Assembly (NCBI GenBank): GCA_023396915.1 | Contig: JAEWUV010000002.1 | Span: 151,705-215,704, forward strand | DNA: 64,000 nucleotides | Source: Candidatus Parcubacteria bacterium | Lineage (GTDB): Bacteria > Patescibacteriota > Microgenomatia > UBA12405 | Reading direction: 5' to 3' | Part shown: positions 1 through 64,000 of the stretch, piece by piece | Layout of the letters: the number at the start of each line of letters is the position of its first letter | Numbering within the stretch: position 1 is the first letter of the stretch | Translations under genes and position numbers: made by a program | Notes under the pieces: model-generated | Told to the model about the DNA's origin: nothing | Databases searched by the model: none | Seen by the model: the letters and a program-made list of their open reading frames with translations, nothing else

Positions 1-645
1 AACAAAACCATGGATAACAGCTCCAATTCCAACACCTAAGAGAACATAAGGAAAAATAGTTTTGGTAATTTTAAAACCGTCAGTCCACCAATAAGGAATA
101 AGTTTATTGAGTTTTAGTTTCTGTCCTCCATTTTCGGATTCGATATCGGCACGGGATTTATATTTTAATAAATCAGGATTGACGTATTTTTCTAAGTGTA
201 ATTTTTGAATAACCATGCCACCGATAACGGCAATTAAAATTCCAACCAAATTGTAAATAATGGTGGTTTTAAAACCAAAAAGAGCTGGAAGTAAAATCAG
301 AGATGATTCGTTAACTAAAGGTGAGGCAATTAAAAAAGTAAAGGTAACGCCAAGAGGAATGCCGGCACTTAGAAAACCAATAAATAAGGGAATTGAAGAA
401 CAAGAGCAAAAAGGAGTAATGGCCCCTAAAAAAGCAGCAAAAAAATACTCCAAACCATACCATTGTTTTTTGACTAAAAGATTTTTTACCTTATCGACCG
501 GTAAAAAATAACGAGTAATAGCCATGAAATAGTTGATAACAACTAACAGAAGACCGATTTTAATGGTGTCGTAGATAAAGAAATTTAGGGCGCTATTATC
601 GGTAATAGCATTAGCTAATAATTGGATAGGATAAAAAATATCCAT
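1..645 (-). CDS. Predicted permease, DUF318/ArsP_1 family (COG0701-like); partial, runs off the window start
   Basis: My own translation of the minus strand from the ATG at 645 gives a multi-TM protein with the FAAFLGAITPFCSCSSIPLF motif typical of this permease family. It is not in the ORF track because it is open at the window edge. Confidence 0.6.
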   Translation of the reverse strand, partial: MDIFYPIQLLANAITDNSALNFFIYDTIKIGLLLVVINYFMAITRYFLPVDKVKNLLVKKQWYGLEYFFAAFLGAITPFCSCSSIPLFIGFLSAGIPLGVTFTFLIASPLVNESSLILLPALFGFKTTIIYNLVGILIAVIGGMVIQKLHLEKYVNPDLLKYKSRADIESENGGQKLKLNKLIPYWWTDGFKITKTIFPYVLLGVGIGAVIHGFV

Positions 646-648
646 AAA

Positions 649-888
649 TTATTTTTGGTGCTGTTTAATAACCTCTTTGATTTTGTCTAAGTTGTGGGAG
701 CCAGTAAGGGCAACTTGGCCGTCAATGACCATAACCGGTGAAACCATGACTCCTAATTCGATAATTTTTGAAACATCAGTGGAATATTCGACCTCAGTTT
801 TGATACCCAATTCCCCGACTGCTTTTTTAGTAACTTCAAATAAATTTTTACAAGTAGGGCAGCCCGATCCTAAAATTTGAATTTTCAT
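649..888 (-). CDS. Thioredoxin-fold redox-active disulfide protein 2 (TM0487-like)
   Basis: 79 aa with an MKIQILGSGCPTCK N-terminus (CPxC). Sits immediately upstream of the permease on the same strand, a known pairing. Confidence 0.7.
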   Translation of the reverse strand: MKIQILGSGCPTCKNLFEVTKKAVGELGIKTEVEYSTDVSKIIELGVMVSPVMVIDGQVALTGSHNLDKIKEVIKQHQK

Positions 889-954
889 ACATAAGAATTA
901 TACAAGAATAGTAAAACAGGGGTATTATTAATTAATATTATTTTTCTAAAAACC

Positions 955-1152
955 ATGTTTAAACAAAATGAAAGTGATTTAGATAAAAAAATCAGATTAG
1001 TGGTAGGAATAGTGGCTTTATTTTTGGCCATGTTTGTTTTGGGCGGAGTTGCTCAAACAGTAGCTTATGTGGTTGGGGTGGTAGGAGTTTTTACCGGACT
1101 AACCGGATTTTGCCTGCTCTATAAACTCTTTGGGATAAGTACAAAGAAATAA
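955..1152 (+). CDS. DUF2892 (YgaP-like) small membrane protein
   Basis: 65 aa with two hydrophobic helices and a ...GLTGFCLLYKLFGIS C-terminus typical of DUF2892. Confidence 0.55.
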   Translation: MFKQNESDLDKKIRLVVGIVALFLAMFVLGGVAQTVAYVVGVVGVFTGLTGFCLLYKLFGISTKK

Positions 1153-1173
1153 AAATCTTAAGAATTTTAGGTT

Positions 1174-1791
1174 TTAAAAACCTAGGTTTTCTTCGACCAA
1201 TATCATGTAAACTTTGCGGCCGAGCATGGAGTTTTCATTTTTGAAAATAACGATTTTATTAAGTGAGGTACCAACGCCATATTTTTGTTGCATATGTTTG
1301 TCTTCCAAAGGGACGACATAATCCTCTAGGCGTTTCATCCCCTCCTGAAAATTGGGAACTATTTTTTTGGTGCTAACGACAAAAATCAAATTGGGTGAGG
1401 TAAAAACAATATGAGGTAACTGGCTGCCGGTATTTGAAGCAATAATAAATTCGCCGTTTTCTATAAGAGCGTGGACACTGCCGAGATAATAATCTGAAAG
1501 AACTGATTGTTTTCTGAGAACTGCCTGTTTGGTTTGATCTTTTTCGGCCAAAATTTTTTCATGTAAATTATTCCAACCGTGTTGACCTGATTTTAAATAA
1601 TCGACAAAACCAATTTGTTCGAGGGTAACTGAAGCACCGTTCATGACCGAAGCATCTTTGGGGATAATCTCTTTTATTTTACTAAGGGCCTCTGTCCCGT
1701 TTTTTACTAATATAGTTTCGATTCCTTTGGAGTTAAGGGATGTGATAGTTTTATCAACAATTTCTTTGGTTGCTAGTTGATTGTAGTCCAT
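1174..1791 (-). CDS. LUD-domain protein (LutC/YkgG-like)
   Basis: 205 aa with a sequence pattern consistent with the LUD family. Weak call. Confidence 0.4.
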   Translation of the reverse strand: MDYNQLATKEIVDKTITSLNSKGIETILVKNGTEALSKIKEIIPKDASVMNGASVTLEQIGFVDYLKSGQHGWNNLHEKILAEKDQTKQAVLRKQSVLSDYYLGSVHALIENGEFIIASNTGSQLPHIVFTSPNLIFVVSTKKIVPNFQEGMKRLEDYVVPLEDKHMQQKYGVGTSLNKIVIFKNENSMLGRKVYMILVEENLGF

Positions 1792-1811
1792 AAGATATTA
1801 TAAATTATTTC

Positions 1812-2411
1812 TTAGGCTGCCTGGACGGATAAAAAGACCACACTATCACAACGGTTCCAAGAACTATCAAGGGTAGTTTCACGATCATGCAACCACAATT
1901 GACTGTCATAACGATCAATTGCAAATGTATGTGTTTTATTTCTGGAATCAGAAATTAATTTTTCTGTGGGAATATATATACGCTCACCTATTGGTTGATC
2001 TGTATAGATAAGTCTTAACTCCGGACCAATTTGTGGGGGGCAAAGGGCTAAACCAAGCTCTTCAGCTCTTTTATAAAGTTCTGCGGTGGTAGGTTCATAT
2101 TTAAAACCCATATCACCAACTTTTAAAATAACCAAATTAAAAACTTTAGGAAATTCTGAGGTGGTGAAGTCAGGACTTTTCATCATTTGCTCAGCCACGG
2201 AACCAACTCTGATACCATTTTTTATTAATTCTTGTTTTAATTGTTCAACACTTTTACCGGCTACCTCAATAGATTTATAACGAATTTTACCTTCTGTAAA
2301 AAGATCTTCAAGATTTATCCGCGGGGAACAATTAAAAATTGCTTTACATTTATCAAAAAATCCTACCTTTTTTTCTTTAGACATATTTATTTCTGGGCAG
2401 AAATAAACCAA
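1812..2411 (-). CDS. Hypothetical protein
   Basis: 199-aa ORF with no recognisable motif. Confidence 0.4.
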   Translation of the reverse strand: MVYFCPEINMSKEKKVGFFDKCKAIFNCSPRINLEDLFTEGKIRYKSIEVAGKSVEQLKQELIKNGIRVGSVAEQMMKSPDFTTSEFPKVFNLVILKVGDMGFKYEPTTAELYKRAEELGLALCPPQIGPELRLIYTDQPIGERIYIPTEKLISDSRNKTHTFAIDRYDSQLWLHDRETTLDSSWNRCDSVVFLSVQAA

Positions 2412-2499
2412 CTGGCTATTTTAACATTAAAATTCCGATTAGGTTATTTATGTTTTCTCAGTTTTAAAATGCCTGGGGAATTACTAGGGTAATTATGAT

Positions 2500-2778
2500 T
2501 TATTCTGTTTCAAAAAATTCTAATTCCTTATTTACTAAATTCTGAGCTTGGGTAATATCGATATCCGAAAGACTAATACCTAAATTGGCGGTACCTTGAT
2601 CTATTTTTATAATTTTTAGTTTTTTTCCGTCTATCGTAGTGGTCATACCACTTTTAAGTTGACCACTTTTTAAAATACCAGATAATACTGGGGTTCCTTG
2701 AACATTAAATATCATTTGAGGAATAAAAATATTTTTGTCAGAAGGCATAATAGAGTCGATCAAATAAACCATTAACAA
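2500..2778 (-). CDS. Hypothetical protein
   Basis: 92-aa ORF; the start overlaps the upstream ORF. Confidence 0.3.
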   Translation of the reverse strand: MLMVYLIDSIMPSDKNIFIPQMIFNVQGTPVLSGILKSGQLKSGMTTTIDGKKLKIIKIDQGTANLGISLSDIDITQAQNLVNKELEFFETE

Positions 2779-3262
2779 TTAATTTTAAAGCTTGTTGGAA
2801 AAATAATGGATTGACTAAATAAACTGCCACTAATGAACCAATAGCAATTACTACCGACAACCATTTGGTATAAGGACCATAGGTTCTGAAAATTAGTATG
2901 GTTGATAAAATGGCTGTTAATAGAGGGCCAAATACTTTTATATCCCCTAGCGGTAAGGTATAACCAGCAACAATTTTTTCTTCCGTTTCAAAAAAACTAG
3001 CTAAATCATAATTTACATTAAAAAGAATTAAAATTATTTCTAAAATAATTATTCCTAAAAGTAGGATTGAACTAAATTTAGTTGAAGCACCTGGTTCGGT
3101 TCTGATTACCTCATAAATAGTTGCCGGTAGTATTAAGAATAGTACCCAAAGAGGGTTGCGACTGCTCAATCCAAGAAAAATTCCTAAGATAACAATACCA
3201 GTCATAATTAAGCAAATATTAAAAGGACTGAGAAAATTATTCTTTTTTATTTCTGGAGTCAT
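2738..3262 (-). CDS. Hypothetical multi-pass membrane protein
   Basis: 174 aa with 4-5 hydrophobic helices. Confidence 0.45.
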   Translation of the reverse strand: MTPEIKKNNFLSPFNICLIMTGIVILGIFLGLSSRNPLWVLFLILPATIYEVIRTEPGASTKFSSILLLGIIILEIILILFNVNYDLASFFETEEKIVAGYTLPLGDIKVFGPLLTAILSTILIFRTYGPYTKWLSVVIAIGSLVAVYLVNPLFFQQALKLIVNGLFDRLYYAF

Positions 3263-4341
3263 AATTTAAGTGAATCAATAATAGTTTTTATAATTTTTTC
3301 GGCCTGTTCCTGATAAACATAACCTTCGGTGGCATAGGTACTAGCCACGGGAATTAAGTGTTTGGTAGTATAGATTTCGCCTTCGACTTTTTCTTTTTCA
3401 ATATAAGTATTGGTTTTGGTTAAACTTTCGTGAAAAGTCTCACCTTTGGGTAAAAAATCTAAAGTGGCAAGTAAAGTGCCAGAAATTATATATTTATCAA
3501 CCTTAAAAGCCAAACAACTTTTAATTGTTTTTGGTGGAGGAGTGGGTTCTGGGCCTTTAGGAAGAAGACCTTTGCCGGCTAATGGATCAAAACCACCACC
3601 TTGAAATTTATTAGGATCTCTGGGTTTAGGTTTTGGTTTGGGAGCGATAAAACGCTGATATTCCGGATTGTCCATCTCGGAATAAACAGCCGGATAACCG
3701 GTATATTTATCCATGAAATATTTAATACCCGAATTTTCTGGAACGGTTGGAGGTTTAACATTTTTTATTTGTTGATTAAACATATTCATTCCTTTTTTTT
3801 GCTCGGGGGTGAGAAATTTCAGAACTTCCGGATTTTGTAAGTTTTCAAATAAATTTTTGTAATTAAATCCCGGAGTGTGTATATCTATTTGGTTTTGGAG
3901 AGCTTGTTCGGCTTGAACTTCATCTGGATAAAGACAAACAGAAATGTAATAAGTGGAGTCATATTTTTCGTCTTGCATTTGATTAAATTTACCCCTGATT
4001 TCGGTTATTTTTTGAGGAGTGTAACCGGTCATCCAACCAGTGGCAGCAAGAGCGGTCATGGCATCAAAAAACTTCGTCATAGTTCCACGAGGAGTAATAC
4101 CATGAACAGAAACAGTTTCTCCGTTAACTTCGGCAGTGGGGTTACCGCTAACAAGTAAAGGATTAGCTTGATTCTCCGGGTCAAGATGACACAATTTTAT
4201 GGTTACCATGTTTTCATTCCCTTCTTGGGAAACTTCCACCCAGTTTTTTGGTAACCAATTTTTCGGTAGACTAATTGTCAGTTGATTCGTCGACATACAA
4301 AACAGTAATTTCCTGATTTTCTGGATTTTCGTAGTAAACAC
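3259..4341 (-). CDS. Hypothetical protein (Pro/Lys-rich central linker)
   Basis: 360-aa ORF. The start probably lies at an internal Met, because the listed start overlaps the upstream ORF by about 70 nt. Confidence 0.4.
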   Translation of the reverse strand: MFTTKIQKIRKLLFCMSTNQLTISLPKNWLPKNWVEVSQEGNENMVTIKLCHLDPENQANPLLVSGNPTAEVNGETVSVHGITPRGTMTKFFDAMTALAATGWMTGYTPQKITEIRGKFNQMQDEKYDSTYYISVCLYPDEVQAEQALQNQIDIHTPGFNYKNLFENLQNPEVLKFLTPEQKKGMNMFNQQIKNVKPPTVPENSGIKYFMDKYTGYPAVYSEMDNPEYQRFIAPKPKPKPRDPNKFQGGGFDPLAGKGLLPKGPEPTPPPKTIKSCLAFKVDKYIISGTLLATLDFLPKGETFHESLTKTNTYIEKEKVEGEIYTTKHLIPVASTYATEGYVYQEQAEKIIKTIIDSLKL

Positions 4342-4933
4342 TAAGAGAATTACCGTCCTTTTCCATTATGATATGGGCGGCATCAGCCTCTATGGTGTTC
4401 ATACCAGAAACATAACCATCATTGGTTAACTCTTCTACTAATTTATTCATATCTTCATTAGTCGGCGCCCTGGGAATTTTGAAAGAGGCTAGATAAGAAT
4501 CGCCTTGTTTCATGTAATTACCAGAAAAAAGAGTGGCTTTAATATCTCCAAAAACAGCCTTAAGTGGTGATTCAATGGTCGTCTTTACTATCGAAGAGGT
4601 ATTGCCAGTTAAAATAACTTCTTTGGTTTCATTAAATTTGTCTTTAGGAGTTTTAGCCGCTTCTTTAGCCTCTTCTTTTTTTTGTTCAGCTTCTTCTTTG
4701 GCTGCTTCTTGGGCAATATCTTTAATCATTTGATCGGTAAGCCCATTGTTACCACCAGTTAAATTACTTAATAAGCCAGCGTCGCCTCCATAAATTTTGG
4801 CTAGCTGTTTAACATATTGTTGTTGGCGCCAACGCGTAGCTCCATAATACAAACCACCAAGAATGATGATAGCAACGACCACAATCATAATTGGATTTAT
4901 TTTTTTACCAGAATTTTTTATTTCTTTTGTCAT
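4271..4933 (-). CDS. Membrane-anchored hypothetical protein (N-terminal TM, Glu/Lys-rich helical region)
   Basis: 220 aa with one N-terminal TM segment and an EEAKEAAK low-complexity region. Confidence 0.45.
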   Translation of the reverse strand: MTKEIKNSGKKINPIMIVVVAIIILGGLYYGATRWRQQQYVKQLAKIYGGDAGLLSNLTGGNNGLTDQMIKDIAQEAAKEEAEQKKEEAKEAAKTPKDKFNETKEVILTGNTSSIVKTTIESPLKAVFGDIKATLFSGNYMKQGDSYLASFKIPRAPTNEDMNKLVEELTNDGYVSGMNTIEADAAHIIMEKDGNSLSVYYENPENQEITVLYVDESTDN

Positions 4934-4948
4934 TTTTTTTATTAATTA

Positions 4949-5806
4949 TTAATTTTTAATTTTGAGTGAACCATCGGCTTCCATTTCTATACTACCTTTA
5001 TGTCGAGTTTGAGTTTCAAGTGTTTTTTGAAGATAGTCTTTTTGAGTGGTGTCCCAAATTGGTTCTTTTAAAATAAATTCATCATCTTTTCCAAATTCAT
5101 AGGTCATACCACGAAGCCAGAGTTCTTCCGCTATTAATTCTTTGCTTTTAGTAACTGGTGGAAGACACCCAATTGGATCAGGAAAACATGAATATTCAGT
5201 GGCGTTTATTTGGGGTTTGTTAGTAAAGGCTTCATTAAACATTAGTTTTTTATTTTTCGGATCAATATAGCCAACAAAAGAAACTGAAATAGGGCTATTA
5301 TTAATATTTTGTTTAATTAAGGCACTAGTAAAAGTTCTCCAAGGGTTTTGATAAATAATTTTGCCTTTGCCAATAATACTTATGGCGACACCATTAGTAT
5401 TAGTATTGGTAATACCAATATCTTTGGCTTGTTTAGCCCAATCAGGATTTTTTAAATCAATTGATAATTCGTCAATTTTAAAAGTGCTATTCATAGAAAT
5501 AAGTATGGGGATCATATAAGTGGGAATGTTACCATTGATTTTTTCAGTTATCTCTCCGGTCCATTTGGTATTTTTGAAATTAACCAAATTATATTTTTTT
5601 AAAATATCATCGGTGGAACCCTGAATTATAATAGCTGAAGAGGTAGCTGTCTGACCACCATCAACCATAAGATCGGCATTTTTGACACTGAATTTCAATT
5701 TATCGACAAAAAAAGACTTAATTTGGGTGGGAGTATAACCAAGACCGGTTAGTGTGACTAAAACTGCAGTTATTATAAATACTGTAATAAGAAAAGCTTT
5801 TCCCAT
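4949..5806 (-). CDS. Secreted or membrane-anchored hypothetical protein
   Basis: 285 aa with an N-terminal signal anchor. Confidence 0.45.
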   Translation of the reverse strand: MGKAFLITVFIITAVLVTLTGLGYTPTQIKSFFVDKLKFSVKNADLMVDGGQTATSSAIIIQGSTDDILKKYNLVNFKNTKWTGEITEKINGNIPTYMIPILISMNSTFKIDELSIDLKNPDWAKQAKDIGITNTNTNGVAISIIGKGKIIYQNPWRTFTSALIKQNINNSPISVSFVGYIDPKNKKLMFNEAFTNKPQINATEYSCFPDPIGCLPPVTKSKELIAEELWLRGMTYEFGKDDEFILKEPIWDTTQKDYLQKTLETQTRHKGSIEMEADGSLKIKN

Positions 5807-5852
5807 TATTCTAATTTTAGAATATGCTGTTTTATAAAAAATTCAAGTTTTT

Positions 5853-6461
5853 TCAGTTTTCTACACAACCACTATCTTTATTTATCAATGGACTTTGTTT
5901 TTCTTTTTCGTAGTTAAGAATAAAAATAGCATTGGACGTTTCTAGAGATGACAATAATTTTTCACTGTAATTCGGATTAATTTTATACCAAGATTGTTTG
6001 GTAAAATAACAGGCCATGTCTTGAGAAACAAATTTTCGCCCATGTCTGGCGTAAATTTCATTTCTAGCTCTTTTGAGATCTAAATCATCAAAATCACTTA
6101 AGTCTTTAGTGGTTATTTTTTGAGAATTAGACATTGGTAATAGATAATTGTTGCTAGTTGTATCTGGAATTATTGATGGTTCAGCTTCGGTTGGTTTTAG
6201 TGATGATGTTGGGGGTAGTGTTTCCATTGGCTCGGGAGGATGAGCTTGGGTATCTGGGATGGTGGGACGAGATTGAACACTGGGGGTGATTTCTGCTGGT
6301 TTTTTGGATAAAATGTCCCCAAATTTATTTTCAGTATTTTTGGTGCCAAAATAAACGGCTCCAGCGGCTAAAATTATAAAAACGATACCACCAGTAATCC
6401 AAACTACCTTTAGTTGATTAATTTTTTTGGGGGTACTTTTCTGACCTTTATTAAATTCCAT
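5853..6461 (-). CDS. YARHG-domain protein with N-terminal TM anchor
   Basis: Contains the RARNEIYARHGRKF motif that defines the YARHG domain. Confidence 0.6.
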   Translation of the reverse strand: MEFNKGQKSTPKKINQLKVVWITGGIVFIILAAGAVYFGTKNTENKFGDILSKKPAEITPSVQSRPTIPDTQAHPPEPMETLPPTSSLKPTEAEPSIIPDTTSNNYLLPMSNSQKITTKDLSDFDDLDLKRARNEIYARHGRKFVSQDMACYFTKQSWYKINPNYSEKLLSSLETSNAIFILNYEKEKQSPLINKDSGCVEN

Positions 6462-6525
6462 AATTTAGTTTAGCAAAAGTTGAATGTGTTTCCAGAGCGA
6501 ATTATATTTTCTTCAAAAGTAATGA

Positions 6526-7176
6526 TTATTTATAAGTTTTATTATAACAATTGGCGGCTTTGGCAAAACCGGCCTCACTGGCTTCTGCCTCACTGCAAAA
6601 CCATTGGTCGCCTTGGTCTAACTCTAGGACAACATTACTGTAATTGCCACAACCGGGGAAAAAATAAGTTTTTTTACCTTCGCGAACATTACCTTTGATA
6701 TTACATTTAGAATTTTTGGGGTTAGTATTTTGAAGACAAAGATTACTAAAGATACCGACTTTGTCCTCTTTAGCCAGATTAAAAGCCGCTTTTAAATTTT
6801 CTGATTCAGGGGAAGCAGTCGAAGTAAAACGAGCCCAACCGGAAGAAATCATTTCTTGGTTAACCAATAAATCATCAACATAAACCAGGGCTAAAAGTCG
6901 ACCAAAAGTATCATTGATATCCCCTACCAAGCGAACTTTTTTACCGGAAATTAACTCGGTCAATTTTTCGGTAGCTTGCTGGCCACCGCAAAGATCTGGT
7001 TCCGGAGCGTTGACACTCATAAGACGAATCTGCCTATTGCCGGTAACAATAAAAGTATCGCCGTCAATAATTCGGCCAACTTGGACTAAATTATCGGAAA
7101 TATTTTGGGGGTGAAAAAATAAAAAAGCTAAAACACCACTGACAGCGACAGAAAGTCCTAAGAAAAATTTAAGCAT
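6526..7176 (-). CDS. Thermonuclease (SNase-like) family protein, membrane anchored, with Cys-rich C-terminus
   Basis: IIDGDTFIV...IRLMSVNAPE motifs match staphylococcal-nuclease homologues. I place the start at the internal MLKFFLGLSVAVSG signal anchor to avoid overlap with the upstream gene. Confidence 0.6.
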   Translation of the reverse strand: MLKFFLGLSVAVSGVLAFLFFHPQNISDNLVQVGRIIDGDTFIVTGNRQIRLMSVNAPEPDLCGGQQATEKLTELISGKKVRLVGDINDTFGRLLALVYVDDLLVNQEMISSGWARFTSTASPESENLKAAFNLAKEDKVGIFSNLCLQNTNPKNSKCNIKGNVREGKKTYFFPGCGNYSNVVLELDQGDQWFCSEAEASEAGFAKAANCYNKTYK

Positions 7177-7225
7177 TAAAAAAGGATAACGTGGAATGAA
7201 AAATTTGGCAAAAATCCTATTTAAA

Positions 7226-8206
7226 TTAATGTTGACGATTGTAACAGCTAAGGCGGTTGTTGTAAGCATCACTTCTACAATCAAACCAATTTGAAGTCCC
7301 AGAATCCCAATAATCTGAACAATTGTCAGGGTTATATAATCCATTACAAAATTCTGCCCATTCAGCATTTAATTCTTGTTCCTGTTCTGTATTACACTGG
7401 CCCTTATCACGAAGTTCCCAAGTGTTGTTTATTTGACAGCAAGTCATTTTTTCACAAGCAGAACGAGTCATTTCTTTATAACCACCACCACAATTTGGAC
7501 TAATATTGCAACGAACATATTCGTTGGGATTAAGAGTTGGAACCACACCCCAAGCTCTGTTAAAATCATCACATTTTTGTTGGGTAGTTTGAAAATGGAC
7601 TCCATCAGGACCAACACAATCAATTTGCTTAGAATTGTTATTTGACGAATTATTTGATTTGGCTGGAGTTTTAGTTGGTATTTTTGTCGGTGATGGAGTT
7701 GGTGTAGAAACAGAAGGTAAATTTAACTCAGATGAGTTTTTGTTAATTTTATTTTTTGAATTTAAACTTTTATTTTCTATGGCAAAGATTGATGAATTTA
7801 TTAAAAAATATATTAAACATCCAGGTAAAATATATTTAACGAAAATTGGAATATTTTTATTTTTTGGGATCCGGCGTGAAAAAGTTATCCCTAAAAAAGC
7901 AAAAATTCCAAGCCCTATATTACCTAGGAGTAAATAAACTAAAAACTCTTTTTGATATAAATTTGAACCTTGTGAAGTTGATTTTGCACCAAAAAAACAA
8001 GTAGCACCAAATACTAAAAGAGTGGTAATCCAAAGATAAATCCAAGCTTTTTTTGGGCTTCTAGTGTATGGAAATTTTTTATTTTTGGGATTTTTAAAAC
8101 AGTTTAACTCATGTTTATCCGATTCTTTTTTGGTTTTAAATTCTTTTTTACAAAAATCACAAACCCAAACTGTTTTATATTTTTTCAGTTTCTTTTCATG
8201 TTTCAT
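7226..8206 (-). CDS. Membrane protein with Ser/Thr/Pro-rich linker and C-terminal Cys-rich extracellular domain
   Basis: 326 aa with an N-terminal CxxC...H..C zinc-ribbon-like segment, 3-4 TM helices, a TPTPSPTKIPTKTP linker, and about 14 Cys in the C-terminal 120 aa. Confidence 0.5.
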   Translation of the reverse strand: MKHEKKLKKYKTVWVCDFCKKEFKTKKESDKHELNCFKNPKNKKFPYTRSPKKAWIYLWITTLLVFGATCFFGAKSTSQGSNLYQKEFLVYLLLGNIGLGIFAFLGITFSRRIPKNKNIPIFVKYILPGCLIYFLINSSIFAIENKSLNSKNKINKNSSELNLPSVSTPTPSPTKIPTKTPAKSNNSSNNNSKQIDCVGPDGVHFQTTQQKCDDFNRAWGVVPTLNPNEYVRCNISPNCGGGYKEMTRSACEKMTCCQINNTWELRDKGQCNTEQEQELNAEWAEFCNGLYNPDNCSDYWDSGTSNWFDCRSDAYNNRLSCYNRQH

Positions 8207-8220
8207 CTAGGTGAATTATA

Positions 8221-8859
8221 TTACTTTTTATTAAAATAGTTTTTTATTTTATTTTTAGTTTTTACAAAAAGTTTATAAATTCCGAATCCAATTAACCCTA
8301 AAAATGAAAAACCTAAAATAGTATCACTTGTTTTTATTGGTTCGATTGGCTTATCATTTGTATCGCTTTCTCCTAAAACTTGTGGTTGAATTGTTGGAGA
8401 AACTTCCTCTATTTGACTTGGTTCTTCTGGTACCGGACTATTGGCTGGAGTTTCTGTAGGAGATAATGTTGGCGTTATGGTAAGGACTAATGTTGGAGTG
8501 GGTGTCTGCGTTGAAGTGTTGGTTGGGGTTTTGGTCGGTGTAGGGGTAGGTTTTGTGGTAGGGGTCGCGGTTGGTTTTGGTGTTGAAGTTGGTCTAGGGG
8601 TAGAGGTCGGTTGAGTAACCGTTTTGACAGTAGTAGTTGTGGTAGTACTATTTCCTCCACACATAACCATTTCGGAATATAAACAAGAAGAGTTTCTAGA
8701 ACCATCGTTACAAACAACATGACCATTTGATTGAGGACCAGCGGCACAGTTTACTCCCCCATGACTAGAACAACAACCCGATTTCGCTTCTATATTTTTT
8801 GACAGGAAAATAAAAGAGAAAAATAAAAAAACGGATAATATTTTTGTCCAATATTTCAC
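8221..8859 (-). CDS. Secreted Cys-rich / Thr-Pro-rich surface protein with C-terminal TM anchor
   Basis: 212 aa with a signal peptide, a CCSSHGGVNC...C-rich module, a long (T/P)n linker and a C-terminal hydrophobic anchor. Confidence 0.5.
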   Translation of the reverse strand: MKYWTKILSVFLFFSFIFLSKNIEAKSGCCSSHGGVNCAAGPQSNGHVVCNDGSRNSSCLYSEMVMCGGNSTTTTTTVKTVTQPTSTPRPTSTPKPTATPTTKPTPTPTKTPTNTSTQTPTPTLVLTITPTLSPTETPANSPVPEEPSQIEEVSPTIQPQVLGESDTNDKPIEPIKTSDTILGFSFLGLIGFGIYKLFVKTKNKIKNYFNKK

Positions 8860-8942
8860 TAACCGGGATTATAGTACTTTTTCAGAAAAATTTCAGTTAA
8901 TTTACGATTTACGGAATGAGTTACTCGGTATAAGAGTAAATA

Positions 8943-9173
8943 TCAAAAGCCCAAAAATATCGACAGTCCCATAATTCCATGAATTATGGAAAAGATTATT
9001 GTCAACAAAGCTAAAACCGGATGCCACTTGAAAGGAATAGTGGTAATTCCGCGATAATTTAAAAAACCAACAATGGCTGTAAATAAAACTAATAAAAATG
9101 TGGCTATGCCACCATAAGCAATTAGGGGTAAACCAAGGACTTGGGTGAAAGCAATATTTTGAATCATAATCAA
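8943..9173 (-). CDS. Small two-TM membrane protein
   Basis: 76 aa, strongly hydrophobic. Confidence 0.4.
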   Translation of the reverse strand: MIMIQNIAFTQVLGLPLIAYGGIATFLLVLFTAIVGFLNYRGITTIPFKWHPVLALLTIIFSIIHGIMGLSIFLGF

Positions 9174-9185
9174 TTCTATACTGAA

Positions 9186-9908
9186 TTATTTAAAATTCAA
9201 AAAAGTTTCTTGAAACTCGATGTTGGCATCTTGATAACTTTTTTGGCTTTCATCTGTTGGAGTGGTAAATTGCCAATTCCAACATAAATCAGAAATAACT
9301 TTGAAACCAAACCAACTTAAAACTTTTTTTTGAGTTTCAACTACTTGGCTCCCTTTCCAATTATGACCAACAGCAATAATACCAGCGTCAATATTTTGAA
9401 GAACATTGGATTCGCCCAAAGTTGAATGGCGGTTTTCTAACCAAGTAAGACGTTCAATTAATTTTTGATATTCGGAATTGGTTTGACCCCAACGAATGGA
9501 AGTGAAAAATACAACACAATCTGATTGCAATAAAGATTTGGAAATTTTCCATAATTCGTCGTCTGGATAATTGAGACTGGCCCAACAACGATGACAACCA
9601 GAAGGATTTTTAAATGGATTTTGAAGTAGAGATTTTTTAACTCCACAATCATTACCCTTGGCTAAAGAAACATTGCCTTCACAAGGATAAATTTTTAGTT
9701 TGGAAACATCGATAATTTCAACATTTTTTTTACCAATCATATCGGCCAATTTGTAGGCCAACTGAGTGCTTTTGGGGATATCTTTGTTAAAAATTTTTGT
9801 CCAACGATTTGACGTAACCAAAAAAAGAATGCGTTTTTTGGATTTTAGATAAGAAAGAGTTTGGCTAAAAAGTTTGGTATATTTCAGACGGTCTTTTGGT
9901 GTGTACAT
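9186..9908 (-). CDS. Flavodoxin-fold / NAD(P)H-dependent FMN-reductase-like protein with Cys cluster
   Basis: An RILFLVTSNR N-terminus (flavodoxin-like beta1) plus several conserved Cys. Weak family-level call. Confidence 0.35.
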   Translation of the reverse strand: MYTPKDRLKYTKLFSQTLSYLKSKKRILFLVTSNRWTKIFNKDIPKSTQLAYKLADMIGKKNVEIIDVSKLKIYPCEGNVSLAKGNDCGVKKSLLQNPFKNPSGCHRCWASLNYPDDELWKISKSLLQSDCVVFFTSIRWGQTNSEYQKLIERLTWLENRHSTLGESNVLQNIDAGIIAVGHNWKGSQVVETQKKVLSWFGFKVISDLCWNWQFTTPTDESQKSYQDANIEFQETFLNFK

Positions 9909-10059
9909 CTAGATAAGTGTACTACGAAAGTGAGGGATTGGAAAAAGAACAGGATTATTAGAGTGGCGCGATGAGTGAAACCGTTTCAGACTGAATAAAT
10001 TTCTTTAATACTCTAAAAGTCAAATAAATTTTTGATATTAATATTTCAAAAAAAATAAT

Positions 10060-12858
10060 TTAATTTTTATAATTTATAGCAATTGGAGTAATATTTATTC
10101 CTAATTTTGCACAAATACTTTGTCTATTGTTTGAACTAACTTCAAATTTATAAAGATGCTCCGCAACTAACATTTTAAGCAAGCTTTTAGTTAAATAGTT
10201 ATTATTAAAACTATCATTAAGTTTGATTATGTGTGGAATATTCAGCTTTCCTTGAAAATTTAAAGAAATAGCAATATCTATTAACTCCATGGCTTGGCTC
10301 GTATTAATATTTTTAATTTTTTCTATTGTTAAAAATAAATTTTTTGAGGCAACACTATCACTTGTTCTTTTAATAAAAAAGTAGCTAATCAATTCAAAGA
10401 AATTAAAAATTAAATTATTTATTGTTGCTTCAATATCTCCCTGTAAGTTTATTTTTTTGTCCTTTATGGTCTTTAAAATGTCTTCACGGATAGAACCTAT
10501 ATATTCTTCAGAATTATCCAAGAAAATTCTCAAAGACCTTAAACCTAGAGAGTAACATTCGTTTACCATAATAAGTTTCTTTCCACCATTTATTGAACCA
10601 TAATTATTGTTTGCAATCTGTCCTAGAATCTCCATTAATCTGAAGGAAAGATTAATTTTTGAGTAAAGACTTGATCCATCGTTATTTTTTTTATGTTCTT
10701 TTTCGTTTTTCTCTTTATTAATATCGTTTTCGTCTTCCGCTTTTAATATTTCTTCCCTATGTTCTTTTGCACTTCTATTGTCAATGGATATAGAAATTTC
10801 TTTATGAACTAGATCATTTATTACTTTCACTTCTTCTTTGGATAATGTTTGAGGTGGTACTCCTTTAAAAACTTTGTTTGACTCTTCTAGAATTTTGTCG
10901 ATTAAAGATTCACTTTTTGAGTGATGTGTTAAGAAAATAATTATATTAGCATTCTCGTCATCATAAAGATTTTCAATTAATTCAAAAATGGTTTTTTTAA
11001 TGTTCTCTTTTTCGAAATTATCTGATAAGAATTTTGCAATAAAATAATAAAATGAATAATTATGATTAAAAGAATAATATCCTGTTTCGTTTTTTAAAAT
11101 TTTGGCTCTGATTAGTGTTGAGTGAACATCCTCGTATGTTTTTTCCACATCCATCTCCGAGCAATATTTTTTATATAAACTTAACAAATCTTCTTCTGAT
11201 ATTTCCTTGATTTTATTAATAAAAAAATAATTAGCTACGTACGATAAATATGTATGATAAAAATCAAGGTCTTCAGGTTTAGTGTTAACTGAAAATAATG
11301 ATTGATTAATCAAATAACCATATAATTCTGCGTATGAACCACCTTGTATTTTATTTTTATTAGAAGCAACGGTTAATTCAAGTATAGTTAATAAATATAA
11401 TGGGTATGTTGGGATAAAATTTGAGCCGACTGCTATTTTAATCTTTTGAGCAATATCATTTTTTTCACTTAAAAGATCGTCGTCGTCACGATTTGTGTTC
11501 TGATCTAAAGTAAGCCACCTATCAATCATTTTATCCCTGAGTAGGTGTCCGAATTGTCTTATTTTATATGTCTTAAAATCAATAAAAAGATTTTTTATTT
11601 CAATATTTGAAATCAATTCTATTTCCATAGAATTATTTGAAAATATATAAATGTTTTCAAATAATTCTTTTATAAGGGAAATAAGTTGATTTCTTTGTTC
11701 TACCCTTTTTGGTAAAAGTTTTTCAAAATTATCAATTATTATTACAACTTTTTTAGGGTCATTGTTTAATAAGTATTTAAAATAATTTATATCTTTTTCA
11801 GTGTATTGTTCTTTAAACTTCTTTTCCAATAATTTTTGAAATGTATCCTTATTATTGCTGGATATATCTTCGCCTCTAAGAAAAATAGTAATTAAACTTT
11901 TTTGATTTAACTCTTTTTGCAACATGAAAGCTAAAGAAGTCTTTCCAGACAATGTATCTCCAAAGATAAAAATTTTATTATCTTTTTTGTCAATTAATGT
12001 TTTAGCATCGATATTCTCGTTTTTCTCAATGTCATCTAGGGCTGGGAAAATATAAATATCTTTTAAACATAGATTGTTATTTGATGGATGATTAATATTT
12101 ATTGAGAGTTCACATGATTTGTTTATATATTCTTGGTTTAGAAAAATATCTGGATGAATTTTAAAATATTCTTCGCTATCTTCTTCGAAATTAAAGATTG
12201 TATAATGATCTAGATCTTTAAAAGTTGTATCTAACTCAGATAAATTTTTAATTAGCAAATTCTCTTCTATAATTTTTCCATTCTTTGCGTTTGTAAAAAA
12301 AAGACCAGAAGGTACACCTCCTTCAAGAAATTTTGAAACCCAAAAATATCCATATTGGCAAACTAGAAAGATAGATTCCCCTAATTTATCGTTATTTTTA
12401 ATAATATCGCTGACTGTCTTTAACGCTATCTCTTCTGAAATAATTATATGAGCTGATAGCAAAGAATTTATTATTTTGTTTGGTGTATAGAATGTATATT
12501 TGGTTGACTCTTTACTTTTTTCAATTTCTTCAATAACACCTTGGGCTTCCTTTCCGAACTCAGATGTTGAGATTAACCAGGCTTCAGGCATTTTTAAATG
12601 GGTAGTTTTACCTTCCAGTGCAAAGATTATATTTGAATCTATTTTCTTATCTTCATTATAAGCTTTACATTCCACATATATTTGTTTATTCCTGTTTGGA
12701 ATAAAAGTACACAACAAATCCAACTCCATTCCTGTTCTTCTTAGCTCTTTAGTAACTTCATAGCTTTGTGCTTTTAACAATTCCGCTGAAATATCTTCTA
12801 ATAAATCACCTTGTTCTTTTGTAGAACTATCACATTTAACTGCAACTTCAATTTTCAT
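10060..12858 (-). CDS. STAND-type P-loop NTPase with N-terminal PD-(D/E)xK (Mrr/restriction-endonuclease-like) domain; Avs-like candidate defence protein
   Basis: N-terminus carries ...GMELDLLC...IYVECKAY (D, E.K catalytic triad pattern). Walker A is IFIFGDTLSGKTSLA and Walker B is VVIIIDNFEKL. A long alpha-helical C-terminal region follows. Confidence 0.55.
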   Translation of the reverse strand: MKIEVAVKCDSSTKEQGDLLEDISAELLKAQSYEVTKELRRTGMELDLLCTFIPNRNKQIYVECKAYNEDKKIDSNIIFALEGKTTHLKMPEAWLISTSEFGKEAQGVIEEIEKSKESTKYTFYTPNKIINSLLSAHIIISEEIALKTVSDIIKNNDKLGESIFLVCQYGYFWVSKFLEGGVPSGLFFTNAKNGKIIEENLLIKNLSELDTTFKDLDHYTIFNFEEDSEEYFKIHPDIFLNQEYINKSCELSININHPSNNNLCLKDIYIFPALDDIEKNENIDAKTLIDKKDNKIFIFGDTLSGKTSLAFMLQKELNQKSLITIFLRGEDISSNNKDTFQKLLEKKFKEQYTEKDINYFKYLLNNDPKKVVIIIDNFEKLLPKRVEQRNQLISLIKELFENIYIFSNNSMEIELISNIEIKNLFIDFKTYKIRQFGHLLRDKMIDRWLTLDQNTNRDDDDLLSEKNDIAQKIKIAVGSNFIPTYPLYLLTILELTVASNKNKIQGGSYAELYGYLINQSLFSVNTKPEDLDFYHTYLSYVANYFFINKIKEISEEDLLSLYKKYCSEMDVEKTYEDVHSTLIRAKILKNETGYYSFNHNYSFYYFIAKFLSDNFEKENIKKTIFELIENLYDDENANIIIFLTHHSKSESLIDKILEESNKVFKGVPPQTLSKEEVKVINDLVHKEISISIDNRSAKEHREEILKAEDENDINKEKNEKEHKKNNDGSSLYSKINLSFRLMEILGQIANNNYGSINGGKKLIMVNECYSLGLRSLRIFLDNSEEYIGSIREDILKTIKDKKINLQGDIEATINNLIFNFFELISYFFIKRTSDSVASKNLFLTIEKIKNINTSQAMELIDIAISLNFQGKLNIPHIIKLNDSFNNNYLTKSLLKMLVAEHLYKFEVSSNNRQSICAKLGINITPIAINYKN

Positions 12859-12889
12859 CTATTTAAACAGGTTCATTAATAAAAATTTG

Positions 12890-13181
12890 CTCCCCCGCGT
12901 GGACTCGAACCACGGACCGATCGCTTACAAGAAACCCTAAAATTTCTAATAGGCTTGGACTATATCATATCCCGATAAATCGGGACTTGGGCGCTAAATG
13001 GTGTAATCACCTAGTCTCTGAACCTTTCCCGACATAAAGCCGGGACTTGGCTGCGGGTTGCCATAATCCGAAAATCGGACATTAGGTTTCACGCAATTCA
13101 CCCAATTTTTCAATCTTGATTACTCAAGAAAGCTGCTAATTTCGTAACAGGCGAGCGCTCTACCGACTGAGCTACAGGGGA
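12890..13181 (-). tRNA. tRNA-Asn(GUU) interrupted by a group I intron in the anticodon loop
   Basis: Exon 1 is UCCCCUGUAGCUCAGUCGGUAGAGCGCUCGCCUGU. Exon 2 is UAAGCGAUCGGUCCGUGGUUCGAGUCCACGCGGGGGAG. Together they fold into a cloverleaf with a U1-A72 pair and a CUGUUAA anticodon loop, as in E. coli tRNA-Asn. Confidence 0.75.
12928..13146 (-). ncRNA. Group I intron (about 219 nt, no ORF) within tRNA-Asn
   Basis: Contains the canonical group I core elements R (GGTTCAGAGACTAGG) and S (ATGATATAGTCC). The 5' exon ends in U, which pairs with G of the internal guide sequence (IGS) GCAG. The intron ends in omega-G, and a P10 pairing (UUA-UAA) is possible. Confidence 0.7.
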
Positions 13182-13235
13182 ATGTAAAATAAAATTTAAA
13201 GTGCGAAGCTGACTTTGATTATAACATTCAAATTG

Positions 13236-13910
13236 TTAAGAAAGAACACCTTTAATCCAACCTAAAGTAAGGCGTAATTTACTTACATCATAAAATCTTA
13301 TTTTTATAATTCCGAATTGATGAATGTTTTTTCTAATTTTTGGACTATCTAATTTATTTTTGGCAAAATAAGTCTTTCCAAATTGTGATGGTTTTATTTT
13401 TAATAAATTACACCAAAATTTAATAGCATTTGGTTCATTTAAATTGTCGTGTAACCAAAGACTAAATTTGAGATTATCTTTTTTGATGTTACAAAATTCA
13501 CAAATCCAATTAGTCATAAATTTTATAGTTTGAGGATCTGCATTGGTAAACTCAAGGGCATTTCCTGTTTTTGAACCTTCGCCTTGATATAAAGTTATTC
13601 CAGCAATAAATCTGTCGCGTTTATTAAGTTTCCCTACTTGGGCTATTCCCTTTTTTAATAATTCTTTTTCTTGAATTTGTCGTTTGGTTTTGTTTGTTTT
13701 AGCACCTAAAATTCTGGCTTTTGATAAACCATTTTTTTTATTTTTAATTAGTTGCTCAATTTGATAACTGCTTAATTCTATATTTTTACAATATTTTGAA
13801 ATGGTACTTTTTGATGTTTCGGTGATTTTCTCAATTTCACGATATGACAAACCTTGTTGGCGTAATTTTTGAATTTTTTGTTTATTTTCTAAATTTCCGT
13901 AAAATCCCAT
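13236..13910 (-). CDS. HTH-domain protein (possible degenerate LAGLIDADG-like or regulator) immediately 5' of the intron-containing tRNA
   Basis: N-terminal GLSYREIEKITETSKSTISKY helix-turn-helix. A central FIAGITLYQGEGSK segment weakly resembles a LAGLIDADG motif. Very basic protein. Confidence 0.3.
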   Translation of the reverse strand: MGFYGNLENKQKIQKLRQQGLSYREIEKITETSKSTISKYCKNIELSSYQIEQLIKNKKNGLSKARILGAKTNKTKRQIQEKELLKKGIAQVGKLNKRDRFIAGITLYQGEGSKTGNALEFTNADPQTIKFMTNWICEFCNIKKDNLKFSLWLHDNLNEPNAIKFWCNLLKIKPSQFGKTYFAKNKLDSPKIRKNIHQFGIIKIRFYDVSKLRLTLGWIKGVLS

Positions 13911-13974
13911 GAATTAATTATACTTAAAGAACCACTAAATACAAGGCTTTGCTTATTATTTTTTGAAAAATAAT

Positions 13975-13983
13975 TTTGATATA
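13975..13983 (+). promoter_or_regulatory. Extended -10 element (TGATATAAT) upstream of the histidine phosphatase gene
   Basis: TGnTATAAT match located 11 nt upstream of the ATG at 13994. Confidence 0.35.
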
Positions 13984-13993
13984 ATAGAACCCT

Positions 13994-14551
13994 ATGAAAT
14001 TAATTATAGTCAGACATGGAGAGACGGATGAAAACGTCAAAAAAATTATTCAGGGGCAGACGGATAATAGTCTAAACGAAAAAGGCAAAAAACAAGCAAA
14101 AGAAATTGGTAAACAATTAAAAGAGAAAGGTAAGATTGATATGGTGTTTTGCTCCCCTTTGAAAAGATGTAAAGAAACTTTGGAAGAAATTTTGTCAGAA
14201 TGCCCGATTGATGGGGAAATTTGTATGTCATGCTTGATTCAGGAAAGAGATTTTGGAGAATATACAGGGATGGAAACTTGTTTGATTAATTGGGACGAAA
14301 TATATGAAGACAGTAAATTAAATCAGGAGATGGGGGTGGAAAGTTTGGATAAACTGGAAAGAAGGGTGGAATTATTTTTGGAAGATTTGAAATTGGAAGG
14401 CGATGAAAAGACGGTTTTGATAGTTAGCCACGGAGGACCAATAATGGCAATAATCAACAAACTTAGTGGTAAAAATTTGAGATATCCGGAAGCAACGATA
14501 AATAACGGAGAGATAATGGAATTTGATTTGGACGCAAAACTGGACTTTTAG
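13994..14551 (+). CDS. Histidine phosphatase family protein (phosphoglycerate-mutase-like)
   Basis: LIIVRHGETDEN (RHG motif) and the catalytic-core pattern of the histidine phosphatase superfamily. Confidence 0.65.
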   Translation: MKLIIVRHGETDENVKKIIQGQTDNSLNEKGKKQAKEIGKQLKEKGKIDMVFCSPLKRCKETLEEILSECPIDGEICMSCLIQERDFGEYTGMETCLINWDEIYEDSKLNQEMGVESLDKLERRVELFLEDLKLEGDEKTVLIVSHGGPIMAIINKLSGKNLRYPEATINNGEIMEFDLDAKLDF

Positions 14552-14796
14552 TGATAGTGGTTAGTAATGGCCAATATTTCAATATTTTTATCAAGATCAA
14601 AGATAAAAATAACCCGGTATTTCCTATCTAGTCTAAAACTGTGAAAGCCTTTACTTCTCGGTTCTAATATTTCTAAATTCAAACTGGGGTGATTTGGATT
14701 TTTAAGAAATTGTTGGTATTGTTTCTCAAATTTTTTGACTAAATTATGATTAGAAAGATATGTCCTTTGGTCTTTAGTTAAAAAATCCAGGTTCAT
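14548..14796 (-). CDS. Type II toxin, RelE/ParE superfamily
   Basis: 82 aa. The start overlaps the upstream antitoxin stop (ATGA). C-terminal region is YRVIFIFDLDKNIEILAITNHYH. Confidence 0.5.
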   Translation of the reverse strand: MNLDFLTKDQRTYLSNHNLVKKFEKQYQQFLKNPNHPSLNLEILEPRSKGFHSFRLDRKYRVIFIFDLDKNIEILAITNHYH

Positions 14797-15083
14797 TTCT
14801 GATTAAAGAACCGACTATTTTTTAAACCATTTTCCATGTCTTTTAAAAATTCTTTGGAATATTTACCAGTTTCTTTGAGACTATTTAGAGCCTCTGAACG
14901 ACTACGGGTATCGGGTGAAGTGAAAGGAAAAGTAGTGATATTACTAATTAACTCTGGTTTGAATTGAAAAACACGAATTAAATTACGAAGTAATTCACTT
15001 CGATTTTCAAAATTATATTTGGCCGAAAGTTGGTCAATAAATTTGGCTTGTTCGTTAGTAATAGATATATTCACGGTGGTCAT
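14793..15083 (-). CDS. Type II antitoxin, ribbon-helix-helix (ParD/CopG-like)
   Basis: 96 aa with an RSELLRNLIR motif typical of RHH antitoxins. Translationally coupled to the toxin. Confidence 0.5.
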   Translation of the reverse strand: MTTVNISITNEQAKFIDQLSAKYNFENRSELLRNLIRVFQFKPELISNITTFPFTSPDTRSRSEALNSLKETGKYSKEFLKDMENGLKNSRFFNQK

Positions 15084-15130
15084 ATGACAATATTATGTCA
15101 TACTTTGGCAAACTTTGTCAAGGATTGTTA

Positions 15131-16216
15131 TTATTCCAAATAGTCTTGTAATTTCTTGCGGCGGGAGGGGTGACGGAGTTTTCTGAGGGCTTTGGCTTCG
15201 ATTTGACGAATACGTTCACGGGTAACATTAAAAATTTTGCCAACTTCTTCGAGGGTTTTTGGAGTCTCCCCCATTAAGCCAAAACGGAGAGATAAAACTT
15301 TGGTTTCGCGTTCATCAAGAGAACCGAGGACTTCTTCGATAGATTCGCGAAGTAATTCTTTGCTGGTTTCTTCATACGGAGACATTTGGGTAGTGTCTTC
15401 GATAAAATCACCTAAAAATGAATCTTCGTCATCACCAACCGGAGTGGAAAGTGAAGTGGTGTCTTGGGAGATTCGATAAATTTCTTCGACTTTGTCGATA
15501 CTAATATCAACTTCGGCGGCAATTTGTTCGACAGTAGGTTCTTTGCCTAATTTTTGGGTTAAGGCACGGGTGGCTTTGTAAACTTTGTTGATGGTTTCGA
15601 CCATATGGACGGGAATACGAATAGTTTTGGCTTGATCGGCAATAGCCCGGGTAATAGCCTGACGAATCCACCAGGTGGCATAAGTAGAAAATTTAAACCC
15701 GCGATGCCAATCGAACTTTTCAACGGCACGCATTAAACCCTGATTACCTTCCTGAACCAAATCAAGAAAAGTAAGTCCCCGACCAATATATTTTTTGGCA
15801 ATAGAGACAACTAGACGTAAATTAGCATTGATAAGATCGGCACGGGCAGCAAGAGAACCTTTTTCGATAGCCTGGGCTAAAGCAACTTCTTGGTCAAAAG
15901 TTAATAAATCGATTTTACCGATTTCTTTTAGATACATTCTGACTGAATCGACATTACCCTTTTGGGTTAAAAGACTAAGAAGTTCGGAAGAGGTAGTTTT
16001 GGAACTTTCTTTTTCGATAGCTTCTTTTGATTCGACTTTGTCAAAAACATCAATACCTCGTTCAAAGAGATAATCAAAAAGATTGTCAACGTCATCAAGG
16101 TGTTTTTCCGGTTCGGGAATTTGGGCTAAAATTTCTTCGTTGGTGAGATAATGGAGCTTCTTGGCTTGGGAAAATAGAGTCTGCTTAATTTTTGAAAGGT
16201 TGAAGGTAGAAGGCAT
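15131..16216 (-). CDS. rpoD: RNA polymerase sigma-70 factor RpoD/SigA
   Basis: Region 2 ([18 protein letters not shown]...[15 protein letters not shown]) and region 4 ([29 protein letters not shown]). Confidence 0.9.
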
Positions 16217-16249
16217 AGCCTGTATTGTATACGAAATTAACCAATAAAT

Positions 16250-18084
16250 CTAGCTTTTTTGAATTTGGACTTTTGATAACTCAGACAGGAGTTGATTATA
16301 CTCTTTTTCGACTTCGGAAAGCTTTTGTTGATTATCACTATTTTCTAATTGAGCAATTTTGGCGCTTAGAAAGTTAAGTCGGTCTTTGAGATAGAAATTA
16401 TCTAAAATGGCAACTGTTTTTTTAATTTCCAAAAGACGTTGTTTTGATTCGATGGGGTTAACAGTAGTTTCTAAATAAATATTTTGGAAAATGGGTAAGA
16501 TTTCGGCTGGTAAAAGAGAACCAAAAGTTTTGGGGTCAAATTCTTTGATTTCTAATAATTGATTAGCAATTTTTTGGAAACGGCTGTTTTGAAAACGGTC
16601 AATTTTTGGAGACAATTTTTGAGCGACTTTAATCGGATTTTTGGCACCAAGAATAAGTGTTAATAAAAGTTGTTCAAATATTTCTGTTTTTGCGGAATCT
16701 TTCGTATTATCTTTGACGGGATTAACGACAGAATTAAGAAGATTTGTGGCATTTTTATTGGTGGTAGTTATAGTATTAACACTCTTTTTTGACTCCTCTA
16801 AAATGGCATCATAATCAGAACCGATTTCATTACTTAATTTTTTTAAATAATCTGATCTGATAACTGAATTTTTGATTTTAATTAAAAAAGGTAAGACGAC
16901 GGTTAGAATTTCTTTTTTGCCTTTGATGGTATCGGGATTGTTAATTTTAATTTGGGACTGAATAATAAAATCCCAGATGGAAACTGATTGATCAAGTTGT
17001 TTTTTGAAAAATTCCAGGTCAGACTTGACGGCTTCGTCGGGGTCTTTGTATTTGTCGCCCAGAACCAAAACTTTGATATCGAATTCCATAGAGTCGGCTA
17101 ATTCAATACTTTTTCGGGAAGCATTGGAACCAGCAAAATCGGAATCTAAAGCTAAAATTAGGGTATCAGTGTAACGACGAAGAAGTTGAAGTTGGTCTTG
17201 GGTAAAGGCCGTGCCTTTGATAGCCACAATATTTTTTACTCCAAATTGAAAAGGAGAAATCATGTCAAACTCCCCTTCGGTAACAATAACGGCATTTTGT
17301 TGACGAATAAAATCTTTGGTAAGGTGTAAGCCAAAAAGATTGTAACTTTTGTGATAGATTTCGGTTTCGGGAGAATTAATATATTTTGCCAGAGCCTGCC
17401 TGCCAGCAGGCAGGCTCTGATTTTTACTGGTTGGGAATATCCGACCGGAAAAACCTAAAATTCGGCCACGATAATCGGAAAGAGGAAAAGTCAGACGACC
17501 CTGGAAACGGTCATAAAGACGGGAATTATACTGACTTTGACCGAAAGTTCCTGAGGCAATTAAATCAGCGACTTTGTAACCTTTTTTGGTAAGAAAATTG
17601 ATAATAAGTTGGGGGTTTTCGGGTGAGTAACCAATGCCAAATTGTTTAATGGTATTCAAATTTATTCCCCTACCTTTGACATAATCGAGGGCATTTTTAC
17701 CCAAAGGATGACTTAAAAGCATGTATTGGTAAAATTTTTCGACCTGAGAATTTAAGTCTATTAAAACTTTTTTGCGGGATTCCTGTTTGTCGGTAAACTC
17801 GCTTTTTTTGAGAGTGATACCGGCCATGGCGGCAAGTTCGGTGAGGGCTTCGGGGAAAGTGATACGTTCGTATTCTTGTAAAAAAGTAAAAATATCGCCA
17901 GCTTTGCCACAACCAAAACATTTATACATTTGGAGTTCTTCGGAGACAGTGAAAGATGGAGTTTTTTCGCCATGAAAAGGACAGCAAGCGATGTGGTTGC
18001 GACCGCGTTTTTTGAGGGGGACAAAACGGTTAATTACATCGACAATATTGAGTTTTTGTTTGATTTCCTCGACCTGATTCTCCA
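16250..18084 (-). CDS. dnaG: DNA primase DnaG (start moved to GTG at 18084)
   Basis: CCPFHGEKTPSFTV zinc-binding motif and a TOPRIM domain (VIVTEGEFDMI...LDSDFAG). The listed ORF's first about 46 aa are translated from repeat elements, so I chose the GTG preceded by a TATAAT. Confidence 0.85.
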
Positions 18085-18101
18085 CTGAGATATTATACCT
18101 T

Positions 18102-18255
18102 TTAAAATCCCCTTCGGCTACGCCGCTTTCCCCTTTGAAGAAGGGGGACCTTAAATACAAAACACTCCCCAACCACTCCCTCGACAGGGTGGGGTTTTGA
18201 TTACAAAACCCACTCCGTTTCATGGATCTCCCTTAAAAAGGGAGGCTTTAAAAAC
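18102..18255. repeat. Composite palindromic repeat cluster (type B + A-like + C-like hairpins)
   Basis: AAAATCCCCTTCGGCTACGCCGCTTTCCCCTTTGAAGAAGGGGGA ... CTCCCTCGACAGGGTGGGG ... TCTCCCTTAAAAAGGGAGG. Units here also occur at more than 15 other loci. Confidence 0.8.
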
Positions 18256-18257
18256 AC

Positions 18258-18791
18258 TTATTTCCTTTTCAAAATTAAATAGACACATTTTACGTTTAAG
18301 TTATCGGGCCATTCGGGCCAATGAAAATAAAAATATCCCTTATCACCTTGTGAAGTATTGATTTTCCAGCCCCATTTTTTATAAATTTTTAGGGTTTTAG
18401 TATTGTAAATGTTGGTATCAAGTAACAAATTTCTATTTTCGGCAAATTTTAAAGCTAAATTATATAGTTTTTTACCAATACCGTGATGCTGAAAATCAGG
18501 GTGGACATAAAATCCAAAAAATTTAGCGGTATTTTTATCAATAATTTTACAAGTGGCCGAACCAATTAATTTAGTGTCAGAAAAAGCTAGCCAAGTTTTT
18601 TGGGTAGAAGAGTTAATTAGACTGGTTTTAAAATTTTTTTTGGCCTTAGGGGTATTAAAAATTTTTGGAGAAAAACATTCTTTGGTTAGACCAACTTTGG
18701 GATTGGTATAAGCAAATTCGTAAGTAGTTTGGAGAAGATTTATATATTCTTTTAAATTAGACGGTTTGGCTAGTTTAATATTAATATTCAC
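18258..18791 (-). CDS. GNAT family N-acetyltransferase
   Basis: FFGFYVHPDFQHHGIGKKLYNLALKFAE acetyl-CoA-binding motif. Confidence 0.7.
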   Translation of the reverse strand: MNINIKLAKPSNLKEYINLLQTTYEFAYTNPKVGLTKECFSPKIFNTPKAKKNFKTSLINSSTQKTWLAFSDTKLIGSATCKIIDKNTAKFFGFYVHPDFQHHGIGKKLYNLALKFAENRNLLLDTNIYNTKTLKIYKKWGWKINTSQGDKGYFYFHWPEWPDNLNVKCVYLILKRK

Positions 18792-18802
18792 ATTGATTAG
18801 TA

Positions 18803-20038
18803 TTATTTTTTGATTTCGATGTTGATATGTTTGGGGGTGAAGATTAGGAGAACGATACTAAGTAAAATATTAAAGCCAGCTAGAAATGAAAAAGTGGCGC
18901 TGACACTAAAGTTGTCGGCGATTAAACCGGCAAAAATAGGACCAATAATCCAGCCAAAATTAGTACTAAAATCGCTTAACCCTTCGATTTCCCGATCATA
19001 TTTCTCAGACTCATAAATATAATCACCATAAGCACCATTTATTGATGGCCAGGCGATGGAAAATATTAGAGAAGAGATAAAAACGGTAATTAAAATAAGA
19101 AGAGGAATTTTAATAATAAACAGAGGGAAAAGAATGATATTCCCAATTAAAAAGGCTATAAAAGCAGTTTTTTTCTTCCCAAATCTTTTATTAATCTTGC
19201 TAACAAACCAGCAAGTAAGAAGACTAGGAACGGTATACATTAACATAAATAATCCACCAAAATCTTTAAATTCAGGAAAATCTTGGGAAAAAAGTGGTCC
19301 AATCACCCAAAAAGCGGCATCAAATGAACTAAGAAAAATATTAAATAACAGAACCGGAAATATTATGAATCCAATTTTTCTCCAAATAGAAAACTCTTTG
19401 GCAAAATCGGAACGACAACGACGGGGCAAAACTATCTGAGTGTCTTTGAAAGAAAGCTTGACTAAAACTAAATAAAACAAAAAAGAGATAAATAAAAATA
19501 CTAAAGCAACTAGGAAGGGGGTAAAAGTAACCATACCAGTAATTAAAGCTCCGGCTACAGTAGGAGCAATAGATATGCCGACACCTCTGGCAATACTGAT
19601 TATTCCAAATCTTTGAGAATTGTTTGATTTGGAATGATTACCAATAAAATCAAAAATAGCAAAATTTATTAAATCGTAATAGAGTCCCCAAATTGCCATA
19701 GCAATAACTGAGAGGAAAAGTAGTCTGGATGAAGACCAAAGCACTAATGGGAAAATGGAACAAAGAATGTAGAAAAACAAGAATAACCGTCGATAATGAG
19801 TTTGTTTGAAAAATCTAGAAAGTAAAAAATCAAAGGTTGCTCCAAAAAAACTGGAGGTAGATATAATTAAACCAACTTGAGTTTTTGTTAGACCGATTTC
19901 ACTAAAAAAAATAGGAATTAAATAGCTGAAAGTACCATCAAAAATAGCCCAAAACACGACAATTAAAATAATATTGGAAAAAATTTTTTTATCTAGAGGA
20001 AAACGAACTATTTTGGCAGTGAGATTTTTTAAAAACAT
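18803..20038 (-). CDS. MFS-type transporter
   Basis: 411 aa with about 12 predicted TM helices. Confidence 0.55.
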   Translation of the reverse strand: MFLKNLTAKIVRFPLDKKIFSNIILIVVFWAIFDGTFSYLIPIFFSEIGLTKTQVGLIISTSSFFGATFDFLLSRFFKQTHYRRLFLFFYILCSIFPLVLWSSSRLLFLSVIAMAIWGLYYDLINFAIFDFIGNHSKSNNSQRFGIISIARGVGISIAPTVAGALITGMVTFTPFLVALVFLFISFLFYLVLVKLSFKDTQIVLPRRCRSDFAKEFSIWRKIGFIIFPVLLFNIFLSSFDAAFWVIGPLFSQDFPEFKDFGGLFMLMYTVPSLLTCWFVSKINKRFGKKKTAFIAFLIGNIILFPLFIIKIPLLILITVFISSLIFSIAWPSINGAYGDYIYESEKYDREIEGLSDFSTNFGWIIGPIFAGLIADNFSVSATFSFLAGFNILLSIVLLIFTPKHINIEIKK

Positions 20039-20041
20039 TTT

Positions 20042-21133
20042 TTAATATTTTCGATTAGTAATAAAATCGATACCGGCAGAAAGTTGAGAGCGGAAGGGTT
20101 TTTGGGATAAAAATTTTAATTCAGTATCAAAGATTTTTTTAGCTTCGACGGAAAATTTGTCAGCTAAATTTTTTGAATAATCTAAACTACCTGTTTCTTT
20201 CATCTGATCTATAACCCAGAGGACTTCTTTCTCCGTTTTTTGGGCCCTGGATTTTTTTAAAATGGTCAATAATTTTGGTTTGTTTTGACTAGAAATATTA
20301 TTTAATAAATGAGTTAGCATAATGGTTCGTTTGCCTTCATAAATATCATTACCAAATTGGTTTTTTTGGCCGGCAAAATTGGAGGTAAGATCTAATAAAT
20401 CATCAATAATCTGAAAAGATTTGCCTAAAGCCTGGCCAAATTTATAAATCGAATTTAACTGTAATGCGCTTGCCCCGGCAAGAATAGCTCCAAGACGCAT
20501 AGGACCAGCAATGGTGTAGTAGCCGGTTTTACTTTCTAATATTAATAGTATGTCTTTTTCTGATAAATCAAAACGGTTTTCCTGTGTCCATTTAATTTCA
20601 ATGGTTTGTCCAAAAATAGTTCGATTAATCATGGTAAAAAATTCCTGTTGAATAGTTTGGGCTATTTTTTTGTCTAAAATAGAAAAATTTTGGGAAAGAA
20701 TATTTAGGGTGAGGTTATGAAGAGCATCACCGGCGTTTATGGCAAGCTCGTTGCCATAAAGTTTTTGGATAGCAGGAAGACCACGACGATTAAGGGATTG
20801 ATCCTCGATATCATCATGCCCTAAAATCCAATCTTCGGAAAGTTGCATGGCGGCGGCAGTGGGGGCGGCTAATTTTGAGTTAAAACCCATGGCTTGAGCG
20901 GTGAGTAAAACAAGTGTCGGGCGAAGATATTTACCCTGACGACAGGGATAATCGGTAACCATTTTGAAATGAAAATCAAGTAGATTTTTATATTTTTTAT
21001 CAAGCTGGCAAAATTGGGGAAGATCTTTGATTTGATTAAGATTTTTTTGGATAAAAGGCCAGAGAGTTTGGCGATAATAAGACAAAGTATCTAAAAAATT
21101 TATTGGTTTCATATTAATCTTCTTCTTTGACAA
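20042..21133 (-). CDS. Polyprenyl diphosphate synthase (trans-isoprenyl diphosphate synthase family)
   Basis: Two Asp-rich motifs, DDIEDQSLNRRG and IIDDLLDLT. Confidence 0.75.
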   Translation of the reverse strand: MSKKKINMKPINFLDTLSYYRQTLWPFIQKNLNQIKDLPQFCQLDKKYKNLLDFHFKMVTDYPCRQGKYLRPTLVLLTAQAMGFNSKLAAPTAAAMQLSEDWILGHDDIEDQSLNRRGLPAIQKLYGNELAINAGDALHNLTLNILSQNFSILDKKIAQTIQQEFFTMINRTIFGQTIEIKWTQENRFDLSEKDILLILESKTGYYTIAGPMRLGAILAGASALQLNSIYKFGQALGKSFQIIDDLLDLTSNFAGQKNQFGNDIYEGKRTIMLTHLLNNISSQNKPKLLTILKKSRAQKTEKEVLWVIDQMKETGSLDYSKNLADKFSVEAKKIFDTELKFLSQKPFRSQLSAGIDFITNRKY

Positions 21134-22283
21134 TTTCTTGGATAACCCCTGTTTTTTTAAGAGCTAAACCAAAAGTATAAGGATAAATTATGGTCATAAT
21201 TTCAAAAGTGGTAACTGAAAGTTCGAAGGCGGAGGGAATTTGGTTGGTAATAAAGAAAGCGCCAAGACCGAGGACAATACCATTTTTAAGACTTTGACGC
21301 ATTTTGTTGCGGTAGACTTTGTCAACTATTTTTTGAGGAATACCTGAAGCGAGAGCTTGTTTACTTGCCTCTTTGTTATTTTTATAACCAGATTGAACTG
21401 TAAGAAGGAAGGTGGCGACGGCAGTAGTAAAATTCATCGGAGTATTTTGTCGTGTAAGATCGGCAATAAAGGTAAATTTTTCAAAACCATCAGGAAAATG
21501 ACGAAGAATAAAAATGGCGATTAATGCACCAACTCCACTAAAACCAGTAATTTTGAGTAAAAGCCGATTATATCTGATTCGAGCTTGAAGAATTTTTTGA
21601 TTTTTTTTGAAAATAAATCTAAAAAGACGCCAAATTAGACGCAAGGCAGTGGGAATAACAATAAGCCCGACAACAACCAAAATAATAGTATTCCAAGGAA
21701 CGGCGGTGGTTTGAGTTATTTTAAATAATGGAAGTTTAAAGTCGGTTCCCTGAAGGGGGTATTTTGGGTAAGGAACCCATTTGTAGAGTAAATTCATTTT
21801 TTGAAGTTTGAGAGGATCGGTATAAAAGTCGATTAAAAAAATGCGAAGGGCGGAAGAAAAGGCAATAGCTTGGACAAAGAAATTGAAGATATAAAAAACT
21901 ACTGGTAAACTCCCCTGCCTGAGCTGTTCGGCAACCTGATTACTGTCCGGTTTTAAGAAATACTGGTCTTCGGAGGTTTCTGATTTTTCCAATTCATCTT
22001 CGAAATCTTTGATAGATTTGTGAAAACGACTACCAATAACCCGAAGAGGTAAAAAAACAATATTTTGGACGATGCCGATAAGAATCACTGAAATCCAAAC
22101 TTGATGAGTTAGAGAATAGATAAAAAAGAAAACGCTGGTATAGAGGCGAAAACTGCCGCCGCGAAAGAACCAGATGAAAAGGATGATTAAAAAAATTAGA
22201 AGAATAGAGGTGAAAAATGGCAACCATTGGCGACTATTATCAATTTTACGGACCTGATTTATGGTGGTTTGGTTTTCGGCCAT
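21114..22283 (-). CDS. Polytopic membrane protein (possibly VirB6/TrbL-like)
   Basis: 389 aa with 7 or more TM helices, divergent from the VirB4-like locus. Assignment is speculative. Confidence 0.35.
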   Translation of the reverse strand: MAENQTTINQVRKIDNSRQWLPFFTSILLIFLIILFIWFFRGGSFRLYTSVFFFIYSLTHQVWISVILIGIVQNIVFLPLRVIGSRFHKSIKDFEDELEKSETSEDQYFLKPDSNQVAEQLRQGSLPVVFYIFNFFVQAIAFSSALRIFLIDFYTDPLKLQKMNLLYKWVPYPKYPLQGTDFKLPLFKITQTTAVPWNTIILVVVGLIVIPTALRLIWRLFRFIFKKNQKILQARIRYNRLLLKITGFSGVGALIAIFILRHFPDGFEKFTFIADLTRQNTPMNFTTAVATFLLTVQSGYKNNKEASKQALASGIPQKIVDKVYRNKMRQSLKNGIVLGLGAFFITNQIPSAFELSVTTFEIMTIIYPYTFGLALKKTGVIQEIVKEED

Positions 22284-22318
22284 TGTGTTAATTATACAAT
22301 TTAACTTATACTGTATGC

Positions 22319-22687
22319 ATGGCTGAGAATAAAGAAGGAATAGATAATAGTGAGATTTTGCGGGAATCGGGTGAAATAACGGGAAGAGTCCCGGAACAGA
22401 TTACCGATTTGAAGGAAAATGTGACGGTACCCAGAGAGGTGGAAACTTGGTTAAAAGAGTTAGAAAAAGGTGAAGATTTAAATCAAAATAATACTAGTGC
22501 AAAAAGTGATGATTCGGTATTAAAACCAATAGCCACAACGGTAACTAAGATTACCTTACCGACAAACAGAGCCAGTTTTACCGGAGGATTTTCAAAACCA
22601 ATAAATCAAGCGTGGAGATGGTTGTCAGAATTTGTTTTAAGAATTATCAAAAAGAATCAAGGTAAGGTAAAATTTAAAGAGGAATGA
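22319..22687 (+). CDS. Hypothetical protein
   Basis: 122 aa. Its stop overlaps the start of the VirB4-like gene. Confidence 0.4.
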   Translation: MAENKEGIDNSEILRESGEITGRVPEQITDLKENVTVPREVETWLKELEKGEDLNQNNTSAKSDDSVLKPIATTVTKITLPTNRASFTGGFSKPINQAWRWLSEFVLRIIKKNQGKVKFKEE

Positions 22688-25017
22688 ATCAATTTGCAAT
22701 AAGTGAATATTTAATTAGTTTTGTAAACGTCTTGGTAATGGCAATATTAATTGCCGGTTTGATATCCTTGATTGGTTGGGGGTTGATACTTTGGTTTAAA
22801 TGGAAAGATAGGGAAGAAAAATCATTGAAGCAAATTAATTTGTTTGTAGCGGTACCTGAGGATAATGAGGTAAAAGTTGATGCCATGGAAACAATAATAA
22901 GTTCTTTTGGCAGTATGTATAAAACGGCTAAGCCAAAATTTTTGCAGTTTTTGACAAGTCAACCAAGCGCTTCATTGGAAATCGTCGGAACTAGTGAGGA
23001 TATTAGGTTTTATATTTCGATACCAGATAAATATCGAGATATGATTGAGAAACAAATTTACAGTGTATACGCCGGGGCTGATATTAAAGAAGTTGATGAG
23101 CCAAACATTTATACTGAAAATGGAGTGGTGGAATATGCTTGGTTAGCCTTAAAAAAACTACCTTACTACCCACTAAAAACTTATAAAGAGATACCAACTG
23201 ATCCATTGGCGGCAGTAACCTCGACTTTGTCGAAACTTAATACAAGCGAAACGGTGGCCATTCAATTGGTAGTGTCCCCCACTGATGGTGCTTGGGCTAA
23301 AGCGGGCAAAAGTTTTATTAGTACCACTAAAAAAAGTGAAAGTAATCCGGAAAAGGCTTCTTATAAAGTAGAAGCAAAACAACTAGAGGCAATCGATCAA
23401 AAATGCAGTAAAACCGGTTTGGAAACAACAATAAGAATAGTAGCAGTGGCGCCAAGTAAGGAAATCGCTAAAAATAATATTGATAATATCAAAGCATGTT
23501 TTGGGCAATTTGAGTCTTCTTGGAACAAATTAAGCAGTAAAAAAATCAAAATAAAGTCTAGTTTCATGGAGAATTTTATTTATAAATATCCGACGGTTTT
23601 ATGGTTTAAAAATAAAACAATTTTATCCAGTGATGAATTGGCTTCTATTTTCCATTTACCTAGTAAAGTAATTGAAACTCCAAATATTTATTGGTTAAAG
23701 GCTAAAAAAGCACCGGCGCCGGTTGATTCGCCAAAGGAAGGACTTTATTTGGGTGATAATTTGTATCGAGGAGTAACCAAGAAGTTCTACATGACACCGA
23801 CTGACCGCCAAAGACACTTTTATATCGTCGGACAAACTGGTGTGGGTAAATCCTGGTTGTTGGCGGATATGGCCTTGCAGGATATTAAGGCCGGAAAAGG
23901 AGTATGTTTTATTGATCCTCACGACACTTTTGAAAGTTTATTGGAAAGAATTCCGCCGGAAAGAGTGGATGATGTAATTTATTTTGATCCATCCCAAACA
24001 GAACGACCAATGGGTTTTAATGTGATGGAATGTGAACGGGAAGACCAAAAAGACTTTGTAACCAGCTCGATTATCAATCTTATGTATAAATTGTACGATC
24101 CGTACAAAACCGGTATCGTCGGTCCCCGATTTGAGCATGCAATCAGAAATATTATGTTAACAGTGATGACCGAGCCAGGAGCAACATTTATAGAAATCGT
24201 TCGCTGCTTGACGGATCAAAGTTATGTCCAGGCAATTTTACCAAAAGTAAAAGACCCAATGGTTAAACGTTATTGGACTGATCAAATTGCCCAAACATCA
24301 GATTTTCATAAGTCAGAAGTGTTGGATTATATCGTGTCGAAATTCGGCCGGTTTATTACTAATACAATGATGAGAAATATTATCGGGCAAAGTACCTCAT
24401 CGTTTAATTTCCGACAGGCTATGGATGATGGGAAAATTCTTATTATTAATTTGGCCAAAGGTACTATCGGTGAAGAAAATTCGGCATTTTTGGGGTTGGT
24501 GTTAATCCCAAAAATTTTGATTGCGGCTATGAGCCGACAAAATGTGCCAGAAGAAAAGCGTCGGGATTTTTACCTATATGTGGACGAATTCCAAAATTTT
24601 GCTACTCAGGATTTTGCGGTGATTTTGTCTGAGGCAAGAAAATATCATTTGAATTTGACAGTGGCAAACCAGTTTGTTTCCCAAATGGATGATGAAGTGA
24701 AAAATGCCGTTTTTGGAAACGTAGGTACTATTTGTAGTTTCCGGTTAGGTATCTCGGATGCTGGATTTTTAGTTAAACAATTCCAACCAGAATTTGGAGA
24801 GCATGATTTGCTTAATTTAGGAACCGGAGAAGTTTATTTGAAAACTATGGTAAACGGAGTACCGAAAGATCCTTTTTCATTAAAGGTGGCGGCAGAAGAA
24901 AAGAAAAAACCGGGAAATCCGAAATTATCAGAAATGATTAAGAGGTTGTCAGCATTGAAATACGGCAGACCAAAAACATTAGTGGAAGCAGAAATAGCAC
25001 AGAGAGCCAGATTATAA
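22684..25017 (+). CDS. VirB4/TraC-family type IV secretion ATPase-like protein
   Basis: 777 aa with an N-terminal TM. Walker A is IVGQTGVGKSWL followed by CFIDPHD; Walker B is LYVDEFQNF. Overall size matches VirB4. Confidence 0.55.
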   Translation: MNQFAISEYLISFVNVLVMAILIAGLISLIGWGLILWFKWKDREEKSLKQINLFVAVPEDNEVKVDAMETIISSFGSMYKTAKPKFLQFLTSQPSASLEIVGTSEDIRFYISIPDKYRDMIEKQIYSVYAGADIKEVDEPNIYTENGVVEYAWLALKKLPYYPLKTYKEIPTDPLAAVTSTLSKLNTSETVAIQLVVSPTDGAWAKAGKSFISTTKKSESNPEKASYKVEAKQLEAIDQKCSKTGLETTIRIVAVAPSKEIAKNNIDNIKACFGQFESSWNKLSSKKIKIKSSFMENFIYKYPTVLWFKNKTILSSDELASIFHLPSKVIETPNIYWLKAKKAPAPVDSPKEGLYLGDNLYRGVTKKFYMTPTDRQRHFYIVGQTGVGKSWLLADMALQDIKAGKGVCFIDPHDTFESLLERIPPERVDDVIYFDPSQTERPMGFNVMECEREDQKDFVTSSIINLMYKLYDPYKTGIVGPRFEHAIRNIMLTVMTEPGATFIEIVRCLTDQSYVQAILPKVKDPMVKRYWTDQIAQTSDFHKSEVLDYIVSKFGRFITNTMMRNIIGQSTSSFNFRQAMDDGKILIINLAKGTIGEENSAFLGLVLIPKILIAAMSRQNVPEEKRRDFYLYVDEFQNFATQDFAVILSEARKYHLNLTVANQFVSQMDDEVKNAVFGNVGTICSFRLGISDAGFLVKQFQPEFGEHDLLNLGTGEVYLKTMVNGVPKDPFSLKVAAEEKKKPGNPKLSEMIKRLSALKYGRPKTLVEAEIAQRARL

Positions 25018-25055
25018 AACCCTAACCCTCCCCTTTCCCTTGACAGGGCAAGGGT
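25014..25055. repeat. Type A palindromic repeat (CCCTTGACAGGGCAAGGG hairpin)
   Basis: AAAACCCTAACCCTCCCCTTTCCCTTGACAGGGCAAGGGTAAAA. Confidence 0.8.
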
Positions 25056-25061
25056 AAAAAA

Positions 25062-25085
25062 AATAACCCCGGAGTGAGGTTATTT
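25062..25085. terminator. Bidirectional rho-independent-type hairpin between the convergent virB4-like and integrase genes
   Basis: A-run, then ATAACCccggagtgaGGTTAT stem-loop, then T-run. Confidence 0.4.
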
Positions 25086-25107
25086 AATCTCAAAAATTGT
25101 TTTTTAT

Positions 25108-25974
25108 TTATAATTCTTTGAGTTTGATGCCGCGGGCTTCGTCTTTGTTGTCGATTAATTCCAAATATTTTTCAGTGGTAGAGATACGTTTGTGGCCGAC
25201 AACTTGGGAAACAACATCGATAGGGACACCGGATTTAAGCTGGAAAACAATGAAAGTATTACGAAGATCGTTGACTTTGACCTCTTTGATATCGGCTCGG
25301 TTGAAATAACGATTTAAAAGACTTCTGATATTTCTGGCAAGTAAAGTTTTGCCGGTTTTGGTGACAAAAACATTTTTGGAACGACTAGGATAACGTCCAT
25401 TGTCAAGATATTTTTGCAAAGCTTGTTTAGCTGAGTTATTTAAAGGAACGTTTCTGGTGGGATGACTTTCATAAGCCTCGACAGTAATATCATTGTCTTT
25501 GACATGTTCCAGCTTGAGATTTTCTATTTCTTTGATACGAAGGCCAGCTTGGAGCATAAGTTCAACAATGGCAGTAGCTCTGGTATCGTTCCTGCAAGCA
25601 TCACGAAGTGATCTATATTCAACAGGTTTTAAGATTTTAGGTAAATCGTTTTCGTATTTAGGATGTTTGACTTCGACTGAAGGGTCAACTTCAATTGTGC
25701 CTTCATTTTTTAGAAAAGAAAAGAAGTTTTTGATAGAATTAAGTTTTCTGGAAATAGATTTGGCAGTGTAAGAATTGTCGGTTAAATCTTGTTTAAAATT
25801 ATCAATATGTTGGGATTTGACAGCGTCTACAGTCTCGATATTTTGAGATTTTAAATAAGAAATAAGTTGGTTGATGTCGCCTTTGTAAGCTACAATAGTA
25901 TTGGTTGACTTACCTTTTTGGGTAAGCGCATCAGCAAAACTATTTAAACAATTTTCTAAGGATAAGTCAGTCAC
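25108..25974 (-). CDS. Tyrosine site-specific recombinase (XerC/XerD / phage-integrase family)
   Basis: N-terminal core-binding domain. C-terminal catalytic region includes R...VGHKRISTTEKYLEL (the LGH..x..TT..Y motif with the active-site Tyr). Confidence 0.75.
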   Translation of the reverse strand: MTDLSLENCLNSFADALTQKGKSTNTIVAYKGDINQLISYLKSQNIETVDAVKSQHIDNFKQDLTDNSYTAKSISRKLNSIKNFFSFLKNEGTIEVDPSVEVKHPKYENDLPKILKPVEYRSLRDACRNDTRATAIVELMLQAGLRIKEIENLKLEHVKDNDITVEAYESHPTRNVPLNNSAKQALQKYLDNGRYPSRSKNVFVTKTGKTLLARNIRSLLNRYFNRADIKEVKVNDLRNTFIVFQLKSGVPIDVVSQVVGHKRISTTEKYLELIDNKDEARGIKLKEL

Positions 25975-26014
25975 AGTGGCTTATAGTAACACAAACTAGG
26001 TCGAAAAACAAGTT

Positions 26015-26377
26015 ATGATGAAAATAAAAAAGATTATATGGGTATTATTGACTGTAATAGTATTGCTTTCAACTTTGGTGAATATGAAAAATCAATTTAA
26101 TACCTTAAGATTGGCTAAATCTAAGAATGAAGAATTGGTATTAAAATTAGAACAAATGAATGTTTTGAAGAATAATTTGGTTAAAAAAATTGAATATGCG
26201 ACGAGTAGCGCTTTTGTAAACTCTCAGAGGAAAGAGTTGTTGGGTTTAGGGACGGATGATGACTATTGGTTGGATATTGAAGAGGATCAGGAGAAGCCTG
26301 AAGAAATAATAAGACAAGTTTACGAAACGGAAAGGGAGAGTAATTTTAAAAAATGGCTAAAACTGTTTACGGATTAG
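26015..26377 (+). CDS. Septum-formation-initiator-like (FtsB/DivIC-family) protein
   Basis: 120 aa with an N-terminal TM helix followed by a coiled coil (LVLKLEQMNVLKNNLVKKIEY). Confidence 0.4.
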   Translation: MMKIKKIIWVLLTVIVLLSTLVNMKNQFNTLRLAKSKNEELVLKLEQMNVLKNNLVKKIEYATSSAFVNSQRKELLGLGTDDDYWLDIEEDQEKPEEIIRQVYETERESNFKKWLKLFTD

Positions 26378-26438
26378 TGTCATCGTGTTAGAATAGCGGA
26401 CGAGTCTTCTCTGTGTAAAGCTACGGAAGACTTATACA

Positions 26439-26508
26439 TGCGGGGTAGTGTACGGCTGCACGTGAGGCTCATAATCTCACAGGCCAGGTTCAACTCCTGG
26501 CCCCGCAA
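26439..26508 (+). tRNA. tRNA with CAU anticodon (Met/fMet/Ile2-type)
   Basis: UGCGGGG acceptor paired with CCCCGCA, canonical T arm CCAGG-UUCAACU-CCUGG, anticodon loop CUCAUAA. A hairpin followed by a U-run lies downstream. Confidence 0.5.
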
Positions 26509-26522
26509 CAAACAAAGAGGTC

Positions 26523-26553
26523 GTCATTAATTTGACGGCTTTTTTGTGCCTTC
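26523..26553 (+). terminator. Rho-independent terminator after the plus-strand tRNA
   Basis: GTCGTCAttaattTGACGGC followed by TTTTTTGT. Confidence 0.5.
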
Positions 26554-26665
26554 AAATCTCCTTCGGCTTCGCCGCTTTCCCCTTTGAAAAAAGGGGAACT
26601 TTAAGACAAAACCCACCCGTCCCGCAGTGGCGGGACACCCTCCCTTGACGAAAGGAGGGTAAAAC
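26553..26665. repeat. Type B + B' palindromic repeats
   Basis: CTCCTTCGGCTTCGCCGCTTTCCCCTTTGAAAAAAGGGGAA ... GTCCCGCAGTGGCGGGACACCCTCCCTTGACGAAAGGAGGG. Confidence 0.8.
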
Positions 26666-26722
26666 AAAAAATAAGATGTATTTGGAAAATATGGAGGGAA
26701 GAATACAATAAAGTCTAAATAC

Positions 26723-26799
26723 TGGTGGGTATGCATGGACTCGGACCATGGACCCCCGACTTATAAGATCGGTGCTCTAACCAACTGAGCTACATACCC
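26723..26799 (-). tRNA. tRNA with UAU anticodon (Ile-type), CCA encoded
   Basis: GGGUAUG acceptor, D arm GCUC-AGUUGGUUA-GAGC, anticodon loop CUUAUAA. The T loop UCCGAGU has C at position 55, which is unusual. Confidence 0.55.
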
Positions 26800-26810
26800 G
26801 GATATTTTTG

Positions 26811-26884
26811 TAGCAGGGGCGGGGCTCGAACCCGCGACCTTAGCGTTATGAATGCTACGCTCTAACCAGCTGAGCTACCCTGCC
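26811..26884 (-). tRNA. tRNA with CAU anticodon (Met/Ile2-type)
   Basis: GGCAGGG acceptor, D arm GCUC-AGCUGGUUA-GAGC, anticodon loop UUCAUAA, T arm GCGGG-UUCGAGC-CCCGC. Confidence 0.65.
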
Positions 26885-26932
26885 TTGGTTTGTACTGGGA
26901 ATTATACCAAAATAATATGTTAGGATGGATAT

Positions 26933-27733
26933 ATGGATACAAAACCAACAATGGTAGATTGTCATTGTCATGTAGTTACGAAAAGACTTTATAATGAGTA
27001 CAAAGAAAAAAGCCAGGCAGATAAGTCAATTTGTATCAGAACAATTAAGATTTTGTCGCAGGATATGGAGGCAAAAAACCCAGAAGATGCTTTTTATGAA
27101 CTTTTGGCTGAAAAAAATGAATTGTTCGGAGTGGAATGTATTGAATATGGTGAGGAGATTGCTCCCCAATTGGAAAGGATTCAAAAAAGATTGGCCAGTT
27201 GTAAAAAAATTGTTGGCTTAAAATTATATGTAGGATATCAGCATTTTTATGCCAATAATCCCGAAATTTTTGATTTTTACCGATTCGCCGAAAAGAATAA
27301 TCTGGTAGTAATTTTTCATGGTGGAGATGTATGGGATCCGAGTAATCAAGCTCAGGTTAAATATTCTCATCCGATTTATGTAGATGATGTGGCAACATAT
27401 TTCCCTAAAGTAAAATTTGTAATTTCTCATTTTGCTTTTCCATATATTCTGGAAACAGCAATGGTAGTAAATAAAAATAAAAATGTTTACACCGATATTT
27501 CGGGGATATTAGATGACGGTTTGTTTAGCCCGTATTTTGCACAAGATATTAAAAAAGCATTGTCTTACTACCCGGAGATTATCAATAAAATTATGTATGG
27601 CTCAGATTTTTGTGGTAACCACACCCCGCTAAACAACACCATTGATTATGGAATGTTTGTCAGAAACAATTTTAATGATGAAGAAGTGGAATTAATTTTC
27701 CACAAAACCGCAGAAAAGTTGTATGGGATTTAG
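26933..27733 (+). CDS. Amidohydrolase-2 family metal-dependent hydrolase (TIM barrel)
   Basis: N-terminal DCHCH motif and a C-terminal ...VKFVISHFAFPY segment typical of PF04909-like amidohydrolases. Confidence 0.5.
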   Translation: MDTKPTMVDCHCHVVTKRLYNEYKEKSQADKSICIRTIKILSQDMEAKNPEDAFYELLAEKNELFGVECIEYGEEIAPQLERIQKRLASCKKIVGLKLYVGYQHFYANNPEIFDFYRFAEKNNLVVIFHGGDVWDPSNQAQVKYSHPIYVDDVATYFPKVKFVISHFAFPYILETAMVVNKNKNVYTDISGILDDGLFSPYFAQDIKKALSYYPEIINKIMYGSDFCGNHTPLNNTIDYGMFVRNNFNDEEVELIFHKTAEKLYGI

Positions 27734-27926
27734 TTATTAATATTTTGGTAAAATTAAAATAGAAAAATGATAAAAGAAGATTTAAAAAAAACATTGGGAA
27801 AAGGGACTGAACAGCTTTCGTTAAAAAGTAAGACCCTTTTAAAACAGGCGTTCAATGCACCTTGGGGATGGGTGGTTTTATTGGTACTATTGGCAATATT
27901 GGTGTTGATTTAAGTTATGATTGGAG

Positions 27927-28706
27927 TTATTTAATGTGTTTGAGATAAAAACTAGCTGAAAATTTATCTTTAAAACCAAGTCTTTTATAGAATTCATATG
28001 GGTAGTGGCCTTTTTCTGTGGCAAGACAATGGGTTTTATTATGATTTAAAATAGACTGATTTATACAAAATAAAGTAGCCTTTTTACCAAAACCAAGACC
28101 CCTAACTTCTTGAAGAGAACCGACATTTGAAATATAGCCAATACCTTTAAAATTAGTGAGTGATGAAACGGCTACTGGTTTGTTATTTTCATTATAAAAA
28201 ATAAAATACTCTAATTGGTCATTTTTGGATTTTGTCACCCAGGCCTTTTTTGCTGTGTCAATATAACCACCTAATTCCCCATATGGATTTTGAGAATCAT
28301 TTTTTTGATAGCACTGATTAAATGTTTCTAAAAAGATATCCAAATCATCTAAATTCTTTACTTTTTTATAATTACTAAAATCCCTAATATCAAAATTATC
28401 AGAGAAAAACATCCATTGATCTGTTGCTTCTTTTTCGTAATTTTCTTTTTCAAGAAGTTTTATATTTTTGTAATCATCATTAAGTAGATAGAAGCAAGGG
28501 TTTCTTTTAATTAAAGACATTATTTTCTCTATTTTTTGAATGTTTAATTCTGTTATTTCTTTTTCGACAAAACAATTATTCCAATAAAACGAATCGTCTG
28601 TTTTTGACGAAACTAAAAACCCAAAACCTAATTCTTTTAAGCCATCAAAAGCTGTGCCTTTTTGGAATTCAAAATATTTTTTTAAAAAATCTTTACTGTT
28701 GATCAT
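27927..28706 (-). CDS. GNAT-like acetyltransferase-domain protein
   Basis: C-terminal EVRGLGFGKKATLFC...YEFYKRLGF acetyltransferase-type motif. Confidence 0.45.
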   Translation of the reverse strand: MINSKDFLKKYFEFQKGTAFDGLKELGFGFLVSSKTDDSFYWNNCFVEKEITELNIQKIEKIMSLIKRNPCFYLLNDDYKNIKLLEKENYEKEATDQWMFFSDNFDIRDFSNYKKVKNLDDLDIFLETFNQCYQKNDSQNPYGELGGYIDTAKKAWVTKSKNDQLEYFIFYNENNKPVAVSSLTNFKGIGYISNVGSLQEVRGLGFGKKATLFCINQSILNHNKTHCLATEKGHYPYEFYKRLGFKDKFSASFYLKHIK

Positions 28707-29704
28707 TATTTTATTCCCATTGCTGTTAAGACATCATCGAGAGTCTTCTGGGCTTCGGCGGCGGCAATACGACTCCCTTGCTCAATTATGCCGTCAATAA
28801 CGTCAAATTTGCCTTCGAACTCGGCTCTCTTTTGTCTGATTGGGTCTAAAAATTTGTTGATGGCTAAAGCTAATTTAGTTTTAACTTCGACATCCCCTAC
28901 TTGCCCGGCTTTGTATCTCTTTTTTAAATCTTCAACTTCGGCTTTGTTGTCATTAAAATAATCGTGATAAATAAAAACTGGATTACCTTCGACATGGCCT
29001 GGATCAGTTGGTTTGAGTCTGGTTGGGTCAGTATACATACCCTTAACCTTTTTATTAACCGTTTCCTCATCGTCGGAAAGATAAATACAATTACCAATAG
29101 ACTTGCTCATTTTGGCCTGACCGTCAGTGCCAATTAGAGTACCACCTTCGCCAATTAAAGCCTTGGGAATAGGGAAAATTTCTCCGTAAGTTTTATTAAA
29201 AGTAGTAGCAATTTCTCGGGTGACTTCGACATGACTTTCCTGATCCTTTCCAACCGGAACTAGATGAGCTTTGACCATAAGAATATCAGAGGCCATAAGT
29301 GCCGGATAATTTAACAGACCAAGAGAAGGTTGTTTTAAGTGAAGATCATTTATAACTTCTTTGAGAGTGGGAACCCGTTGGGCTCGAGGAACAGTAATAA
29401 GATTGGTAAAAATAGTTTCAAGATAAGTTACTTGGGGAACTCTGCTTTGTTGATAAATAACTGATTTTTTGGGATCAATACCAACAGAAAGATAATCAAG
29501 AACTAATCCTCTGACCCGATCACGAATAGTAGAAGTGTGTTCTTTGGAAAAATTGGTGGTGAGAGTGTGGAGATCGGCCATGATAAAAAAACAGTCATAC
29601 TCGTCTTGGAGTTTAACTCGGTTTTTTAGCGTGCCGATGTAATGGCCCAAATGAAGAGGGCCAGTAGGTCGATCACCAGTAAGAATGCGAGGTTTATTAG
29701 ACAT
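28706..29704 (-). CDS. trpS: Tryptophanyl-tRNA synthetase (start moved to ATG at 29704)
   Basis: HIGH-type motif TGPLHLGHY and KMSKS motif. The listed GTG start adds 13 aa that are encoded by a repeat element. Confidence 0.9.
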
Positions 29705-29719
29705 AAATGATTTTAGCAC

Positions 29720-29829
29720 GAAACCCACCTGTCCTTCGGACACCCTCCCTTGATGAAGGGAGGGAATTTTAAGACAAAACCTCTCTGTCGATAAATCGAC
29801 ATCTCCCCTTAAAAAAGGGAGAAGTCTCT
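29720..29829. repeat. Type B' + type C palindromic repeats
   Basis: GTCCTTCGGACACCCTCCCTTGATGAAGGGAGGG ... CTCTGTCGATAAATCGACATCTCCCCTTAAAAAAGGGAGAAG. Confidence 0.8.
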
Positions 29830-29905
29830 GTTATAATAGTCGAAGTTTATTAAGGCCGAAGTCAGGTAAGCATAAGCTGAAGGGACATTAGGCAGAAAAA
29901 TAGAA

Positions 29906-30598
29906 ATGACCAAAGAAAAACATGAAATCAAAGCAGAAAATAGATCTGTTTTGGGTAGAAAAGTTAAAAAATTAAGAAAACAGGGTTTTATTCCAGCAAC
30001 TCTTTATGGAAAAGGGATTGAATCAAAATCAATTCAGTTTATCGCCGGTGAGTTGGAAAAGATGTTTGCTGAATTAGGTGAATCGACTTTGATAGAAATT
30101 AGTTTGGATGAAAAAGAAAAATTACCAATTCTTTTTAAAAATCCACAATATGACCCAGTTGAAGGGAATTTAATTCATATTGACTGCTATAAAGTTAATT
30201 TGAAAGAAAAGATTACCGCTATGGTACCGTTGGAATTTATTGGCGAATCTCAAGCTGTTAAAAACGGGAATATATTAGTAACTGTCACTGACGAGGTAGA
30301 AATTGAGGCTTTGCCAGCTGATCTTCCTGAAAAAATTGAGGTTGATTTGTCTGTCTTGGAAGAATTAGGTGCAGCTATTTTGGTTAAAGACTTAAAGATA
30401 GATACTTCAAAATTAACCATGGTAACAGACGGAGAACAATTAGTTACCAAGGTTGAAGAGCCTAAGGAAGAGGTCATAGAAGAAACTCCTGTTTCTCCTG
30501 AAGATGTGGAAGTTATCACCGAAAAGAAAGAGGGTGAGGAAGGCGAAGGCTCTGCTGAAAACTCTGGTGAAACAAAGGAAGAAAAGAAAGAAGAGTAA
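29906..30598 (+). CDS. rplY: Ribosomal protein bL25 / general stress protein Ctc
   Basis: LGRKVKKLRKQGFIPATLYGKG N-terminal L25 signature. The acidic C-terminal tail is typical of the Ctc form. Confidence 0.8.
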   Translation: MTKEKHEIKAENRSVLGRKVKKLRKQGFIPATLYGKGIESKSIQFIAGELEKMFAELGESTLIEISLDEKEKLPILFKNPQYDPVEGNLIHIDCYKVNLKEKITAMVPLEFIGESQAVKNGNILVTVTDEVEIEALPADLPEKIEVDLSVLEELGAAILVKDLKIDTSKLTMVTDGEQLVTKVEEPKEEVIEETPVSPEDVEVITEKKEGEEGEGSAENSGETKEEKKEE

Positions 30599-30600
30599 GA

Positions 30601-31047
30601 TTATTCTGAAACTAAATAAAAAAGCTTATCAATATCTGATCTAATAGGATCGAGTTGATGAGCTTTTTTGATGGAGTCGACAGCTTGCTGGTTTAATCCT
30701 AATAATGATTGATTTTTGGCAAGTTGAATATAATCATCAGCATTTTTTTGATTGTTAGTTTCAGCTTGGGCAATTTTTTTTTGGAGTTCTTGGGGTTGAT
30801 GATTGAGTTTATAATCGGCAACCTGATTTTGGTTTAATTTATCTTCTAAAATTATGGCATTATTCCAATCGCCATTTTGAACCAAAAGACGCCAAAAATC
30901 CAGACGACCAAGATAACTAGTGCTACCAATTAGACTGGAAAATTTAATTTTGGCTTGAGTATATTTGTCGGGACTTTTTTGGGAAAAGTAAAAATTAAGG
31001 CCGATTAGTAGGGTTAAAATTAGGATAATAGGCAGTTTTAGTTTCAT
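30601..31047 (-). CDS. Hypothetical secreted/membrane-anchored helical protein
   Basis: 148 aa with an N-terminal signal anchor. Confidence 0.4.
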   Translation of the reverse strand: MKLKLPIILILTLLIGLNFYFSQKSPDKYTQAKIKFSSLIGSTSYLGRLDFWRLLVQNGDWNNAIILEDKLNQNQVADYKLNHQPQELQKKIAQAETNNQKNADDYIQLAKNQSLLGLNQQAVDSIKKAHQLDPIRSDIDKLFYLVSE

Positions 31048-31100
31048 AAAAAAATCCCTCTCCCCTTCGGGGCTTCTCCCTTTGAAAAAAGGGAGACTTT
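31048..31100. repeat. Type B palindromic repeat
   Basis: AAAAAAATCCCTCTCCCCTTCGGGGCTTCTCCCTTTGAAAAAAGGGAGAC. Confidence 0.8.
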
Positions 31101-31107
31101 TATAAAG

Positions 31108-33429
31108 TTATTTTATATCAACCGGCCAGGAGGAAGAAATTAAAAGTTCTGATTTTAAATCATATTTTTTAATTAAGTCTTGGTAAACAGTTTCGGTGAT
31201 GAAAGGGATGAAAGGATGTAAAAGTTTTAGGGAAGTGATTAAAACAGTGAGTAAAACAGGAATAGTCTCTTCTCCCCTATCTTTGGCGTTTTCAATATAA
31301 ATATCACAGAATTCATGCCAGAAGAATTGGTAGAGATCTTCGGATGCTTGGCCAAAATGGTAGTTGTTTAGGTTTTTGGTAGTAGAAGTGATGAGTTTGT
31401 TGAGTTTGTTCAAGATATCTAAATCAACTTGAATCGAACCCTTCCCCGACCCTTCCCTTGACAGGGCAGGGAGATTTAATGTTGAAATTTTCAAATTTGG
31501 ATTATTTTCTTTTAATCTATCTATTAACATTTCAACAAAGCGGGAGGCGTTCCAAATTTTGTTAACAAAATTTCGTTGAGCGCGGATTTTATCTTCGGAA
31601 AGTGAAATATCAGACCCTGGAGCCACACCAATGACGAGAGCCATACGAAGAGCGTCGGCACCATATTGGTTAGACATAACTAAAGGATCGATAACATTTC
31701 CCTTACTTTTGGACATTTTTTGACCTTTACTATCGGTTACACGAGAGTGCATGTGAGCGACTTTGAAAGGAATTTGACCGGTAGTATAAAGACCGAACAT
31801 AATCATGCGAGCTACCCAGAAAAATAAAATATCCCACATAGTATCAAGCACTGTGGTGGGGTAAAAATATTCAAAATCAGGAGAATGATGCCCGGCAGGA
31901 TCCCAGCCTAAAGTGGAATAGGGCCATTGGCCAGAAGAAAACCAAGTATCAAAAGTATCGGTTTCTTGTAGAACATTTTGACTCTTTTTTTGAGCATCAG
32001 TTTCGGAAAGATAGAATTTGGAACCAACTGGAGCAATTAAAGATTGGAGGCCAGATTTAATTTCTTGATAAGAATATTTTTTGATTAAGTCAGACCACAA
32101 ACCAGTGACGGTTTCATTTTGAGAATTTATAAAAGTGATATTAATATCGGGAGTTTCGTCGAGATTGTACCAGGCAGGGATTTGATGACCCCAAACAATT
32201 TGACGAGAAATTGGCCAATCGCGAACATCTTTCATCCAAGTGAGATAAGATTTTTTGAAACGTTTAGGGAAAATTAAAATTTCGTCATTTTTAACTACTT
32301 CTTTGGCTTTGTCGGCAAGAGGTTTGATTTTAACAAACCATTGAGGTGCAGTAATTGGTTCAATAGGACGACCACATTTGTAACAATGACCAACTTCATG
32401 AGAATAGTCGACGATTTTTTCCATTAAACCAGCAGAAGTTAAATCATCAACAACCATTTGACGGACTTGGTTAGGATAAAAACCACGATATTTTTCGGGA
32501 ACATTTTGATTGGACTTACCATCGTAATCAAAAATGCGGACAAATTCCAAATTGAATTTTTTGCCCATGTCGTAATCTTCGGGAGAGTGACTTGGAGTAA
32601 CTTTGACAGCACCCGTACCAAATTTGGGGTCAATAGAATCTTCAAAGATAATCGGAATTTCTTTGTTAACTAAAGGCAATAAAAGTTTTTTACCAACAAG
32701 GTGAGAATAGCGTTTATCATTAGGATTGACAGCTACGGCGGTATCGCCCAACATGGTTTCGGGACGAGTAGTAGCGACAGTGATATATTGATTATCTTCC
32801 CCTACTATGGGGTATTTGAAATACCAAAGATGAGAAGCAACATTTTTGTGTTCAACTTCGAGATTAGAAAAAGCAGTACCACAAAAAGTACAATAGTTAA
32901 CAATTTTTTCATCACGATAAACCAAACCCTCGTTAACCATTCGATGGAAAACGGCATAAACCCGAGCGATATGATCAGGATCCATAGTGAATTTTTCGCG
33001 AGTCCAATCAAGAGAAAAACCGAGACGTTTCATTTGATTTTTGGCGACATCACGATTTTCGTTGACGTAATCAAAAATCATTTTAAACAAAGTTTGGCGG
33101 TCATAATCAAAACGGGATTTACCCTGTTTTTGGAGATATTTTTCGAAAACAAATTGAGTTTCAATACCAGCATGATCAGTACCAGGAAGCCAAAGAGTAG
33201 GGTCACCAAGCATACGATGGTAACGGGCCATAATATCTTCGACAGTAAATAAAGCATGACCAGCGTGAAGTGGATTGTTGGCGTTTGGTGGAGGGAGAAT
33301 TATAGTGAAAGGTTCTTTTTTAAGACGAGATTCTTTGGGATTTTCGGGGACTTTTGGAGTAAAGGCGCCAGAATTTTGCCAAAGGTCATAAATTTGGGCT
33401 TCGGATGCGGGGTTGTAAGCTTTATCCAT
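31108..33429 (-). CDS. valS: Valyl-tRNA synthetase with an in-frame repeat-derived insertion
   Basis: HAGHA (HIGH) motif, TGAVKVTPSHSPEDYDMG and KMSKSKGN. The C-terminal segment LPALSREGSGKG is encoded by a type A repeat (31435..31475). Confidence 0.85.
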   Translation of the reverse strand: MDKAYNPASEAQIYDLWQNSGAFTPKVPENPKESRLKKEPFTIILPPPNANNPLHAGHALFTVEDIMARYHRMLGDPTLWLPGTDHAGIETQFVFEKYLQKQGKSRFDYDRQTLFKMIFDYVNENRDVAKNQMKRLGFSLDWTREKFTMDPDHIARVYAVFHRMVNEGLVYRDEKIVNYCTFCGTAFSNLEVEHKNVASHLWYFKYPIVGEDNQYITVATTRPETMLGDTAVAVNPNDKRYSHLVGKKLLLPLVNKEIPIIFEDSIDPKFGTGAVKVTPSHSPEDYDMGKKFNLEFVRIFDYDGKSNQNVPEKYRGFYPNQVRQMVVDDLTSAGLMEKIVDYSHEVGHCYKCGRPIEPITAPQWFVKIKPLADKAKEVVKNDEILIFPKRFKKSYLTWMKDVRDWPISRQIVWGHQIPAWYNLDETPDINITFINSQNETVTGLWSDLIKKYSYQEIKSGLQSLIAPVGSKFYLSETDAQKKSQNVLQETDTFDTWFSSGQWPYSTLGWDPAGHHSPDFEYFYPTTVLDTMWDILFFWVARMIMFGLYTTGQIPFKVAHMHSRVTDSKGQKMSKSKGNVIDPLVMSNQYGADALRMALVIGVAPGSDISLSEDKIRAQRNFVNKIWNASRFVEMLIDRLKENNPNLKISTLNLPALSREGSGKGSIQVDLDILNKLNKLITSTTKNLNNYHFGQASEDLYQFFWHEFCDIYIENAKDRGEETIPVLLTVLITSLKLLHPFIPFITETVYQDLIKKYDLKSELLISSSWPVDIK
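31435..31475. repeat. Type A repeat inserted in frame inside valS
   Basis: GAACCCTTCCCCGACCCTTCCCTTGACAGGGCAGGGAGA. Confidence 0.8.
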
Positions 33430-33474
33430 GGAAGTATTTTAACATCAAAATCTATCTAAATCTCCAGATTATTT

Positions 33475-34500
33475 TTAATTTGTTGTACTTTTTGTCTTTA
33501 TTGCTGAAATTATCGTCTCTCGTGAATAAGGTAAGGCATAGTTTTCTGCTACATTTCCACTATATAAGTGTAATCTGGCATCAAATAAAGACATAGTGTT
33601 ACTGCTCTTTTCAATTTTACTGCCGATAGATCTAAATATTCCTGATAAATCAACTTTGTTTTCATGGGTTTGATTATAACTGTTGATAGAATTCCATAGT
33701 TGGTTAACTTTTGCTAAATGCATTACAGAAATTTTTTGTGCTATTTTCTGGTCTTCAATGCTACCTAATCTTCCCCAGTATTCAGCAAAACGTTCACTAG
33801 GTTTTTCGTAGTTATTTTCACCCCAAGTTTTGTCAAAAGGAATGGTACTAGAAATATTGTCGAGAGCATAATCAATTTTATGACCGAGCTCATGACTCAT
33901 AGTTGATTTTATGTAGGCAGAAATAATTTGTTCAATTGGAATTGAATCTCCATAGACGCGTATATAATCAAGAGCATTTCTAACTATTTGTAACTGACTA
34001 ACAGAGACTCCTTCATTTGTTGGAAATGAAACACCAGGGCTGTCAGTAACAACGATGTCCATATTGGCGATTTTGGAAATTTTTTCTGAACTTATACCTA
34101 ACAAGGCCATTTCTTGACAAACATTAGTTTGTACTTGTTTTACATCGTCTGGGGTAAAAATATTCTCCCAATTTAATGACCTAGAATAATCTCGGACTTG
34201 ATCTAGATATTGAGCAACTTGTTCTGGAATATTTTCGTCAGCAAATGCTTCTGAGATTTGATCGGGTGAGGCTACCCCGTCTTGGATTTTCATTCTAATA
34301 AAATCTTCAATAATAGAAGACCCAAGTAAAGGTATCTCGGTGGGTAAAGATTCTTTGGCGATAACTTCTTCTGAAATTTTTGAGTCAACAGGTCTTTCGT
34401 ATAACGGAATTAAATGTGTAGCGTTTATAATTATTCGATGTCTTTCTGTTTTAGTAGTAGGATTACCTGTTGGTTTATGCACTTCATTAGATTCACTCAT
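33475..34500 (-). CDS. Hypothetical protein with HExxH zinc-metallopeptidase-like motif
   Basis: TMSHELGHKIDY plus a downstream Glu (ERFAEYWG). Gluzincin-like pattern only. Confidence 0.35.
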   Translation of the reverse strand: MSESNEVHKPTGNPTTKTERHRIIINATHLIPLYERPVDSKISEEVIAKESLPTEIPLLGSSIIEDFIRMKIQDGVASPDQISEAFADENIPEQVAQYLDQVRDYSRSLNWENIFTPDDVKQVQTNVCQEMALLGISSEKISKIANMDIVVTDSPGVSFPTNEGVSVSQLQIVRNALDYIRVYGDSIPIEQIISAYIKSTMSHELGHKIDYALDNISSTIPFDKTWGENNYEKPSERFAEYWGRLGSIEDQKIAQKISVMHLAKVNQLWNSINSYNQTHENKVDLSGIFRSIGSKIEKSSNTMSLFDARLHLYSGNVAENYALPYSRETIISAIKTKSTTN

Positions 34501-34586
34501 ATGTTTCTTATATTAATATCTTACACTATGTGCAGTTTAAGTTTGAATAACTTTTTTGAAAAAATTATGGTGATAAAATTAGGAAT

Positions 34587-35273
34587 ATGACTCGAGAAGA
34601 AGTTTATAAGCTCCATCAAAAATATGCTGTGGGAAAAGATCAACAAAAATTATTAGATTTAGTGTGGGGACATAGTTTGGTAGTGAAGGATATTGCCCTA
34701 CAATTGGCGGATAATTTAATTAAAAATGGAACTAGAATTAATAGAGAATTAGTGGAGATTGGAGCATTGATACACGATATTGGTTGTTATGATTATTATA
34801 AAAAAAATGGTGATATGCCATATATCTTACATGGCGTAAGAGGTTATGAAATTTTGAAAGATGAAGGAATTGATGAAGAAATTGCCAGAATGACAATAGT
34901 TCACTTGGGGGTAGGAATAGTAGAAGAAAATGTAATAGCTAATAATTTACCACTGGAGCACAAAGATTATATTCCAATAACGTTAGAAGAAGAATTAGTA
35001 GCATATGCCGATAATTTTCATTCAAAATCAGGACCAAAATTTGATAGTTTTGAACATTCTAAAGAAAAATTAGCGAGATTATGGCCGGAATCAGTGGTAG
35101 TTTTTGAAAGATTTAGAAAAAAATTTGGTGAACCGGATTTAAAGAAAATGGAAAAGAAATATGAGAAATGGCAGAGGGAGATGGAAGAGAAGATAAAGAC
35201 AAAATCCCCTTCCCCTTCGGGGCTTTCCCCTTTGATGAAAGGGGAACTTAAAACAAAACCCCTCTGTCAATAA
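34587..35273 (+). CDS. HD-domain phosphohydrolase; C-terminus runs into a repeat element
   Basis: H...HDIG pattern (GALIHDIGCYDYY). The last about 25 aa are translated from type B repeat sequence. Confidence 0.6.
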   Translation: MTREEVYKLHQKYAVGKDQQKLLDLVWGHSLVVKDIALQLADNLIKNGTRINRELVEIGALIHDIGCYDYYKKNGDMPYILHGVRGYEILKDEGIDEEIARMTIVHLGVGIVEENVIANNLPLEHKDYIPITLEEELVAYADNFHSKSGPKFDSFEHSKEKLARLWPESVVVFERFRKKFGEPDLKKMEKKYEKWQREMEEKIKTKSPSPSGLSPLMKGELKTKPLCQ

Positions 35274-35309
35274 AATTGACATCTCCCCTTAAAAAAGGGA
35301 GAAATCTTT
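35200..35309. repeat. Type B + type C palindromic repeats
   Basis: AAAATCCCCTTCCCCTTCGGGGCTTTCCCCTTTGATGAAAGGGGAA ... CTCTGTCAATAAAATTGACATCTCCCCTTAAAAAAGGGAGAAA. Confidence 0.8.
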
Positions 35310-35319
35310 AAGTAAAACC

Positions 35320-36435
35320 ATGAAAATAATAAATATTAAAAACAATAAGGCTATAGAAAAAACGGTGGAGGTGATAAAGAGTGGTGGGTTGGTGGTGTTT
35401 CCAACGGATACGGTTTATGGATTAATGGTAGATCCGACTAACAAAAAAGCAGTGGAAAAACTGTTAAATTTTAAAAATAGGTGGACTGGAAAGGCAATTT
35501 CGGTAGCAGTTTTGGATAAAAAAATGGCTATGGAATACGTAAAATTAAGTAAAAACGACGAAAATATTTATTCAACTTTACTGCCGGGGCCTTTTACAAT
35601 AATTAATAACGGGAAACATAAGGTAGTAAATGGTATAGAGGCGGAAAATGGGACTTTGGGAATTAGAATCCCTGACAATAAATATATTACGGATTTAGTA
35701 AAAATTTTAAAAAAACCGGTAACGGCAACATCGGCTAATTTGGCGGGGAGAAAACCAAATTATTCAATAGAGGGATTTTTAAAATCATTGTCGAAGAAAA
35801 AAAGAGACATGATTGACTTGATTGTGGATGCGGGTAAATTACCCAGAAACAAACCGTCGACAGTGATAGATTTAACTGGATCTGAAATTAAAGTTTTAAG
35901 ACGGGGCGATTTAATCACTGGAAAAACAAATAGTTTAATTAGTAAATCAGAACGAGAAACAGAGAAAATCGCGGAGTTTATATTACGTAAATCAAACCCT
36001 TCCCAAACCCTTCCCTTGACAGGGCAGGGCTTAAATAAAAAGCCGCTGGTGTTTTTGTTATCGGGCGACCTTGGTTGTGGAAAAACAGTTTTTAGCCGAA
36101 AAATAGGTAGATTATTAGGAGTAGAAGAGAAAATCACCTCCCCTACTTTTGTAATTTATAACGAATACAAAACCCTAACCCCCTGCCCCTTTCCCTTGAC
36201 AGGGCAAGGGGAGAAAATGATGAAATTTCTACACATGGATTTGTATAAAATTACGTCAGAGAAGGATTTGGAAGAAATAAAATTTTTGGATTTGTTTGAA
36301 AAAAATACTATTAGTTGTATTGAATGGCCGGAAAATATGGGAGAAAAATACTTAAAAAAGTTAAATAAAATAGCTAAAACAGTAACAGTGAATTTTGGGT
36401 ATGTGGATGAAAAGACAAGAGAGATAAGATATTAA
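35320..36435 (+). CDS. Fusion protein: TsaC/YrdC/Sua5-type threonylcarbamoyl-AMP synthase domain + TsaE (YjeE) P-loop domain, with two in-frame repeat insertions
   Basis: N-terminal VVFPTDTVYGL (YrdC). C-terminal LSGDLGCGKTVFSRK...SPTFVIYNEY...HMDLYK (TsaE). Segments SNPSQTLPLTGQGL and LTPCPFPLTGQGEK are encoded by type A repeats. Confidence 0.7.
   Translation: MKIINIKNNKAIEKTVEVIKSGGLVVFPTDTVYGLMVDPTNKKAVEKLLNFKNRWTGKAISVAVLDKKMAMEYVKLSKNDENIYSTLLPGPFTIINNGKHKVVNGIEAENGTLGIRIPDNKYITDLVKILKKPVTATSANLAGRKPNYSIEGFLKSLSKKKRDMIDLIVDAGKLPRNKPSTVIDLTGSEIKVLRRGDLITGKTNSLISKSERETEKIAEFILRKSNPSQTLPLTGQGLNKKPLVFLLSGDLGCGKTVFSRKIGRLLGVEEKITSPTFVIYNEYKTLTPCPFPLTGQGEKMMKFLHMDLYKITSEKDLEEIKFLDLFEKNTISCIEWPENMGEKYLKKLNKIAKTVTVNFGYVDEKTREIRY
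35994..36034. repeat. Type A repeat in frame inside the tsaC-tsaE fusion gene (domain linker)
   Basis: AAACCCTTCCCAAACCCTTCCCTTGACAGGGCAGGGC. Confidence 0.8.
36170..36212. repeat. Type A repeat in frame inside the TsaE domain
   Basis: AAACCCTAACCCCCTGCCCCTTTCCCTTGACAGGGCAAGGGG. Confidence 0.8.
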
Positions 36436-36437
36436 GA

Positions 36438-36488
36438 CAAAATCCCCTTCGGCTACGCCGCTTTCCCCTTTGACGAAAGGGGAACTTT
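36438..36488. repeat. Type B palindromic repeat
   Basis: AAAATCCCCTTCGGCTACGCCGCTTTCCCCTTTGACGAAAGGGGAAC. Confidence 0.8.
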
Positions 36489-36905
36489 TTAAATTTTTAA
36501 ATTAGGTAATTTTTTTATAGCGATTACTTCAATTTCAATATCACAGCCTTCTTTGACTGTTTTACTTATCTCGACCAAAGTACTTACAGGTTTAGAAGTG
36601 GCAAAATATTTATTTCTAATTGTAGAAATATCTTTGAATTTGGAAATATCGGTGACATAGATAACCGCTTTAACAACATCGTCCAGAGACGAATTAGCTG
36701 ACTGTAAAATTTTTTGAATATTTTGGAATACAAATTCGGTTTGTTTAGTAATATCGTCAGGAGCAACTGCGTTGCCATTTTGGTCCATGGCAATCTGACC
36801 GGTAACAAAAATCATTTTTGAGTCACCAACATCAACCTCTATTCCATGAGAATAAGATCCCATTATTTGGGTAAAATTGTCTGGATTAATTATCTTCTTA
36901 TCCAT
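36489..36905 (-). CDS. RidA/YjgF/TdcF-family protein (start moved to an internal Met)
   Basis: C-terminal 138 aa match the RidA family (FVTGQIAMD...VKAVIYVTDI...IEVIAIK). The listed 80-aa N-terminal extension overlaps the upstream gene and looks non-coding. Confidence 0.6.
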   Translation of the reverse strand: MDKKIINPDNFTQIMGSYSHGIEVDVGDSKMIFVTGQIAMDQNGNAVAPDDITKQTEFVFQNIQKILQSANSSLDDVVKAVIYVTDISKFKDISTIRNKYFATSKPVSTLVEISKTVKEGCDIEIEVIAIKKLPNLKI

Positions 36906-36912
36906 TAATAGA

Positions 36913-37608
36913 TTATAAAAGTTTGAAGGAAGAGACGAAGGCTTCGCATTCGGTTTTGACAGCGGCGACACCGTTGTGAACACATTGGAGGGTATAGTTT
37001 TTGGTACTGGATTGCAGGTCAACAATAGTTTGAGTAGTAATATCGTATCTAAAAGTAGGTTGGCCGGAAACCGTAAAATCAGTGCTAAACTGACGATTCG
37101 GATGAGTCCAAGACCAAGTACCAGAGGGGCTAACGTGAACGGCAAAATTACCTACAGATGAGGAAAAGGTGTAACGATTACCACTGGTTTCAGTGTCTTG
37201 AGTAAAAACCCGTGAGGATGAATAAGAAATAGAAAAAGCATCGGTAGAATTGGTATACGTTTTTAAATTGCCGGTTGTGCTGGTAATGGTAGGAATAGCA
37301 GTTGGAGTTTTAGTGGGAGTAGTAGTCAGGGTTTTGGTTGGGGTGATAGTAGTTTTTAGAGCTGAAGCGGTGGCAGTCGGAGTAAGGCTAATTTTGGCCG
37401 AAGATGATGATTCTCCCAAACTGGTAGTTGCAACTGTTTCATTAGTAACAACGTCAGTGGGTATTAGTTCGATTTTTGGGGTAGTTTTAGTCGTATAAGT
37501 TGTTTGATTAACGGACTGAAAATTTTGAAGGAGGAAATATCCACCAATTGCTGATAAAATCAGCAAGATTATGGATAGTATTAGATACGTGCTGTTTTTA
37601 GTTTCCAT
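36913..37608 (-). CDS. Membrane-anchored Thr/Pro-rich surface protein
   Basis: 231 aa with an N-terminal signal anchor, a TPTKTLTTTPTKTP linker and a beta-rich C-terminal domain. Confidence 0.45.
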   Translation of the reverse strand: METKNSTYLILSIILLILSAIGGYFLLQNFQSVNQTTYTTKTTPKIELIPTDVVTNETVATTSLGESSSSAKISLTPTATASALKTTITPTKTLTTTPTKTPTAIPTITSTTGNLKTYTNSTDAFSISYSSSRVFTQDTETSGNRYTFSSSVGNFAVHVSPSGTWSWTHPNRQFSTDFTVSGQPTFRYDITTQTIVDLQSSTKNYTLQCVHNGVAAVKTECEAFVSSFKLL

Positions 37609-37634
37609 AATTTACATTTTAATAATACAGTTTT

Positions 37635-38777
37635 ATGAAAATATTGGCAATAGAAACCAGTTGTGATGACACTTGTGCGGCAGTATTGGAGAATGATAGG
37701 GTTTTGTCAAACATAATTTCTTCACAAATTGATTTGCACGCCAAATGGGGCGGAGTAGTGCCGGATATAGCCAAAAGGGCACATCAATCGCGAATCAATA
37801 CTGTTATAGCTGAAGCATTGAAAAGATCAAAACCCTTCCCCAACCCTTCCCTTGACAGGGCAGGGAGAAAACTGTCGCCTGAAGAAATAATTGAGAAAGA
37901 AATTAAAAATATTGATGTGATTGGGGTGACACAGGGCCCGGGGCTGGCAATTGCGCTAGGGATTGGAGTAAATAAAGCCAAAGAATTGGCTAAAAAATAC
38001 AATAAAAAATTAGTGGCTGTAAATCATATTGAAGGTCATGTAATGGCAAATTTAGTCAAAAATAAAGCAGGAAAACCGGAAAGAAAAATGGAGTTCCCAG
38101 CCTTGGCACTGACAGTATCTGGGGGACATTCAAAAATTATTTTAATAACAAACCCCTCAGTCCTTCGGACAGCTCCCCTTGATGAAAGGGAGCCATCTTT
38201 AGGACAAAAGTTAATTTATACGGTTGTTGGGGAGACATTGGATGATGCGGCTGGGGAAGCATTGGATAAAGCGGCAAAATTACTGGGATTGGGTTATCCG
38301 GGTGGACCAATAATTGAAAGATTAGCAAAAGGTGGAGATGTTAATTTTTTGGATCTCCCCCATCCATTAGCTAACAAAAAAATATTGGATTATAGTTTTT
38401 CCGGATTAAAAACCAGTTTTTATTATAAAGTGAAGGATTGGCCAGCCGAAAAAATTTATAAAAACTTAAATAATTTAGCGGCGACGTTTCAAAATGCGGT
38501 TTTTGAAACACTTTTGAGAAAATACAAGCTGGCCATAGAAAAATATCGGCCAAAATTATTACTAGCCAGTGGTGGAGTTTTGTCTAATTTGGAATTACGG
38601 AAAAGACTTAGAAAATTGGCAAAAGAAATGGGTTTACCAATTTATATGCCATTTGCTAAGAATTTAAATACTGATAATGCGGCGATGATTGGAATAGTTG
38701 CTTACCAAAAAGCAGAAAGAGGTGAATTTGTGGAAAATATCGATAAATTAGATAGGGACCCAAGACTTCCGTTTTAA
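37635..38777 (+). CDS. tsaD: tRNA N6-adenosine threonylcarbamoyltransferase TsaD with two in-frame repeat insertions
   Basis: MKILAIETSCDDTCAAVL, VSGGHS, GETLDDAAGEALDKAAKLLGLGYPGGP. Extra segments KPFPNPSLDRAGRK and NPSVLRTAPLDEREPSLG are encoded by type A and B' repeats. Confidence 0.85.
   Translation: MKILAIETSCDDTCAAVLENDRVLSNIISSQIDLHAKWGGVVPDIAKRAHQSRINTVIAEALKRSKPFPNPSLDRAGRKLSPEEIIEKEIKNIDVIGVTQGPGLAIALGIGVNKAKELAKKYNKKLVAVNHIEGHVMANLVKNKAGKPERKMEFPALALTVSGGHSKIILITNPSVLRTAPLDEREPSLGQKLIYTVVGETLDDAAGEALDKAAKLLGLGYPGGPIIERLAKGGDVNFLDLPHPLANKKILDYSFSGLKTSFYYKVKDWPAEKIYKNLNNLAATFQNAVFETLLRKYKLAIEKYRPKLLLASGGVLSNLELRKRLRKLAKEMGLPIYMPFAKNLNTDNAAMIGIVAYQKAERGEFVENIDKLDRDPRLPF
37829..37868. 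repeat. Type A repeat in frame inside tsaD
   Basis: AAAACCCTTCCCCAACCCTTCCCTTGACAGGGCAGGGAG. Confidence 0.8.
38151..38193. repeat. Type B' repeat in frame inside tsaD
   Basis: AACCCCTCAGTCCTTCGGACAGCTCCCCTTGATGAAAGGGAG. Confidence 0.8.
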
Positions 38778-38808
38778 TTACTAATTACGAATTATTAATT
38801 ACTAATTT
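38775..38808. repeat. AT-rich terminal repeat, left (2 x TTAATTACTAATT)
   Basis: TTAATTACTAATT appears at 38775-38787 and again at 38795-38807. It is the perfect reverse complement of 39188-39200. Confidence 0.75.
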
Positions 38809-38833
38809 TTAGTAAAAGTAAGATAATTAATTA

Positions 38834-39181
38834 GTGAAGAAAAATATAATCCAAGAAAAAAGTTTTTGTTTTGCTTTGAGAATAGTTAAACTTTATAAAT
38901 ATCTTAAAGAGAATAAAAAAGAATATATTTTATCTAAACAATTATTAAGAAGTGGAACGTCAATTGGAGCTAATGTTGAGGAAGCTATTGGGGGTCAATC
39001 GAAAAATGATTTTGTTTCAAAAATTTCAATAGCTTATAAAGAATCACGAGAAACTTTATATTGGATAAAACTTTTAAAAGAGAGTGATTATTTAAATTTA
39101 AAACAAGCAGAATCAATGACTAATGATTGTGAAGAAATTATCAAAATAATTACAAAAATTCAAAAAACGATGAAATTTTAA
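38834..39181 (+). CDS. Four-helix-bundle protein (TIGR02436; 23S rRNA intervening-sequence protein family)
   Basis: 115 aa with ...LLRSGTSIGANVEEAIGG...SRETLYWIKLL motifs typical of this family. Confidence 0.7.
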   Translation: MKKNIIQEKSFCFALRIVKLYKYLKENKKEYILSKQLLRSGTSIGANVEEAIGGQSKNDFVSKISIAYKESRETLYWIKLLKESDYLNLKQAESMTNDCEEIIKIITKIQKTMKF

Positions 39182-39187
39182 TTATTA

Positions 39188-39200
39188 ATTAGTAATTAAT
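39188..39200. repeat. AT-rich terminal inverted repeat, right (AATTAGTAATTAA)
   Basis: Exact reverse complement of TTAATTACTAATT at 38775/38795. Confidence 0.75.
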
Positions 39201-40920
39201 TTTGCGGCCCGCGACGGTAGACGGCAGCCCAAGCGGCGAAATTTGATTGAAAAGTTTTTTGATGAATGATAGCGCCATCCTTGTTTGTTACAGTCCAATT
39301 GAAAGCAGTTTTTAGGCCGGGAACAGCATGTTCGTCTTGGACTACTTTGCCGGCAGGAAGAGTGGGGTCATCAATCCAAACATCGGGAGGAGCGGGAGTG
39401 TAATCCCATTGGCGATAATTATCGATTACAACTTGGCGACCATCAGAGGTACCATAAATTTCGTAAGTTAAGCGACGTTCGTCCATATTTAAAATACTTT
39501 GAATGAGGACATAATGGCCAGTGTCGTTGATAAATTTTAAGTCAGGACTGGGGATAAAAACGGTGGCGTCGAAGCCAGGTTTACTGTCTTCTTCATAGTA
39601 ACTAACGCGGTAAGCATGGGCTTTTCGTTCAATAATATCAAGACCGGCGTTGAGAATAGCCCGAAAGAAAGTAGTGGAAACTTGGCAAATTCCCCCACCG
39701 ACATCAAGTTCGGTTTTGCCTTGACGGATAATATAAGCTTTGGCGTAACCAACATCAAGAGAAACTTCGCCCAGAGATTTGACAAAAGAAAAAGTATCAC
39801 CAGGGGCAACTAAAATTCGGTTAACAATAGAGGATCCTTTGGCGATGTTAACATTACGAGTGGCACTGGAATGTTTGAAAGTAGAAGTTCCGCTACCAAG
39901 AAGCTCTTTGATACCTAAATTATTAACATCATCATTTTTTAGTTTTGGCTCGTCTGATTGAAAGGATAAATTAAATTCGAAAGTGGTTTTATCAGAATTT
40001 TCTAAGTCGGTAAAAGCAGAAATAATGTCTTGGGAAAGTTGCTCAGGGTCGACCGAAATGCCATTTTTGGCTGACTGGAATTCTAAAACTTGATTATTTT
40101 CAAATTTGAAAACAGCATCAACTGGTTCGGTTTTTAAACTTTGAGACAGGTTTTGGGAATAGGTATCGATTTTTTCTGTTTGAAAACCGTTGTCAAAATC
40201 AATCCAAGAAATTAAAGTTTGATCGTCAATAACAACCGGCTTATCGTCTGGTGTTTTTATGGTTAAAGATTTACCTAACAGATTTTTGGCCCGGGAAATA
40301 GTTTGATTAATGTGAGTTTCGTCAGGGATTGAACCAATGGAATTGACAGGGATGGGAATGGTTTCGTTAAAATTGGCAAAAGCGAGATTGTTAAGAATCT
40401 GTTCTTGGAGTTTGGATTGGTCTAGACTAATACCGAGAGAACCATTAGTAACGGAAATTTTTTGTTTGTCGACTACAAGCTCGGTGGGGACAAATGGTTT
40501 GTCAATTTGACTGGCAATATCGGTGATATTTTGAGAGAGTAATGAAGAGTCATAGTCAATATTAAGAGAAAATTCTTTGGGATTGAAAAAGTATTTAACG
40601 TAATTAAAAATACCTTCATCAAGACGACGGTAAAGAATAGTTGAAGCGATTTTGTCGGTATTGATTTGGGCAGAAATTGAGGCAATAGAAATAGTAAAGT
40701 TTTTATCTTGATAATTTAAATTTAAATTTTCGGGGAGGAGAAATTCCTGGTTGAGTTTAGTAATAATTTGATTACGGGAGAGGTGAGAATAGTCTTTGGT
40801 TAAAACTTTGGTATTACTGGCACTTTTGTTGTAATTTAAAATTATTGGCGTAAATAAGAGTAAAACCGGGAAGAGAGTAATTAAAAAAGCGATTAATAAA
40901 TTTTTAATAGTTGATTTCAT
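39196..40920 (-). CDS. VanW-family protein (membrane-anchored)
   Basis: C-terminal VanW signature DVGGGICQVSTTFFRAILNAGLDIIERKAH. N-terminal TM. Confidence 0.75.
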   Translation of the reverse strand: MKSTIKNLLIAFLITLFPVLLLFTPIILNYNKSASNTKVLTKDYSHLSRNQIITKLNQEFLLPENLNLNYQDKNFTISIASISAQINTDKIASTILYRRLDEGIFNYVKYFFNPKEFSLNIDYDSSLLSQNITDIASQIDKPFVPTELVVDKQKISVTNGSLGISLDQSKLQEQILNNLAFANFNETIPIPVNSIGSIPDETHINQTISRAKNLLGKSLTIKTPDDKPVVIDDQTLISWIDFDNGFQTEKIDTYSQNLSQSLKTEPVDAVFKFENNQVLEFQSAKNGISVDPEQLSQDIISAFTDLENSDKTTFEFNLSFQSDEPKLKNDDVNNLGIKELLGSGTSTFKHSSATRNVNIAKGSSIVNRILVAPGDTFSFVKSLGEVSLDVGYAKAYIIRQGKTELDVGGGICQVSTTFFRAILNAGLDIIERKAHAYRVSYYEEDSKPGFDATVFIPSPDLKFINDTGHYVLIQSILNMDERRLTYEIYGTSDGRQVVIDNYRQWDYTPAPPDVWIDDPTLPAGKVVQDEHAVPGLKTAFNWTVTNKDGAIIHQKTFQSNFAAWAAVYRRGPQN

Positions 40921-41333
40921 TTTAGACGATTGTCCATGGCCTGATTGGCTAACTGGTCGGCTAACTGATTAAAATCGCGCCGGACATCGGTGAATTTGGC
41001 GGGTAAATTAATTTGGGTTAAGAGTTGTTGGGAATGGGCGAAAAGGGGTAAAAGGGTTGGGGCTTTGACCTTGTATAAACCCTGGAGCTGGCGAATCATT
41101 AATTGGGAATCAGCAAAGAAATTTAACCCAGTTATTTGATAATTATCTTGGTTTTTTTTGACCCATTCTAAAGCGGCAATAATGCCGGAATATTCGGCTT
41201 CATTGTTGGTTTTGATACCAATAAATTTGGCTTCTTTGTAGAGAATGTTTTTTTGGTCGTCGTAAATAACAACGCCGTAACCGGCAACGCCAGGGTTACC
41301 CCGTGATCCTCCGTCGGTGTAAATATCGATAGT
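40917..41333 (-). CDS. rnhA: Ribonuclease HI
   Basis: IDIYTDGGSRGNPGVAGYG...NNEAEYSGIIAAL...ADSQL carboxylate motifs (DEDD). Start probably at the MTIDIY Met. Confidence 0.75.
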   Translation of the reverse strand, partial: TIDIYTDGGSRGNPGVAGYGVVIYDDQKNILYKEAKFIGIKTNNEAEYSGIIAALEWVKKNQDNYQITGLNFFADSQLMIRQLQGLYKVKAPTLLPLFAHSQQLLTQINLPAKFTDVRRDFNQLADQLANQAMDNRLK

Positions 41334-41415
41334 CATAGAAAATGATAACAAATAAAAATGACTAAGTTCTAAACGAGATTACTTCGTCGTTTCACTCCTC
41401 GCAATGACGCATAAA

Positions 41416-42153
41416 TTATTCCAAAAATAGAAGGCAGTACATAAGACCAAGTCCGAGGAGAATGCAAATTAGCTGAATGACAGAGGTGGAGATTTTGGAG
41501 TCGTGGCGGTGGAGTTCAGGGATGAGGTCGGCGACAGCAAGGTAAATAAAACCACCGGCAGTAACTGGAACAAGATAAGCAGAAAAATCGAGATTGAGAA
41601 TAAAAATAACAGCGACTCCCAAAACGCTGGTTAGGGCTGAGAGAAAATTGTAAAAAATAGCTTTTGAAACAGAAAGGCCGTGGTGAATCATAATGCCAAA
41701 ATCGCCGATTTCTTGGGGAATTTCATGCAGAATTACGGCAATGGTGGTGGTAATTCCGACCAAAAAACTGACATTAAAACTGGCAGCAATTAGAGCACCG
41801 TCGATAAAATTATGAACACTATCACCAACCAAATTTAAAGTAATAATATGTTTACTGTCTTGATGACAGTCAACTTCGTGACAATGATGCCAAAGTAAAA
41901 ATTTTTCTAAAATAAAAAATAATAAAATTCCAATAAGGATTAATACTGAAGGTGAAAGAACTAAGTTTGATTCAAAAGACTCGGGAATTAGGTGAATAAA
42001 AGCATCGCCAAGTAAAGCGCCAACAGCAAAACTAACTAAAAATAAGGTAATTTTTTGGATAAAGGTTTTTTTGAGAGAAAATAATAACAAACCAACAAGG
42101 GAAACGGAGCTGATAATGAGGCTGGCGATGAGAGAAAAATAGAAATTAGTCAT
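41416..42153 (-). CDS. ZIP-family divalent metal transporter (ZupT-like)
   Basis: HNFIDGALIA and HEIPQEIGDF motifs, with about 8 TM helices. Confidence 0.7.
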   Translation of the reverse strand: MTNFYFSLIASLIISSVSLVGLLLFSLKKTFIQKITLFLVSFAVGALLGDAFIHLIPESFESNLVLSPSVLILIGILLFFILEKFLLWHHCHEVDCHQDSKHIITLNLVGDSVHNFIDGALIAASFNVSFLVGITTTIAVILHEIPQEIGDFGIMIHHGLSVSKAIFYNFLSALTSVLGVAVIFILNLDFSAYLVPVTAGGFIYLAVADLIPELHRHDSKISTSVIQLICILLGLGLMYCLLFLE

Positions 42154-42182
42154 GGTAAGAGTATAGATTATTTTGGTATGAT

Positions 42183-43676
42183 ATGTTTGTGAACTTAGAT
42201 GAAATTAACTCACCATTACCACCCAGAAAGGTTCCTGAAAGATTGCTAGAAGAGAAAGCTGAACCTGAATTACCACCAAAAGAGGTTGTGGATAATGATA
42301 TAAAGGTATCAACTCCGGTGGAAACAAAAGATAATTTTTGGTCAAAAAATAAGAAATTGATAATGATTTTGGGAGGAGGGGTTTTGGTTTTATTAATAGT
42401 ATTAGTGTTGTTTTTAAGGAAACCCAAGGAAGAGGAAAAAATAGTTTTGAATTATTGGGGTTTGTGGGAAAGCGAAGAAATAATGAATGGAGTGATTAGT
42501 GATTATGAAACTAAGCACCCGAATATTACGATAAATTATAAAAGGAACCAATTGGAAAGTTACCGAACCAGATTAGCATCGAGATTGGCAAAAAGTGAAA
42601 CTGAAGGATTGGAAAATGTGGATATTTTTAGAATTCATAATACTTGGATTCCGATGTTTAGGAATTACTTGGAGGCAGTGCCTACAGATAAAGTAAGTAG
42701 TGTAGGATTGGATATAGATTTTTTTGATGTTTATGCAACTGATTTGAAAGAGAATGGAAAATGGGTGTCGGTTCCTTTGATGTATGACGGATTAGCTATG
42801 TTTTATAACAAGGATTTGCTGGAAAAAGCAGGAATAGGAATACCAAAAAGTTGGTGGGAATTACAGGAAGCGGCGATTCAGTTAACAACTAAAGATGAGC
42901 GAGGAATTATTCAAACGGCAGGAGCTGGAATTGGGACAGCTAATGACAATGTAGAACATTGGAGTGATATTTTGGGTTTGATGACAAAGCAAAATGGAAT
43001 TGATTTTGCTAAAAATATAAATACGGACGAAAATTTGGGAGATGCACTAAAATTTTATGCTTCTTTTGCTAAATCCGCTCAGAATGTTTGGGATGAAACG
43101 TTGCCAAACTCATTAGAATTATTTGCCAGTGGCAAGTTAGCATTTTATTTTGGGGATTCATGGAGGGTGTTTGATTTGGCTAATTTAAATAAAAGTTTGA
43201 ATTATGGAATCACAGTTATGCCACAATTGCAGGTTAATGGTGACATAACCGATAAAGACGCAGAATTGACTAATATTCATTGGGCAAGTTATTGGACTGA
43301 AGGAGTTAATAATAAAAGTAAACATAAAGAAGTGGCTTGGGATTTTTTGGAATATTTAAGTTCAAAAGAGGTGTTGGAAAAACTTTATGCGGCTGAAAGT
43401 CAAACTAGAGCTTTTGGAGAAATTTACCCCAGAAAAAGTATGATGAGTGAATTAAAAGATAACCCTAAAGTTTGGCCTTTTGTGTCGGTGGCTGATAAGG
43501 CAACAAGTTGGTATTTGGCTTCGTCTACTGGTGATGATGGAGTTAATGCAGAAATGCAAAAATATTTTACTGATGCAGTTAATGGTTTATCTAGTTATGC
43601 TGATAATGATGATGTTATGACTGCTTTGAAAAATGGGATTAGTCAATTACAACAAAAATATACATTAAAAAAATAA
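42183..43676 (+). CDS. Extracellular solute-binding protein (ABC-transporter SBP family 1-like), membrane anchored
   Basis: 497 aa with an N-terminal TM and an SBP_bac_1-like pattern (YWGLWE..., FRIHNTWIP). No permease or ATPase gene is adjacent in the window. Confidence 0.45.
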   Translation: MFVNLDEINSPLPPRKVPERLLEEKAEPELPPKEVVDNDIKVSTPVETKDNFWSKNKKLIMILGGGVLVLLIVLVLFLRKPKEEEKIVLNYWGLWESEEIMNGVISDYETKHPNITINYKRNQLESYRTRLASRLAKSETEGLENVDIFRIHNTWIPMFRNYLEAVPTDKVSSVGLDIDFFDVYATDLKENGKWVSVPLMYDGLAMFYNKDLLEKAGIGIPKSWWELQEAAIQLTTKDERGIIQTAGAGIGTANDNVEHWSDILGLMTKQNGIDFAKNINTDENLGDALKFYASFAKSAQNVWDETLPNSLELFASGKLAFYFGDSWRVFDLANLNKSLNYGITVMPQLQVNGDITDKDAELTNIHWASYWTEGVNNKSKHKEVAWDFLEYLSSKEVLEKLYAAESQTRAFGEIYPRKSMMSELKDNPKVWPFVSVADKATSWYLASSTGDDGVNAEMQKYFTDAVNGLSSYADNDDVMTALKNGISQLQQKYTLKK

Positions 43677-43720
43677 CAAACCCTAACCCCTCCCTTTCCC
43701 TTGACAGGGCAAGGGTAAAA
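43677..43720. repeat. Type A palindromic repeat; its TTGACA lies about 17 nt upstream of an A/T-rich -10-like hexamer before tpiA
   Basis: AAACCCTAACCCCTCCCTTTCCCTTGACAGGGCAAGGGTAAAAC. Confidence 0.8.
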
Positions 43721-43749
43721 CAAATTAAAAATTTATTAGAGGTAAAAAT

Positions 43750-44397
43750 ATGATTGCAGTAAATTTTAAAGTCTATGAATGCACGTTTAAAAATGGGTCT
43801 TTGGAATTGGCAAAAATTTGCCGAAAGGTACAGGAAAAAACTAAAGTTAAAATAATACCGGTGGTATCGGCTTTGGACGCCAGAATGATAAAAGAGAAAG
43901 TCGGTGGCGAGGTGTGGATTCAAAATAGTGATGATCTTTTTGAAGGAGCAGTTTCGGGTTCGATTTCCCCTCTTCAGGCAAAAGCCGCTGGAATTGACGG
44001 AACATTATTGAATCATTCGGAATGTCGTAAAAAACCAGGAACGATAAAAAAAATGTTGGCTGCATGGCCTAAGGATTATAAGGTAACATTGTGTTTGAGT
44101 AGTTTTGGTCAGGCCGAAAAATGGGCTAAAGATTTGAAAGTAGATTATATTGCTTATGAACCAAGATACTTAATTGGAAGCTCTGATAAATCAGTGGCTA
44201 CGGAAAAACCGGAAGTAATTAAAAAAATGGTTGATTTGTTTGGAAAAACACCGGTTTTGGCCGGTGCGGGAATACATTCTCAGGAAGATGTAAGGGTTTC
44301 TTTGAAACTTGGTGCTAAAGGAATACTAATTGCTTCATACATAGTTAAAAATGAAGATCCAGAAAAAAGATTAATGGAATTAGCGGAATGTTTTTAA
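43750..44397 (+). CDS. tpiA: Triosephosphate isomerase (short, archaeal-type length of 215 aa)
   Basis: IAVNFKVY (NWK-like), NHSECR, AYEPRYLIGS (AYEPxWAIGTG-like) and AGAGIHS motifs. Confidence 0.7.
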   Translation: MIAVNFKVYECTFKNGSLELAKICRKVQEKTKVKIIPVVSALDARMIKEKVGGEVWIQNSDDLFEGAVSGSISPLQAKAAGIDGTLLNHSECRKKPGTIKKMLAAWPKDYKVTLCLSSFGQAEKWAKDLKVDYIAYEPRYLIGSSDKSVATEKPEVIKKMVDLFGKTPVLAGAGIHSQEDVRVSLKLGAKGILIASYIVKNEDPEKRLMELAECF

Positions 44398-44426
44398 AAG
44401 CTAATTGCTGTATAATTTAAACACTT

Positions 44427-45131
44427 ATGGCATCTATTGATAATTTATTGGTCTCTTTGTTGGTTGATGAAGTTGTTGGTGGGTTTATTGTCACTATTCC
44501 GCCAGGACACGTGGGTTGTATTTATAGTATTTTTAGGGGTGTTTTGAAAAACGTGTGGTATCCAGGAATGCATTTTAAGATTCCAATTATTCATCGGGTG
44601 AAATTGTTTAATGCTCAGTTGATTGAATATACGGTTTCTAAGGATATCTTTTTGAAAGATAACAAAGAAATTATGGGAGATGAAGTGATTAATGCGGTAA
44701 CTTCGGATAATAAGTTTGTGGCTGTGGAAGCGACGGTCTTGATAAAGTTAGATACCGAGAGATTGCCAGAGATATGGCAAAATATCGGCGAGAATTTTGT
44801 GTCAAAAGTAGTTCGACCGGTAACCCGAAGCCGAATTAGAAAAGTTATAACTAACCATACTTTGGCCAACGCTTTGTCGACTGACAGAAGTTTGATTGAA
44901 GAAGAAGTGGTTAAAGAATTAAGAGAATCTTTGACCGGACATGGACTTGATGTAGAAAATTTTTATTTAAGTTCATTAACACCGATTGAAGGTTGGCAGA
45001 TTACTGATGAGGATTTACCCAGAATTGAACCAGTGTCGCAGATGAAAACAGCAGAGCAAATTAGAAGTGAAAGGAATTTTTCTAACCCGCCAATGTCAGA
45101 AACCAACAGTGATTTAGGCCAAAGGGTTTAA
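44427..45131 (+). CDS. SPFH/band-7 domain protein
   Basis: Central region has the alternating pattern of SPFH domains (VEATVLIKLD...IRKVITNHTLANALSTDRSLIEEEV). Confidence 0.45.
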   Translation: MASIDNLLVSLLVDEVVGGFIVTIPPGHVGCIYSIFRGVLKNVWYPGMHFKIPIIHRVKLFNAQLIEYTVSKDIFLKDNKEIMGDEVINAVTSDNKFVAVEATVLIKLDTERLPEIWQNIGENFVSKVVRPVTRSRIRKVITNHTLANALSTDRSLIEEEVVKELRESLTGHGLDVENFYLSSLTPIEGWQITDEDLPRIEPVSQMKTAEQIRSERNFSNPPMSETNSDLGQRV

Positions 45132-45717
45132 TTGTATTAAAAGCGGAATTAAGAGTAGAAAAGGTGGTGGAAACATCGTCGAAGATAATTATGTTTTGGG
45201 GTGGAGGAAGAATTGGGGTAAAAGCATTTTTAATGTTTTGCTGACGCTTGAAGTGATTTTTGAGATGAGATTGAGTAAAAGTGTGGCGATGACGAAAAAT
45301 AATTTGATTGGAGAAAGTTAAATTTAATTTTTGGGCAATAAGTTTTCCCATAATTTCCGATTGGTTAAAACCACGCCAATTTTGGCGGGAAATATAAAGA
45401 GGAATAGGGGTGATAACAAAATTATTATTTTGCCAGTAAGCTAAAAGCTTGGGGTAATTTTTAATAATTTGTTGAGAGAAAAGGCCGCTAAATTCATCGG
45501 TTAGATCAGTGACAAATTCATATTTTAAAGATTGGATGGCAGATCTAATGAGGCCATTATATTTGAACAAACTAAGACTCCCCTCTTTGACTGAATCCAT
45601 AGAAAATTTAGGGGAATGATGTTTGAGATTTTTAAGACATTTTTGGCAAAAATAAGAACCATTTTTACCACAACCGAAGCAGGTTTTGGGGAAAATTAGG
45701 TCAAGGATTAGAGACAT
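45082..45717 (-). CDS. ComF-family phosphoribosyltransferase-domain protein (ComFC-like)
   Basis: N-terminal CFGCG...CQKC zinc-finger pair. C-terminal PRTase motif IIIFDDVSTTFSTL. The listed start is TTG; ATG at 45717. Confidence 0.6.
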   Translation of the reverse strand: MSLILDLIFPKTCFGCGKNGSYFCQKCLKNLKHHSPKFSMDSVKEGSLSLFKYNGLIRSAIQSLKYEFVTDLTDEFSGLFSQQIIKNYPKLLAYWQNNNFVITPIPLYISRQNWRGFNQSEIMGKLIAQKLNLTFSNQIIFRHRHTFTQSHLKNHFKRQQNIKNAFTPILPPPQNIIIFDDVSTTFSTLNSAFNTIKPFGLNHCWFLTLAG

Positions 45718-45768
45718 ATTCAATCTTCCCCCTAGCCCCCTTCTTTGACAAGACGGGGGAATATTTTT
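45717..45768. repeat. Type D element immediately 5' of comFC start
   Basis: ATTCAATCTTCCCCCTAGCCCCCTTCTTTGACAAGACGGGGGAATATTTTTTT. A near-identical copy lies at 50150..50203. Confidence 0.75.
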
Positions 45769-45789
45769 TTGGATTTTTAGGTAGTATTT

Positions 45790-45798
45790 GGTATAATA
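45790..45798 (+). promoter_or_regulatory. Extended -10 promoter element (TGGTATAAT) for ssrA
   Basis: TGnTATAAT match 9 nt upstream of the GGGGATG tmRNA 5' end. Confidence 0.5.
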
Positions 45799-45807
45799 TA
45801 TTCCTCG

Positions 45808-46235
45808 GGGATGTATTGCATCGACGGGACAAGAACTTTAAAAAACTGCAAGCCGACTTTGATTAAATTAAGTCGTAAAACAGAATCAAAACAAAACATG
45901 CCAAATCTAATTTTGGTGAGAAATTTAATTTAGCCACTTCTTTTGGAAACTATGGTTTTCAAAATAATGCTAACTTAGCTTACGCTTTAGCATAAGCTTC
46001 TCCATTTACTATTTCCCTTTTCTGAAGAGAAATTGTAAGTGCCAACTAAATCAGAATGCTATTTTTAGAATCTCAATTTTTTAAAAATCTAAGAGGAGGG
46101 TAATGCCTTCACCAATTGACGTTTTAACGCCTTTTATTTACTTTAGCTGTTGAAAGTGTAGGAGAAAATAATTTAAGCTTGTAGATGTTTTTTACAGTCT
46201 GTTTTCGGACCCGGGCTCGATACCCGGCATCTCCA
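45808..46235 (+). ncRNA. ssrA: tmRNA (SsrA), about 428 nt
   Basis: 5' end GGGGATGTATTGCATCGACGGGA (the conserved tmRNA 5' acceptor/D-arm-like motif, GGGG..CGACGGG). Internal tag reading frame ...GCT AAC TTA GCT TAC GCT TTA GCA TAA (ANLAYALA-stop) at about 45968-45994. 3' T arm CCGGG-CUCGAUA-CCCGG and acceptor CAUCUCC-A. Adjacent smpB. Confidence 0.8.
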
Positions 46236-46240
46236 CTATT

Positions 46241-46288
46241 CAAACCCACCCGGCCTTCGGCCACCCTCCCTTGAAAAAAGGAGGGTAA
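46241..46288. repeat. Type B' palindromic repeat (possible ssrA terminator)
   Basis: CAAACCCACCCGGCCTTCGGCCACCCTCCCTTGAAAAAAGGAGGGTA. Confidence 0.8.
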
Positions 46289-46303
46289 GAATTAAGTTTC
46301 GTT

Positions 46304-46720
46304 TTATTTAAGAATTCTTGACATCTCTCTATCTTTGATTTTTTGTCTTTTTTCGTACTTGCGCAATTTGCGGCCAACGCCGATTTCGATTTTAAACCAC
46401 TTGCCTTTTAGATAAATAGCGATAGGAATAATCATATATTTTTGATGACGGAAAGATATTAGCTTGGCAATTTCTTTTTCGGATAATAAAAGATTTATTT
46501 CGGATGGGTTTTTGCTTATTTCTTCTTTTTGAGAAAACTTATATTTGGGAATTTTTAGGTTAAATAAAATTGGTTGGCCGTTAATGACTTCTATTTTAGA
46601 ACCAATGAATTGGGGTGTTTGGGTGCGCAAAGATTTAGCGTCAGCGCCAGTTAAGGCGATGCCGGCTTCAAATTTATCAGTAAACTGATAATCACGAGAA
46701 TCTTTGTTGAAGTAACGCAT
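46304..46720 (-). CDS. smpB: SsrA-binding protein SmpB
   Basis: ...KFEAGIALTGADAKSLR... central SmpB signature. 138 aa with a basic C-terminal tail. Confidence 0.85.
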   Translation of the reverse strand: MRYFNKDSRDYQFTDKFEAGIALTGADAKSLRTQTPQFIGSKIEVINGQPILFNLKIPKYKFSQKEEISKNPSEINLLLSEKEIAKLISFRHQKYMIIPIAIYLKGKWFKIEIGVGRKLRKYEKRQKIKDREMSRILK

Positions 46721-46740
46721 GCGTTAGTTTAACAAATTTC

Positions 46741-46795
46741 AAACCTCTCTGTTTCGTTTCACTCAACATCTCCCCTTAAAAAAGGGAGAAGTCTT
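46741..46795. repeat. Type C repeat (degenerate first hairpin)
   Basis: ...CATCTCCCCTTAAAAAAGGGAGAAGTCTTA. Confidence 0.7.
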
Positions 46796-46798
46796 AAA

Positions 46799-48649
46799 TT
46801 ATAAGGTTATCTTGTAAATTTTTTGGTCGGAGGAGAGGAAATAGATGGTTTTGTTGGCGGCGTCGAGAGAAACACTGAGGACGTCAAATTTGTCGAGATT
46901 ATATTTGGAAACAAATTCGCCGTTTTTGCGATAGACATAAATAAACTTTGATTTGTCGGTAAGAATTAAATAATCACTGTCGGGGTCAGTAACTAAAGAT
47001 GAGGCTGAAGAAATATCAAAACTTTGTTTTTGTTTGAAATTATCTTTGACGCCGCTGATATAAAGATTGACGAGGCCGGAAGATGTCATAGTCCATATGC
47101 GACCATCAATGGCTAAAAATTTGGAACCGATTTCTAGTTTTAAATTATTTTTTAACCAATTTTGGGGTTCAGAAAATCCGGAAGAATTGGGAGTAAATTT
47201 CCAAATTATTTGATCGGCGTTATCTAAAACATAAACTGAGCCATTCCAAAATTGAACGTCAGTGGGATGAACTGAAGAATAATCGTTAAGATTTAATTTA
47301 GAAGTAAGTCCATCTTTTTCGACTAATTTAACTTGGTCTTGGGACAAAATGTAGACCTGGTTACTGTCTAATAAAATTTTTTGGGCAGATTTAATTGAGT
47401 CGGAGACTGTAATATTTTTGGTAGATTTTTGCTCGGGATTTAGAGTGTCGATTCGACCCGAGGAAGAATCGAGTAAATAAAGTAGATTTTTAGAAAAAGT
47501 AATTTGAGAAAATTTAGGATTGCTGGTAATTAGAGACGTGTCATAAACCATATCGGGGGTAAAACTGTCACTGTCCCCTGTTTGGGAAAGAATGGAATTT
47601 ATTTGGGATTGATATTGGGCAACTTCATCTGAATAAATTTTAAGATTGGCCATATTGTTGATGATTTCTTGGGCTTCTTTGGCAGTAGAGTAAGCAGTAT
47701 CAAGGTCGAGACTTTTGACAGCAGAAATATTGTTTAACTTTTGTTCCAGTTCAGTTTTGTATTGAGAAAATTGAGACTCGGCAAGATTTGCCTGATTTTT
47801 TTTATGGCCAAAATAAAAACTTATTGAAAGACCAATTAATAAAACTAAGGCAAGAGTCAGGCGAATTTTTTGATGATTACCAATTTTGAAATTAAGACGT
47901 TGACGGACATAAACTGACGGATTTTTGTGAGGAATAATCGGAGAATTGATGGATTGCTCGGAAGAAGGTGGAATAATTTCCGTGGTTGAATTGTCAGTTA
48001 AGTCAGGAGAAGAATTTGAAATTGTGGAAGGAATATCTTCTTCTTGGTGAACTTCAATTAAGGCGGCGCTAAGTAAAGTTTGGTCATCAAGGGAATAAAT
48101 ATCGGTAAGAAAATTTTCTTCAATATTTTGAATTTTTTGGTCAATTAAAATGGTTTTAAGTTTGTCCCAAGTGAACTGATCTTTGAATTTTGAAGAGGAA
48201 ATAAAAATTCTGTCCAGATTTTGGATGGGACCGGAAATAACAGCCGGAGATTCTTGGTTGCCAGACAGAAGACGACTAATTTGGTTTTGACGTTGAAGGC
48301 TAACTTCGATATCACCAAAGACAATTAAAAAAAGTTGATCATTGAGAATAACTGCCAAAGCTAAATCAAGTTTTTCATCGGGATTAAGTTGTTGATTAAT
48401 TTTATTAATAATTTGTGTAAGACTGGCTAAAACTGAGTCTGATTGGTTTGAAAAATATTGGCTGTTGATTTGATTAATCAAATCGTGACCTGTCTGAATA
48501 ATAGTGTCAGAATTATTACAAGATAAATTAATGACACCGAACAAATGACCTTTGGAATTTTTGGTTAAATCATCCGGTTCGTTTTCCCAATATTGAGCCC
48601 ACCAATTAGGGGTATTTTTACCAATAAAAGAACGACAGGTGAAGTGCAT
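46799..48649 (-). CDS. Hypothetical bitopic membrane protein: cytoplasmic N-domain, one TM, extracytoplasmic beta-propeller-like repeat domain
   Basis: 616 aa with a central TM (IRLTLALVLLIGLSISFYF). The C-terminus has repeated ...VYxLDxxxxxIxK blade-like units. Confidence 0.4.
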   Translation of the reverse strand: MHFTCRSFIGKNTPNWWAQYWENEPDDLTKNSKGHLFGVINLSCNNSDTIIQTGHDLINQINSQYFSNQSDSVLASLTQIINKINQQLNPDEKLDLALAVILNDQLFLIVFGDIEVSLQRQNQISRLLSGNQESPAVISGPIQNLDRIFISSSKFKDQFTWDKLKTILIDQKIQNIEENFLTDIYSLDDQTLLSAALIEVHQEEDIPSTISNSSPDLTDNSTTEIIPPSSEQSINSPIIPHKNPSVYVRQRLNFKIGNHQKIRLTLALVLLIGLSISFYFGHKKNQANLAESQFSQYKTELEQKLNNISAVKSLDLDTAYSTAKEAQEIINNMANLKIYSDEVAQYQSQINSILSQTGDSDSFTPDMVYDTSLITSNPKFSQITFSKNLLYLLDSSSGRIDTLNPEQKSTKNITVSDSIKSAQKILLDSNQVYILSQDQVKLVEKDGLTSKLNLNDYSSVHPTDVQFWNGSVYVLDNADQIIWKFTPNSSGFSEPQNWLKNNLKLEIGSKFLAIDGRIWTMTSSGLVNLYISGVKDNFKQKQSFDISSASSLVTDPDSDYLILTDKSKFIYVYRKNGEFVSKYNLDKFDVLSVSLDAANKTIYFLSSDQKIYKITL

Positions 48650-48661
48650 TAATTAATGATA

Positions 48662-48889
48662 CTACAAACCGAACATACTTAAGACTAAAACAACAGAGAA
48701 GGCAAGGTGGATGTAAGAAAAGATAATTAAAATTGGATTAAACTTGTCAGTAATACTTTTAGACATGGCGCTAACTTGTTTGACAACAATTACGGAAAAA
48801 ACTAAATAAAGAACGGCCAGTACAATGAAAAAAATTTTGGTAATACTAAAAAAATAAGTGTTAATGTTTAAATCAATTAAATTAAGCAT
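48662..48889 (-). CDS. Small two-TM membrane protein
   Basis: 75-aa hydrophobic protein. Confidence 0.35.
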   Translation of the reverse strand: MLNLIDLNINTYFFSITKIFFIVLAVLYLVFSVIVVKQVSAMSKSITDKFNPILIIFSYIHLAFSVVLVLSMFGL

Positions 48890-49574
48890 CTAGCCCTCCT
48901 TCTTGTTCTTCTAAATCACGTAATTCTTTGAGTAATTTAATAACTTTTTCAGGATTAGGAATTTTTTCAAAATTAATTTGGTTTGTTTTGGCGGCGGTTT
49001 GGATAAGGACATCACCATAATTAAAAAAAGTTCCCAAAAGACCTTTGACGGATGATGAAACATCTTGAATCATGTCGAGATCAGCTTCGGCAAAATGTTT
49101 ATTGAGAAGATTGTTAAAATCAATATCGACAACCCGTTGGTTAGTAACCAAAAAAAGATCAAAATACCAATTAAGAAATTTTTCAAAAGCAAAAATAAAA
49201 GTAAAGAGATACCAAAAAAGAACAGCAGAGAATTGGTATTGAGTGGGGAAAAAATTTAAAAAACTAAAATAATGGAAAAACAAAGGAACAAAAAGCATTA
49301 AAACTGAGATAATCATCCAATGAAGGTTGGTAATCCAGTGAGGTCTGAGTGCTAAATAAATCTGTTCATCTTCGTTGCGTTCGGAGAAAGAGACGACTTT
49401 TGGGTGGACTAAAAATGAGGAAAAAGAACTCTTGGTATGGCCTAAAATATCATAAATTTTTTGACTAGTATCGGTAGGGAGACTGGTTTTGGGAGATTCT
49501 TTCTTTTGATCAATCGAAGAAGTAGCTATTGAATCGTCCGTGGCGATGTTGTCTAAATCTTTAGATCGGTTCAT
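48882..49574 (-). CDS. bPH_2 (DUF304, YdbS/YdbT-like) membrane protein with PH-like domain
   Basis: LRPHWITNLHWMIISVLMLFVPLFF followed by a VVDIDF... beta-rich region typical of bacterial PH domains. Confidence 0.5.
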   Translation of the reverse strand: MNRSKDLDNIATDDSIATSSIDQKKESPKTSLPTDTSQKIYDILGHTKSSFSSFLVHPKVVSFSERNEDEQIYLALRPHWITNLHWMIISVLMLFVPLFFHYFSFLNFFPTQYQFSAVLFWYLFTFIFAFEKFLNWYFDLFLVTNQRVVDIDFNNLLNKHFAEADLDMIQDVSSSVKGLLGTFFNYGDVLIQTAAKTNQINFEKIPNPEKVIKLLKELRDLEEQEGGLDA

Positions 49575-49591
49575 GCTTTAGTTTATCATAA

Positions 49592-49636
49592 GAAACCCCT
49601 CAGTCCTACGGACAGCTCCCCTTGATGAAGGGGAGC
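49592..49636. repeat. Type B' palindromic repeat in the 5' leader of the bPH_2 gene
   Basis: GAAACCCCTCAGTCCTACGGACAGCTCCCCTTGATGAAGGGGAGC. Confidence 0.8.
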
Positions 49637-49647
49637 AATATTTTTTA

Positions 49648-50151
49648 TTAAATTATATTATTTAGTTCTAAAAGATTTTTAATTTGATTGGCTAAAAAAG
49701 CGGCGTTGGATCTTTTGGGAAGATGAAGGAAAATATGCTTCGTATCGGGCTGTTTTTGATTAATATGAAGTTGTGTAGAATAGGCAATCCAATTGCAATT
49801 GTAAGTGCCCATATTAGAGCTGATAGCAAAATAGTTTGAATCAAAATTGTCAAGATTTGGCAGACTTAAATCGAGTAAAAACGGGGAAAAAGGATAAATA
49901 GATTGGTCGTTATAAGCGTTTTTTGTTTGGGTTTCGATACGAATTTTGGAAAAATTTCCATACAAATCACCCAGACCAATAATCAGATTATATTGGTTTC
50001 GAGAAATGTATTTCTGGAAAAATGATTTGGGATCAAAATAGATAAGGCGAAATTCGAAATTATTTTTATTAATAATTTTTTGTAATTCTAATAAAATGCG
50101 GTGAGAGATGTTAGTGCCCCATTGGTTGGAAAAGGCATAAATTAGAATCAT
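49648..50151 (-). CDS. Hypothetical protein
   Basis: 167 aa with no confident family. Preceded by a type D element. Confidence 0.35.
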   Translation of the reverse strand: MILIYAFSNQWGTNISHRILLELQKIINKNNFEFRLIYFDPKSFFQKYISRNQYNLIIGLGDLYGNFSKIRIETQTKNAYNDQSIYPFSPFLLDLSLPNLDNFDSNYFAISSNMGTYNCNWIAYSTQLHINQKQPDTKHIFLHLPKRSNAAFLANQIKNLLELNNII

Positions 50152-50203
50152 TCAATCTTCCCCTTTATCCCCTTCTTTCACAAGACGGGGAAAGAAAATT
50201 TTT
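50150..50203. repeat. Type D element immediately 5' of the gene start
   Basis: ATTCAATCTTCCCCTTTATCCCCTTCTTTCACAAGACGGGGAAAGAAAATTTTTT. Confidence 0.75.
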
Positions 50204-50214
50204 TATAAACATTT

Positions 50215-51948
50215 TTATCGTTTTTCAACATTGTAAAGTTGTCCGACGATGGCGATGTTGGCAGGAGCGCGGGCATTGAAATAGCTTTTAAAAGTAGAAC
50301 CATCGAAAGAAAAAGTACCGGTATCACAATTAAGAGAAATTTGAGTTGTTTTACCACTACTAAAATCGAAAGACTGAGAAGTTGAATTAACGGTATTACA
50401 CACGGTTCCACCTTTGTTTTTTAACTCTTCTTTGACCTTGTCCATGCTCCAACCACCCTGATCAATAGGAGATAAGTTGCCGTTAACAGAGCTGTCTTTT
50501 TGAGATAAAAGAATAGCGTTAACGATATCGGCGACTTCGGCAGGTTTTAACCAAGCAGATTTGTTATATTCTTTGCGGTAACCTTGAGCGGAATAAAAAC
50601 AAGGCGAGTCTTTGTCATAGGCTTTAGCCTTTAAATCATCAAGAGAATTAACATCACCGCTGGTATCACGAACTCTTTTGGTCCAACTGCGATCATTTCC
50701 CCAAATATCGCCAGAGGTAAAAGTATAGCCCCCAGCGGTAGAGGCAAACCAAGCGGTAATTGGTTGACCGCCAACAACCATAACTTTGCCGGAGGTATCA
50801 TTAACTGCCTGTTCCCATTGACCACCTTTGGGGTCAGTTTTAAAAACCTGACAATATTGATTATTACAAATAGAGTCTTGTCCGTTATTAGTTACAGCCA
50901 AAGCATAAGACCTGGCGGCAATGGCCTGGGCTTTGAGTGATTCAATCGGCCAACTGGCAGGAACCTCATAAATTCGTTTGACATAATCTTCTAAGCTGCC
51001 GGTCCAAATCACACTGCCTTGGTTAATTCCGTTACCGTTATTAACTTTGATAGTGATACTTCCCTTATCTTGATACTCATCAAAATTATAATAAGCACGT
51101 AGAATTTGATCATAGCTTTGGCCGGCGTTGGCCCGACCATAGGCACCATATTGATTAAGACCGACGTGGTGAGGGATACCAAAAGTAAAAAAGGCAAAAC
51201 CAGTGCCAAAACCCGGGTCGATGTTTCTGTCGTCAACACAAGAAATACCAGAACCGGTAGTGGTTGGAAGACCGAGAGAAGCAAGCCTTTTGGCTTCTAG
51301 TTGTTTTAAATTTTCGGTTAATTCAGATTTGTAAGTTTCGGCTTTGGTAATCTCTTGGCTTAAAAAACTAAAACGGTCTTCAAGAGTTTTTTTAATTGAG
51401 GCGAGCTTGGCGGTTTCAGTTTCCAATTCGGTTTTGTTGTTATTTAAGGTATTAATGTCGCTGGTATATTGGGTAATCATAAGTTTATCTTGGCTGATGA
51501 CTGATTGATAAAGAGCATATTGTTGTAAAAGTGAAGTTCCCTCGGTATTAGACAAGAAAATCATTAGAGGGGAAAATTTTTTGCTGCTTTTGTAGTAACG
51601 CTTGACTCTTTGCTCTAAAAGTTTTTGCTGATTATCGAGCTCGGCTTCTTTTTCGGAAAGATGGGTATTTAGGTTTTTGATTTGAGAACTAATTTGGGTA
51701 ATTTGACTTCTGGCTGAACTAATTTTTTTGGAAAGATCAGTAGATTCAGTTTTGAGCGGATCGATGGCGGCTTGTAAGCCATTGATTCTCTCTTTGATTA
51801 ATTTGATACACGCTTCACTACTGTCACCATTGTTAATACAGTCATCGATAGGGTCGGCCAAGACAAAACCCCCTTTTGAAGACGGGAGGGCTAAAAATAA
51901 GAAAATAAAGACAAAGATTGTAAAGATTTTTTTGAAATTAAATTGCAC
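50215..51948 (-). CDS. SpoIID/LytB-domain protein with N-terminal signal anchor and long coiled-coil region
   Basis: GIPHHVGLNQYGAYGRANAG and WPIESLKAQAIAARSYAL...CNNQYCQVFK match the SpoIID/LytB amidase-enhancer domain. N-terminal half has heptad-like repeats. Confidence 0.65.
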   Translation of the reverse strand: MQFNFKKIFTIFVFIFLFLALPSSKGGFVLADPIDDCINNGDSSEACIKLIKERINGLQAAIDPLKTESTDLSKKISSARSQITQISSQIKNLNTHLSEKEAELDNQQKLLEQRVKRYYKSSKKFSPLMIFLSNTEGTSLLQQYALYQSVISQDKLMITQYTSDINTLNNNKTELETETAKLASIKKTLEDRFSFLSQEITKAETYKSELTENLKQLEAKRLASLGLPTTTGSGISCVDDRNIDPGFGTGFAFFTFGIPHHVGLNQYGAYGRANAGQSYDQILRAYYNFDEYQDKGSITIKVNNGNGINQGSVIWTGSLEDYVKRIYEVPASWPIESLKAQAIAARSYALAVTNNGQDSICNNQYCQVFKTDPKGGQWEQAVNDTSGKVMVVGGQPITAWFASTAGGYTFTSGDIWGNDRSWTKRVRDTSGDVNSLDDLKAKAYDKDSPCFYSAQGYRKEYNKSAWLKPAEVADIVNAILLSQKDSSVNGNLSPIDQGGWSMDKVKEELKNKGGTVCNTVNSTSQSFDFSSGKTTQISLNCDTGTFSFDGSTFKSYFNARAPANIAIVGQLYNVEKR

Positions 51949-51980
51949 TAATTTAGTGTAGCATTTGATAGAATTGAAAT

Positions 51981-53297
51981 ATGAAAAGAAGGATGTTGTT
52001 GGTTTTGGCGATGGTGATGGTGTTGTCGTTTTTTTTGAACGGAAAGGTTTTTGCTGAAGAAGTTTGTGAAAGGCTTGTTAGGGATCAAACTACTGGGGAG
52101 TATTCAATCGCTAAGTATAAAATAGGTGAATCTTATTGTGGTGTGCTAACATTACCTGACAATCCATCTGTTTACCAAATTCTTCAGGCGACAAATAATA
52201 GGGCTGTTAAAAGGTGTACAAAAGATACTGAAACTGGAAAATTGTTTTTTGAGGATGCATATACGTGTAATAATGAAAATAATCCTTGCAATGAGACAGG
52301 GATGACTGCTGATTGTCTTTCTGAGACTTATTGTGAAAATATAAATTATTCATTACAAGATATTGAAAATCAAAAAGCCGCTAATAAAAGTTATGTTTGT
52401 ATAGATAAGGAGACGCGAGGACAGTGTATTAATGGGAAAGTAGAAGAAGTGGAAAAATGTACCGGGGATCAAGTGTGTAATATGTTAAATTTTGATACTG
52501 GCGTGGCAAATTTTTTTGGGGTGTATGATAATTTTATGAGCTGGAGAGCTCAATGTAAAACTCTTCCTTGTAAGGTATTTAACACTAATTATGGTTTTGA
52601 AGCGATACACTGTGTTGATGGAGATGTAAAAAAATGTGGTTTTAATGGTTGGGAAATGGTGACTGAGTGTGGAAATAACCAAAACTGTAATGATGATGTT
52701 AATACATCTTTTTGTCAAAACAAGGATGAAATTGGTTGTATTAATCAAAGCGGTAGAAGGGATGTAATTGGAGGGTCTATATGTATTGGTGATGATATTT
52801 ATAACTGTATCCGAGCTCCTGATTTTAACTTTTCTAAGACTTGTGAAGGAGATGATGAGTGTAGAGAATATAAAATGGAGAATAATAGTGGAATTGAGGC
52901 TAAATGTGTTAATAAGAGCACCCCTACTGGTGATAATGAAATTACAGGTGGAACTAGCGTCAATACTTCAGCTAATGTTTATAACCCCCAAGGTAGTTGT
53001 AAAAGTAATGAGATTGCAGTAGCAAATTGGTGTTTTCCTTATGATGCCGGAGGAATAGCATCTAAACTTTTACAAATTATTTTTGGAATTGCCGGAGGAA
53101 TTGCATTCTTGTTGATGGTTTATGGATTTATTATGGTGGCAACATCAAGTGGTGATGAAAAGAAACTTCAGGCGGCCAAGGAAACTATAACTTCGGCACT
53201 TATTGGTTTACTAATCTCCCTGTTTGCATTATTCTTGTTTAGATTGATTGCGGTTAATATTTTACAAATACCTGGGATAGATTACACTAAAGGCTAA
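51981..53297 (+). CDS. Secreted Cys-rich modular protein with C-terminal T4SS-pilin-like two-TM domain
   Basis: 438 aa with a signal peptide and more than 40 Cys in repeated C-x-x-C-containing modules. The C-terminal 90 aa (LLQIIFGIAGGIAFLLMVYGFIMVATSSGDEKKLQAAKETITSALIGLLISLFALFLF) resemble VirB2/TrbC-type pilins. Confidence 0.5.
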   Translation: MKRRMLLVLAMVMVLSFFLNGKVFAEEVCERLVRDQTTGEYSIAKYKIGESYCGVLTLPDNPSVYQILQATNNRAVKRCTKDTETGKLFFEDAYTCNNENNPCNETGMTADCLSETYCENINYSLQDIENQKAANKSYVCIDKETRGQCINGKVEEVEKCTGDQVCNMLNFDTGVANFFGVYDNFMSWRAQCKTLPCKVFNTNYGFEAIHCVDGDVKKCGFNGWEMVTECGNNQNCNDDVNTSFCQNKDEIGCINQSGRRDVIGGSICIGDDIYNCIRAPDFNFSKTCEGDDECREYKMENNSGIEAKCVNKSTPTGDNEITGGTSVNTSANVYNPQGSCKSNEIAVANWCFPYDAGGIASKLLQIIFGIAGGIAFLLMVYGFIMVATSSGDEKKLQAAKETITSALIGLLISLFALFLFRLIAVNILQIPGIDYTKG

Positions 53298-53300
53298 ATT

Positions 53301-53624
53301 ATGATTCAGAAAATACACGCTGCTCCAGATGTGGTACTTCCAGATTATGAAGGGACTGGGTTTAAGTTTGCAAATTCCAATCTAGGAGATATTTTTAGTG
53401 CGTTGTTGAAATATATTTTACCGTTAGCGGGGATAGTTTTACTATTTATGCTGATTATGGGAGGAATTGGTTTAATGACGGCAGCAGGTGATCCAAAAAA
53501 AATGGAGGCGAGTCAAGGGAGAATTACTATGGCTTTGGTAGGGTTTTTGATAATTTTTATAGCTTATTTTATTGTCCAACTCGTGGAAGTAATGTTAGGA
53601 GTTGATTTGTTAGGAAACGGTTGA
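53301..53624 (+). CDS. T4SS-pilin-like (VirB2/TrbC-like) small membrane protein
   Basis: 107 aa with the motif ILPLAGIVLLFMLIMGGIGLMTAAGDPKKMEASQGRITMALVGFLIIFIAYFIV, the same as the C-terminus of the upstream gene. Confidence 0.5.
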   Translation: MIQKIHAAPDVVLPDYEGTGFKFANSNLGDIFSALLKYILPLAGIVLLFMLIMGGIGLMTAAGDPKKMEASQGRITMALVGFLIIFIAYFIVQLVEVMLGVDLLGNG

Positions 53625-53626
53625 TT

Positions 53627-54334
53627 TTATTTTCCCATTCGGCGGTGACGTTGTTGATACCAAATTATGGCTTTGTCTAATTGTTTTGGTCCAAAATCCG
53701 GCCACAAAATGTCAGTAAAATAAAGTTCAGCGTAAGAAGTTTGCCAAAGTAAGAAATTAGAAAGACGATATTCCCCACCGGGACGAATAAGTAGATCAGG
53801 GTCTGGTTGGCCGGTAGTATATAAATATTTGGAAACTAATTTTTCATTAACTTTTGAAGGTTTAATGCCGTCTTTGATAATATTTTTGATAGCAGTAACT
53901 ATTTCATCCCTACCACCGTAGTTTAGAGCGACATTAAATTTAAGTTGTTCCTGATCTAAAACCATATCAACAATTTTTTTGACAGCGTGACGAACTTTAA
54001 GAGGAAAGGCTTGAAAATTTCCCAAAACAAAAAATTTAATGCCGGATTTTTTGTACTCTTCCCGTTTTTCTTTGACAATTTTTAGTAATAAATTAAAAAT
54101 TCCTTTGACTTCTTTGGCTGATCTTTTTTTCCAGTTTTCGGTGGATAAGGCATAAACAGTGAGGTATTTAATTCCAATTTCTTTGCAGTGGTCAACAATT
54201 TTTTCTAGATTTTGAGCACCTGCCGTATGACCATCACTTGGTGAAAGATTTCTGGCTGCAGCCCAACGACGATTTCCGTCCATAATAATGGCGATGTGTT
54301 TTGGGAGATTTTGGTAATCAATTTTTGAAGTCAT
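53627..54334 (-). CDS. uppS: Undecaprenyl diphosphate synthase
   Basis: HIAIIMDGNRRWA and the C-terminal RFSNFLLWQ-type motif. Confidence 0.9.
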   Translation of the reverse strand: MTSKIDYQNLPKHIAIIMDGNRRWAAARNLSPSDGHTAGAQNLEKIVDHCKEIGIKYLTVYALSTENWKKRSAKEVKGIFNLLLKIVKEKREEYKKSGIKFFVLGNFQAFPLKVRHAVKKIVDMVLDQEQLKFNVALNYGGRDEIVTAIKNIIKDGIKPSKVNEKLVSKYLYTTGQPDPDLLIRPGGEYRLSNFLLWQTSYAELYFTDILWPDFGPKQLDKAIIWYQQRHRRMGK

Positions 54335-54356
54335 AAAGTCTTAGTTGTATGATATC

Positions 54357-54385
54357 AAAAAATCCCCCATTATGGAGGATTTTTA
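54357..54385 (-). terminator. Rho-independent-type terminator downstream of 16S rRNA
   Basis: AAAATCCCCCATTATGGAGGATTTT hairpin flanked by A and T runs. Confidence 0.45.
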
Positions 54386-54404
54386 ATTTCATTACATTCA
54401 TTTA

Positions 54405-54445
54405 GAGCCAAACTGTTAGTACCAGAAAGTATTGAAGTGGTACTG
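54405..54445 (-). promoter_or_regulatory. 3' half of 16S rRNA processing stem (pairs with 55995..56040)
   Basis: The trailer CTTTCTGGTACTAACAGTTTGGCTCTAAATGAATG is complementary over about 35 nt to the leader CATTCATTTAGAGCCTTAAACTGCTAGTACCAGAAAG. Confidence 0.6.
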
Positions 54446-54470
54446 ACCTTTCGATCAAGTACAAAACCTC

Positions 54471-55962
54471 AAAGGAGGTGATCCATCCGCACCTTCCAGT
54501 ACGGATACCTTGTTACGACTTAACCCTCATCGCTGAATTTACCTTGGTCCCTGGCGAACCAGAGCCTTTGGGTACCCTCAACTTTGCTGATTTGACGGGC
54601 AGTGTGTGCAAGAGGCGAGAACGTATTCACCGCAATCTGCTGATTTGCGATTACTACCAATTCCGGGTTCATGCAGGCGAATTTCAGCCTGCAATCCCAA
54701 CTGAGGGATGGTTTAGGGATTAGCTCCACCTTGCGGTCTTGCAACCCTCTGTCCAACCCATTGTAGGATGTGTGTAGCCCTGGATATAAGCATCATGATG
54801 ACTTGACGTCGTCCCCTCCTTCCTCCCAACAAAATAATGCTGGGCAGTCTCGTATGACACGATAACATACGATAGGGGTTGCGCTCGTTACCTCACTTAA
54901 GAGAACAACTCACGTCACGAGCTGACGACAGCCATGCAACAGCTGTGTATCACCCTCGAAGGCGGCTCTACTTTCATAAAGCTTGCAGATACATTTCAAA
55001 CCCAGGTAAGGTTCATCGCTTCGTATCGAATTGAACCACATGCTCCACTGGTTGTGCGCCTCCCCGCCAATTCGTTTGAGTTTCGGCCTTGCGGCTATAC
55101 TCCCCAGGCGGTCTGTTTAACGCGTTAGCTAGCATCTCCCGGAAAAAATCCGGAAAATTAACAGACAATGTTTACGGCTAGGACTACTCAGGTCTCTAAT
55201 CTGATTGGCTACCCTAGCTTTCGTCTCTGAGTGTCAGTATATACCTGGTTACCCGCCTTCGCGCTTGGTGTTCTTTGTGGTATCCACGGATTTTACCCCT
55301 ACACCACAAATTCCAGTAACCCCGATATAACTCTAGTCTTCCAGTATCCTGCCCCTGCCCCTGATTAAGTCAGGGTCTTTGAAACAAGACTTAAAAAACC
55401 ACCTACAGACGCTTTACGCCCAATAAAACCGGGCAACGCTTGGAACCTACGTATTACCGCGACTGCTGGCACGTAGTTAGTAGTTCCTTATTCTGGGCGC
55501 CTTCATGGCTCCCAAAAAGTAGTTTACGACCCGAGGGCCTTCATCCTACACGCGATGTCGCTGCGTCAGACTTTCGTCCATTGCGCAAAATTCCTAACTG
55601 CTGCCTTCCGTAGAAGTATGGGCCGTGTCTCAGTCCCATTGTGCCGGACTCTCCGCTAAGAGCCGGTAGCCGTCATAGCCTTGGTAAGCCATTACCTTAC
55701 CAACAAGCTGGTAGCGAGCACACCACTCCCTTTGCGACTTGCGTCTTTAATCCGAAGATACTATAGGAAATTACCCCACCTTTCGGTGGACTATGTCCTA
55801 CAAAGGGGCATGTTTGTACTTATTACTCACCCGTTCGCCGCTAAACTTATTCTTTACACTCAAAAGCCAAAAAGCTTTTAGGTGTAAAAAACAAGTCCCG
55901 CTCGACTTGCATGTCTTAGGCACATCGCCAGCGTTCACCCTGAGCCACGATCAAACTCTTAG
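54471..55962 (-). rRNA. rrs: 16S ribosomal RNA (complete, about 1.49 kb, no intron), not linked to 23S/5S
   Basis: Minus strand reads AAGAGTTTGATCGTGGCTCAGGGTGAACGCTGG at the 5' end and ...AAGTCGTAACAAGGTATCCGTACTGGAAGGTGCGGATGGATCACCTCCTT at the 3' end. Internal GTGCCAGCAGTCGCGGTAATAC is a variant of the 515F site. Confidence 0.9.
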
Positions 55963-55994
55963 TACTAACAATCTCGACAAATTCGAGATCAAAA

Positions 55995-56040
55995 TTTTTT
56001 TTGAAAATCTTTCTGGTACTAGCAGTTTAAGGCTCTAAAT
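55995..56040 (-). promoter_or_regulatory. 5' half of 16S rRNA processing stem
   Basis: See the complementary region at 54405..54445. Typical RNase III processing stalk. Confidence 0.6.
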
Positions 56041-56070
56041 GAATGCATTGAAATTTTAAAGAACAAAATC

Positions 56071-56095
56071 TGCCTGAATTTAGGCAGTGAGGTTA
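56071..56095 (-). terminator. Rho-independent terminator downstream of recF
   Basis: CTGCCTaaattcAGGCAG hairpin followed by ATTTTGTTCTTT on the minus strand. Confidence 0.5.
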
Positions 56096-56136
56096 TTATA
56101 TTACATGAAATTTGATTTTGCACTAGGCAAGTTGAA

Positions 56137-57207
56137 TCAAAGTTGGATGATTTGTGAATTTGGTAAAAGATGACTACTTTCCGGTTCAGAAGAGGTAAAA
56201 ATAGTTTGATAATGACGGCAAACTTTAGTAACTAATTCTTGGTGTTCAGGATCAAGCTCGGAGAAAATATCATCTAGTAATAGTATAGGTTTATCTTGAT
56301 AATTTTTTTCTAAAAAGTTTATTTGCCCTAATCTAAGGGATAAAACAGCTAATCTTTGTTGTCCCCTGCTACCCCAAAAAGCTAAATTTTTATCTTCTGA
56401 GGGAAAAGTGGAGTTGTCAAAAGAAAAATCATCACGGTGAATACCGGCTTGGGTGTAACCACGGCGAAGATCGTATTGGTAATTTTTTTTAAGTTTGTCG
56501 GCAGTAACAATAGACGGATGATAATTAATATTAATAGTATTAATCTGGGAATCAGGGTGAGCGGCAAAAAAATCATTAACAGACTGGACAAATTTATTAC
56601 GAAAATCGTGAACTATTTGAGAATTTTTGATTAAAACTTGATCCCAATAAAAAAGTTCGTTTTGGGAAGCCTGGCCATCTCGGATTTGGTCAAGTAGCTC
56701 ATTTCGATGTTTTAAGGCCCGGTTGTATTGAGATAAGGCTGAGGTATAGCGCCATTCAATTTGAGAAAAAATTTCGTCTAAAAAATCACGGCGGCGGCTG
56801 GGCGAACCGGTCACTAATCGAATATCTTCGGGATGAAAAACGACATTTTTAACAATGCCTAGATATTTTTTTCTAGGCTTTTCGACTTTATCAATAAAAA
56901 ATTTACGAGAAACAGTCGAACTTTGACCAGAAGGGTCTTTACTGATTCTGATTTCGACTTCGGTTTCCTCTTCTGCTTCGTTGACGACTTTGGCCCGAAC
57001 CGAGGCAAAATAGGTGTTCCAATTAATTAGTTTGCTTTGGGAACTGGCTCGAAAACTTTTGCCAGAAGACAGAAAAAAGATTGACTCTAAAATATTGGTT
57101 TTGCCTGAACCGTTGGGACCGACGATTAGATTAAATTTGGGACCGAATTCGCATAATTTATTCTCGTGGGAACGAAAATTCTGAAGAAGAAGTTTTTTTA
57201 GGTACAC
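56137..57207 (-). CDS. recF: DNA replication and repair protein RecF
   Basis: LKKLLLQNFRSHE and Walker A GPNGSGKTNILESI. The C-terminal signature region is conserved. Confidence 0.85.
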   Translation of the reverse strand: MYLKKLLLQNFRSHENKLCEFGPKFNLIVGPNGSGKTNILESIFFLSSGKSFRASSQSKLINWNTYFASVRAKVVNEAEEETEVEIRISKDPSGQSSTVSRKFFIDKVEKPRKKYLGIVKNVVFHPEDIRLVTGSPSRRRDFLDEIFSQIEWRYTSALSQYNRALKHRNELLDQIRDGQASQNELFYWDQVLIKNSQIVHDFRNKFVQSVNDFFAAHPDSQINTININYHPSIVTADKLKKNYQYDLRRGYTQAGIHRDDFSFDNSTFPSEDKNLAFWGSRGQQRLAVLSLRLGQINFLEKNYQDKPILLLDDIFSELDPEHQELVTKVCRHYQTIFTSSEPESSHLLPNSQIIQL

Positions 57208-57231
57208 AATGGTAGTTTATCAGGAAAGAAA

Positions 57232-58092
57232 TTAAAAAGAAGCCGGCTCGAAATGGTGAGACAAATAAATTTGTCTATAAGGTGAGTTTGTTGATCCATA
57301 ATTAACAAGCTGGTGGTCTAATAAAAATTGAGTCAAAATTTGTCTATCTTTATCTGAAATTTTTGGAGAGGTTAAAATTTTGGATAATAATTTATTTTCA
57401 GTTTCAATAGAAGAAGATACTAATTGAAATGGAGATGGAGAAAACTCATTTTGACTAGATAAAATGGTAGGAGAGTATATGTGTGATATGCCAAAATTAT
57501 TTCCCTGTATAGCGTCAATAACTTTAACTAAATGAGATTCTGCGTCGCAAGAGTTTTGATCTCTATTTTCATAAGTCAAGTAAGATTCTTTAATGGATTG
57601 ATAAATATTCGGTTGAGTTTTTTTGATTTGATTTAAAACTAAACGAATAAAACAATGTGGTTCTACTTGTTTAGCTTCTTTAATAATGGTATCTAGAGTA
57701 GAAGTATGAATGACAGACATATCATCTGTGATAATTTTTCCACTGTCGTGGAAGATCATTTTCATTTCAATGTCATCAAAATTAAAACTAGATAAACCAG
57801 AATCCTTTAATTGATGACTGATTTCTATCATGCCAATAACATGTTCATAATCGGTGTCACCGACACTACCAAGTTGTGAGGCGTATGGGTGAGATTGCCA
57901 TCGATGGACTTGGTCTAGACAAGCATTGTGAAGACGAAATTCCTGACGGACAGGAGATAAAAATTGTTGATTTCTAGCAGAAAGACTATCCCAAAGCTGG
58001 CTGTCATCAAAATTGGTAGCTTCTGGTTTGGTTACAAATTCACTAAATGTACGAATTCTTTGGGATAAATGTTGAGAAATCTCTGGAGACAT
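57232..58092 (-). CDS. HD-domain protein
   Basis: H...HD pattern (EHVIGMIEISHQ...MIFHDSGKI...D). Family-level call only. Confidence 0.4.
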   Translation of the reverse strand: MSPEISQHLSQRIRTFSEFVTKPEATNFDDSQLWDSLSARNQQFLSPVRQEFRLHNACLDQVHRWQSHPYASQLGSVGDTDYEHVIGMIEISHQLKDSGLSSFNFDDIEMKMIFHDSGKIITDDMSVIHTSTLDTIIKEAKQVEPHCFIRLVLNQIKKTQPNIYQSIKESYLTYENRDQNSCDAESHLVKVIDAIQGNNFGISHIYSPTILSSQNEFSPSPFQLVSSSIETENKLLSKILTSPKISDKDRQILTQFLLDHQLVNYGSTNSPYRQIYLSHHFEPASF

Positions 58093-58125
58093 AAATTATA
58101 TCTGGGGCAGAAATAATTTATAGTG

Positions 58126-58197
58126 TCCAGCGGGTTGGAGTTGAACCAACTTACGACAGTTTTACAGACTGTTGCCTAACCGTCCGGCTCCCGCTGG
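58126..58197 (-). tRNA. tRNA-Tyr(GUA), apparently class I (short 5-nt variable loop)
   Basis: CCAGCGG acceptor paired with CCGCUGG, anticodon stem ACAGU/ACUGU with loop CUGUAAA, T arm GUUGG-UUCAACU-CCAAC, variable region CGUAA. Confidence 0.6.
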
Positions 58198-58259
58198 TTT
58201 TGGTGTGGAATGATTATAGCAAAATTAATCACTTTTTGGATTTTTGGTATGATGTAAGC

Positions 58260-58673
58260 ATGAAATTGTGCAGCGCATGTTTACTTGGGATTAATTGCCG
58301 ATATGATGGAGAAAGTAAGCCAAATGAAAAAGTAATTGAATTATCTAAAAAAGAAACTTTAATTCCGGTTTGTCCTGAGCAATTGGGAGGTTTGAGAACC
58401 CCTCGTGAAGCCAGTGAACAAAAAGACGGTAAAGTTTTTACTAAAACAGGAGTGGAAGTAACGACACAATTTAAAAAAGGGGCGGAGGAAGTTTTGAAAA
58501 CGGCAAAAAGATTGGGAATTAAAGAAGCGATTTTGAAACAGAGAAGTCCGTCTTGTGGTTGCGGACAAATTTATAACGGGAATTTTGATGGAACTATAAT
58601 AGAAGGAGACGGAGTTACTACAAAATTATTAAAAGAAAATGGTATTAAAGTAATTTCAGAGGAAGAATTATGA
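58260..58673 (+). CDS. DUF523 (YbbK / TudS-like, 2-thiouracil desulfidase family) protein
   Basis: MKLCSACLLGINCRYDG N-terminal signature plus a downstream Cys (SPSCGCG). Start likely at the MKLC Met. Confidence 0.65.
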   Translation: MKLCSACLLGINCRYDGESKPNEKVIELSKKETLIPVCPEQLGGLRTPREASEQKDGKVFTKTGVEVTTQFKKGAEEVLKTAKRLGIKEAILKQRSPSCGCGQIYNGNFDGTIIEGDGVTTKLLKENGIKVISEEEL

Positions 58674-59443
58674 AAATAAAATTAATTTCTTGGAATGTGG
58701 CGGGGATAAGGGCTGGAATTAGAAAAGGACTATGGCAAAAGATGAAAGAAATGAACGCTGATATTTATTGTTTCCAGGAAGCTAAGGCTAGGCCCGACCA
58801 AGTAGAAATTGGATTGGATTATCCAAGTGAATATAAAAGTTATTGGAATCCGGCCGAAAAAGCGGGCTATAGTGGGGTGGTAACTTTTAGCAAACTTGAG
58901 CCAAAGTCAGTAATTGTGGGCGACAGAGATAATGACTGGGATGATGAAGGTCGAGTGATTATTACTAAATTTGATGAATTTACTTTATTAAATGTCTACT
59001 TCCCTAACGGTAAGAGAGACAAAGGAAGACTTAAATATAAAATGGATTTTTATGAATATTTTTTGAGATACATTAATAATTTGCGGGATAAGGGCGAGAA
59101 AGTAATTTTTTGCGGCGATGTAAATACAGCTCATACAGAAATTGATTTGGCTCGACCAAAAGAAAACTCTAAAACTTCGGGATTTTTGGAAATTGAAAGA
59201 GCGTGGATTGATAAATTAATTAAAAATGGATGGGTAGATACATTTAGAATGTTTAATAAAAATGGCGGAAATTATAGTTGGTGGGATCAATTTACCCGGG
59301 CGAAAGAAAGAAATGTGGGTTGGAGAATTGATTACTTTTTTGTAGATAAAGGTTTAAAAAATCAAGTGAAATCGGCTTTTATAATGCCGGAGGTTGAAGG
59401 TTCTGACCATTGTCCTGTAGGAATTGAGTTAGAAATGAGGTAA
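58670..59443 (+). CDS. xth: Exodeoxyribonuclease III (AP endonuclease)
   Basis: MKIKLISWNVAGIRA...CFQEAK...GDVNTAHTEID...SDHCPV motifs. Confidence 0.9.
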   Translation: MKIKLISWNVAGIRAGIRKGLWQKMKEMNADIYCFQEAKARPDQVEIGLDYPSEYKSYWNPAEKAGYSGVVTFSKLEPKSVIVGDRDNDWDDEGRVIITKFDEFTLLNVYFPNGKRDKGRLKYKMDFYEYFLRYINNLRDKGEKVIFCGDVNTAHTEIDLARPKENSKTSGFLEIERAWIDKLIKNGWVDTFRMFNKNGGNYSWWDQFTRAKERNVGWRIDYFFVDKGLKNQVKSAFIMPEVEGSDHCPVGIELEMR

Positions 59444-59452
59444 GATAAGACT

Positions 59453-60952
59453 GTGGAGATTGATTATAATGAAAAGTTAAAATTACACGAGAAATGCGGC
59501 ATTTTTGCTATATGGGTAGATAAGCCACGAACACTTTTTTCCGAACTACTTTACGGAGGAATTGGGATACAAAACAGAGGTCAAAACGGAGCCGGAATGG
59601 TAGTTGGGGGAATGGGTTGTAAATATGTAGAACATAAAAATCAAGGCTTGATAAAAGATATTTTTGTCGGATCAGTAACTAAAAAATTTCAAACTGAAAA
59701 TAAATGGGGAATGGTTCAATGTCGATATGGGACTAATGGAAATTACTGTGCTGAAAATAATCAACCATGCACTGTTATTGCCAAAGACAAATCTAAAATT
59801 ACACTGGCTCATAACGGAGAGTTTGTAGGAGTGGAAGAATATAAGGACAACCCAGACGTGTCGGATACTAGAGTTTTTGTTAAATTTTTAGCTGAAGCTG
59901 ACGGTAAAGATTGGGATGAAAAAATAAAAAATACGGTAGAAAAAGTCCAAGGAGCTTTTAGTTTAGTAATTGGAGTTAATGATTCTTTGTATTTAATTCG
60001 AGACATTAATGGAATAAGACCATTAATAATAGGTAAAACAAATGATGGGTGGGCAGTAGCTTCGGAAACAACTGGATTTGTAAATATAGGGGTGGACTTA
60101 AAAAATATCCGCGAAATTAAACCGGGAGAGATAACTAAAATAAGCGATAACGGGGTGGAAGTAATAAAAACGGGAAACTACCAAAGAAAGGCTGAATGTA
60201 TTTTTGAATTTCCATATACAAGGTCCCCTTATTCTTTGTATTACGACAAAGATGGTGGCTGGAATTCGATTTATCAATTTAGGCAAAGATCGGGAATGTA
60301 TTTGGCCCAGCAATTTAAAAAGAGACACTTAAAAATAGATTTTGTCGTAGGAATTCCAGAATCGGGCATACCAATTGCTGAGGGATTTCATAATGAAATG
60401 AAAGTACCAATGAGTAACGTGATTATGAAAAAGCCGAGTCAATATTATCTTAATTTGCCGACCAGAACTTTTATGAACGATAAGGATATGGCCGGAATTC
60501 CAAAAACAGTTTTGCAAAAATTATCCTTTGTGCCGGACAGAAATATTTACAAAGGAAAGCGAATTGCCTGTGTAGATGATTCAGTGGTTAGGTCATCTAC
60601 TTCGAAAGTAATTGTAGAAACTTTGATGGAACTTGGGGCAAAATCGGTTGACTGGATTTCGGGTTTACCAATGGTGGTCAATAGTTGTCATTTGGGAATA
60701 AGTATTAGAACTAAAGAAGAATTGATTGCCTTTCAAAAAGGAAGAGACCCATCAGAAATTGCCAAAGCGATTGGGGTGAGAAGTATCACTTTTATTACAC
60801 CGGAAAATATTTTAAGAGCGGCCAACGGAGGAAGATTTATTAAACCAAAAAAAGGTGAGGATGTGTTTATGATTAATGGATTTTGCGGTGGATGTTTGGG
60901 TGGAGATTACCCGATAAGTAAAGACGGGGTTCCTTATTTAAAAAAGAAATAG
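59453..60952 (+). CDS. Amidophosphoribosyltransferase-like protein (class II glutamine amidotransferase + PRTase domains)
   Basis: Propeptide-like N-terminus ending ...HEKCGIFAIW (Ntn Cys). C-terminal PRTase motif RIACVDDSVVRSSTSK. Confidence 0.55.
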   Translation: MEIDYNEKLKLHEKCGIFAIWVDKPRTLFSELLYGGIGIQNRGQNGAGMVVGGMGCKYVEHKNQGLIKDIFVGSVTKKFQTENKWGMVQCRYGTNGNYCAENNQPCTVIAKDKSKITLAHNGEFVGVEEYKDNPDVSDTRVFVKFLAEADGKDWDEKIKNTVEKVQGAFSLVIGVNDSLYLIRDINGIRPLIIGKTNDGWAVASETTGFVNIGVDLKNIREIKPGEITKISDNGVEVIKTGNYQRKAECIFEFPYTRSPYSLYYDKDGGWNSIYQFRQRSGMYLAQQFKKRHLKIDFVVGIPESGIPIAEGFHNEMKVPMSNVIMKKPSQYYLNLPTRTFMNDKDMAGIPKTVLQKLSFVPDRNIYKGKRIACVDDSVVRSSTSKVIVETLMELGAKSVDWISGLPMVVNSCHLGISIRTKEELIAFQKGRDPSEIAKAIGVRSITFITPENILRAANGGRFIKPKKGEDVFMINGFCGGCLGGDYPISKDGVPYLKKK

Positions 60953-61630
60953 TTTAGTCCCCTCTTTTTTGAGCCAAAGATTATTTTTTTTACAATTCGG
61001 GTCGTAAATAGTTAGTTGATCCCAGAATTTTTTGGAATGGTTTTTTATTTTTAAGTGAGTTAGCTCGTGTAAAAGAATATGACGAAACTGTTCTGATGGG
61101 AAAAAGATAATTTGCCAATTAAAATTTAAATTCCCCCGAGAGGAACAAGAACCAAAACGGGATGATTGATTTCTGACGGTAACATTGTTGTAGTTAAATT
61201 TAAATTCTTTTTTTAAAAGAGTTAGTTCTTTTTTGATTAAAGAGAGAGCGAAGGGTCGAAGTTTTTTTTCTAAAACTTGGTTAATATGAGAGGCGGTATT
61301 TTTGGAAATATTGGCATAAATTTGCATTTTCTCCGGATAAATAACGACAGAATCGTGCAGAGTATTGATAAAAGTTAGTTGATAAGTTTGACCTAAAATA
61401 GAGAGAGCTTTTAGATTTTTAACTGGTTTTTTGGGAATGATTTTTTGGGAATTAGAGACAATCCAATTGGCATTTTTTTTGATAAATTGAGTGATAACAA
61501 AGTTTGGAGTCAGACGGGGGCAAGAAATAATAAAAGAATTAGATGATTTAAGTCTGAGTCTGAGGGAAGAAATAGTTTTTTTGACAACAGTGTAAGAAAA
61601 TTTTTTATTATTTAAGACAATAAAGCTCAT
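60938..61630 (-). CDS. YgjP-like (DUF45 / M48-type) metal-dependent hydrolase
   Basis: HILLHELTHLKIKNHSKKFW HExxH motif and overall YgjP size. Confidence 0.65.
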   Translation of the reverse strand: MSFIVLNNKKFSYTVVKKTISSLRLRLKSSNSFIISCPRLTPNFVITQFIKKNANWIVSNSQKIIPKKPVKNLKALSILGQTYQLTFINTLHDSVVIYPEKMQIYANISKNTASHINQVLEKKLRPFALSLIKKELTLLKKEFKFNYNNVTVRNQSSRFGSCSSRGNLNFNWQIIFFPSEQFRHILLHELTHLKIKNHSKKFWDQLTIYDPNCKKNNLWLKKEGTKLFLF

Positions 61631-61668
61631 CTTTATGTATTTTAAAGCAAAAATGATATATTTATATT

Positions 61669-62112
61669 ATGAGAAGTGTTTATGTCGGAGCAGATCATGG
61701 TGGTTTTGAGTTGAAGGATGTTATTGTGGAAGAATTAAGAAAAAAAGGAGTATCGGTAATTGATTTGGATGGTGAATATGATCCAGAGGATGATTATCCT
61801 GATATTGGATTTAAGGTTGCAGAAAGAGTGGCAAAAGAAAATGCTTTTGGAGTCTTAATATGTAGATCAAGTGCAGGGATTTGTATGGTAGCAAATAAAG
61901 TAAAAGGAATAAGGGCAGCTTCATGTTTGACTGAAGAACAAGCGAAATTAACCAGAGAACATAATGACGCTAATATTGTCTGTTTGTCTGGTGACCTAGT
62001 GAATATAGAGCTTAATTTAAAAATAGTAGATGTCTTTCTAAAGACACCTTTTTCGAATGAGGAAAGACATATGAGGAGGGTTCAAAAAATTATTAAATAT
62101 GAGAGTGCTTAG
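61669..62112 (+). CDS. rpiB: Ribose-5-phosphate isomerase B
   Basis: VYVGADHGGFELK and LICRSSAGICMVANK (catalytic Cys) motifs. 147 aa. Confidence 0.85.
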   Translation: MRSVYVGADHGGFELKDVIVEELRKKGVSVIDLDGEYDPEDDYPDIGFKVAERVAKENAFGVLICRSSAGICMVANKVKGIRAASCLTEEQAKLTREHNDANIVCLSGDLVNIELNLKIVDVFLKTPFSNEERHMRRVQKIIKYESA

Positions 62113-63124
62113 GTCAATAGAGGAAATAAAGGACGGTATAAATGTAGTTTTAAGGATGGATACTGATTTACCGTTTGACGGAGAAAAAGTTTTAGACAAT
62201 AGTCGGTTAAGAAAATCTGTTCCGACTATTAGGTATTTGCTGGATAAAAATTGCAAAATTGTAATACTGGGACATAGGGGCAGGCCAACCGGTCAAGACC
62301 CTTCCCTATCACTGAGACCAGTGTATGTAGAATTAATGGCTTTGCTTGAAAGTGATGGCCAAAATACGATTGAAAGTGTTTTTGTGGATGATATTAAAGA
62401 TGAACAAAAAATTGGTTTAGCTTTGTTAAATAATCAAATAATTTTTGTTGAAAACCTAAGGTTTTGGAATGAAGAAGATGTTGGAGACACTAGTTTATTT
62501 GAAGTTATTAAAAAACATGTTTTTGTTTTGGTTAATGATGCTTTTGCGGTGGCCCACAGAAAAAACGCTTCAATAATACTACACAGAGAAATGGAGACGT
62601 ATTATGGTTTTGATTTTGTGGAAGAAACAGAAAAAATAGGTAGAATTTTAGAAAACGAACAAAGGCCGATGACAGTAATTTTGGGTGGAGCTAAAGAAGA
62701 TAAAATGAAATATTTAACTGAATTAAGTCAAAAAGCTGATTATGTTTTGATTGGAGGAAAATTACCCCGACTTCGCCCTACGGGCTACGACGGGCAAAGC
62801 AAAATTATATGGGCGGGATTAAGAAGTGATGGGTTGGACCTAAGTGATGAAGATATAAGTAAATTTAATGAAATAATTAGTAGTTCAAATACTGTTATTT
62901 GGGCCGGTGCTATGGGATTATATGAGGAAGAAAATTCCCGCAATGGGACCCAAAAAATAGCTATGGCGGTGGCTAACTCCCCTGGTTATAAAGTGGTTGC
63001 CGGCGGGGATACCAGCGCTTCGATAAAAGACTTAGGGTTAAAAGATAAAATTGATTTTATTTGCAGTGGCGGCGGGGTAATGTTGGAAATGTTGGTTAAA
63101 GGTGATTTACCGGCTTGGACCTAG
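62099..63124 (+). CDS. pgk: Phosphoglycerate kinase (short form) with a small GC-rich in-frame insertion
   Basis: RMDTDLPF...LDNSRLRKSVPTIRYLL...IVILGHRGRPTG and a C-terminal GGDTSA...ICSGGGVMLE. The segment LPRLRPTGYDGQS is encoded by a GC-rich repeat-like sequence at about 62765-62800. Confidence 0.75.
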   Translation: MRVLRSIEEIKDGINVVLRMDTDLPFDGEKVLDNSRLRKSVPTIRYLLDKNCKIVILGHRGRPTGQDPSLSLRPVYVELMALLESDGQNTIESVFVDDIKDEQKIGLALLNNQIIFVENLRFWNEEDVGDTSLFEVIKKHVFVLVNDAFAVAHRKNASIILHREMETYYGFDFVEETEKIGRILENEQRPMTVILGGAKEDKMKYLTELSQKADYVLIGGKLPRLRPTGYDGQSKIIWAGLRSDGLDLSDEDISKFNEIISSSNTVIWAGAMGLYEEENSRNGTQKIAMAVANSPGYKVVAGGDTSASIKDLGLKDKIDFICSGGGVMLEMLVKGDLPAWT

Positions 63125-63156
63125 ATACTGGATTTTAGATGGTCTATGATTAATAT

Positions 63157-64000
63157 ATGAAGAAAAACAAAAAAATTGTAATCGGGATTAATGGTTTTGG
63201 GAGAATTGGAAGTGTAGTGTTAAGGGCGATATTGATGGAAAAATATGATGTAGAGGTGGGGGCGATTAATACTACCGGTGAGTTTGAGATTGAAAATCTG
63301 GCCTTACAGTTTAAATATGATTCAGTTTATGGAAGGTATCCGGCAAAAATTGGTTTTTCTGAAGCTAAAAAAGGCGGTGAAATAGGTAGATTGATAATCG
63401 GAAATAAAGAAATTCCTTTTTTGGGGGAAATGGATCCGACAAAAATCAAATGGAGAAATTATGGGGTTGATGTAGTTTTGGAATGTACTGGGGTATTTGC
63501 TAGCCTAAAGGCAGCAGGACATATGAAGGGTGGGGCTAAAAAAGTAATTATTTCAGCTCCTTCAAAAGACAAACAGGTGCCTATTTATATTTTAGGGGTA
63601 AATGATGAAAGGTATAAAGGAGAAAATTTGATTTCCAATGGTTCTTGCACTACTAATTGTGTAGCCCCGATTGTTAAATTAATTGATCAAAAGATTGGTT
63701 TTCAAGAAGGAACATTGACTACAATTCATGCCTATACTACCAATCAAAATATCGTTGATGGAAACGGGAAGGACCCGCGTAGAGCCAGAGCGGCGGCAAT
63801 TAATATAGTACCAACTACAACCGGTGCGGCTGAAGCAGTGGTAGCAGCTTATCCAGAGGCTGAAGGAAGATTTGGAGGAGTAGCAATCAGAGTTCCGGTT
63901 ATATGTGGTAGTTATTCTGATTTAACTTTTAAATTGGTTAGAAAAACGACAGTTGAGGAAATTAATTCTATTTTTGAAGAAGCCAGTGTCAGCCCTGAAT
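63157..64000 (+). CDS. gap: Glyceraldehyde-3-phosphate dehydrogenase (partial, continues past the window end)
   Basis: My own translation: IVIGINGFGRIGSVVLRA (NAD-binding) and SNGSCTTNCVAPIV (catalytic Cys). Not in the ORF track because it is open-ended. Confidence 0.85.
   Translation, partial: MKKNKKIVIGINGFGRIGSVVLRAILMEKYDVEVGAINTTGEFEIENLALQFKYDSVYGRYPAKIGFSEAKKGGEIGRLIIGNKEIPFLGEMDPTKIKWRNYGVDVVLECTGVFASLKAAGHMKGGAKKVIISAPSKDKQVPIYILGVNDERYKGENLISNGSCTTNCVAPIVKLIDQKIGFQEGTLTTIHAYTTNQNIVDGNGKDPRRARAAAINIVPTTTGAAEAVVAAYPEAEGRFGGVAIRVPVICGSYSDLTFKLVRKTTVEEINSIFEEASVSPE

Follow-up and report, generated by a model that had tools for sequence, protein, structure and literature searches.

A predicted Mrr-nuclease STAND protein of the nSTAND4/PDC-S60/DS-8 family, inserted beside an intron-containing tRNA-Asn gene in a Candidatus Shapirobacteria genome

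The 932-residue protein encoded at positions 10060..12858 (minus strand) of the window, that is, the whole stretch of 64,000 nucleotides that was analysed, is probably a single-polypeptide NLR-like STAND anti-phage protein of the nSTAND4/PDC-S60/DS-8 family with an Mrr-type DNase as its output domain. We favour this reading because of the homology to DS-8 and PDC-S60, the predicted STAND fold, the intact active sites, the modularity of the family, the signs of mobility together with presence/absence variation, and the precedent of the Avs proteins. The points that count against it are a DS-8 score below cutoff, the lack of an Avs or bNACHT match, a C-terminal domain that resembles no solved structure, the residue N377 in Walker B, the solitary position of the gene, the lack of a promoter signal and a match to the NA-iREase1 family. 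Taken together, the evidence describes a plausible defence gene of a rather ordinary kind.

The ORF is complete, with an ATG start and its stop codon at 10060-10062, and a frame of 2.8 kb amid DNA of 25% GC is far above chance expectation. The identical 932-aa protein is carried by 17 contigs. A preliminary description of this DNA had given the ORF with its coordinates, motifs and flanking genes, all of which were found as described; the motifs are located in the translation at GMELD (D47), YVECK (E63, K65), GDTLSGKTS (300-308) and VVIIIDNFEKL (371-381). The domain order that it proposed, with a nuclease at the N-terminus, a NACHT/STAND NTPase in the middle and helices towards the C-terminus, is likewise borne out by the Pfam matches to Mrr_cat and nSTAND4, by Foldseek, by the AlphaFold model and by the invariant residues, and its suggestion of a CPR-like host was correct.

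By profile homology, the STAND and C-terminal parts are assigned to the nSTAND4/PDC-S60/DS8_antiphage family. The PADLOC PDC-S60 model PDLC05050 matched protein residues 209-923 over profile positions 163-890 of 906 (E=2.2e-97), a coverage, by HMM search only, of roughly 80% for the profile and 77% for the protein. The NCBIfam model NF053861 (DS8_antiphage) matched residues 234-921 over profile positions 304-994 with 573.3 bits (E=8.4e-172). The equivalog cutoff is 790 bits, which the protein misses because its N-terminal third differs, and it thus falls outside DS-8 as a whole-protein class. Pfam nSTAND_NTPase4 (PF24406) matched at residues 551-607 over the full length of the profile (40.6 bits, cutoff 27, E=2.7e-10). 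The earlier reading of the gene as encoding a defence protein is upheld by the PDC-S60 and DS-8 matches and by the fold matches described below. The term "Avs-like" can be kept in part: the architecture and the fold match to Avs4 agree with it, but the protein is not Avs proper, since the PADLOC Avs, AVAST and bNACHT models gave no match at E<=0.1 and the C-terminus is not demonstrably TPR. No relatives, Avs4 included, were found by sequence search of the PDB with either the single protein or a 34-sequence profile as query. In a literature search, the terms "nSTAND4" and "PDC-S60" were not found in any paper, and no specific description of the Mrr form of PDC-S60 was found.

The predicted effector lies at the N-terminus. 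Residues 1-125 (12484..12858; this and all following domains on the minus strand) correspond to an Mrr_cat-type PD-(D/E)xK nuclease domain, as indicated by Pfam, by invariant residues and by DSSP of the model. Pfam Mrr_cat scored 36.1 bits at residues 18-111 (cutoff 21), none of the catalytic residues E21, D47, E63 and K65 varies among 34 homologs, and the modelled secondary structure (H13-30, E33-37, E48-52, E55-65, H75-88, E92-97) follows an alpha-beta-beta-beta-alpha-beta topology. Profile score, catalytic residues and core topology thus all agree with a predicted PD-(D/E)xK nuclease, and with a mean pairwise identity of 52% this is the most conserved of the domains. Pfam NA-iREase1, a family of "inactive" REases, also matches (29.3 bits); an inactive nuclease was nevertheless rejected, since the catalytic residues are all present and invariant. 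The nuclease domain is followed by a small domain of a helix and three beta strands at residues 126-215 (12214..12483), delimited from DSSP of the model and homolog comparison; the two domains travel together as a single module. The matches to the PDC-S60 and DS-8 profiles start in the linker region at residues 216-290 (11989..12213).

The P-loop nucleotide-binding domain (NBD) occupies residues 291-435 (11554..11988), with Walker A at G300-x4-G305-K306-T307 and Walker B at hhhhD376-N377; G300, G305, K306 and D376 are invariant in the 34 homologs. The second acidic residue of Walker B is replaced by N377 where the family consensus is D, and position 377 is variable among otherwise conserved homologs. 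The helical domain (HD) and winged-helix domain (WHD) of the STAND module follow at residues 436-615 (11014..11553), marked by an invariant R441-D442 and by the nSTAND_NTPase4 match. The full-length AlphaFold model is confident (pLDDT 84.7), and its best Foldseek matches in the PDB were NLRC4 (E=9e-9), the NACHT domain of NLRP3, Avs4 bound to portal (8DGF, E=1.7e-6) and EfAvs5. Walker motifs, fold matches and the NBD-HD-WHD domain order all fit a STAND/NLR-like NTPase as predicted from sequence and model. A housekeeping ATPase of the KAP or ABC type with a degenerate N-terminus, which the preliminary description had named together with the lack of a PD-(D/E)xK fold as the outcomes that would speak against it, finds a parallel in weak generic P-loop matches (AAA_22, AAA, APS_kinase) and in nothing more. 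It is refuted, its probability being practically nil, by the STAND fold, the intact REase triad, the high-scoring matches to defence-family models and the absence of the gene at the same locus in close relatives.

The remainder of the protein, residues 616-932 (10063..11013), is an all-alpha C-terminal domain that makes up the all-helical third of the model and is common to DS-8-type proteins at 20-30% identity. It is presumed to be the sensor, from its position and by analogy. This domain of about 315 aa gave no significant match to solved structures in the PDB and falls under the 400-aa sensor filter of the latest STAND survey (PMC13581612). Large TPR sensors engulf phage structural proteins, and it is conceivable, if rather doubtful, that the C-terminal domain represents a structurally new and unusually small class of STAND sensor that responds to a phage or cellular cue unlike theirs. 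Were that so, few self-contained NLR-like nuclease systems would be as small as the Mrr-armed CPR version, in which the gating of a STAND switch by a minimal sensor could be studied conveniently.

The same STAND core is fused in other family members to metallophosphatase, TIR or alpha/beta-hydrolase N-termini, and a single PDC-S60 model recognises these three forms as well as the Mrr form. Such effector modularity within the nSTAND4/PDC-S60 family is typical of immune STANDs. Full-length homologs of the 932-aa protein form about 70 clusters, among them proteins from the culturable hosts Helicobacter typhlonius (P0063) and Sulfurospirillum. The STAND core recurs in at least about 2,000 protein clusters, a figure that counts clusters without per-cluster domain coverage. 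The family is patchily distributed over many phyla, other CPR lineages included, and its members measure 860-1050 aa in Chloroflexia, Campylobacterota, Gammaproteobacteria and elsewhere; this is the family size in every phylum, and the earlier suggestion of a compact variant therefore does not hold. Several of the homologs are labelled plain "restriction endonuclease" by NCBI, a close homolog adjoins a type I HsdR gene, and Pfam describes Mrr_cat as the catalytic part of Mrr, a type IV enzyme. These observations would suit an NTP-dependent, type IV-like restriction enzyme that cuts foreign (e.g. modified) DNA directly, with neither a protein trigger nor suicide. We regard such an enzyme as unlikely, since the NTPase resembles a STAND/NACHT switch with a winged-helix domain rather than a translocase or an McrB-type GTPase, and the conserved 315-aa C-terminal domain would be left without a role. 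Furthermore, since the nuclease can be exchanged for TIR, metallophosphatase or hydrolase domains on the same core, it behaves as an output module and not as the determinant of specificity.

The gene was acquired alone, as an insertion of low GC content, at a site of variable content beside tRNA-Asn in a metagenome-assembled genome of Candidatus Shapirobacteria. The inserted segment of about 2.94 kb (9951..12888, minus strand) has a GC content of about 25% compared with about 35% in its flanks, contains nothing except the STAND ORF, and is absent from the empty site of one relative (locus L009). The preliminary description had suggested looking for presence/absence variation, and the gene is indeed missing at the same site in L009 and in two further relatives (L004 and L008). 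The site directly after tRNA-Asn holds different cargo in each relative, and the GC content of the gene is below that of its flanks in 19 of 20 loci. Neither flanking repeats nor an integrase were found in the low-GC segment. An integrated island with att repeats was rejected, since 11-mers of the 3' half of the tRNA-Asn gene are repeated nowhere else in the window and the alignment of the junction to the empty site revealed no target duplication. The tRNA-Asn(GUU) gene itself (12889..13181, minus strand) has its 3' end 30 bp upstream of the ATG of the STAND ORF. An intron in this tRNA had been proposed before; it is a group I intron of 219 nt (13146..12928, at anticodon-loop position 35/36), confirmed by Rfam (78.9 bits), by in-silico splicing and by intron-aware ARAGORN, and its type is already published (PMC13011429). 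The tRNA-Asn alleles of L004 and L009 are intron-less. A promoter consensus scan gave fewer promoter-like matches than shuffled sequence and none between the tRNA and the start codon, so that a promoter or terminator belonging to the STAND gene itself was rejected, no promoter signal being discernible.

The low GC, the solitary insertion, the replacement of the consensus D by N377 and the lack of a recognisable promoter might together describe a recently acquired, non-functional passenger, for example one whose NTPase is dead through the D-to-N change in Walker B. This is very improbable given that a frame of 932 codons has stayed intact in AT-rich DNA with all other catalytic and structural invariants kept, that the identical protein is found on 17 contigs, and that homologs conserved in other respects differ at position 377.

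On its other side, the segment is flanked by an FMN_red/flavodoxin-like gene (9186..9908). Beyond tRNA-Asn lie an HTH ORF, a His_Phos_1 gene and an overlapping RHH/RelE-ParE-like pair, which had been taken to resemble a small defence island. This interpretation did not survive closer inspection: all the relatives examined have His_Phos_1 as a conserved backbone gene, the HTH ORF goes with the intron-bearing form of the tRNA and not with defence genes, and PADLOC models matched no other ORF within 10 kb on either side, which leaves the STAND gene solitary as a defence gene in this neighbourhood. The RelE/ParE toxin-RHH antitoxin-like pair (14548..15083) consists of ORFs of 82 and 96 aa with a 4-bp overlap, 1.7 kb from the STAND gene. 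Its toxin side matched HigB, YoeB and ParE in Pfam (E=9e-5 to 1e-3) and its antitoxin side RHH_1 (E=0.004), all below the Pfam cutoffs, and a PHROG RelE-like toxin was matched at E=7e-5. Some relatives (L008, L058, L059) have the pair as well, while others lack it. At more than 10 kb from the STAND gene, but still within the window, PADLOC matched MzaA (E=2e-68). Three further PADLOC matches in the window were read otherwise, the DnaG-like one as DnaG, the mad3/PtuA-like one as a RecF-like ATPase (56140-57207) and the mad8-like one as a conserved DUF87 protein (22684-25014).

It is also necessary to consider that the same trigger-activated STAND nuclease might serve another role, such as competition between mobile elements, an addiction module or the relationship between a CPR episymbiont and its host. 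The variable site bears serine-recombinase or terminase mobile elements in relatives, relatives of the STAND gene occur on plasmids, no trigger is known even for DS-8, and CPR bacteria are episymbionts (PMC12259885). We nevertheless give such a role a low probability, since the only tested family member, DS-8, defends against phage, and a search of 50,697 phage records returned no relatives of the STAND protein. A PHROG search with the STAND protein likewise gave no match. Classical anti-phage systems are, moreover, enriched in the neighbourhoods of homologs elsewhere, where type I R-M, Septu PtuA, Mokosh MkoC, Abi_2 and PDC candidates were found.

For an anti-phage STAND nuclease, we infer the trigger, oligomerisation, DNA cleavage and abortive outcome by analogy with DS-8 and the nuclease-bearing Avs proteins. 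In an uninfected cell, the protein would be an autoinhibited, ADP-bound monomer. A phage-derived trigger would be bound by the C-terminal helical domain, leading to exchange of the nucleotide for ATP at the Walker A/B site, and the ATP state would then oligomerise through the NBD-HD-WHD module. In the oligomer, the Mrr domains would come to lie side by side and form an active nuclease with indiscriminate action on DNA, such that phage replication would be halted and the cell lost by abortive infection.

STAND defence in CPR bacteria had been thought little explored; CPR defensomes have in fact already been surveyed at scale (PMC12259885). The present finding shows that a validated, mechanistically uncharacterised STAND family (DS-8/PDC-S60/nSTAND4) also comes with a predicted DNase effector, and that even the ultra-small genomes of CPR bacteria can harbour the Mrr-armed form, as a lone gene of about 2.9 kb. 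Specialists in defence systems gain an additional effector class and a clean case of presence/absence, and a compact sensor domain with neither a solved relative nor a known trigger is flagged; the current understanding of STAND immunity is unchanged.

Among the closest known systems is DS-8 (DefensePredictor system 8; E. coli WP_032203427.1; NF053861), with which the protein shares a homologous STAND core and the entire C-terminal region. DS-8 protects E. coli from phage, and its effector mutants D52A and N84A and its Walker A mutant K375A lose defence (PMC13092281), so the Walker A lysine is needed. It is likewise a single protein of similar overall size, but its N-terminus is a metallophosphatase (SMPDL3A-like) of roughly 300 aa in place of the Mrr-type nuclease and small beta domain; Pfam Metallophos gave no match in the N-terminus of the protein described here. 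The presumed output therefore differs, DNA cleavage in the present case and phosphodiester or nucleotide hydrolysis in DS-8. PDC-S60 (PDLC05050, PDLC05051) is a candidate family defined computationally. Our protein leaves the first ~160 positions of its model PDLC05050 unmatched; these are probably a TIR domain, since TIR is what relatives carry when their N-termini have that length. The N-terminal module has its own relatives: in the Mrr + nSTAND1 proteins of Vibrio, Providencia, Halomonas and Acinetobacter (e.g. P0081), the module of residues 1-217 is 45-47% identical, whereas the NTPase core (nSTAND1, PF20703) and C-terminus are unrelated beyond the P-loop; these proteins do not match PDC-S60. 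The same tripartite logic of an N-terminal PD-(D/E)xK nuclease, a STAND NTPase and a C-terminal sensor is found in Avs4 (EcAvs4, PDB 8DGF), Avs3 and Avs7. The Avs4 nuclease is Mrr-like, while those of Avs3 and Avs7 are Cap4. The chains in 8DGF measure about 1,540 aa, whereas the presumed sensor here spans about 315 aa and cannot be recognised as TPR. In the broad sense, Avs now comprises 198 defence-associated STAND clades with Avs1-24, from a survey (Nature 2026) that has a STAND tree of 589 clades and clustered only sensors of >=400 aa (PMC13581612). In Avs proteins armed with PD-(D/E)xK effectors, the trigger induces an ATP-dependent tetramerisation, after which dsDNA is degraded; ATP hydrolysis is not needed and is dispensable in Avs7 (PMC13581612). 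Avs4 and the other nuclease-bearing Avs belong to a different STAND clade from this nSTAND4 protein.

The 932-codon ORF at 10060..12858 on the minus strand is present exactly as claimed in the preliminary description, and its translation contains all of the motifs quoted there (GMELD, YVECK, GDTLSGKTS and VVIIIDNFEKL). It lies in a GC trough of ~25%, against ~35% in the surrounding DNA, and an identical protein is encoded on a 906,714-bp scaffold. RpoD homologs place the host in Candidatus Shapirobacteria (CPR/Patescibacteria). Both the N-terminal nuclease and the STAND NTPase that had been proposed were recovered by Pfam above the gathering threshold, as Mrr_cat (residues 18-111) and as the 'Novel STAND NTPase 4' signature (residues 551-607) respectively. 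Most of the protein is also covered by two defence profiles: the PADLOC candidate family PDC-S60 (residues 209-923, E=2.2e-97) and NCBIfam NF053861 'DS8_antiphage' (residues 234-921, E=8.4e-172). Since positions 1-303 of the latter profile were unmatched, the score of 573 bits falls short of the 790 required of an equivalog.

A confident AlphaFold2 model (mean pLDDT 84.7) was obtained from 34 homologs. By DSSP, residues 1-125 form the nuclease, with an alpha-beta-beta-beta-alpha-beta core, residues 126-215 a small domain that combines a helix with a three-stranded beta part, and residues 216-290 a linker. The nucleotide-binding domain (291-435) comes next, and the helical (436-550) and winged-helix (551-615) domains lead to an all-helical C-terminal domain (616-932). 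The top Foldseek matches in the PDB were NLRC4 (E=9e-9), the NLRP3 NACHT domain, portal-bound Avs4 (E=1.7e-6) and EfAvs5. ORC/Cdc6-type AAA+ proteins appeared among the lower-ranked matches. The reading of the protein as a housekeeping ATPase can be regarded as effectively refuted.

Across 34 full-length homologs of 33-75% identity, nuclease residues E21, D47, E63 and K65, the Walker A residues G300, G305 and K306, the Walker B residue D376, and R441 and D442 are invariant. Mean pairwise identity is 52% in the nuclease domain, the highest in the protein, 40% in the C-terminal domain and 34-35% in the beta domain and linker. As judged from the sequence, the protein is tripartite, with a nuclease and an NTP-binding site that are both intact. 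Since the catalytic residues are invariant and the nuclease is the best-conserved domain, the alignment argues for an active nuclease, despite a co-match to the Pfam 'inactive REase' model. We consider it very improbable that the gene is carried as an inactive passenger. The second acidic residue of Walker B is Asn (D376-N377), at a position that is variable across the family; in Avs7, activation requires ATP binding, hydrolysis being dispensable (PMC13581612).

HMMER, run exhaustively against 1.84 billion cluster representatives, matched 2,121 clusters at E<=1e-30. The best 150 of these are mostly ~1,020-1,050 aa in length and align only from profile position ~230 on, as do the members of the metallophosphatase type, and about 35-40 of the same 150 are full-length Mrr-type proteins. 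In reference genomes four kinds of N-terminus were found on the same STAND core: metallophosphatase (L019, L024, L033, L049), TIR (L021, L022, L025, L026, L040), alpha/beta hydrolase (L016, and also P0070) and, in the window protein and its homologs of full length, Mrr. These combinations establish modular effector exchange within the family. Such swapping of effectors, with the switch and the C-terminal domain conserved, is the hallmark of NLR-like immune proteins. Furthermore, residues 1-217 (12208..12858), comprising the nuclease and beta module, share 45-47% identity with the N-terminal regions of nSTAND1-type proteins of Vibrio, Providencia, Pseudomonas, Halomonas and Acinetobacter (L027-L056). 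Since this is about the same as the identity among modules within the family itself, it implies that a two-domain effector cassette has been swapped between unrelated STAND cores.

Full-length proteins of the Mrr type were found in Chloroflexia, Campylobacterota and Gammaproteobacteria and, within the CPR, in the further lineages Azambacteria and Saccharibacteria. Since the whole family spans 860-1,050 aa, the small size, previously taken as a compact CPR variant, is a family trait and does not reflect CPR streamlining. The GC content of the gene is below that of its flanks in 19 of 20 loci. In the 20 loci, the first three ORFs to either side of the gene include type I R-M systems (three loci), Septu PtuA, Mokosh MkoC, Abi_2, a DpnI-like enzyme and several PDC candidates, with housekeeping genes interspersed; HsdR adjoins P0003, a homolog 69% identical to the window protein. 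TIR and metallophosphatase relatives are also found on plasmids, and a search for relatives in phage genomes found none. That the same biochemistry serves in a conflict other than with phage seems improbable to us.

The flanks are as first described: an FMN_red/flavodoxin-like gene (9186..9908) on one side, and beyond the tRNA-Asn a 224-aa HTH ORF (13236..13910, minus strand), His_Phos_1 (13994..14551) and a putative toxin-antitoxin pair (14548..15083, minus strand), whose 82- and 96-aa ORFs overlap by 4 bp and have sub-threshold RelE/ParE and RHH matches. In relatives the backbone from DnaG and RpoD through His_Phos_1 to the tRNA-Asn is kept, and the gene content beyond the tRNA is different each time: a large serine recombinase with mobile-element genes (L004, 13650-21028) or with a terminase gene (L058, 4006-6678), a Crp-like regulator (L008), or a GIY-YIG ORF (L059, 3981-4361; likewise L060). 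In L009 FMN_red directly follows an intron-less tRNA-Asn, with no cargo; the STAND gene is missing from this site, a case of presence/absence variation. Compared with this empty site, divergence of the window starts directly beyond the tRNA 3' end (12888 downward) and homology returns ~60 bp upstream of FMN_red, near 9950, so that the ORF lies within a single-gene insertion of ~2.94 kb. Neither att-type repeats nor an integrase were found at this insertion. We conclude that the gene was acquired horizontally.

The small defence island proposed for this neighbourhood did not hold up. Since no other ORF within +-10 kb matched a PADLOC model, His_Phos_1 belongs to the backbone and the putative toxin-antitoxin pair is variably present, the locus is better described as a variable hotspot beside a tRNA than as a multi-system island. 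The RHH/RelE-ParE-like pair occurs between RpoD and His_Phos_1 in some relatives (L008, 11548..12083; L058, 1766..2298; L059, 1241..1764), and NUDIX, GIY-YIG or DUF1444 genes are the alternatives in this slot, which is a second small variable site. Elsewhere, one ORF somewhere in 29.9-63 kb, outside 10 kb of the STAND gene and not among 30 individually tested ORFs, matched PADLOC MzaA (E=2e-68). A 356-aa ORF (56140..57207) adjoining the 16S rRNA gene (54471..55966, minus strand) matches the mad3/PtuA/GajA ATPase models of PADLOC and, read here as a RecF-like ATPase, probably has a housekeeping role; no 23S rRNA was detected anywhere in the 64-kb window. Rfam located a tmRNA at 45807..46238 on the plus strand (91 bits) that the ARAGORN window scan did not report.

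ARAGORN in default mode found no tRNA adjoining the STAND ORF. A group I intron located by a local Rfam scan at 12936..13156 on the minus strand (78.9 bits) went undetected when the whole window was scanned at gathering settings. In-silico splicing and intron-aware ARAGORN gave a canonical tRNA-Asn(GUU) at 12889..13181 (minus strand), interrupted by 219 nt of intron between positions 35 and 36 in the anticodon, which, together with the Rfam hit, confirms the intron-containing tRNA first noticed here. Introns of this type have been published and shown to self-splice (PMC13011429). Among close Shapirobacteria the intron is polymorphic, being present in the window and L008 (~12862..13196) and absent from L004 (13616..13691) and L009 (6731..6803); the exons of the window and L004 are 100% identical. 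The 224-aa ORF is one of a family of proteins of ~225 aa found across the CPR, whose profile weakly matched the LAGLIDADG homing endonuclease I-DmoI (E=0.13) in the C-terminal half, aligned exactly on the second LAGLIDADG motif. In 7/7 loci with this gene (window, L058, L059, L061, L063, L064, L065) an intron-containing tRNA, tRNA-Asn wherever callable, is encoded in the same orientation 80-150 bp downstream, even in the wholly different gene neighbourhood of L065. The gene is missing from two intron-less loci and also from intron-bearing L008, in a sample that is small and uncorrected for phylogeny. This co-occurrence and the weak I-DmoI match suggest a role tied to the intron, as a free-standing homing endonuclease or as a cofactor in splicing. 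ARAGORN also reported a tRNA-Ile with anticodon UAU (tat) at 26723..26799 (minus strand) beside two tRNA-Met(CAU) genes, an arrangement shared with L008. Such a tRNA-Ile is uncommon in bacteria, where AUA is usually read by a lysidine-modified CAU tRNA.

On the model of DS-8 and of nuclease-bearing Avs proteins (PMC13581612), the C-terminal domain would sense an infection cue, and this would lead the STAND module to exchange its nucleotide for ATP and to oligomerise. The Mrr domains would then assemble into an active DNase whose degradation of DNA would abort the infection. Overall, a trigger-sensing STAND DNase of abortive anti-phage defence is the probable identity of the protein. With an Mrr domain at its N-terminus it could instead restrict DNA directly, as a type IV-like enzyme, which we regard as unlikely.

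DS-8, a single-protein system found with DefensePredictor, combines an N-terminal metallophosphatase with a NACHT-type NTPase and protects E. coli from phage (PMC13092281). Substitutions in the phosphatase (D52A, N84A) abolish this defence, as does K375A at the Walker A lysine (PMC13092281). By sequence, the STAND protein is homologous to this validated protein, and it shares the switch and C-terminal part of DS-8 with another module at the N-terminus; with its sub-cutoff score and different effector, however, it does not qualify as a DS-8 equivalog. It is likewise homologous to PDC-S60 and is a member of Pfam nSTAND4. The Avs-like assignment stands insofar as the protein probably works like an Avs or NLR-like system, but it is not one of Avs1-5 as modelled in PADLOC; a 2026 STAND phylogeny distinguishes 589 clades and uses the names Avs1-24 (PMC13581612). 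Its compact C-terminal domain is structurally unassigned. CPR defensomes have already been surveyed (PMC12259885), and both building blocks of the protein and their style of recombination are known.

Follow-up and report, generated by a model that had tools for sequence, protein, structure and literature searches.

A predicted self-splicing group I intron at position 35/36 of a tRNA-Asn(GUU) gene on a Patescibacteria contig, and the conserved gene beside it

The interrupted tRNA gene and its surroundings

[quoted passage not shown] The 5′ exon provides the 5′ strand of the acceptor, the D arm, the 5′ strand of the anticodon stem and the loop nucleotides C32, U33, G34 and U35, with the 5′ splice site after U35 (window 13147); its terminal CUGU is common to 37 of 37 aligned homologues. 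The 3′ exon contributes U36, A37 and A38, the 3′ strand of the anticodon stem, the variable loop, the T arm, the 3′ strand of the acceptor and the discriminator G73. Between them, the intron starts with UACGAAAUUAGCAG and ends with CUUG, the terminal G (omega-G) lying at 12928, and both an R-like (GGUUCAGAGACUAGG) and an S-like (AUGAUAUAGUCC) core sequence were found.

When joined, the exons give the anticodon loop CUGUUAA, the acceptor pair U1-A72 and a cloverleaf fold, and the best full-length E. coli matches to the joined sequence were every one annotated as tRNA-Asn. The earlier note had read the locus in this way, and its placing of a split tRNA-Asn(GUU) on the minus strand from 13181 to 12890 was correct to the base. 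Its further particulars were also borne out: about 219 nt with R and S cores between the tRNA halves, an exon ending in U, a GCAG able to pair with CUGU (with U.G at the last exon base), an intron ending in G, and spliced exons that resemble E. coli tRNA-Asn and fold as a tRNA.

Two program checks that the earlier note had proposed gave clear results. With the region searched alone, the Rfam model RF00028 (Intron_gpI) matched positions 12936-13156 of the minus strand over model positions 1-253 (78.9 bits, E 2.5e-20; gathering score 50 bits), a score far beyond chance. ARAGORN with introns allowed reported tRNA-Asn(gtt) i(36,219), that is, an intron after position 35. Default ARAGORN, with introns off, reported nothing at the tRNA-Asn site, and the 78.9-bit intron was also missed when all 64 kb were scanned with Rfam at the gathering cut-off; since the score lies above this cut-off, speed filters were presumably the cause. 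By motif search and ARAGORN -i, the 64-kb window contained no second tRNA-Asn, no other interrupted tRNA and no other group I core.

An extended -10-like element, TGnTATAAT, sits between the tRNA gene and a 224-aa ORF, and the same motif was present at the equivalent place in related loci L134, L135, L137, L139 and L143. A generic promoter scan did not flag a tRNA promoter here because a -35 match is absent; the motif itself suggests a promoter function.

Table 1. Features of the interrupted tRNA-Asn locus, in window coordinates, listed in the direction of the minus strand.
Feature	Position	Strand	Basis and details
224-aa ORF	13236..13910	-	54 nt upstream of tRNA; candidate LAGLIDADG-like homing endonuclease
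Extended -10 promoter-like element	13218..13226	-	TGTTATAAT; read by eye; 36 nt upstream of tRNA 5′ end
tRNA-Asn(GUU) 5′ exon, positions 1-35	13147..13181	-	ARAGORN -i; sequence UCCCCUGUAGCUCAGUCGGUAGAGCGCUCGCCUGU
P1	13133..13150	-	CUGU + intron UA (13150-13145) paired with UAGCAG (13138-13133)
Group I intron, 219 nt, without ORF	12928..13146	-	RF00028 78.9 bits; covariation; MFE z-score -2.9
P2 hairpin	13114..13129	-	6 bp, GUAA (GNRA) loop; 90% paired
P3 5′ strand UUGGGUG	13099..13105	-	Partner 12993-12987; half of P3/P7 pseudoknot
P4 with enclosed P5/P5a	13052..13095	-	P4 13095-13090 with 13057-13052; P5/P5a 13086-13061
P6 (GCC/GGU) and P6a hairpin	13022..13051	-	
P7 5′ strand, G-A-GACUA, bulged A	13012..13018	-	Within R element
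Extra hairpin GGUG-AUUA-CACC	13000..13011	-	Between P7 and P3 3′ strand; reduced P7.1/P7.2 region
P3 3′ strand CGCCCAA	12987..12993	-	
P8 hairpin	12970..12985	-	Outer four pairs 96.6% paired, 3 changed on both sides
P7 3′ strand UAGUCC	12957..12962	-	Within S element
P9 hairpin, GAAA (GNRA) loop	12936..12953	-	80.3% paired, 6 pairs with both-side changes
tRNA-Asn 3′ exon	12890..12927	-	Sequence UAAGCGAU...CGGGGGAG; CCA not encoded

Intron fold and covariation in related loci

The secondary structure was examined in a family alignment of 37 homologues, in which the helices were scored against controls with their partners slid. In the alignment 90.2% of cells were paired, compared with 36.6-44.7% in the slid controls, and the covariation score of 0.471 stood against 0.06-0.11 in the controls and was equalled in 0 of 500 shuffles. 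The predicted P1-P9 fold, including the P3/P7 pseudoknot that the earlier note had put forward as a check, is therefore supported by covariation in homologues. Conservation of the P7 3′ strand, of the omega-G followed by UAA, of the T arm and of the exon stems was forced by the search pattern and the boundary rule, whereas the GCAG guide and the P7 5′ strand both lay outside the search pattern.

In P1, the guide GCAG faces the exon end with a U35.G wobble at the 5′ splice site, and each of the pairs C-G, U-A, G-C and U.G was present in 37 of 37 homologues. All 6 pairs of P2 showed changes on both sides. P3 (7 bp) was paired in 97.3% of cases and P4 in 99.1%, each helix including 4 pairs altered on both sides; P6 and P6a reached 100% and 90.4%, respectively, with both-side changes in 6 pairs. 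The 5′ strand of P7 (6 bp), presumed to hold the guanosine-binding G-C pair, was invariant in 37 of 37; invariance of its 3′ strand is partly forced, because ATATAGTC formed part of the search pattern. P5/P5a aligned poorly across the family (70% paired), as did the P7.1 columns, and both are weakly supported. A conserved P10 was not found, the pairing available being at best 3 bp.

The closest relative, L014, has an RpoD about 90% identical to that of the window host and an intron that is likewise about 90% identical. Between the two introns 13 pairs differ, 11 of which are paired in both, 9 via changes on both sides; in P6a alone, 5 pairs differ (4 on both sides, 1 on one side) and all are still paired. 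Three independent metagenome assemblies (L121-L123) shared the pre-tRNA sequence at 100% identity, and a fourth contig (L125) matched at 100% over the 265 nt that it retains.

These comparisons bear on the possibility that the intron is a decayed relic that no longer splices and the tRNA gene a pseudogene. The window copy has one U.C mismatch in P4 and two U.U mismatches in P9, and its P7.1/P7.2 region is reduced relative to most relatives, as might be expected of decay. However, all core elements are intact, the covariance-model score clears the gathering score by a wide margin, the changes with respect to L014 are overwhelmingly compensatory and the sequence is the same across independent samples. 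Moreover, the absence of a second tRNA-Asn from the 64-kb window, together with published data in which the interrupted copy is usually the sole copy (PMC13011429), also speaks against decay, which we regard as very improbable.

Uninterrupted counterparts of the gene also occur. In L131 an uninterrupted tRNA-Asn gene was identical at 73 of 73 positions to the predicted ligated exons and was called Asn; two syntenic relatives, L127 and L128, have a tRNA-Asn gene free of the intron in the equivalent position, and the uninterrupted relatives read CUGUUAA in the loop and were called Asn. Uninterrupted syntenic alleles in such close relatives show that the intron was gained or lost recently. In L127, no Rfam match to a decayed intron was obtained in the 290 nt that separate the intact tRNA from a degenerate 5′ half of a tRNA. 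Beyond these loci, the tRNA-Asn 35/36 intron architecture was present in at least 75 further species (species-representative genomes), the genome-scan counts being lower bounds and not frequencies.

Predicted splicing route and intron class

The precursor would probably be transcribed from the TGnTATAAT element, and the covariance-model score and the covariation show that its intron adopts the P1-P9 fold, P3/P7 pseudoknot included. Within this fold, GCAG pairs with the exon end CUGU, so that the 5′ splice site is marked by the U.G wobble. P7 would bind an exogenous guanosine, which would then attack after U35; the terminal G at 12928 would subsequently replace the guanosine, and the 3′-OH of U35 would attack after omega-G, giving the loop CUGUUAA. 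We infer these guanosine-dependent steps from what is established for group I introns in general, and from the splicing of homologous tRNA-Asn introns of Patescibacteria in vitro (PMC13011429). Cleavage by RNase P and addition of CCA would complete the tRNA.

Splice sites two bases further upstream (33/34) would instead make the gene a tRNA-Thr(UGU). Such calls are frequent, since ARAGORN placed the intron at 33 or 34 in at least 45 related loci and called them Thr(tgt), and both ARAGORN and tFind often call members of the tRNA-Asn 35/36 class as Thr, an ambiguity documented by Nakagawa et al. (PMC13011429). However, with the shifted sites the intron would end in U, not G, and the conserved U.G wobble belongs to U35, while U33 pairs with A. 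The pair U1-A72, the discriminator G73 and the best E. coli matches indicate an Asn-type body, the intron-less relatives are read as Asn, and ARAGORN itself calls Asn at this locus; furthermore, published sequencing of spliced products confirmed the 35/36 site (PMC13011429). Insertion between 35 and 36 is the sole register giving both U-1.G and omega-G. The tRNA-Thr(UGU) register, lacking omega-G and the U.G wobble and set in an Asn-like body, was rejected as extremely improbable.

The earlier note had considered an Asn host with an insertion at 35/36 to be unusual. This class has, however, already been described, and the window intron belongs to it. Asn.4Ug is among the 21 tRNA intron types of Williams 2020 (10.1101/2020.01.27.920355), as cited by Nakagawa et al. 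(PMC13011429), who themselves reported 15 tRNA-Asn(GUU) introns at 35/36 in 95 complete Patescibacteria genomes (bioRxiv 2025; mSystems 2026) and demonstrated precise self-splicing in vitro for the tRNA-Asn of GCA_016700035.1 and the tRNA-Asp of GCA_001029755.1. The published tRNA-Asn introns share with the window copy the host gene, anticodon, insertion site and host phylum, as well as U-1 with its U.G wobble, omega-G and the absence of an internal ORF; their sizes range from 184 to 894 nt (PMC13011429), compared with 219 nt here, and default annotation tools miss both the published introns and this one. The window copy, a small variant of the class, differs in coming from a metagenome scaffold rather than from a complete genome, in having one short hairpin in place of the P7.1 and P7.2 seen in most relatives, and in lying beside a conserved upstream gene, whereas the published search covered only the insides of introns.

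The structure between P7 and the P3 3′ strand also bears on the subgroup, for which the earlier note had suggested IC3. Most homologues have two hairpins at this place (UCCC-GNRA-GGGA and a variable one); in the window, 18 nt including the hairpin GGUGAUUACACC separate P7 from the P3 3′ strand, forming one 4-bp hairpin and a linker, a short form common to L014, L139, L141 and L143. IC3 was rejected because of this extra structure, and the intron is probably IA-like. In the published set, IA was assigned to 25 of 28 introns at 35/36, while IC made up 81% of all tRNA introns in that study (PMC13011429).

The intron shares much with the classical tRNA introns. One such bacterial group I intron is that in Azoarcus tRNA-Ile. 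Others interrupt tRNA-Leu(UAA) of cyanobacteria at 34/35, tRNA-fMet at 33/34 and tRNA-Arg(CCU) at 36/37 (PMC13011429). These are likewise small, ORF-less and located in the anticodon loop, have very similar R and S cores and carry GNRA loops on P2 and P9; the window copy, like them, is predicted to be self-splicing, through the same two-step, guanosine-initiated chemistry. In contrast, the host tRNAs and insertion sites of the classical introns are different and they are mostly IC, whereas the present lineage has the extra P7-P3′ structure and is IA according to PMC13011429. Taken by itself, the intron adds little, confirming that Patescibacteria commonly have interrupted tRNA-Asn genes, which default annotation misses; such missed tRNAs matter for tRNA-based estimates of genome completeness.

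The upstream 224-aa gene

The 224-aa ORF encodes a protein with an N-terminal HTH, a long helix (45 residues) and a C-terminal alpha/beta domain with the motif FIAGIxLYxGEGSK, and the end of the gene abuts the putative tRNA promoter. Its family, which numbers at least 153 homologues and is apparently unreported and previously unnamed, is linked to interrupted tRNA-Asn genes: in nine of nine contexts examined, a member (38-78% identity) adjoins such a gene upstream, on the same strand and at 0-90 nt, while the far-side neighbour genes vary between contexts. By Rfam, the linked interruptions are group I introns, 8 of them above the gathering score and that of L051 at 39 bits, and the family accompanies both intron types (L051 and the rest). 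Its distribution across Patescibacteria classes is patchy. Among the loci listed, the gene was found at 2 of the 69 intron-containing loci with enough upstream sequence and at 0 of 8 intron-less loci. Relatives with RpoD about 90% identical show all three states, namely gene and intron (the window), intron alone (L014) and neither (L127).

The significant sequence matches of the protein, from Pfam, PHROGs and phmmer against PDB, were to HTH families only. Pfam gave no LAGLIDADG match, even with E values up to 10 for the ORF and up to 1 for 36 family members, and neither did PHROGs for the ORF. With a family profile, the best non-HTH matches in PDB were all to I-DmoI (E 0.04), lYaaEGsKT aligning on GLYVAEGDKT; E111, which aligns with the E of the I-DmoI AEGD motif, is E or D in 35 of 36 family members. 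The E of this motif is a catalytic residue in I-DmoI. The AlphaFold2 model had a pLDDT of 92 and departed from the canonical alpha-beta-beta-alpha-beta-beta-alpha LAGLIDADG topology by an additional helix and strand, and Foldseek searches of PDB and BFVD gave no significant match, the top ones being OmpA-like folds. The protein differs from I-DmoI, other LAGLIDADG enzymes and WhiA in these extra elements, in its lack of a Pfam LAGLIDADG match or Foldseek support, and in that its HTH is N-terminal and joined through the 45-residue helix.

We tentatively propose, at somewhat less than even chance, that the gene and the intron form a two-part mobile unit, in which a free-standing, single-motif LAGLIDADG-like HTH endonuclease and an ORF-less intron home collaboratively (in trans). 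With a single motif, such an enzyme would need to function as a dimer. The enzyme would cut intron-less tRNA-Asn genes in the anticodon stem-loop, at or near 35/36, the intron would shield the carrier's own tRNA-Asn gene, and repair of the cut allele would copy gene and intron together. This proposal extends, and does not replace, the explanation given above for the interrupted tRNA. It is favoured by the nine-of-nine linkage with differing far-side genes, by the involvement of both group I intron types, by the occurrence of the gene at intron-containing but not intron-less loci among those listed, and by the presence of all three gene and intron states in relatives close in RpoD. The confident AlphaFold2 model, the I-DmoI profile matches and the retained acidic residue are also consistent with it, and the concept is established in phages (PMC3984707). 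On the other hand, the Pfam and Foldseek results and the aberrant topology argue against a LAGLIDADG enzyme; WhiA combines a LAGLIDADG fold with an HTH, yet can be a non-catalytic DNA binder. Cleavage and target site are putative, and the tight linkage could also reflect a regulator or a splicing cofactor.

Such a role forms the main alternative, in which the 224-aa protein is not a nuclease but an HTH DNA- or RNA-binding factor, for example one controlling transcription from the tRNA promoter or assisting splicing in the manner of a maturase, and the intron is immobile and vertically inherited. The restriction of significant matches to HTH families and the position of the gene, ending at the tRNA promoter, agree with this, as does the fact that LAGLIDADG proteins can be maturases or, like WhiA, regulators (PMC3984707); limited transfer of the 35/36 introns has also been argued by Nakagawa et al. 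(PMC13011429). However, 67 of the 69 intron-containing tRNA-Asn loci among those listed, including L014, are without the gene, and hence the intron does not need it. Moreover, the patchy spread and varying neighbours fit a selfish gene better, and the acidic residue of the motif is conserved. A host factor appears rather unlikely.

Collaborative homing has precedents in phages, where F-CphI lies beside the ORF-less psbA intron of cyanophage S-PM2 and mobE acts with the nrdB intron of T4 (PMC3984707, PMC6083498, PMC2790892). In those systems the hosts are protein-coding genes and cleavage at the intron insertion site has been demonstrated, whereas here the host would be a chromosomal bacterial tRNA gene, the candidate nuclease would be LAGLIDADG-like, and its activity and target are putative. 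If the homing proposal is true, nuclease genes outside introns would drive the spread of 35/36 introns through Patescibacteria, and surveys limited to intron interiors would miss them, which would undercut the published inference of limited horizontal transfer. The pair would also be the first case of collaborative homing to be described for a chromosomal tRNA gene in bacteria, and would offer a directly testable account of the persistence and spread of ORF-less introns in genomes that are extremely reduced.

In other lineages, a gene of a second type, GIY-YIG, abuts tRNA-Asn.

Gene structure and intron fold

ARAGORN, run with introns permitted on both the excised region and the whole window, called tRNA-Asn(gtt) i(36,219). 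The exons once joined fold into a cloverleaf with anticodon loop CUGUUAA and a U1-A72 pair, and no CCA is encoded at the end of the 3' exon. Among 5,426 complete E. coli genomes, all but one (5,425) contain a match covering 80% or more of the joined exon sequence; among the matches listed, the full-length ones displayed 76.7% identity and all were annotated as tRNA-Asn. When the 700-nt region 12700-13400 was searched alone, Rfam Intron_gpI matched the intron end to end with 78.9 bits (E 2.5e-20, gathering score 50), versus no report of the same intron in the 64-kb scan at gathering threshold; default ARAGORN also made no call at the interrupted gene. The speed filters, presumably the cause, can conceal genuine group I introns where the genome is rich in A+T.

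Features of the window and of related loci
Feature	Position	Strand	Details
tRNA-Asn 5' exon	13181-13147	-	35 nt, ends ...CUCGCCUGU
Group I intron	13146-12928	-	219 nt, starts UACGAAAUUAGCAG, ends CUUG
tRNA-Asn 3' exon	12927-12890	-	38 nt, starts UAAGCGAU, ends with acceptor strand CGGGGGA and discriminator G
Putative promoter TGTTATAAT	13226-13218		TGnTATAAT kept in five related loci
224-aa ORF	13910-13236	-	same strand as tRNA, ends 54 nt before it; HTH, motif FIAGIxLYxGEGSK
932-aa gene	10060-12858	-	begins 31 nt downstream of tRNA
96- and 82-aa ORFs	14548-15083	-	overlapping, between rpoD and His-phosphatase gene
96- and 82-aa ORFs, L134	1266-1798		as in window
Recombinase region, L134	3506-5678		directly downstream of interrupted tRNA-Asn
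Degenerate tRNA-Asn 5' half, L127	about 6765-6830		TCCCCTGTAGCTC...CGGTAGTAGCTCGCCTGTTAAG; also in L128
tRNA with anticodon CAU	26439-26509	+	third of its kind
tRNA-Ile(UAU) and adjoining tRNA with anticodon CAU	26723-26799, 26810-26884	-	
tmRNA gene	45807-46238	+	432 nt against a 374-position model; 91 bits, bias 14.6
16S rRNA gene	54471-55966	-	1,496 nt, 1325 bits

Helix assignments follow the Rfam alignment together with inspection of the sequence; on its own, the intron has a folding energy 2.9 sd lower than that of shuffled controls. The crossing of P3 with P7 forms the pseudoknot sought in an earlier note, which had read the locus as tRNA-Asn(GUU) split by a group I intron at 35/36 and had proposed a covariance-model search and intron-aware tRNA detection as checks. 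This reading is borne out by the fold, Rfam, ARAGORN and the relatives described below. Its suggestion of subtype IC3 does not fit, since the window intron keeps one hairpin between P7 and P3' and most relatives have two (UCCC-GNRA-GGGA and a variable one).

Helices of the window intron, with pairing and both-side changes among 37 homologues
Element	Window intron	Paired	Pairs with both-side changes
P1	CUGU/UA with UA-GCAG; U35.G wobble		
P2	6 bp; loop GUAA	90%	6
P3	UUGGGUG with CGCCCAA	97%	4
P4	6 bp; one U.C mismatch	99%	4
P5/P5a	present		
P6/P6a	present	90% (P6a)	6 (P6a)
P7	G-(A)-GACUA with UAGUCC		
Extra hairpin	GGUG-AUUA-CACC, short, between P7 and P3'		
P8	present	97% (outer four pairs)	3 (outer four pairs)
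P9	loop GAAA; two U.U mismatches	80%	6
3' end	terminal G		

The window intron is a member of a published class. The number of bacterial tRNA intron types has been raised from 4 to 21 (Williams 2020 preprint, 10.1101/2020.01.27.920355), and among 95 complete Patescibacteria genomes group I introns occupy the 35/36 site in 15 tRNA-Asn(GUU) and three tRNA-Asp(GUC) genes (Nakagawa et al., bioRxiv 2025; mSystems 2026, PMC13011429); the unusualness that the earlier note saw in the host and site is superseded by these surveys. The latter study assigned 25 of 28 introns at 35/36 to IA and observed precise self-splicing in vitro, with an omega-G-to-C control. It also found that standard tools overlook these introns or call Thr(UGU) at 33/34; in the window this register is excluded, because the intron would end in U and the U.G wobble would be lost.

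Intron-less alleles and conservation of the fold

A 32-mer across the predicted exon junction was found in eight metagenome contigs. In the related contig L131, an uninterrupted tRNA-Asn gene showing 73/73 identity with the predicted spliced product adjoins a homologue of the window's histidine-phosphatase gene. In contigs L127 and L128 (RpoD 90% identical), dnaG, rpoD and the His-phosphatase gene are neighbours as in the window, and the tRNA-Asn in the corresponding position is uninterrupted. Exact removal of the 219 nt therefore restores a gene existing in nature, and gain or loss of the intron among close relatives is evident from comparison of these loci. Three independent assemblies (L121-L123) contain the interrupted form at 100% identity; the 265 nt retained in a fourth contig (L125) agree with it.

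The degenerate tRNA-Asn 5' half of L127 and L128 lies behind a promoter resembling that of the window; about 290 nt separate it from the intact intron-less gene downstream, and Rfam found no intron remnant at the L127 copy. In loci L137 and L141 the tRNA is likewise preceded by a short repeat of its own 5' end. Such partial copies resemble scars left by recombination or replacement at the locus.

A species-representative genome collection was searched with a pattern joining the S element, omega-G with UAA after it, and the T arm; at least 120 loci matched. At least 75 of them are cleanly split tRNA-Asn(GUU) genes whose exon 1 ends YUGU and whose intron is 180-345 nt long. Most of the records are labelled as Patescibacteria lineages, with a few Omnitrophota, Elusimicrobia, Planctomycetes and 'Gammaproteobacteria' MAGs. 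Two intron types occupy position 35/36, so one site is common to two intron lineages; the window intron is of the majority type. The minority type (L009, L015, L022, L034, L037, L039, L041, L051, L078, L079, L085, L096, L100, L107, L111 and L118) is smaller, has the core ...CGGGAUAACGGUGAA...ACCGUGGGAAC...CCGUAGAGACUAGAU-ACCG... and lacks hairpins in the P7 to P3' interval; in L051 it scores only 39 bits on RF00028.

In the alignment of 37 majority-type sequences, standard pairs fill 90.2% of cells versus 36.6-44.7% with partners slid by 1-3 columns, and the covariation score is 0.471 versus 0.06-0.11, the observed value being reached by none of 500 shuffles. P7 is invariant, and the U.G wobble with GCAG is found in 37/37; conservation of the P7 3' strand, omega-G, T arm and exon stems is partly forced by the search pattern and the boundary rule. 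Alignment is poor in P5/P5a and in the extra hairpin. Among the matches listed, L014 (Candidatus Parcubacteria bacterium) is the closest to the window; its exons are identical, its pre-tRNA is 90.7% identical and its RpoD 90% identical. Thirteen base pairs differ between the two, 11 being paired in both, nine of these by both-side changes; this retention of pairing speaks for selection acting on the fold within this very lineage.

The fold, its maintenance by selection, the splice-site geometry and the product identity are demonstrated; the probable splicing steps come from the known group I pathway and from published assays on homologues. Exogenous guanosine, held at the P7 G-C pair beside the bulged A, would attack after U35; omega-G would then take its place and exon ligation would follow. 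Transcription would start from the putative promoter, with RNase P processing of the pre-tRNA and CCA addition.

The 224-aa gene upstream

At E up to 1e-3 the family of the 224-aa protein numbers 153 members, each about 225 aa long and, where an organism is given, from a Patescibacteria lineage. Most are unnamed or hypothetical, with two JGI entries named 'transposase' and 'transcriptional regulator with XRE-family HTH domain'. In all nine readable contexts (the window and loci L004, L051, L134, L135, L137, L139, L141 and L143; 38-100% identity), an interrupted tRNA-Asn(GUU) lies 0-90 nt downstream on the same strand, whereas the far-side genes vary. Rfam identified all nine interruptions as group I introns, above the gathering score except in L051. 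Of the 69 intron-containing loci whose upstream sequence is long enough, only two have the gene; it was not found in the intron-less relatives compared, nor in L014 despite the intron there.

Sequence profiles returned an N-terminal HTH only, and the main alternative to a nuclease is a regulator or maturase; in most lineages, however, the intron evidently manages without the gene. In the AlphaFold model (pLDDT 92) a helix of 45 residues and an alpha/beta domain follow the HTH. Foldseek gave no significant match in PDB or BFVD. The best non-HTH PDB sequence matches of the family profile were all to I-DmoI (E 0.04), with the conserved lYaaEGsKT aligned to GLYVAEGDKT and the acidic residue E or D in 35/36 members. 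The protein probably carries a LAGLIDADG-like domain, and may be a free-standing endonuclease of this kind. Its distribution fits a selfish gene tied to the intron site, as it is always beside an interrupted tRNA-Asn, is rare among such genes, and all three states (gene with intron, intron alone, neither) occur in equally close relatives. Collaborative homing is a known model for such a pair (PMC3984707). The published survey, confined to intron interiors, found HNH genes in four Asn introns and judged transfer limited because most introns lack endonuclease genes (Nakagawa et al., PMC13011429).

Neighbouring genes and other RNA genes

Interrupted tRNA-Asn genes are also abutted by a nuclease-type gene of a second sort: in three different lineages (L020, L044, L110) a small GIY-YIG ORF (about 82-84 aa; Pfam E 2e-15 to 3e-12) lies directly upstream and either ends at the first tRNA base or overlaps it by one base. 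The 932-aa gene looks defence-like, with a Mrr-type restriction-endonuclease domain and a STAND/AAA NTPase (Pfam Mrr_cat, NA-iREase1, AAA_22, nSTAND_NTPase4); similarity to it was not found in L014, marking a variable region downstream of the tRNA. In L134 a large serine recombinase (Resolvase and Recombinase domains) and a terminase-like GpA_ATPase gene suggest that the tRNA served as the integration site of a prophage or island. The 96- and 82-aa ORFs had no Pfam match and no match in L014 or L127.

A tRNA-Ile with anticodon UAU is an uncommon bacterial means of reading AUA. As no 23S or 5S rRNA gene was reported within the 64-kb window, the rRNA genes are possibly unlinked. No intron was detected in the 16S rRNA gene, which has a 35-nt expansion near its 5' end and several shortened helices. 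In the tmRNA gene the resume/tag region is followed by an insertion of about 56 nt, and its pseudoknot matches are weak.

Follow-up and report, generated by a model that had tools for sequence, protein, structure and literature searches.

The window, the whole 64,000-nucleotide stretch analysed in this study, comes from a small AT-rich genome of the candidate group Shapirobacteria. It carries dnaG, trpS, valS, tsaC-tsaE, tsaD, an HD-domain gene and a tmRNA gene, and short, GC-rich, hairpin-forming repeats lie between and inside its genes. A total of 23 clear copies were found at 18.1–50.2 kb: seven of type A, 14 of type B, and two of type D (Table 1). The initial annotation had reported more than 20 copies of at least four palindromic repeat types. 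Its core observation was confirmed as real and the copy number stood, but its types B and C were not separate: leader and second hairpin are common to both, and the only difference lies in the first hairpin, which is hypervariable. A repeat-family search recovered the repeat types where they had been placed before (families D1–D7 and D13 of that search).

The type A core of 18 nt occurred six times with no more than two mismatches, versus 0.01 expected from shuffled sequences; the total of seven counts one divergent copy (18157–18194). A covariance model trained on 13 type B units gave 14 matches in the window with scores of 28.6–69.8 bits, all on the plus strand at 18.1–49.7 kb. The fourteenth match, 18200–18253, was outside the training set. 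By this model search, the first 17 kb and the last 12 kb of the window were free of copies. Beyond the 23 copies, a weak remnant (51861–51896) and a perfect palindrome in dnaG (17390–17419) were found. Copies occurred in every kind of intergenic context and inside ORFs of both strands; of the 12 intergenic gaps measuring 40 nt or more between 27.9 and 48.6 kb, 8 contained an element.

Table 1. Hairpin repeats and related elements in the window.
Element and context	Position	Strand	Score or support
Family E perfect palindrome CAGAGCCTGCCTGC-CA-GCAGGCAGGCTCTG, inside dnaG; 10-aa insertion QSLPAGRQAL	17390–17419		
Type B, leader + hairpin 1 + hairpin 2, gap between acetyltransferase gene and dnaG	18100–18157	+	57.4 bits
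Divergent type A-like unit ACAAAACACTCCCCAACCACTCCCTCGACAGGGTGGGG	18157–18194	+	
Type B, absent from the initial annotation	18200–18253	+	28.6 bits, E 6e-6
Type A2, gap of convergent genes	25017–25054	+	Core and repeat-family search
Type B, directly past tRNA-Met	26549–26603	+	50.5 bits
Type B, tandem with 26549–26603	26604–26667	+	58.5 bits; folding z-score −4.2
Type B, overlaps spurious trpS N-terminal extension	29716–29772	+	67.8 bits
Type B (formerly type C), tandem with 29716–29772	29773–29831	+	46.1 bits
Type B, occupies gap downstream of valS	31047–31104	+	69.8 bits
Type A1 in valS (minus-strand gene), read LPALSREGSGKG	31435–31472	+	Core search and orthologues
Type B, gives HD-domain gene its C-terminal tail and stop codon	35197–35254	+	66.8 bits
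Type B (formerly type C), tandem with 35197–35254	35255–35311	+	50.1 bits
Type A1 in tsaC-tsaE (site 1), read SNPSQTLPLTGQG	35993–36030	+	Core search and orthologues
Type A2 in tsaC-tsaE (site 2), read TLTPCPFPLTGQGE	36170–36211	+	Core search and orthologues
Type B, gap of convergent genes	36435–36492	+	65.8 bits
Type A1 in tsaD site 1, read KPFPNPSLDRAGRK	37829–37866	+	Core search and orthologues
Type B in tsaD site 2, read NPSVLRTAPLDEREPSLG	38145–38201	+	66.2 bits and orthologues
Type A2, upstream of triose-phosphate isomerase gene	43678–43715	+	Core and repeat-family search
Type D, upstream of tmRNA; leader TCTTCCCCC exact mirror of stem arm CCCCCTTCT	45718–45761	+	
Type B, adjoins tmRNA 3' end	46237–46293	+	58.3 bits
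Type B, first hairpin degenerate	46736–46798	+	53.6 bits
Type B, terminator-like, T-run past hairpin	49588–49644	+	64.8 bits
Type D	50150–50193	+	Repeat-family search and folding
Possible decayed unit, near 5' end of SpoIID-like gene, weak	51861–51896	+	13.6 bits, E 0.099

The units were about 37–65 nt long. Each consists of an A-rich, C-rich leader (AAAYCCC...), a hypervariable small hairpin in type B only, and a main hairpin with a pyrimidine arm, a loop starting with TTGA, and a purine arm. The units are asymmetric, leader then hairpins, and have no terminal inverted repeats. The flanks were weakly A-rich and showed no clear target-site duplication and no conserved target tetranucleotide. 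Unlinked copies were 85–94% identical across 48–68 nt, which speaks for a copy-paste origin.

The fold was investigated by a covariation test on the alignment. Hairpin cells were paired in 89.8% of cases versus 76.2% in shuffles, with 201 double-sided changes versus 62.7 ± 10.3; slid pairing registers reached at most 69.6%. One orthologous copy showed a compensatory change from T-A to C-G. Types A and D had a fixed internal stem mismatch (T·C or T·T), and the first hairpin of type B was still a hairpin in most copies despite its hypervariable sequence. The C-rich leader and the hairpin's pyrimidine arm together form a mirror repeat. Compared with the purine arm in parallel register, the leader gave 456 compatible cells versus 357 ± 9 in permutations, with the sole peak at shift 0. 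The resulting order of pyrimidine, spacer, pyrimidine, loop, and purine is what an intramolecular triplex would call for. In about half of the families, A stands in place of the T that a pyrimidine-motif triplex needs.

Several functional roles proposed earlier were not borne out. The supposed UUCG tetraloop GTCCTTCGGAC forms a stem of 4 bp that closes a 3-nt loop. The TTGACA hexamers had been regarded as possible promoters; none of the 121 copies checked had a −10-like hexamer at 16–18 nt, and promoter-like sites were no commoner than in shuffles. A hairpin followed by a T-run fitted only about five elements, most copies having no T-run, and a general terminator role was not supported.

Six copies in the window lie in frame, in ValS, TsaC-TsaE, TsaD, and DnaG, and the reading frames of the insert-bearing genes are intact. 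The peptides proposed for ValS (LPALSREGSGKG), TsaD (KPFPNPSLDRAGRK and NPSVLRTAPLDEREPSLG), and TsaC-TsaE (SNPSQTLPLTGQG and TLTPCPFPLTGQGE) were all seen in both the translation and the orthologue alignment. By Pfam domain limits, the ValS insert separates the catalytic domain from the anticodon-binding domain. In the structural model, both TsaD inserts were predicted to fall in loops, as the initial annotation had suggested checking: the first in a coil between helices 43–64 and 82–92, the second in a turn between strands 167–171 and 195–201 with pLDDT below 50. Where orthologues or models permit checking, genic copies sit in loops or linkers. The Aquifex DnaG structure 2au3 has no counterpart of the 10-aa DnaG insertion QSLPAGRQAL; the 20-nt core of its family, E, was also found at loci L005, L108, L111, and L112. 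The terminal extensions attributed to the repeats were also supported: the N-terminal extension of TrpS is spurious, orthologues beginning at MSNKP, the extension of DnaG is very likely spurious, and the C-terminal tail of the HD-domain protein is element-encoded. The insertion thought probable in Pgk was not supported: the window's Pgk carries none and has 341 aa, the base length of its clade.

The closest genome pairs compared were about 80–95% identical. TsaD relatives at 65–94% identity were 341–490 aa long; once one N-terminal extension is set aside, their lengths differed at two sites only. Neither the 341-aa TsaD orthologues nor locus L113 had the peptides, as expected of lineage-specific insertions. 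The ValS segment was missing in L112 and L113, and the two TsaC-TsaE segments were not present as such in L113. The occupant of a site also changed between relatives. TsaC-TsaE site 1 held A1 in the window, other families in L111 and L112, and nothing in L113; across relatives its contents were A1, B, a palindrome plus E, or empty. Site 2 of the same gene held A2 in the window, B in L111, and a decayed D in L113. In TsaD, site 2 was occupied by B in the window and by D in L111; L112 had a different B subtype there and L113 nothing. Because relatives lacked the segments or had another family at the same codon, the segments are taken as insertions at reused hotspots. This repeated use of the same codon positions by different families points to site-preferring insertion, excision, or exchange. 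The load was uneven: at E ≤ 0.01, the syntenic loci L111 and L112 had nine and eight type B matches, all on the plus strand, and L113 had one weak match. Nested elements occurred as well: the element at TsaD site 1 of L111 carries a 21-nt perfect mini-palindrome in its loop, and family E lies between the two hairpins of one B unit in L112.

The exact 22-nt type A core was found in more than 107 stretches from dozens of Candidatus Shapirobacteria MAGs, a lower bound; it did not vary between many species, and it was the same in a few further phyla. In 690 kb of the loci carrying this core, 90 further type B copies were found. A few high-GC genomes that are unrelated also had complete type A copies. 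Conservation across species and phyla, together with covariation, would also fit a selected function. Most copies were intergenic, in agreement with the initial annotation; about 35–38% lay inside long ORFs (44 of 125 for type A and 40 of 104 for type B), on both strands, and type A was read in four frames. The stop-containing frame was absent among genic copies, a partly circular result since these had been recognised by their open frames. Some proline/glycine-rich peptides, PFPNPSLDRAG among them, recurred in many proteins. Reading of the same DNA in several frames and on both strands indicates conservation at the DNA level. The literature searched gave no description of such repeats for Shapirobacteria or CPR, consistent with the earlier statement that they had not been described for a CPR-like genome. 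The mirror leader, the covarying hairpins, the skew-linked orientation, and the RAYT genes in relatives are new here.

All 23 copies in the window are on the plus strand, yet the host genes are on both strands. GC skew was positive in 29 of the 32 two-kb bins of the window. Across loci, type A was on the locally G-rich strand in 105 of 124 copies and type B in 82 of 90 (p ~1e-15 for each). Orientation tracked GC skew, not gene direction, with 82–85% of copies sharing one direction relative to local skew. On the assumption that skew marks the replication strand in Shapirobacteria, the G-rich strand would be the lagging-strand template, and the elements would then move as single-stranded DNA at the replication fork in the manner of IS200/IS605.

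A hairpin-recognising enzyme, for example the REP-type Y1 transposases of relatives, may be a candidate mover. Y1/RAYT-like genes were found at L086, L031, and L056, each 50–800 nt from an exact type A copy, and homologue search revealed a conserved RAYT-like family in Shapirobacteria. The repeats flanking the RAYT genes were of a different family (GTAGGGG-hairpin-CCC) that was absent from the window. Neither the window nor its flanks had a transposase gene, and the best 120 matches to RAYT included none from the source contig of 906,714 bp. The surroundings of 80 distant RAYT genes, 350 kb in all, were free of type A and B copies. A type A copy of one high-GC genome was joined to a GTAG-headed REP in a composite repeat, and GTAG was present in the spacer of a minority of type A copies.

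Rickettsia palindromic elements (RPEs) are palindromic repeats of about 150 bp found in genes and gaps, with fold-compatible inserts and one conserved peptide per family (PMC10969869). The initial annotation had regarded the present repeats as RPE-like. The likeness held for the small AT-rich reduced genome, for the copies between genes, and for in-frame insertion into unrelated housekeeping genes with the host protein intact (ValS, TsaC-TsaE, TsaD, and DnaG). However, RPEs measure about 100–150 bp and encode one peptide, whereas the present units are 37–65 nt long and one family gives four different peptides by frame and strand. Unlike RPEs, they also stack in tandem, reuse sites, and keep one orientation relative to GC skew; single-strand orientation and site reuse favour REP/IS200 analogues. 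The host, of a Patescibacteria lineage, is unrelated to Rickettsia, and, compared by description, the repeats bore no recognised resemblance to RPE sequences.

REP/BIME repeats are likewise imperfect palindromes (30–40 nt) with high copy number, a conserved stem mismatch, and tandem clusters; RAYT binding requires the mismatch in the REP stem, and REPs form variable tandem clusters (PMC3333891). REPs start with 5' GTAG (or CGTC) and lie outside genes, mostly as inverted REP/iREP pairs, whereas types A, B, and D start with AAAYCCC and their copies are direct and 35–38% genic. RAYT genes are present in related genomes, flanked by GTAGGGG-type repeats and not by A, B, or D. IS200/IS605 elements use the lagging-strand template for both excision and insertion, and their genomic orientation bias follows from movement as single strands (PMC5027513). 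The present units share the hairpins, the absence of inverted terminal repeats and target duplications, and the orientation bias, insofar as GC skew marks the replication strand. They differ in having no tnpA or tnpB inside or adjoining, and the two hairpins of type B are dissimilar. The terminal inverted repeats and target-site duplications of MITEs (DDE transposons) were not found. Yeast mitochondrial GC clusters and chytrid mitochondrial double-hairpin elements are GC-rich hairpin modules in very AT-rich DNA, with several families that occasionally lie in frame in coding regions; they differ in being organellar and in their consensus sequences. We know of no replication-strand orientation rule or mirror-repeat leader in those elements. 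Orientation, site reuse, the mirror leader, the dnaG palindrome, the RAYT/REP systems of the clade, and type A outside CPR shift the nearest mechanistic analogue from RPE or MITE towards REP/IS200-type single-strand hairpin elements, in terms of likeness and not of membership.

The repeats are probably (about 0.6) a superfamily of non-autonomous, GC-rich, strand-specific mobile hairpin repeats that multiplied in Candidatus Shapirobacteria, with RPE-like behaviour, and that may move like REPs. They could alternatively be structural signals selected by the host, either single-strand signals linked to replication, one-strand sites for triplex/H-DNA, or RNA hairpins acting in transcript termination or stability, so that abundance, fixed orientation, and conservation would be products of selection. 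This is an unlikely reading. Hairpin covariation, the leader-purine arm covariation in a parallel, triplex-type layout, orientation by GC skew, the identical 22-nt core in many species, the 8 of 12 occupied gaps, and the few terminator-like copies would all suit it. Against these stand the syntenic L113 without elements at the same loci, the interchange of families at one site, copies in all intergenic contexts and in ORFs of both strands, and the empty ends of the window; promoter signal was lacking, T-runs were mostly absent, and about half of the families carry A instead of the T wanted by the triplex. Local origin by template switching or slippage at quasi-palindromes plus ectopic gene conversion, with no dedicated transposase, is still less probable. 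It would account for the variable first hairpin of type B, the nested mini-palindromes of L111 and L112, the replacement of families at one site, and the lack of a nearby transposase. Such events yield inverted or direct repeats and not a mirror-repeat leader, and leave unexplained why near-identical 40–60-nt units, sharply bounded on the 5' side, recur at hundreds of unrelated loci as well as in high-GC genomes of unrelated organisms; homology below 40 nt would also be short for efficient gene conversion.

The idea that the peptides are selected protein modules adding function to ValS, TsaD, TsaE, or DnaG was largely refuted. Inserts are kept in essential genes across relatives, and PFPNPSLDRAG-type peptides recur; but four frames on both strands give unrelated peptides, close orthologues have no segment or another family, the inserts are modelled as low-confidence loops, and most copies are intergenic. 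Since one DNA sequence serves in four frames, the peptides would be by-products of a DNA-level element. Assembly or binning artefacts, the objection foreseen in the initial annotation, can practically be dismissed. The data are metagenome assemblies, and many MAGs carry wrong taxon labels; however, identical TsaD with both inserts was present on 15 contigs from several samples, identical insert-bearing proteins were on 11–17 contigs (10–12 contigs being 0.2–1 Mb long), reading frames were intact, and the elements occurred in dozens of MAGs from independent studies.

Within the mobile-repeat reading, types A, B, and D may tentatively be viewed as a new class of single-strand mobile hairpin element. 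As the leader mirrors the pyrimidine arm, a single strand could fold into a triplex-like clamp, which a Y1-type or other enzyme might recognise on the lagging-strand template, swapping cassettes at preferred sites. If so, cassette swapping would explain the replacement of families at the same codon of an essential gene, and the reach of the class would go beyond CPR, the type A copies of unrelated high-GC genomes hinting at exchange across phyla. The single-strand orientation with its link to GC skew, the RAYT/REP systems of the clade, the dnaG palindrome, the reuse of sites, type A outside CPR, and the mirror leader had been missed by the initial annotation.

The repeat families described in the initial annotation were real. 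All of them were recovered by a repeat finder, and the 18-nt type A core occurred six times at ≤2 mismatches in the window, against 0.01 expected. A unit consisted of an AAAYCCC leader and a hairpin with a pyrimidine arm and a purine arm; in type B, a further hairpin stood between the two. There were 23 clear copies in the window (14 of type B, detected by covariance model, 7 of type A, and 2 of type D); one more was a weak remnant, and dnaG contained a perfect palindrome. Types B and C had been listed separately; their repeats were confirmed, but they formed one family, type B, sharing the leader and a conserved second hairpin, with a hypervariable first hairpin. An assembly artefact was excluded, since identical insert-bearing proteins were found on 11–17 contigs from several samples. 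As an observation, the hairpin elements are solid.

Positions of the elements and associated features in the window and in loci from other genomes
Feature	Sequence	Position	Strand	Remark
Low-GC island	window	10000-14000		25–30% GC; encodes a 932-aa protein with Mrr_cat and STAND-NTPase domains
Split tRNA gene	window	12891-13182	-	interrupted by a group I intron
Group I intron	window	12936-13156		Rfam RF00028, 78.9 bits, E 1.8e-20
dnaG palindrome	window	17390-17419		perfect, 14-nt arms
Type B copies	window	18.1-49.7 kb	+	all 14 copies
Intergenic gaps ≥40 nt	window	27.9-48.6 kb		8 of 12 occupied by a unit, often nearly filled
Type A, four G-tracts	window	25017-25054	-	example
Type A, four G-tracts	window	37829-37866	-	example
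23S rRNA intervening-sequence protein family gene	window	38834-39181		PF05635; immediately downstream of tsaD
Pgk GC-rich segment	window	62761-62802		encodes RLRPTGYDGQS
RAYT-like gene	L086	4983-5450		155 aa
RAYT-like gene	L031	1225-1755		
RAYT-like gene	L056	4722-5036		looks truncated

Type A had a sharp left edge at AAACCC, and its right end was the final G of the stem. Flanking sequence was unconserved except for a weakly A-rich 3′ side, and nothing convincing as a target-site duplication was found there. Single units of types B and D folded better than shuffles (z −2.2 to −4.2), and type A modestly so. Across other genomes, the 90 copies of type B had 89.8% of cells paired versus 76.2% in shuffles, double-sided changes numbered 201 versus 62.7 ± 10.3, and slid registers reached at most 69.6%; these figures are somewhat inflated, as the alignment was fitted to the model. 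Leader and purine arm of the second hairpin covaried when aligned in parallel register: at shift 0, 55.5% of cells had C facing G or T facing A, compared with no more than 37.5% at any other shift, and 456 compatible cells were observed versus 357 ± 9 by permutation. Watson-Crick pairing between leader and purine arm was uninformative, scoring 58–69% at five of the seven offsets without peaking sharply at any. The leader repeated the pyrimidine arm in mirror order, exactly so in type D (TCTTCCCCC vs CCCCCTTCT). Judged from the sequence, this layout would correspond to the strand order of an intramolecular pyrimidine-purine-pyrimidine triplex; several families had A where a triplex would need T. 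The plus strand of type A carried four C-tracts. Its minus strand carried four G-tracts (GGGAAGGGTTGGGGAAGGG, or GGGAAAGGGGAGGGTTAGGG with a telomere-like TTAGGG), a putative G-quadruplex that fits the canonical motif at the sequence level.

Judged by comparison with orthologues, the genic copies are insertions. The peptides pointed out earlier in ValS, TsaC-TsaE, and TsaD were missing or replaced in relatives. Three syntenic loci from related genomes (L111, L112, and L113) were compared with the window at coding sites; intergenic filled and empty junctions could not be aligned, because the closest available genomes are only 80–95% identical. L113 had neither of the TsaD segments, nor the one in ValS, nor the first of the two in TsaC-TsaE. 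A single codon position held different element families in different relatives. TsaD site 2 carried type B in the window, type D in L111, and another B subtype in L112, and was empty in L113. TsaC-TsaE site 2 carried A2 in the window and L112, B in L111, and a decayed D in L113; site 1 carried A1, or B, or a 28-nt palindrome with family E, the palindrome family first met in dnaG. The TsaD site 1 hairpin had an extra 21 nt within its loop in L111, and in L112 its pairing was kept through a T-A to C-G change.

The TsaD relatives listed (65–94% identical) ranged from 341 to 490 aa. These differences were confined to the two sites, except for an N-terminal extension of one protein (P0081), and the 341-aa forms had nothing at either site. 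A location in loops was supported by the AlphaFold model of TsaD (mean pLDDT 73), in which insert 1 was predicted as coil between helices 43–64 and 82–92, and insert 2 as a turn between strands 167–171 and 195–201, with pLDDT below 50. The ValS insert was located between the catalytic and anticodon-binding domains. The dnaG palindrome, which had escaped the initial annotation, encoded a 10-aa insertion absent from a solved primase. Its 20-nt core, CCTGCCTGCCGGCAGGCAGG, was found again in four other loci, and in L112 it was nested between hairpins 1 and 2 of a type B unit. AT-rich peptides such as NEECLISNDQFLSQ and FLISNFQFLKNK were inserted at both TsaD hotspots in the alignment (P0007, P0013, P0018, P0032, and P0034), which hints at additional AT-rich palindromic families, invisible to a GC-based search.

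The insertion proposed for Pgk was not found. The window Pgk had the base length of its clade, and its GC-rich segment was a hypervariable loop without a match to any family model. This segment was encoded by a quasi-palindrome; it was common to a 73%-identical orthologue (P0151) and missing from an 88%-identical one (P0128). Four Pgk relatives (P0149, P0162, P0178, and P0233) had a 20-aa insert (ANSGAHQQLHGLDGQAVLAGKP) after GHRGRP. From the quasi-palindrome and these inserts, more hairpin families therefore exist.

The exact 22-nt type A pattern was found in more than 107 stretches among the matches listed from species-representative genomes, nearly all Shapirobacteria, and the matched loci contained 90 type B copies. 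Long ORFs, on either strand, contained 44 of the 125 distinct copies of type A and 40 of the 104 of type B. Type A copies were read in four frames (PFPNPSLDRAG, TLPLTGQG, LPALSREG, and PCPVKGRV), and conservation was therefore at the DNA level; the peptides predicted from the elements included KPFPNPSLDR, TAPLDEREPSLGQK, and LPALSR. The frame with a stop codon was never seen among genic copies, an absence that is partly circular because detection demanded an open frame. Over 21 syntenic kb, L113 had almost no copies; L111 had nine matches and L112 eight (E ≤ 0.01). Complete type A1 units including the leader were found in contigs of 56–61% GC from unrelated MAGs (L065, L076, L097, L109, and L110), which suggests that the elements spread between phyla. 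The unit occupied one common orthologous site in L097, L109, and L110, and in L076 it was joined to a classical GTAG-headed REP (GTAGGGGCGAACCGATGTGTTCGCCC) in one composite repeat.

All copies in the window were on the plus strand, with neighbouring and host genes on both strands. The window has a GC content of about 35%, and its GC skew was positive in 29 of 32 two-kb bins. In other genomes, the leader-first strand was the locally G-rich strand for 105 of 124 copies of type A and 82 of 90 of type B. The elements cannot create this association, because they are C-rich on the locally G-rich strand. In most bacteria, the leading strand is the G-rich one. If this is also the case in CPR, the leader-first strand would sit on the lagging-strand template. 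That orientation is the rule for IS200/IS605 single-strand transposition (PMC5027513).

A role in transcription had been suggested for the elements. The promoter reading was rejected: across 121 type A copies, no −10-like hexamer was present 16–18 nt past TTGACA, and promoter-like sites were no commoner than in shuffles. About five elements only matched a terminator, which argues against a general terminator role. A known RNA family was rejected, as Rfam at gathering thresholds returned rRNA, tmRNA, and tRNAs only, and so was a phage origin, the type A core having no exact match in viral contigs. The proposed likeness to Rickettsia palindromic elements (RPEs) was retained for in-frame colonisation, which is common to both (PMC10969869), but not for size or the single peptide of RPEs. 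In form and probable mechanism, the elements were like REP and IS200-type hairpin DNA (PMC3333891). Unlike REPs, they had no GTAG head and no extragenic inverted pairs; unlike MITEs, they had no inverted ends and duplications. No account of such elements for Shapirobacteria or CPR was found in the literature searched.

With E. coli RayT as probe, a marginal match (E 0.25) pointed to a gene in L086, which scored above threshold for Pfam Y1_Tnp and had "REP-associated tyrosine transposase" (RAYT) as its best NCBIfam. Inverted AAAGTAGGGG-hairpin-CCC repeats were present on both sides of it. The RAYT-like genes in L031 and L056 contained a REP within the transposase ORF, directly past the HUH motif. 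An exact type A copy was located 50–800 nt from each of the three genes, and the enzymes form a conserved Shapirobacteria family. The repeats flanking these genes were GTAG-headed REPs that differed from types A, B, and D. The window had no GTAGGGG repeat, and the matches listed included no RAYT homologue from the source contig. A metagenome scan yielded 26–40% identical relatives only, from other bacteria; the 350 kb around these distant loci held many GTAGGGG motifs and no type A or B copies, and a RAYT link through them was rejected. A REP/IS200-like mechanism of mobility is plausible but unproven.

Shapirobacteria and other CPR have genomes of about 1 Mb and are thought to be streamlined. 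In the present case, mobile hairpin modules make up a sizeable share of the intergenic DNA, form loops of the essential enzymes ValS, TsaD, TsaE, and DnaG, and turn over among close relatives. With them, the RPE phenomenon has a second and independent example, in which conserved proteins have undergone hundreds of natural insertion experiments. Strict orientation, hotspot reuse, and mirror-repeat architecture together provide a concrete, testable model for the spread of REP-like DNA. The observation is of interest for CPR protein evolution and also for annotation, where the elements produce false N-terminal extensions, changed C-termini, and orthologues of widely varying length, and probably confuse the clustering of CPR proteins.

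The window is a segment of a 906,714-bp contig (ENA metagenome ERZ28596294, scaffold_1). By gene content and by the MAGs that match it, it belongs to Candidatus Shapirobacteria, a group of Patescibacteria/CPR. Many of these MAGs carry the label "uncultured Gammaproteobacteria", which is wrong because Shapirobacteria genes in synteny are present in them, for example P0012, a TsaD homologue on CAYOPC010000004.1. The PF05635 gene next to tsaD had a counterpart in L112 and none in L111 and L113. No hairpin elements were present in the first 17 kb of the window, which would fit a recent acquisition of this DNA. The protein encoded in the low-GC island looks like a defence gene product. The split tRNA gene was missed by ARAGORN and by the gathering-threshold Rfam scan; D-arm and T-arm sequences were present in the halves flanking its group I intron.
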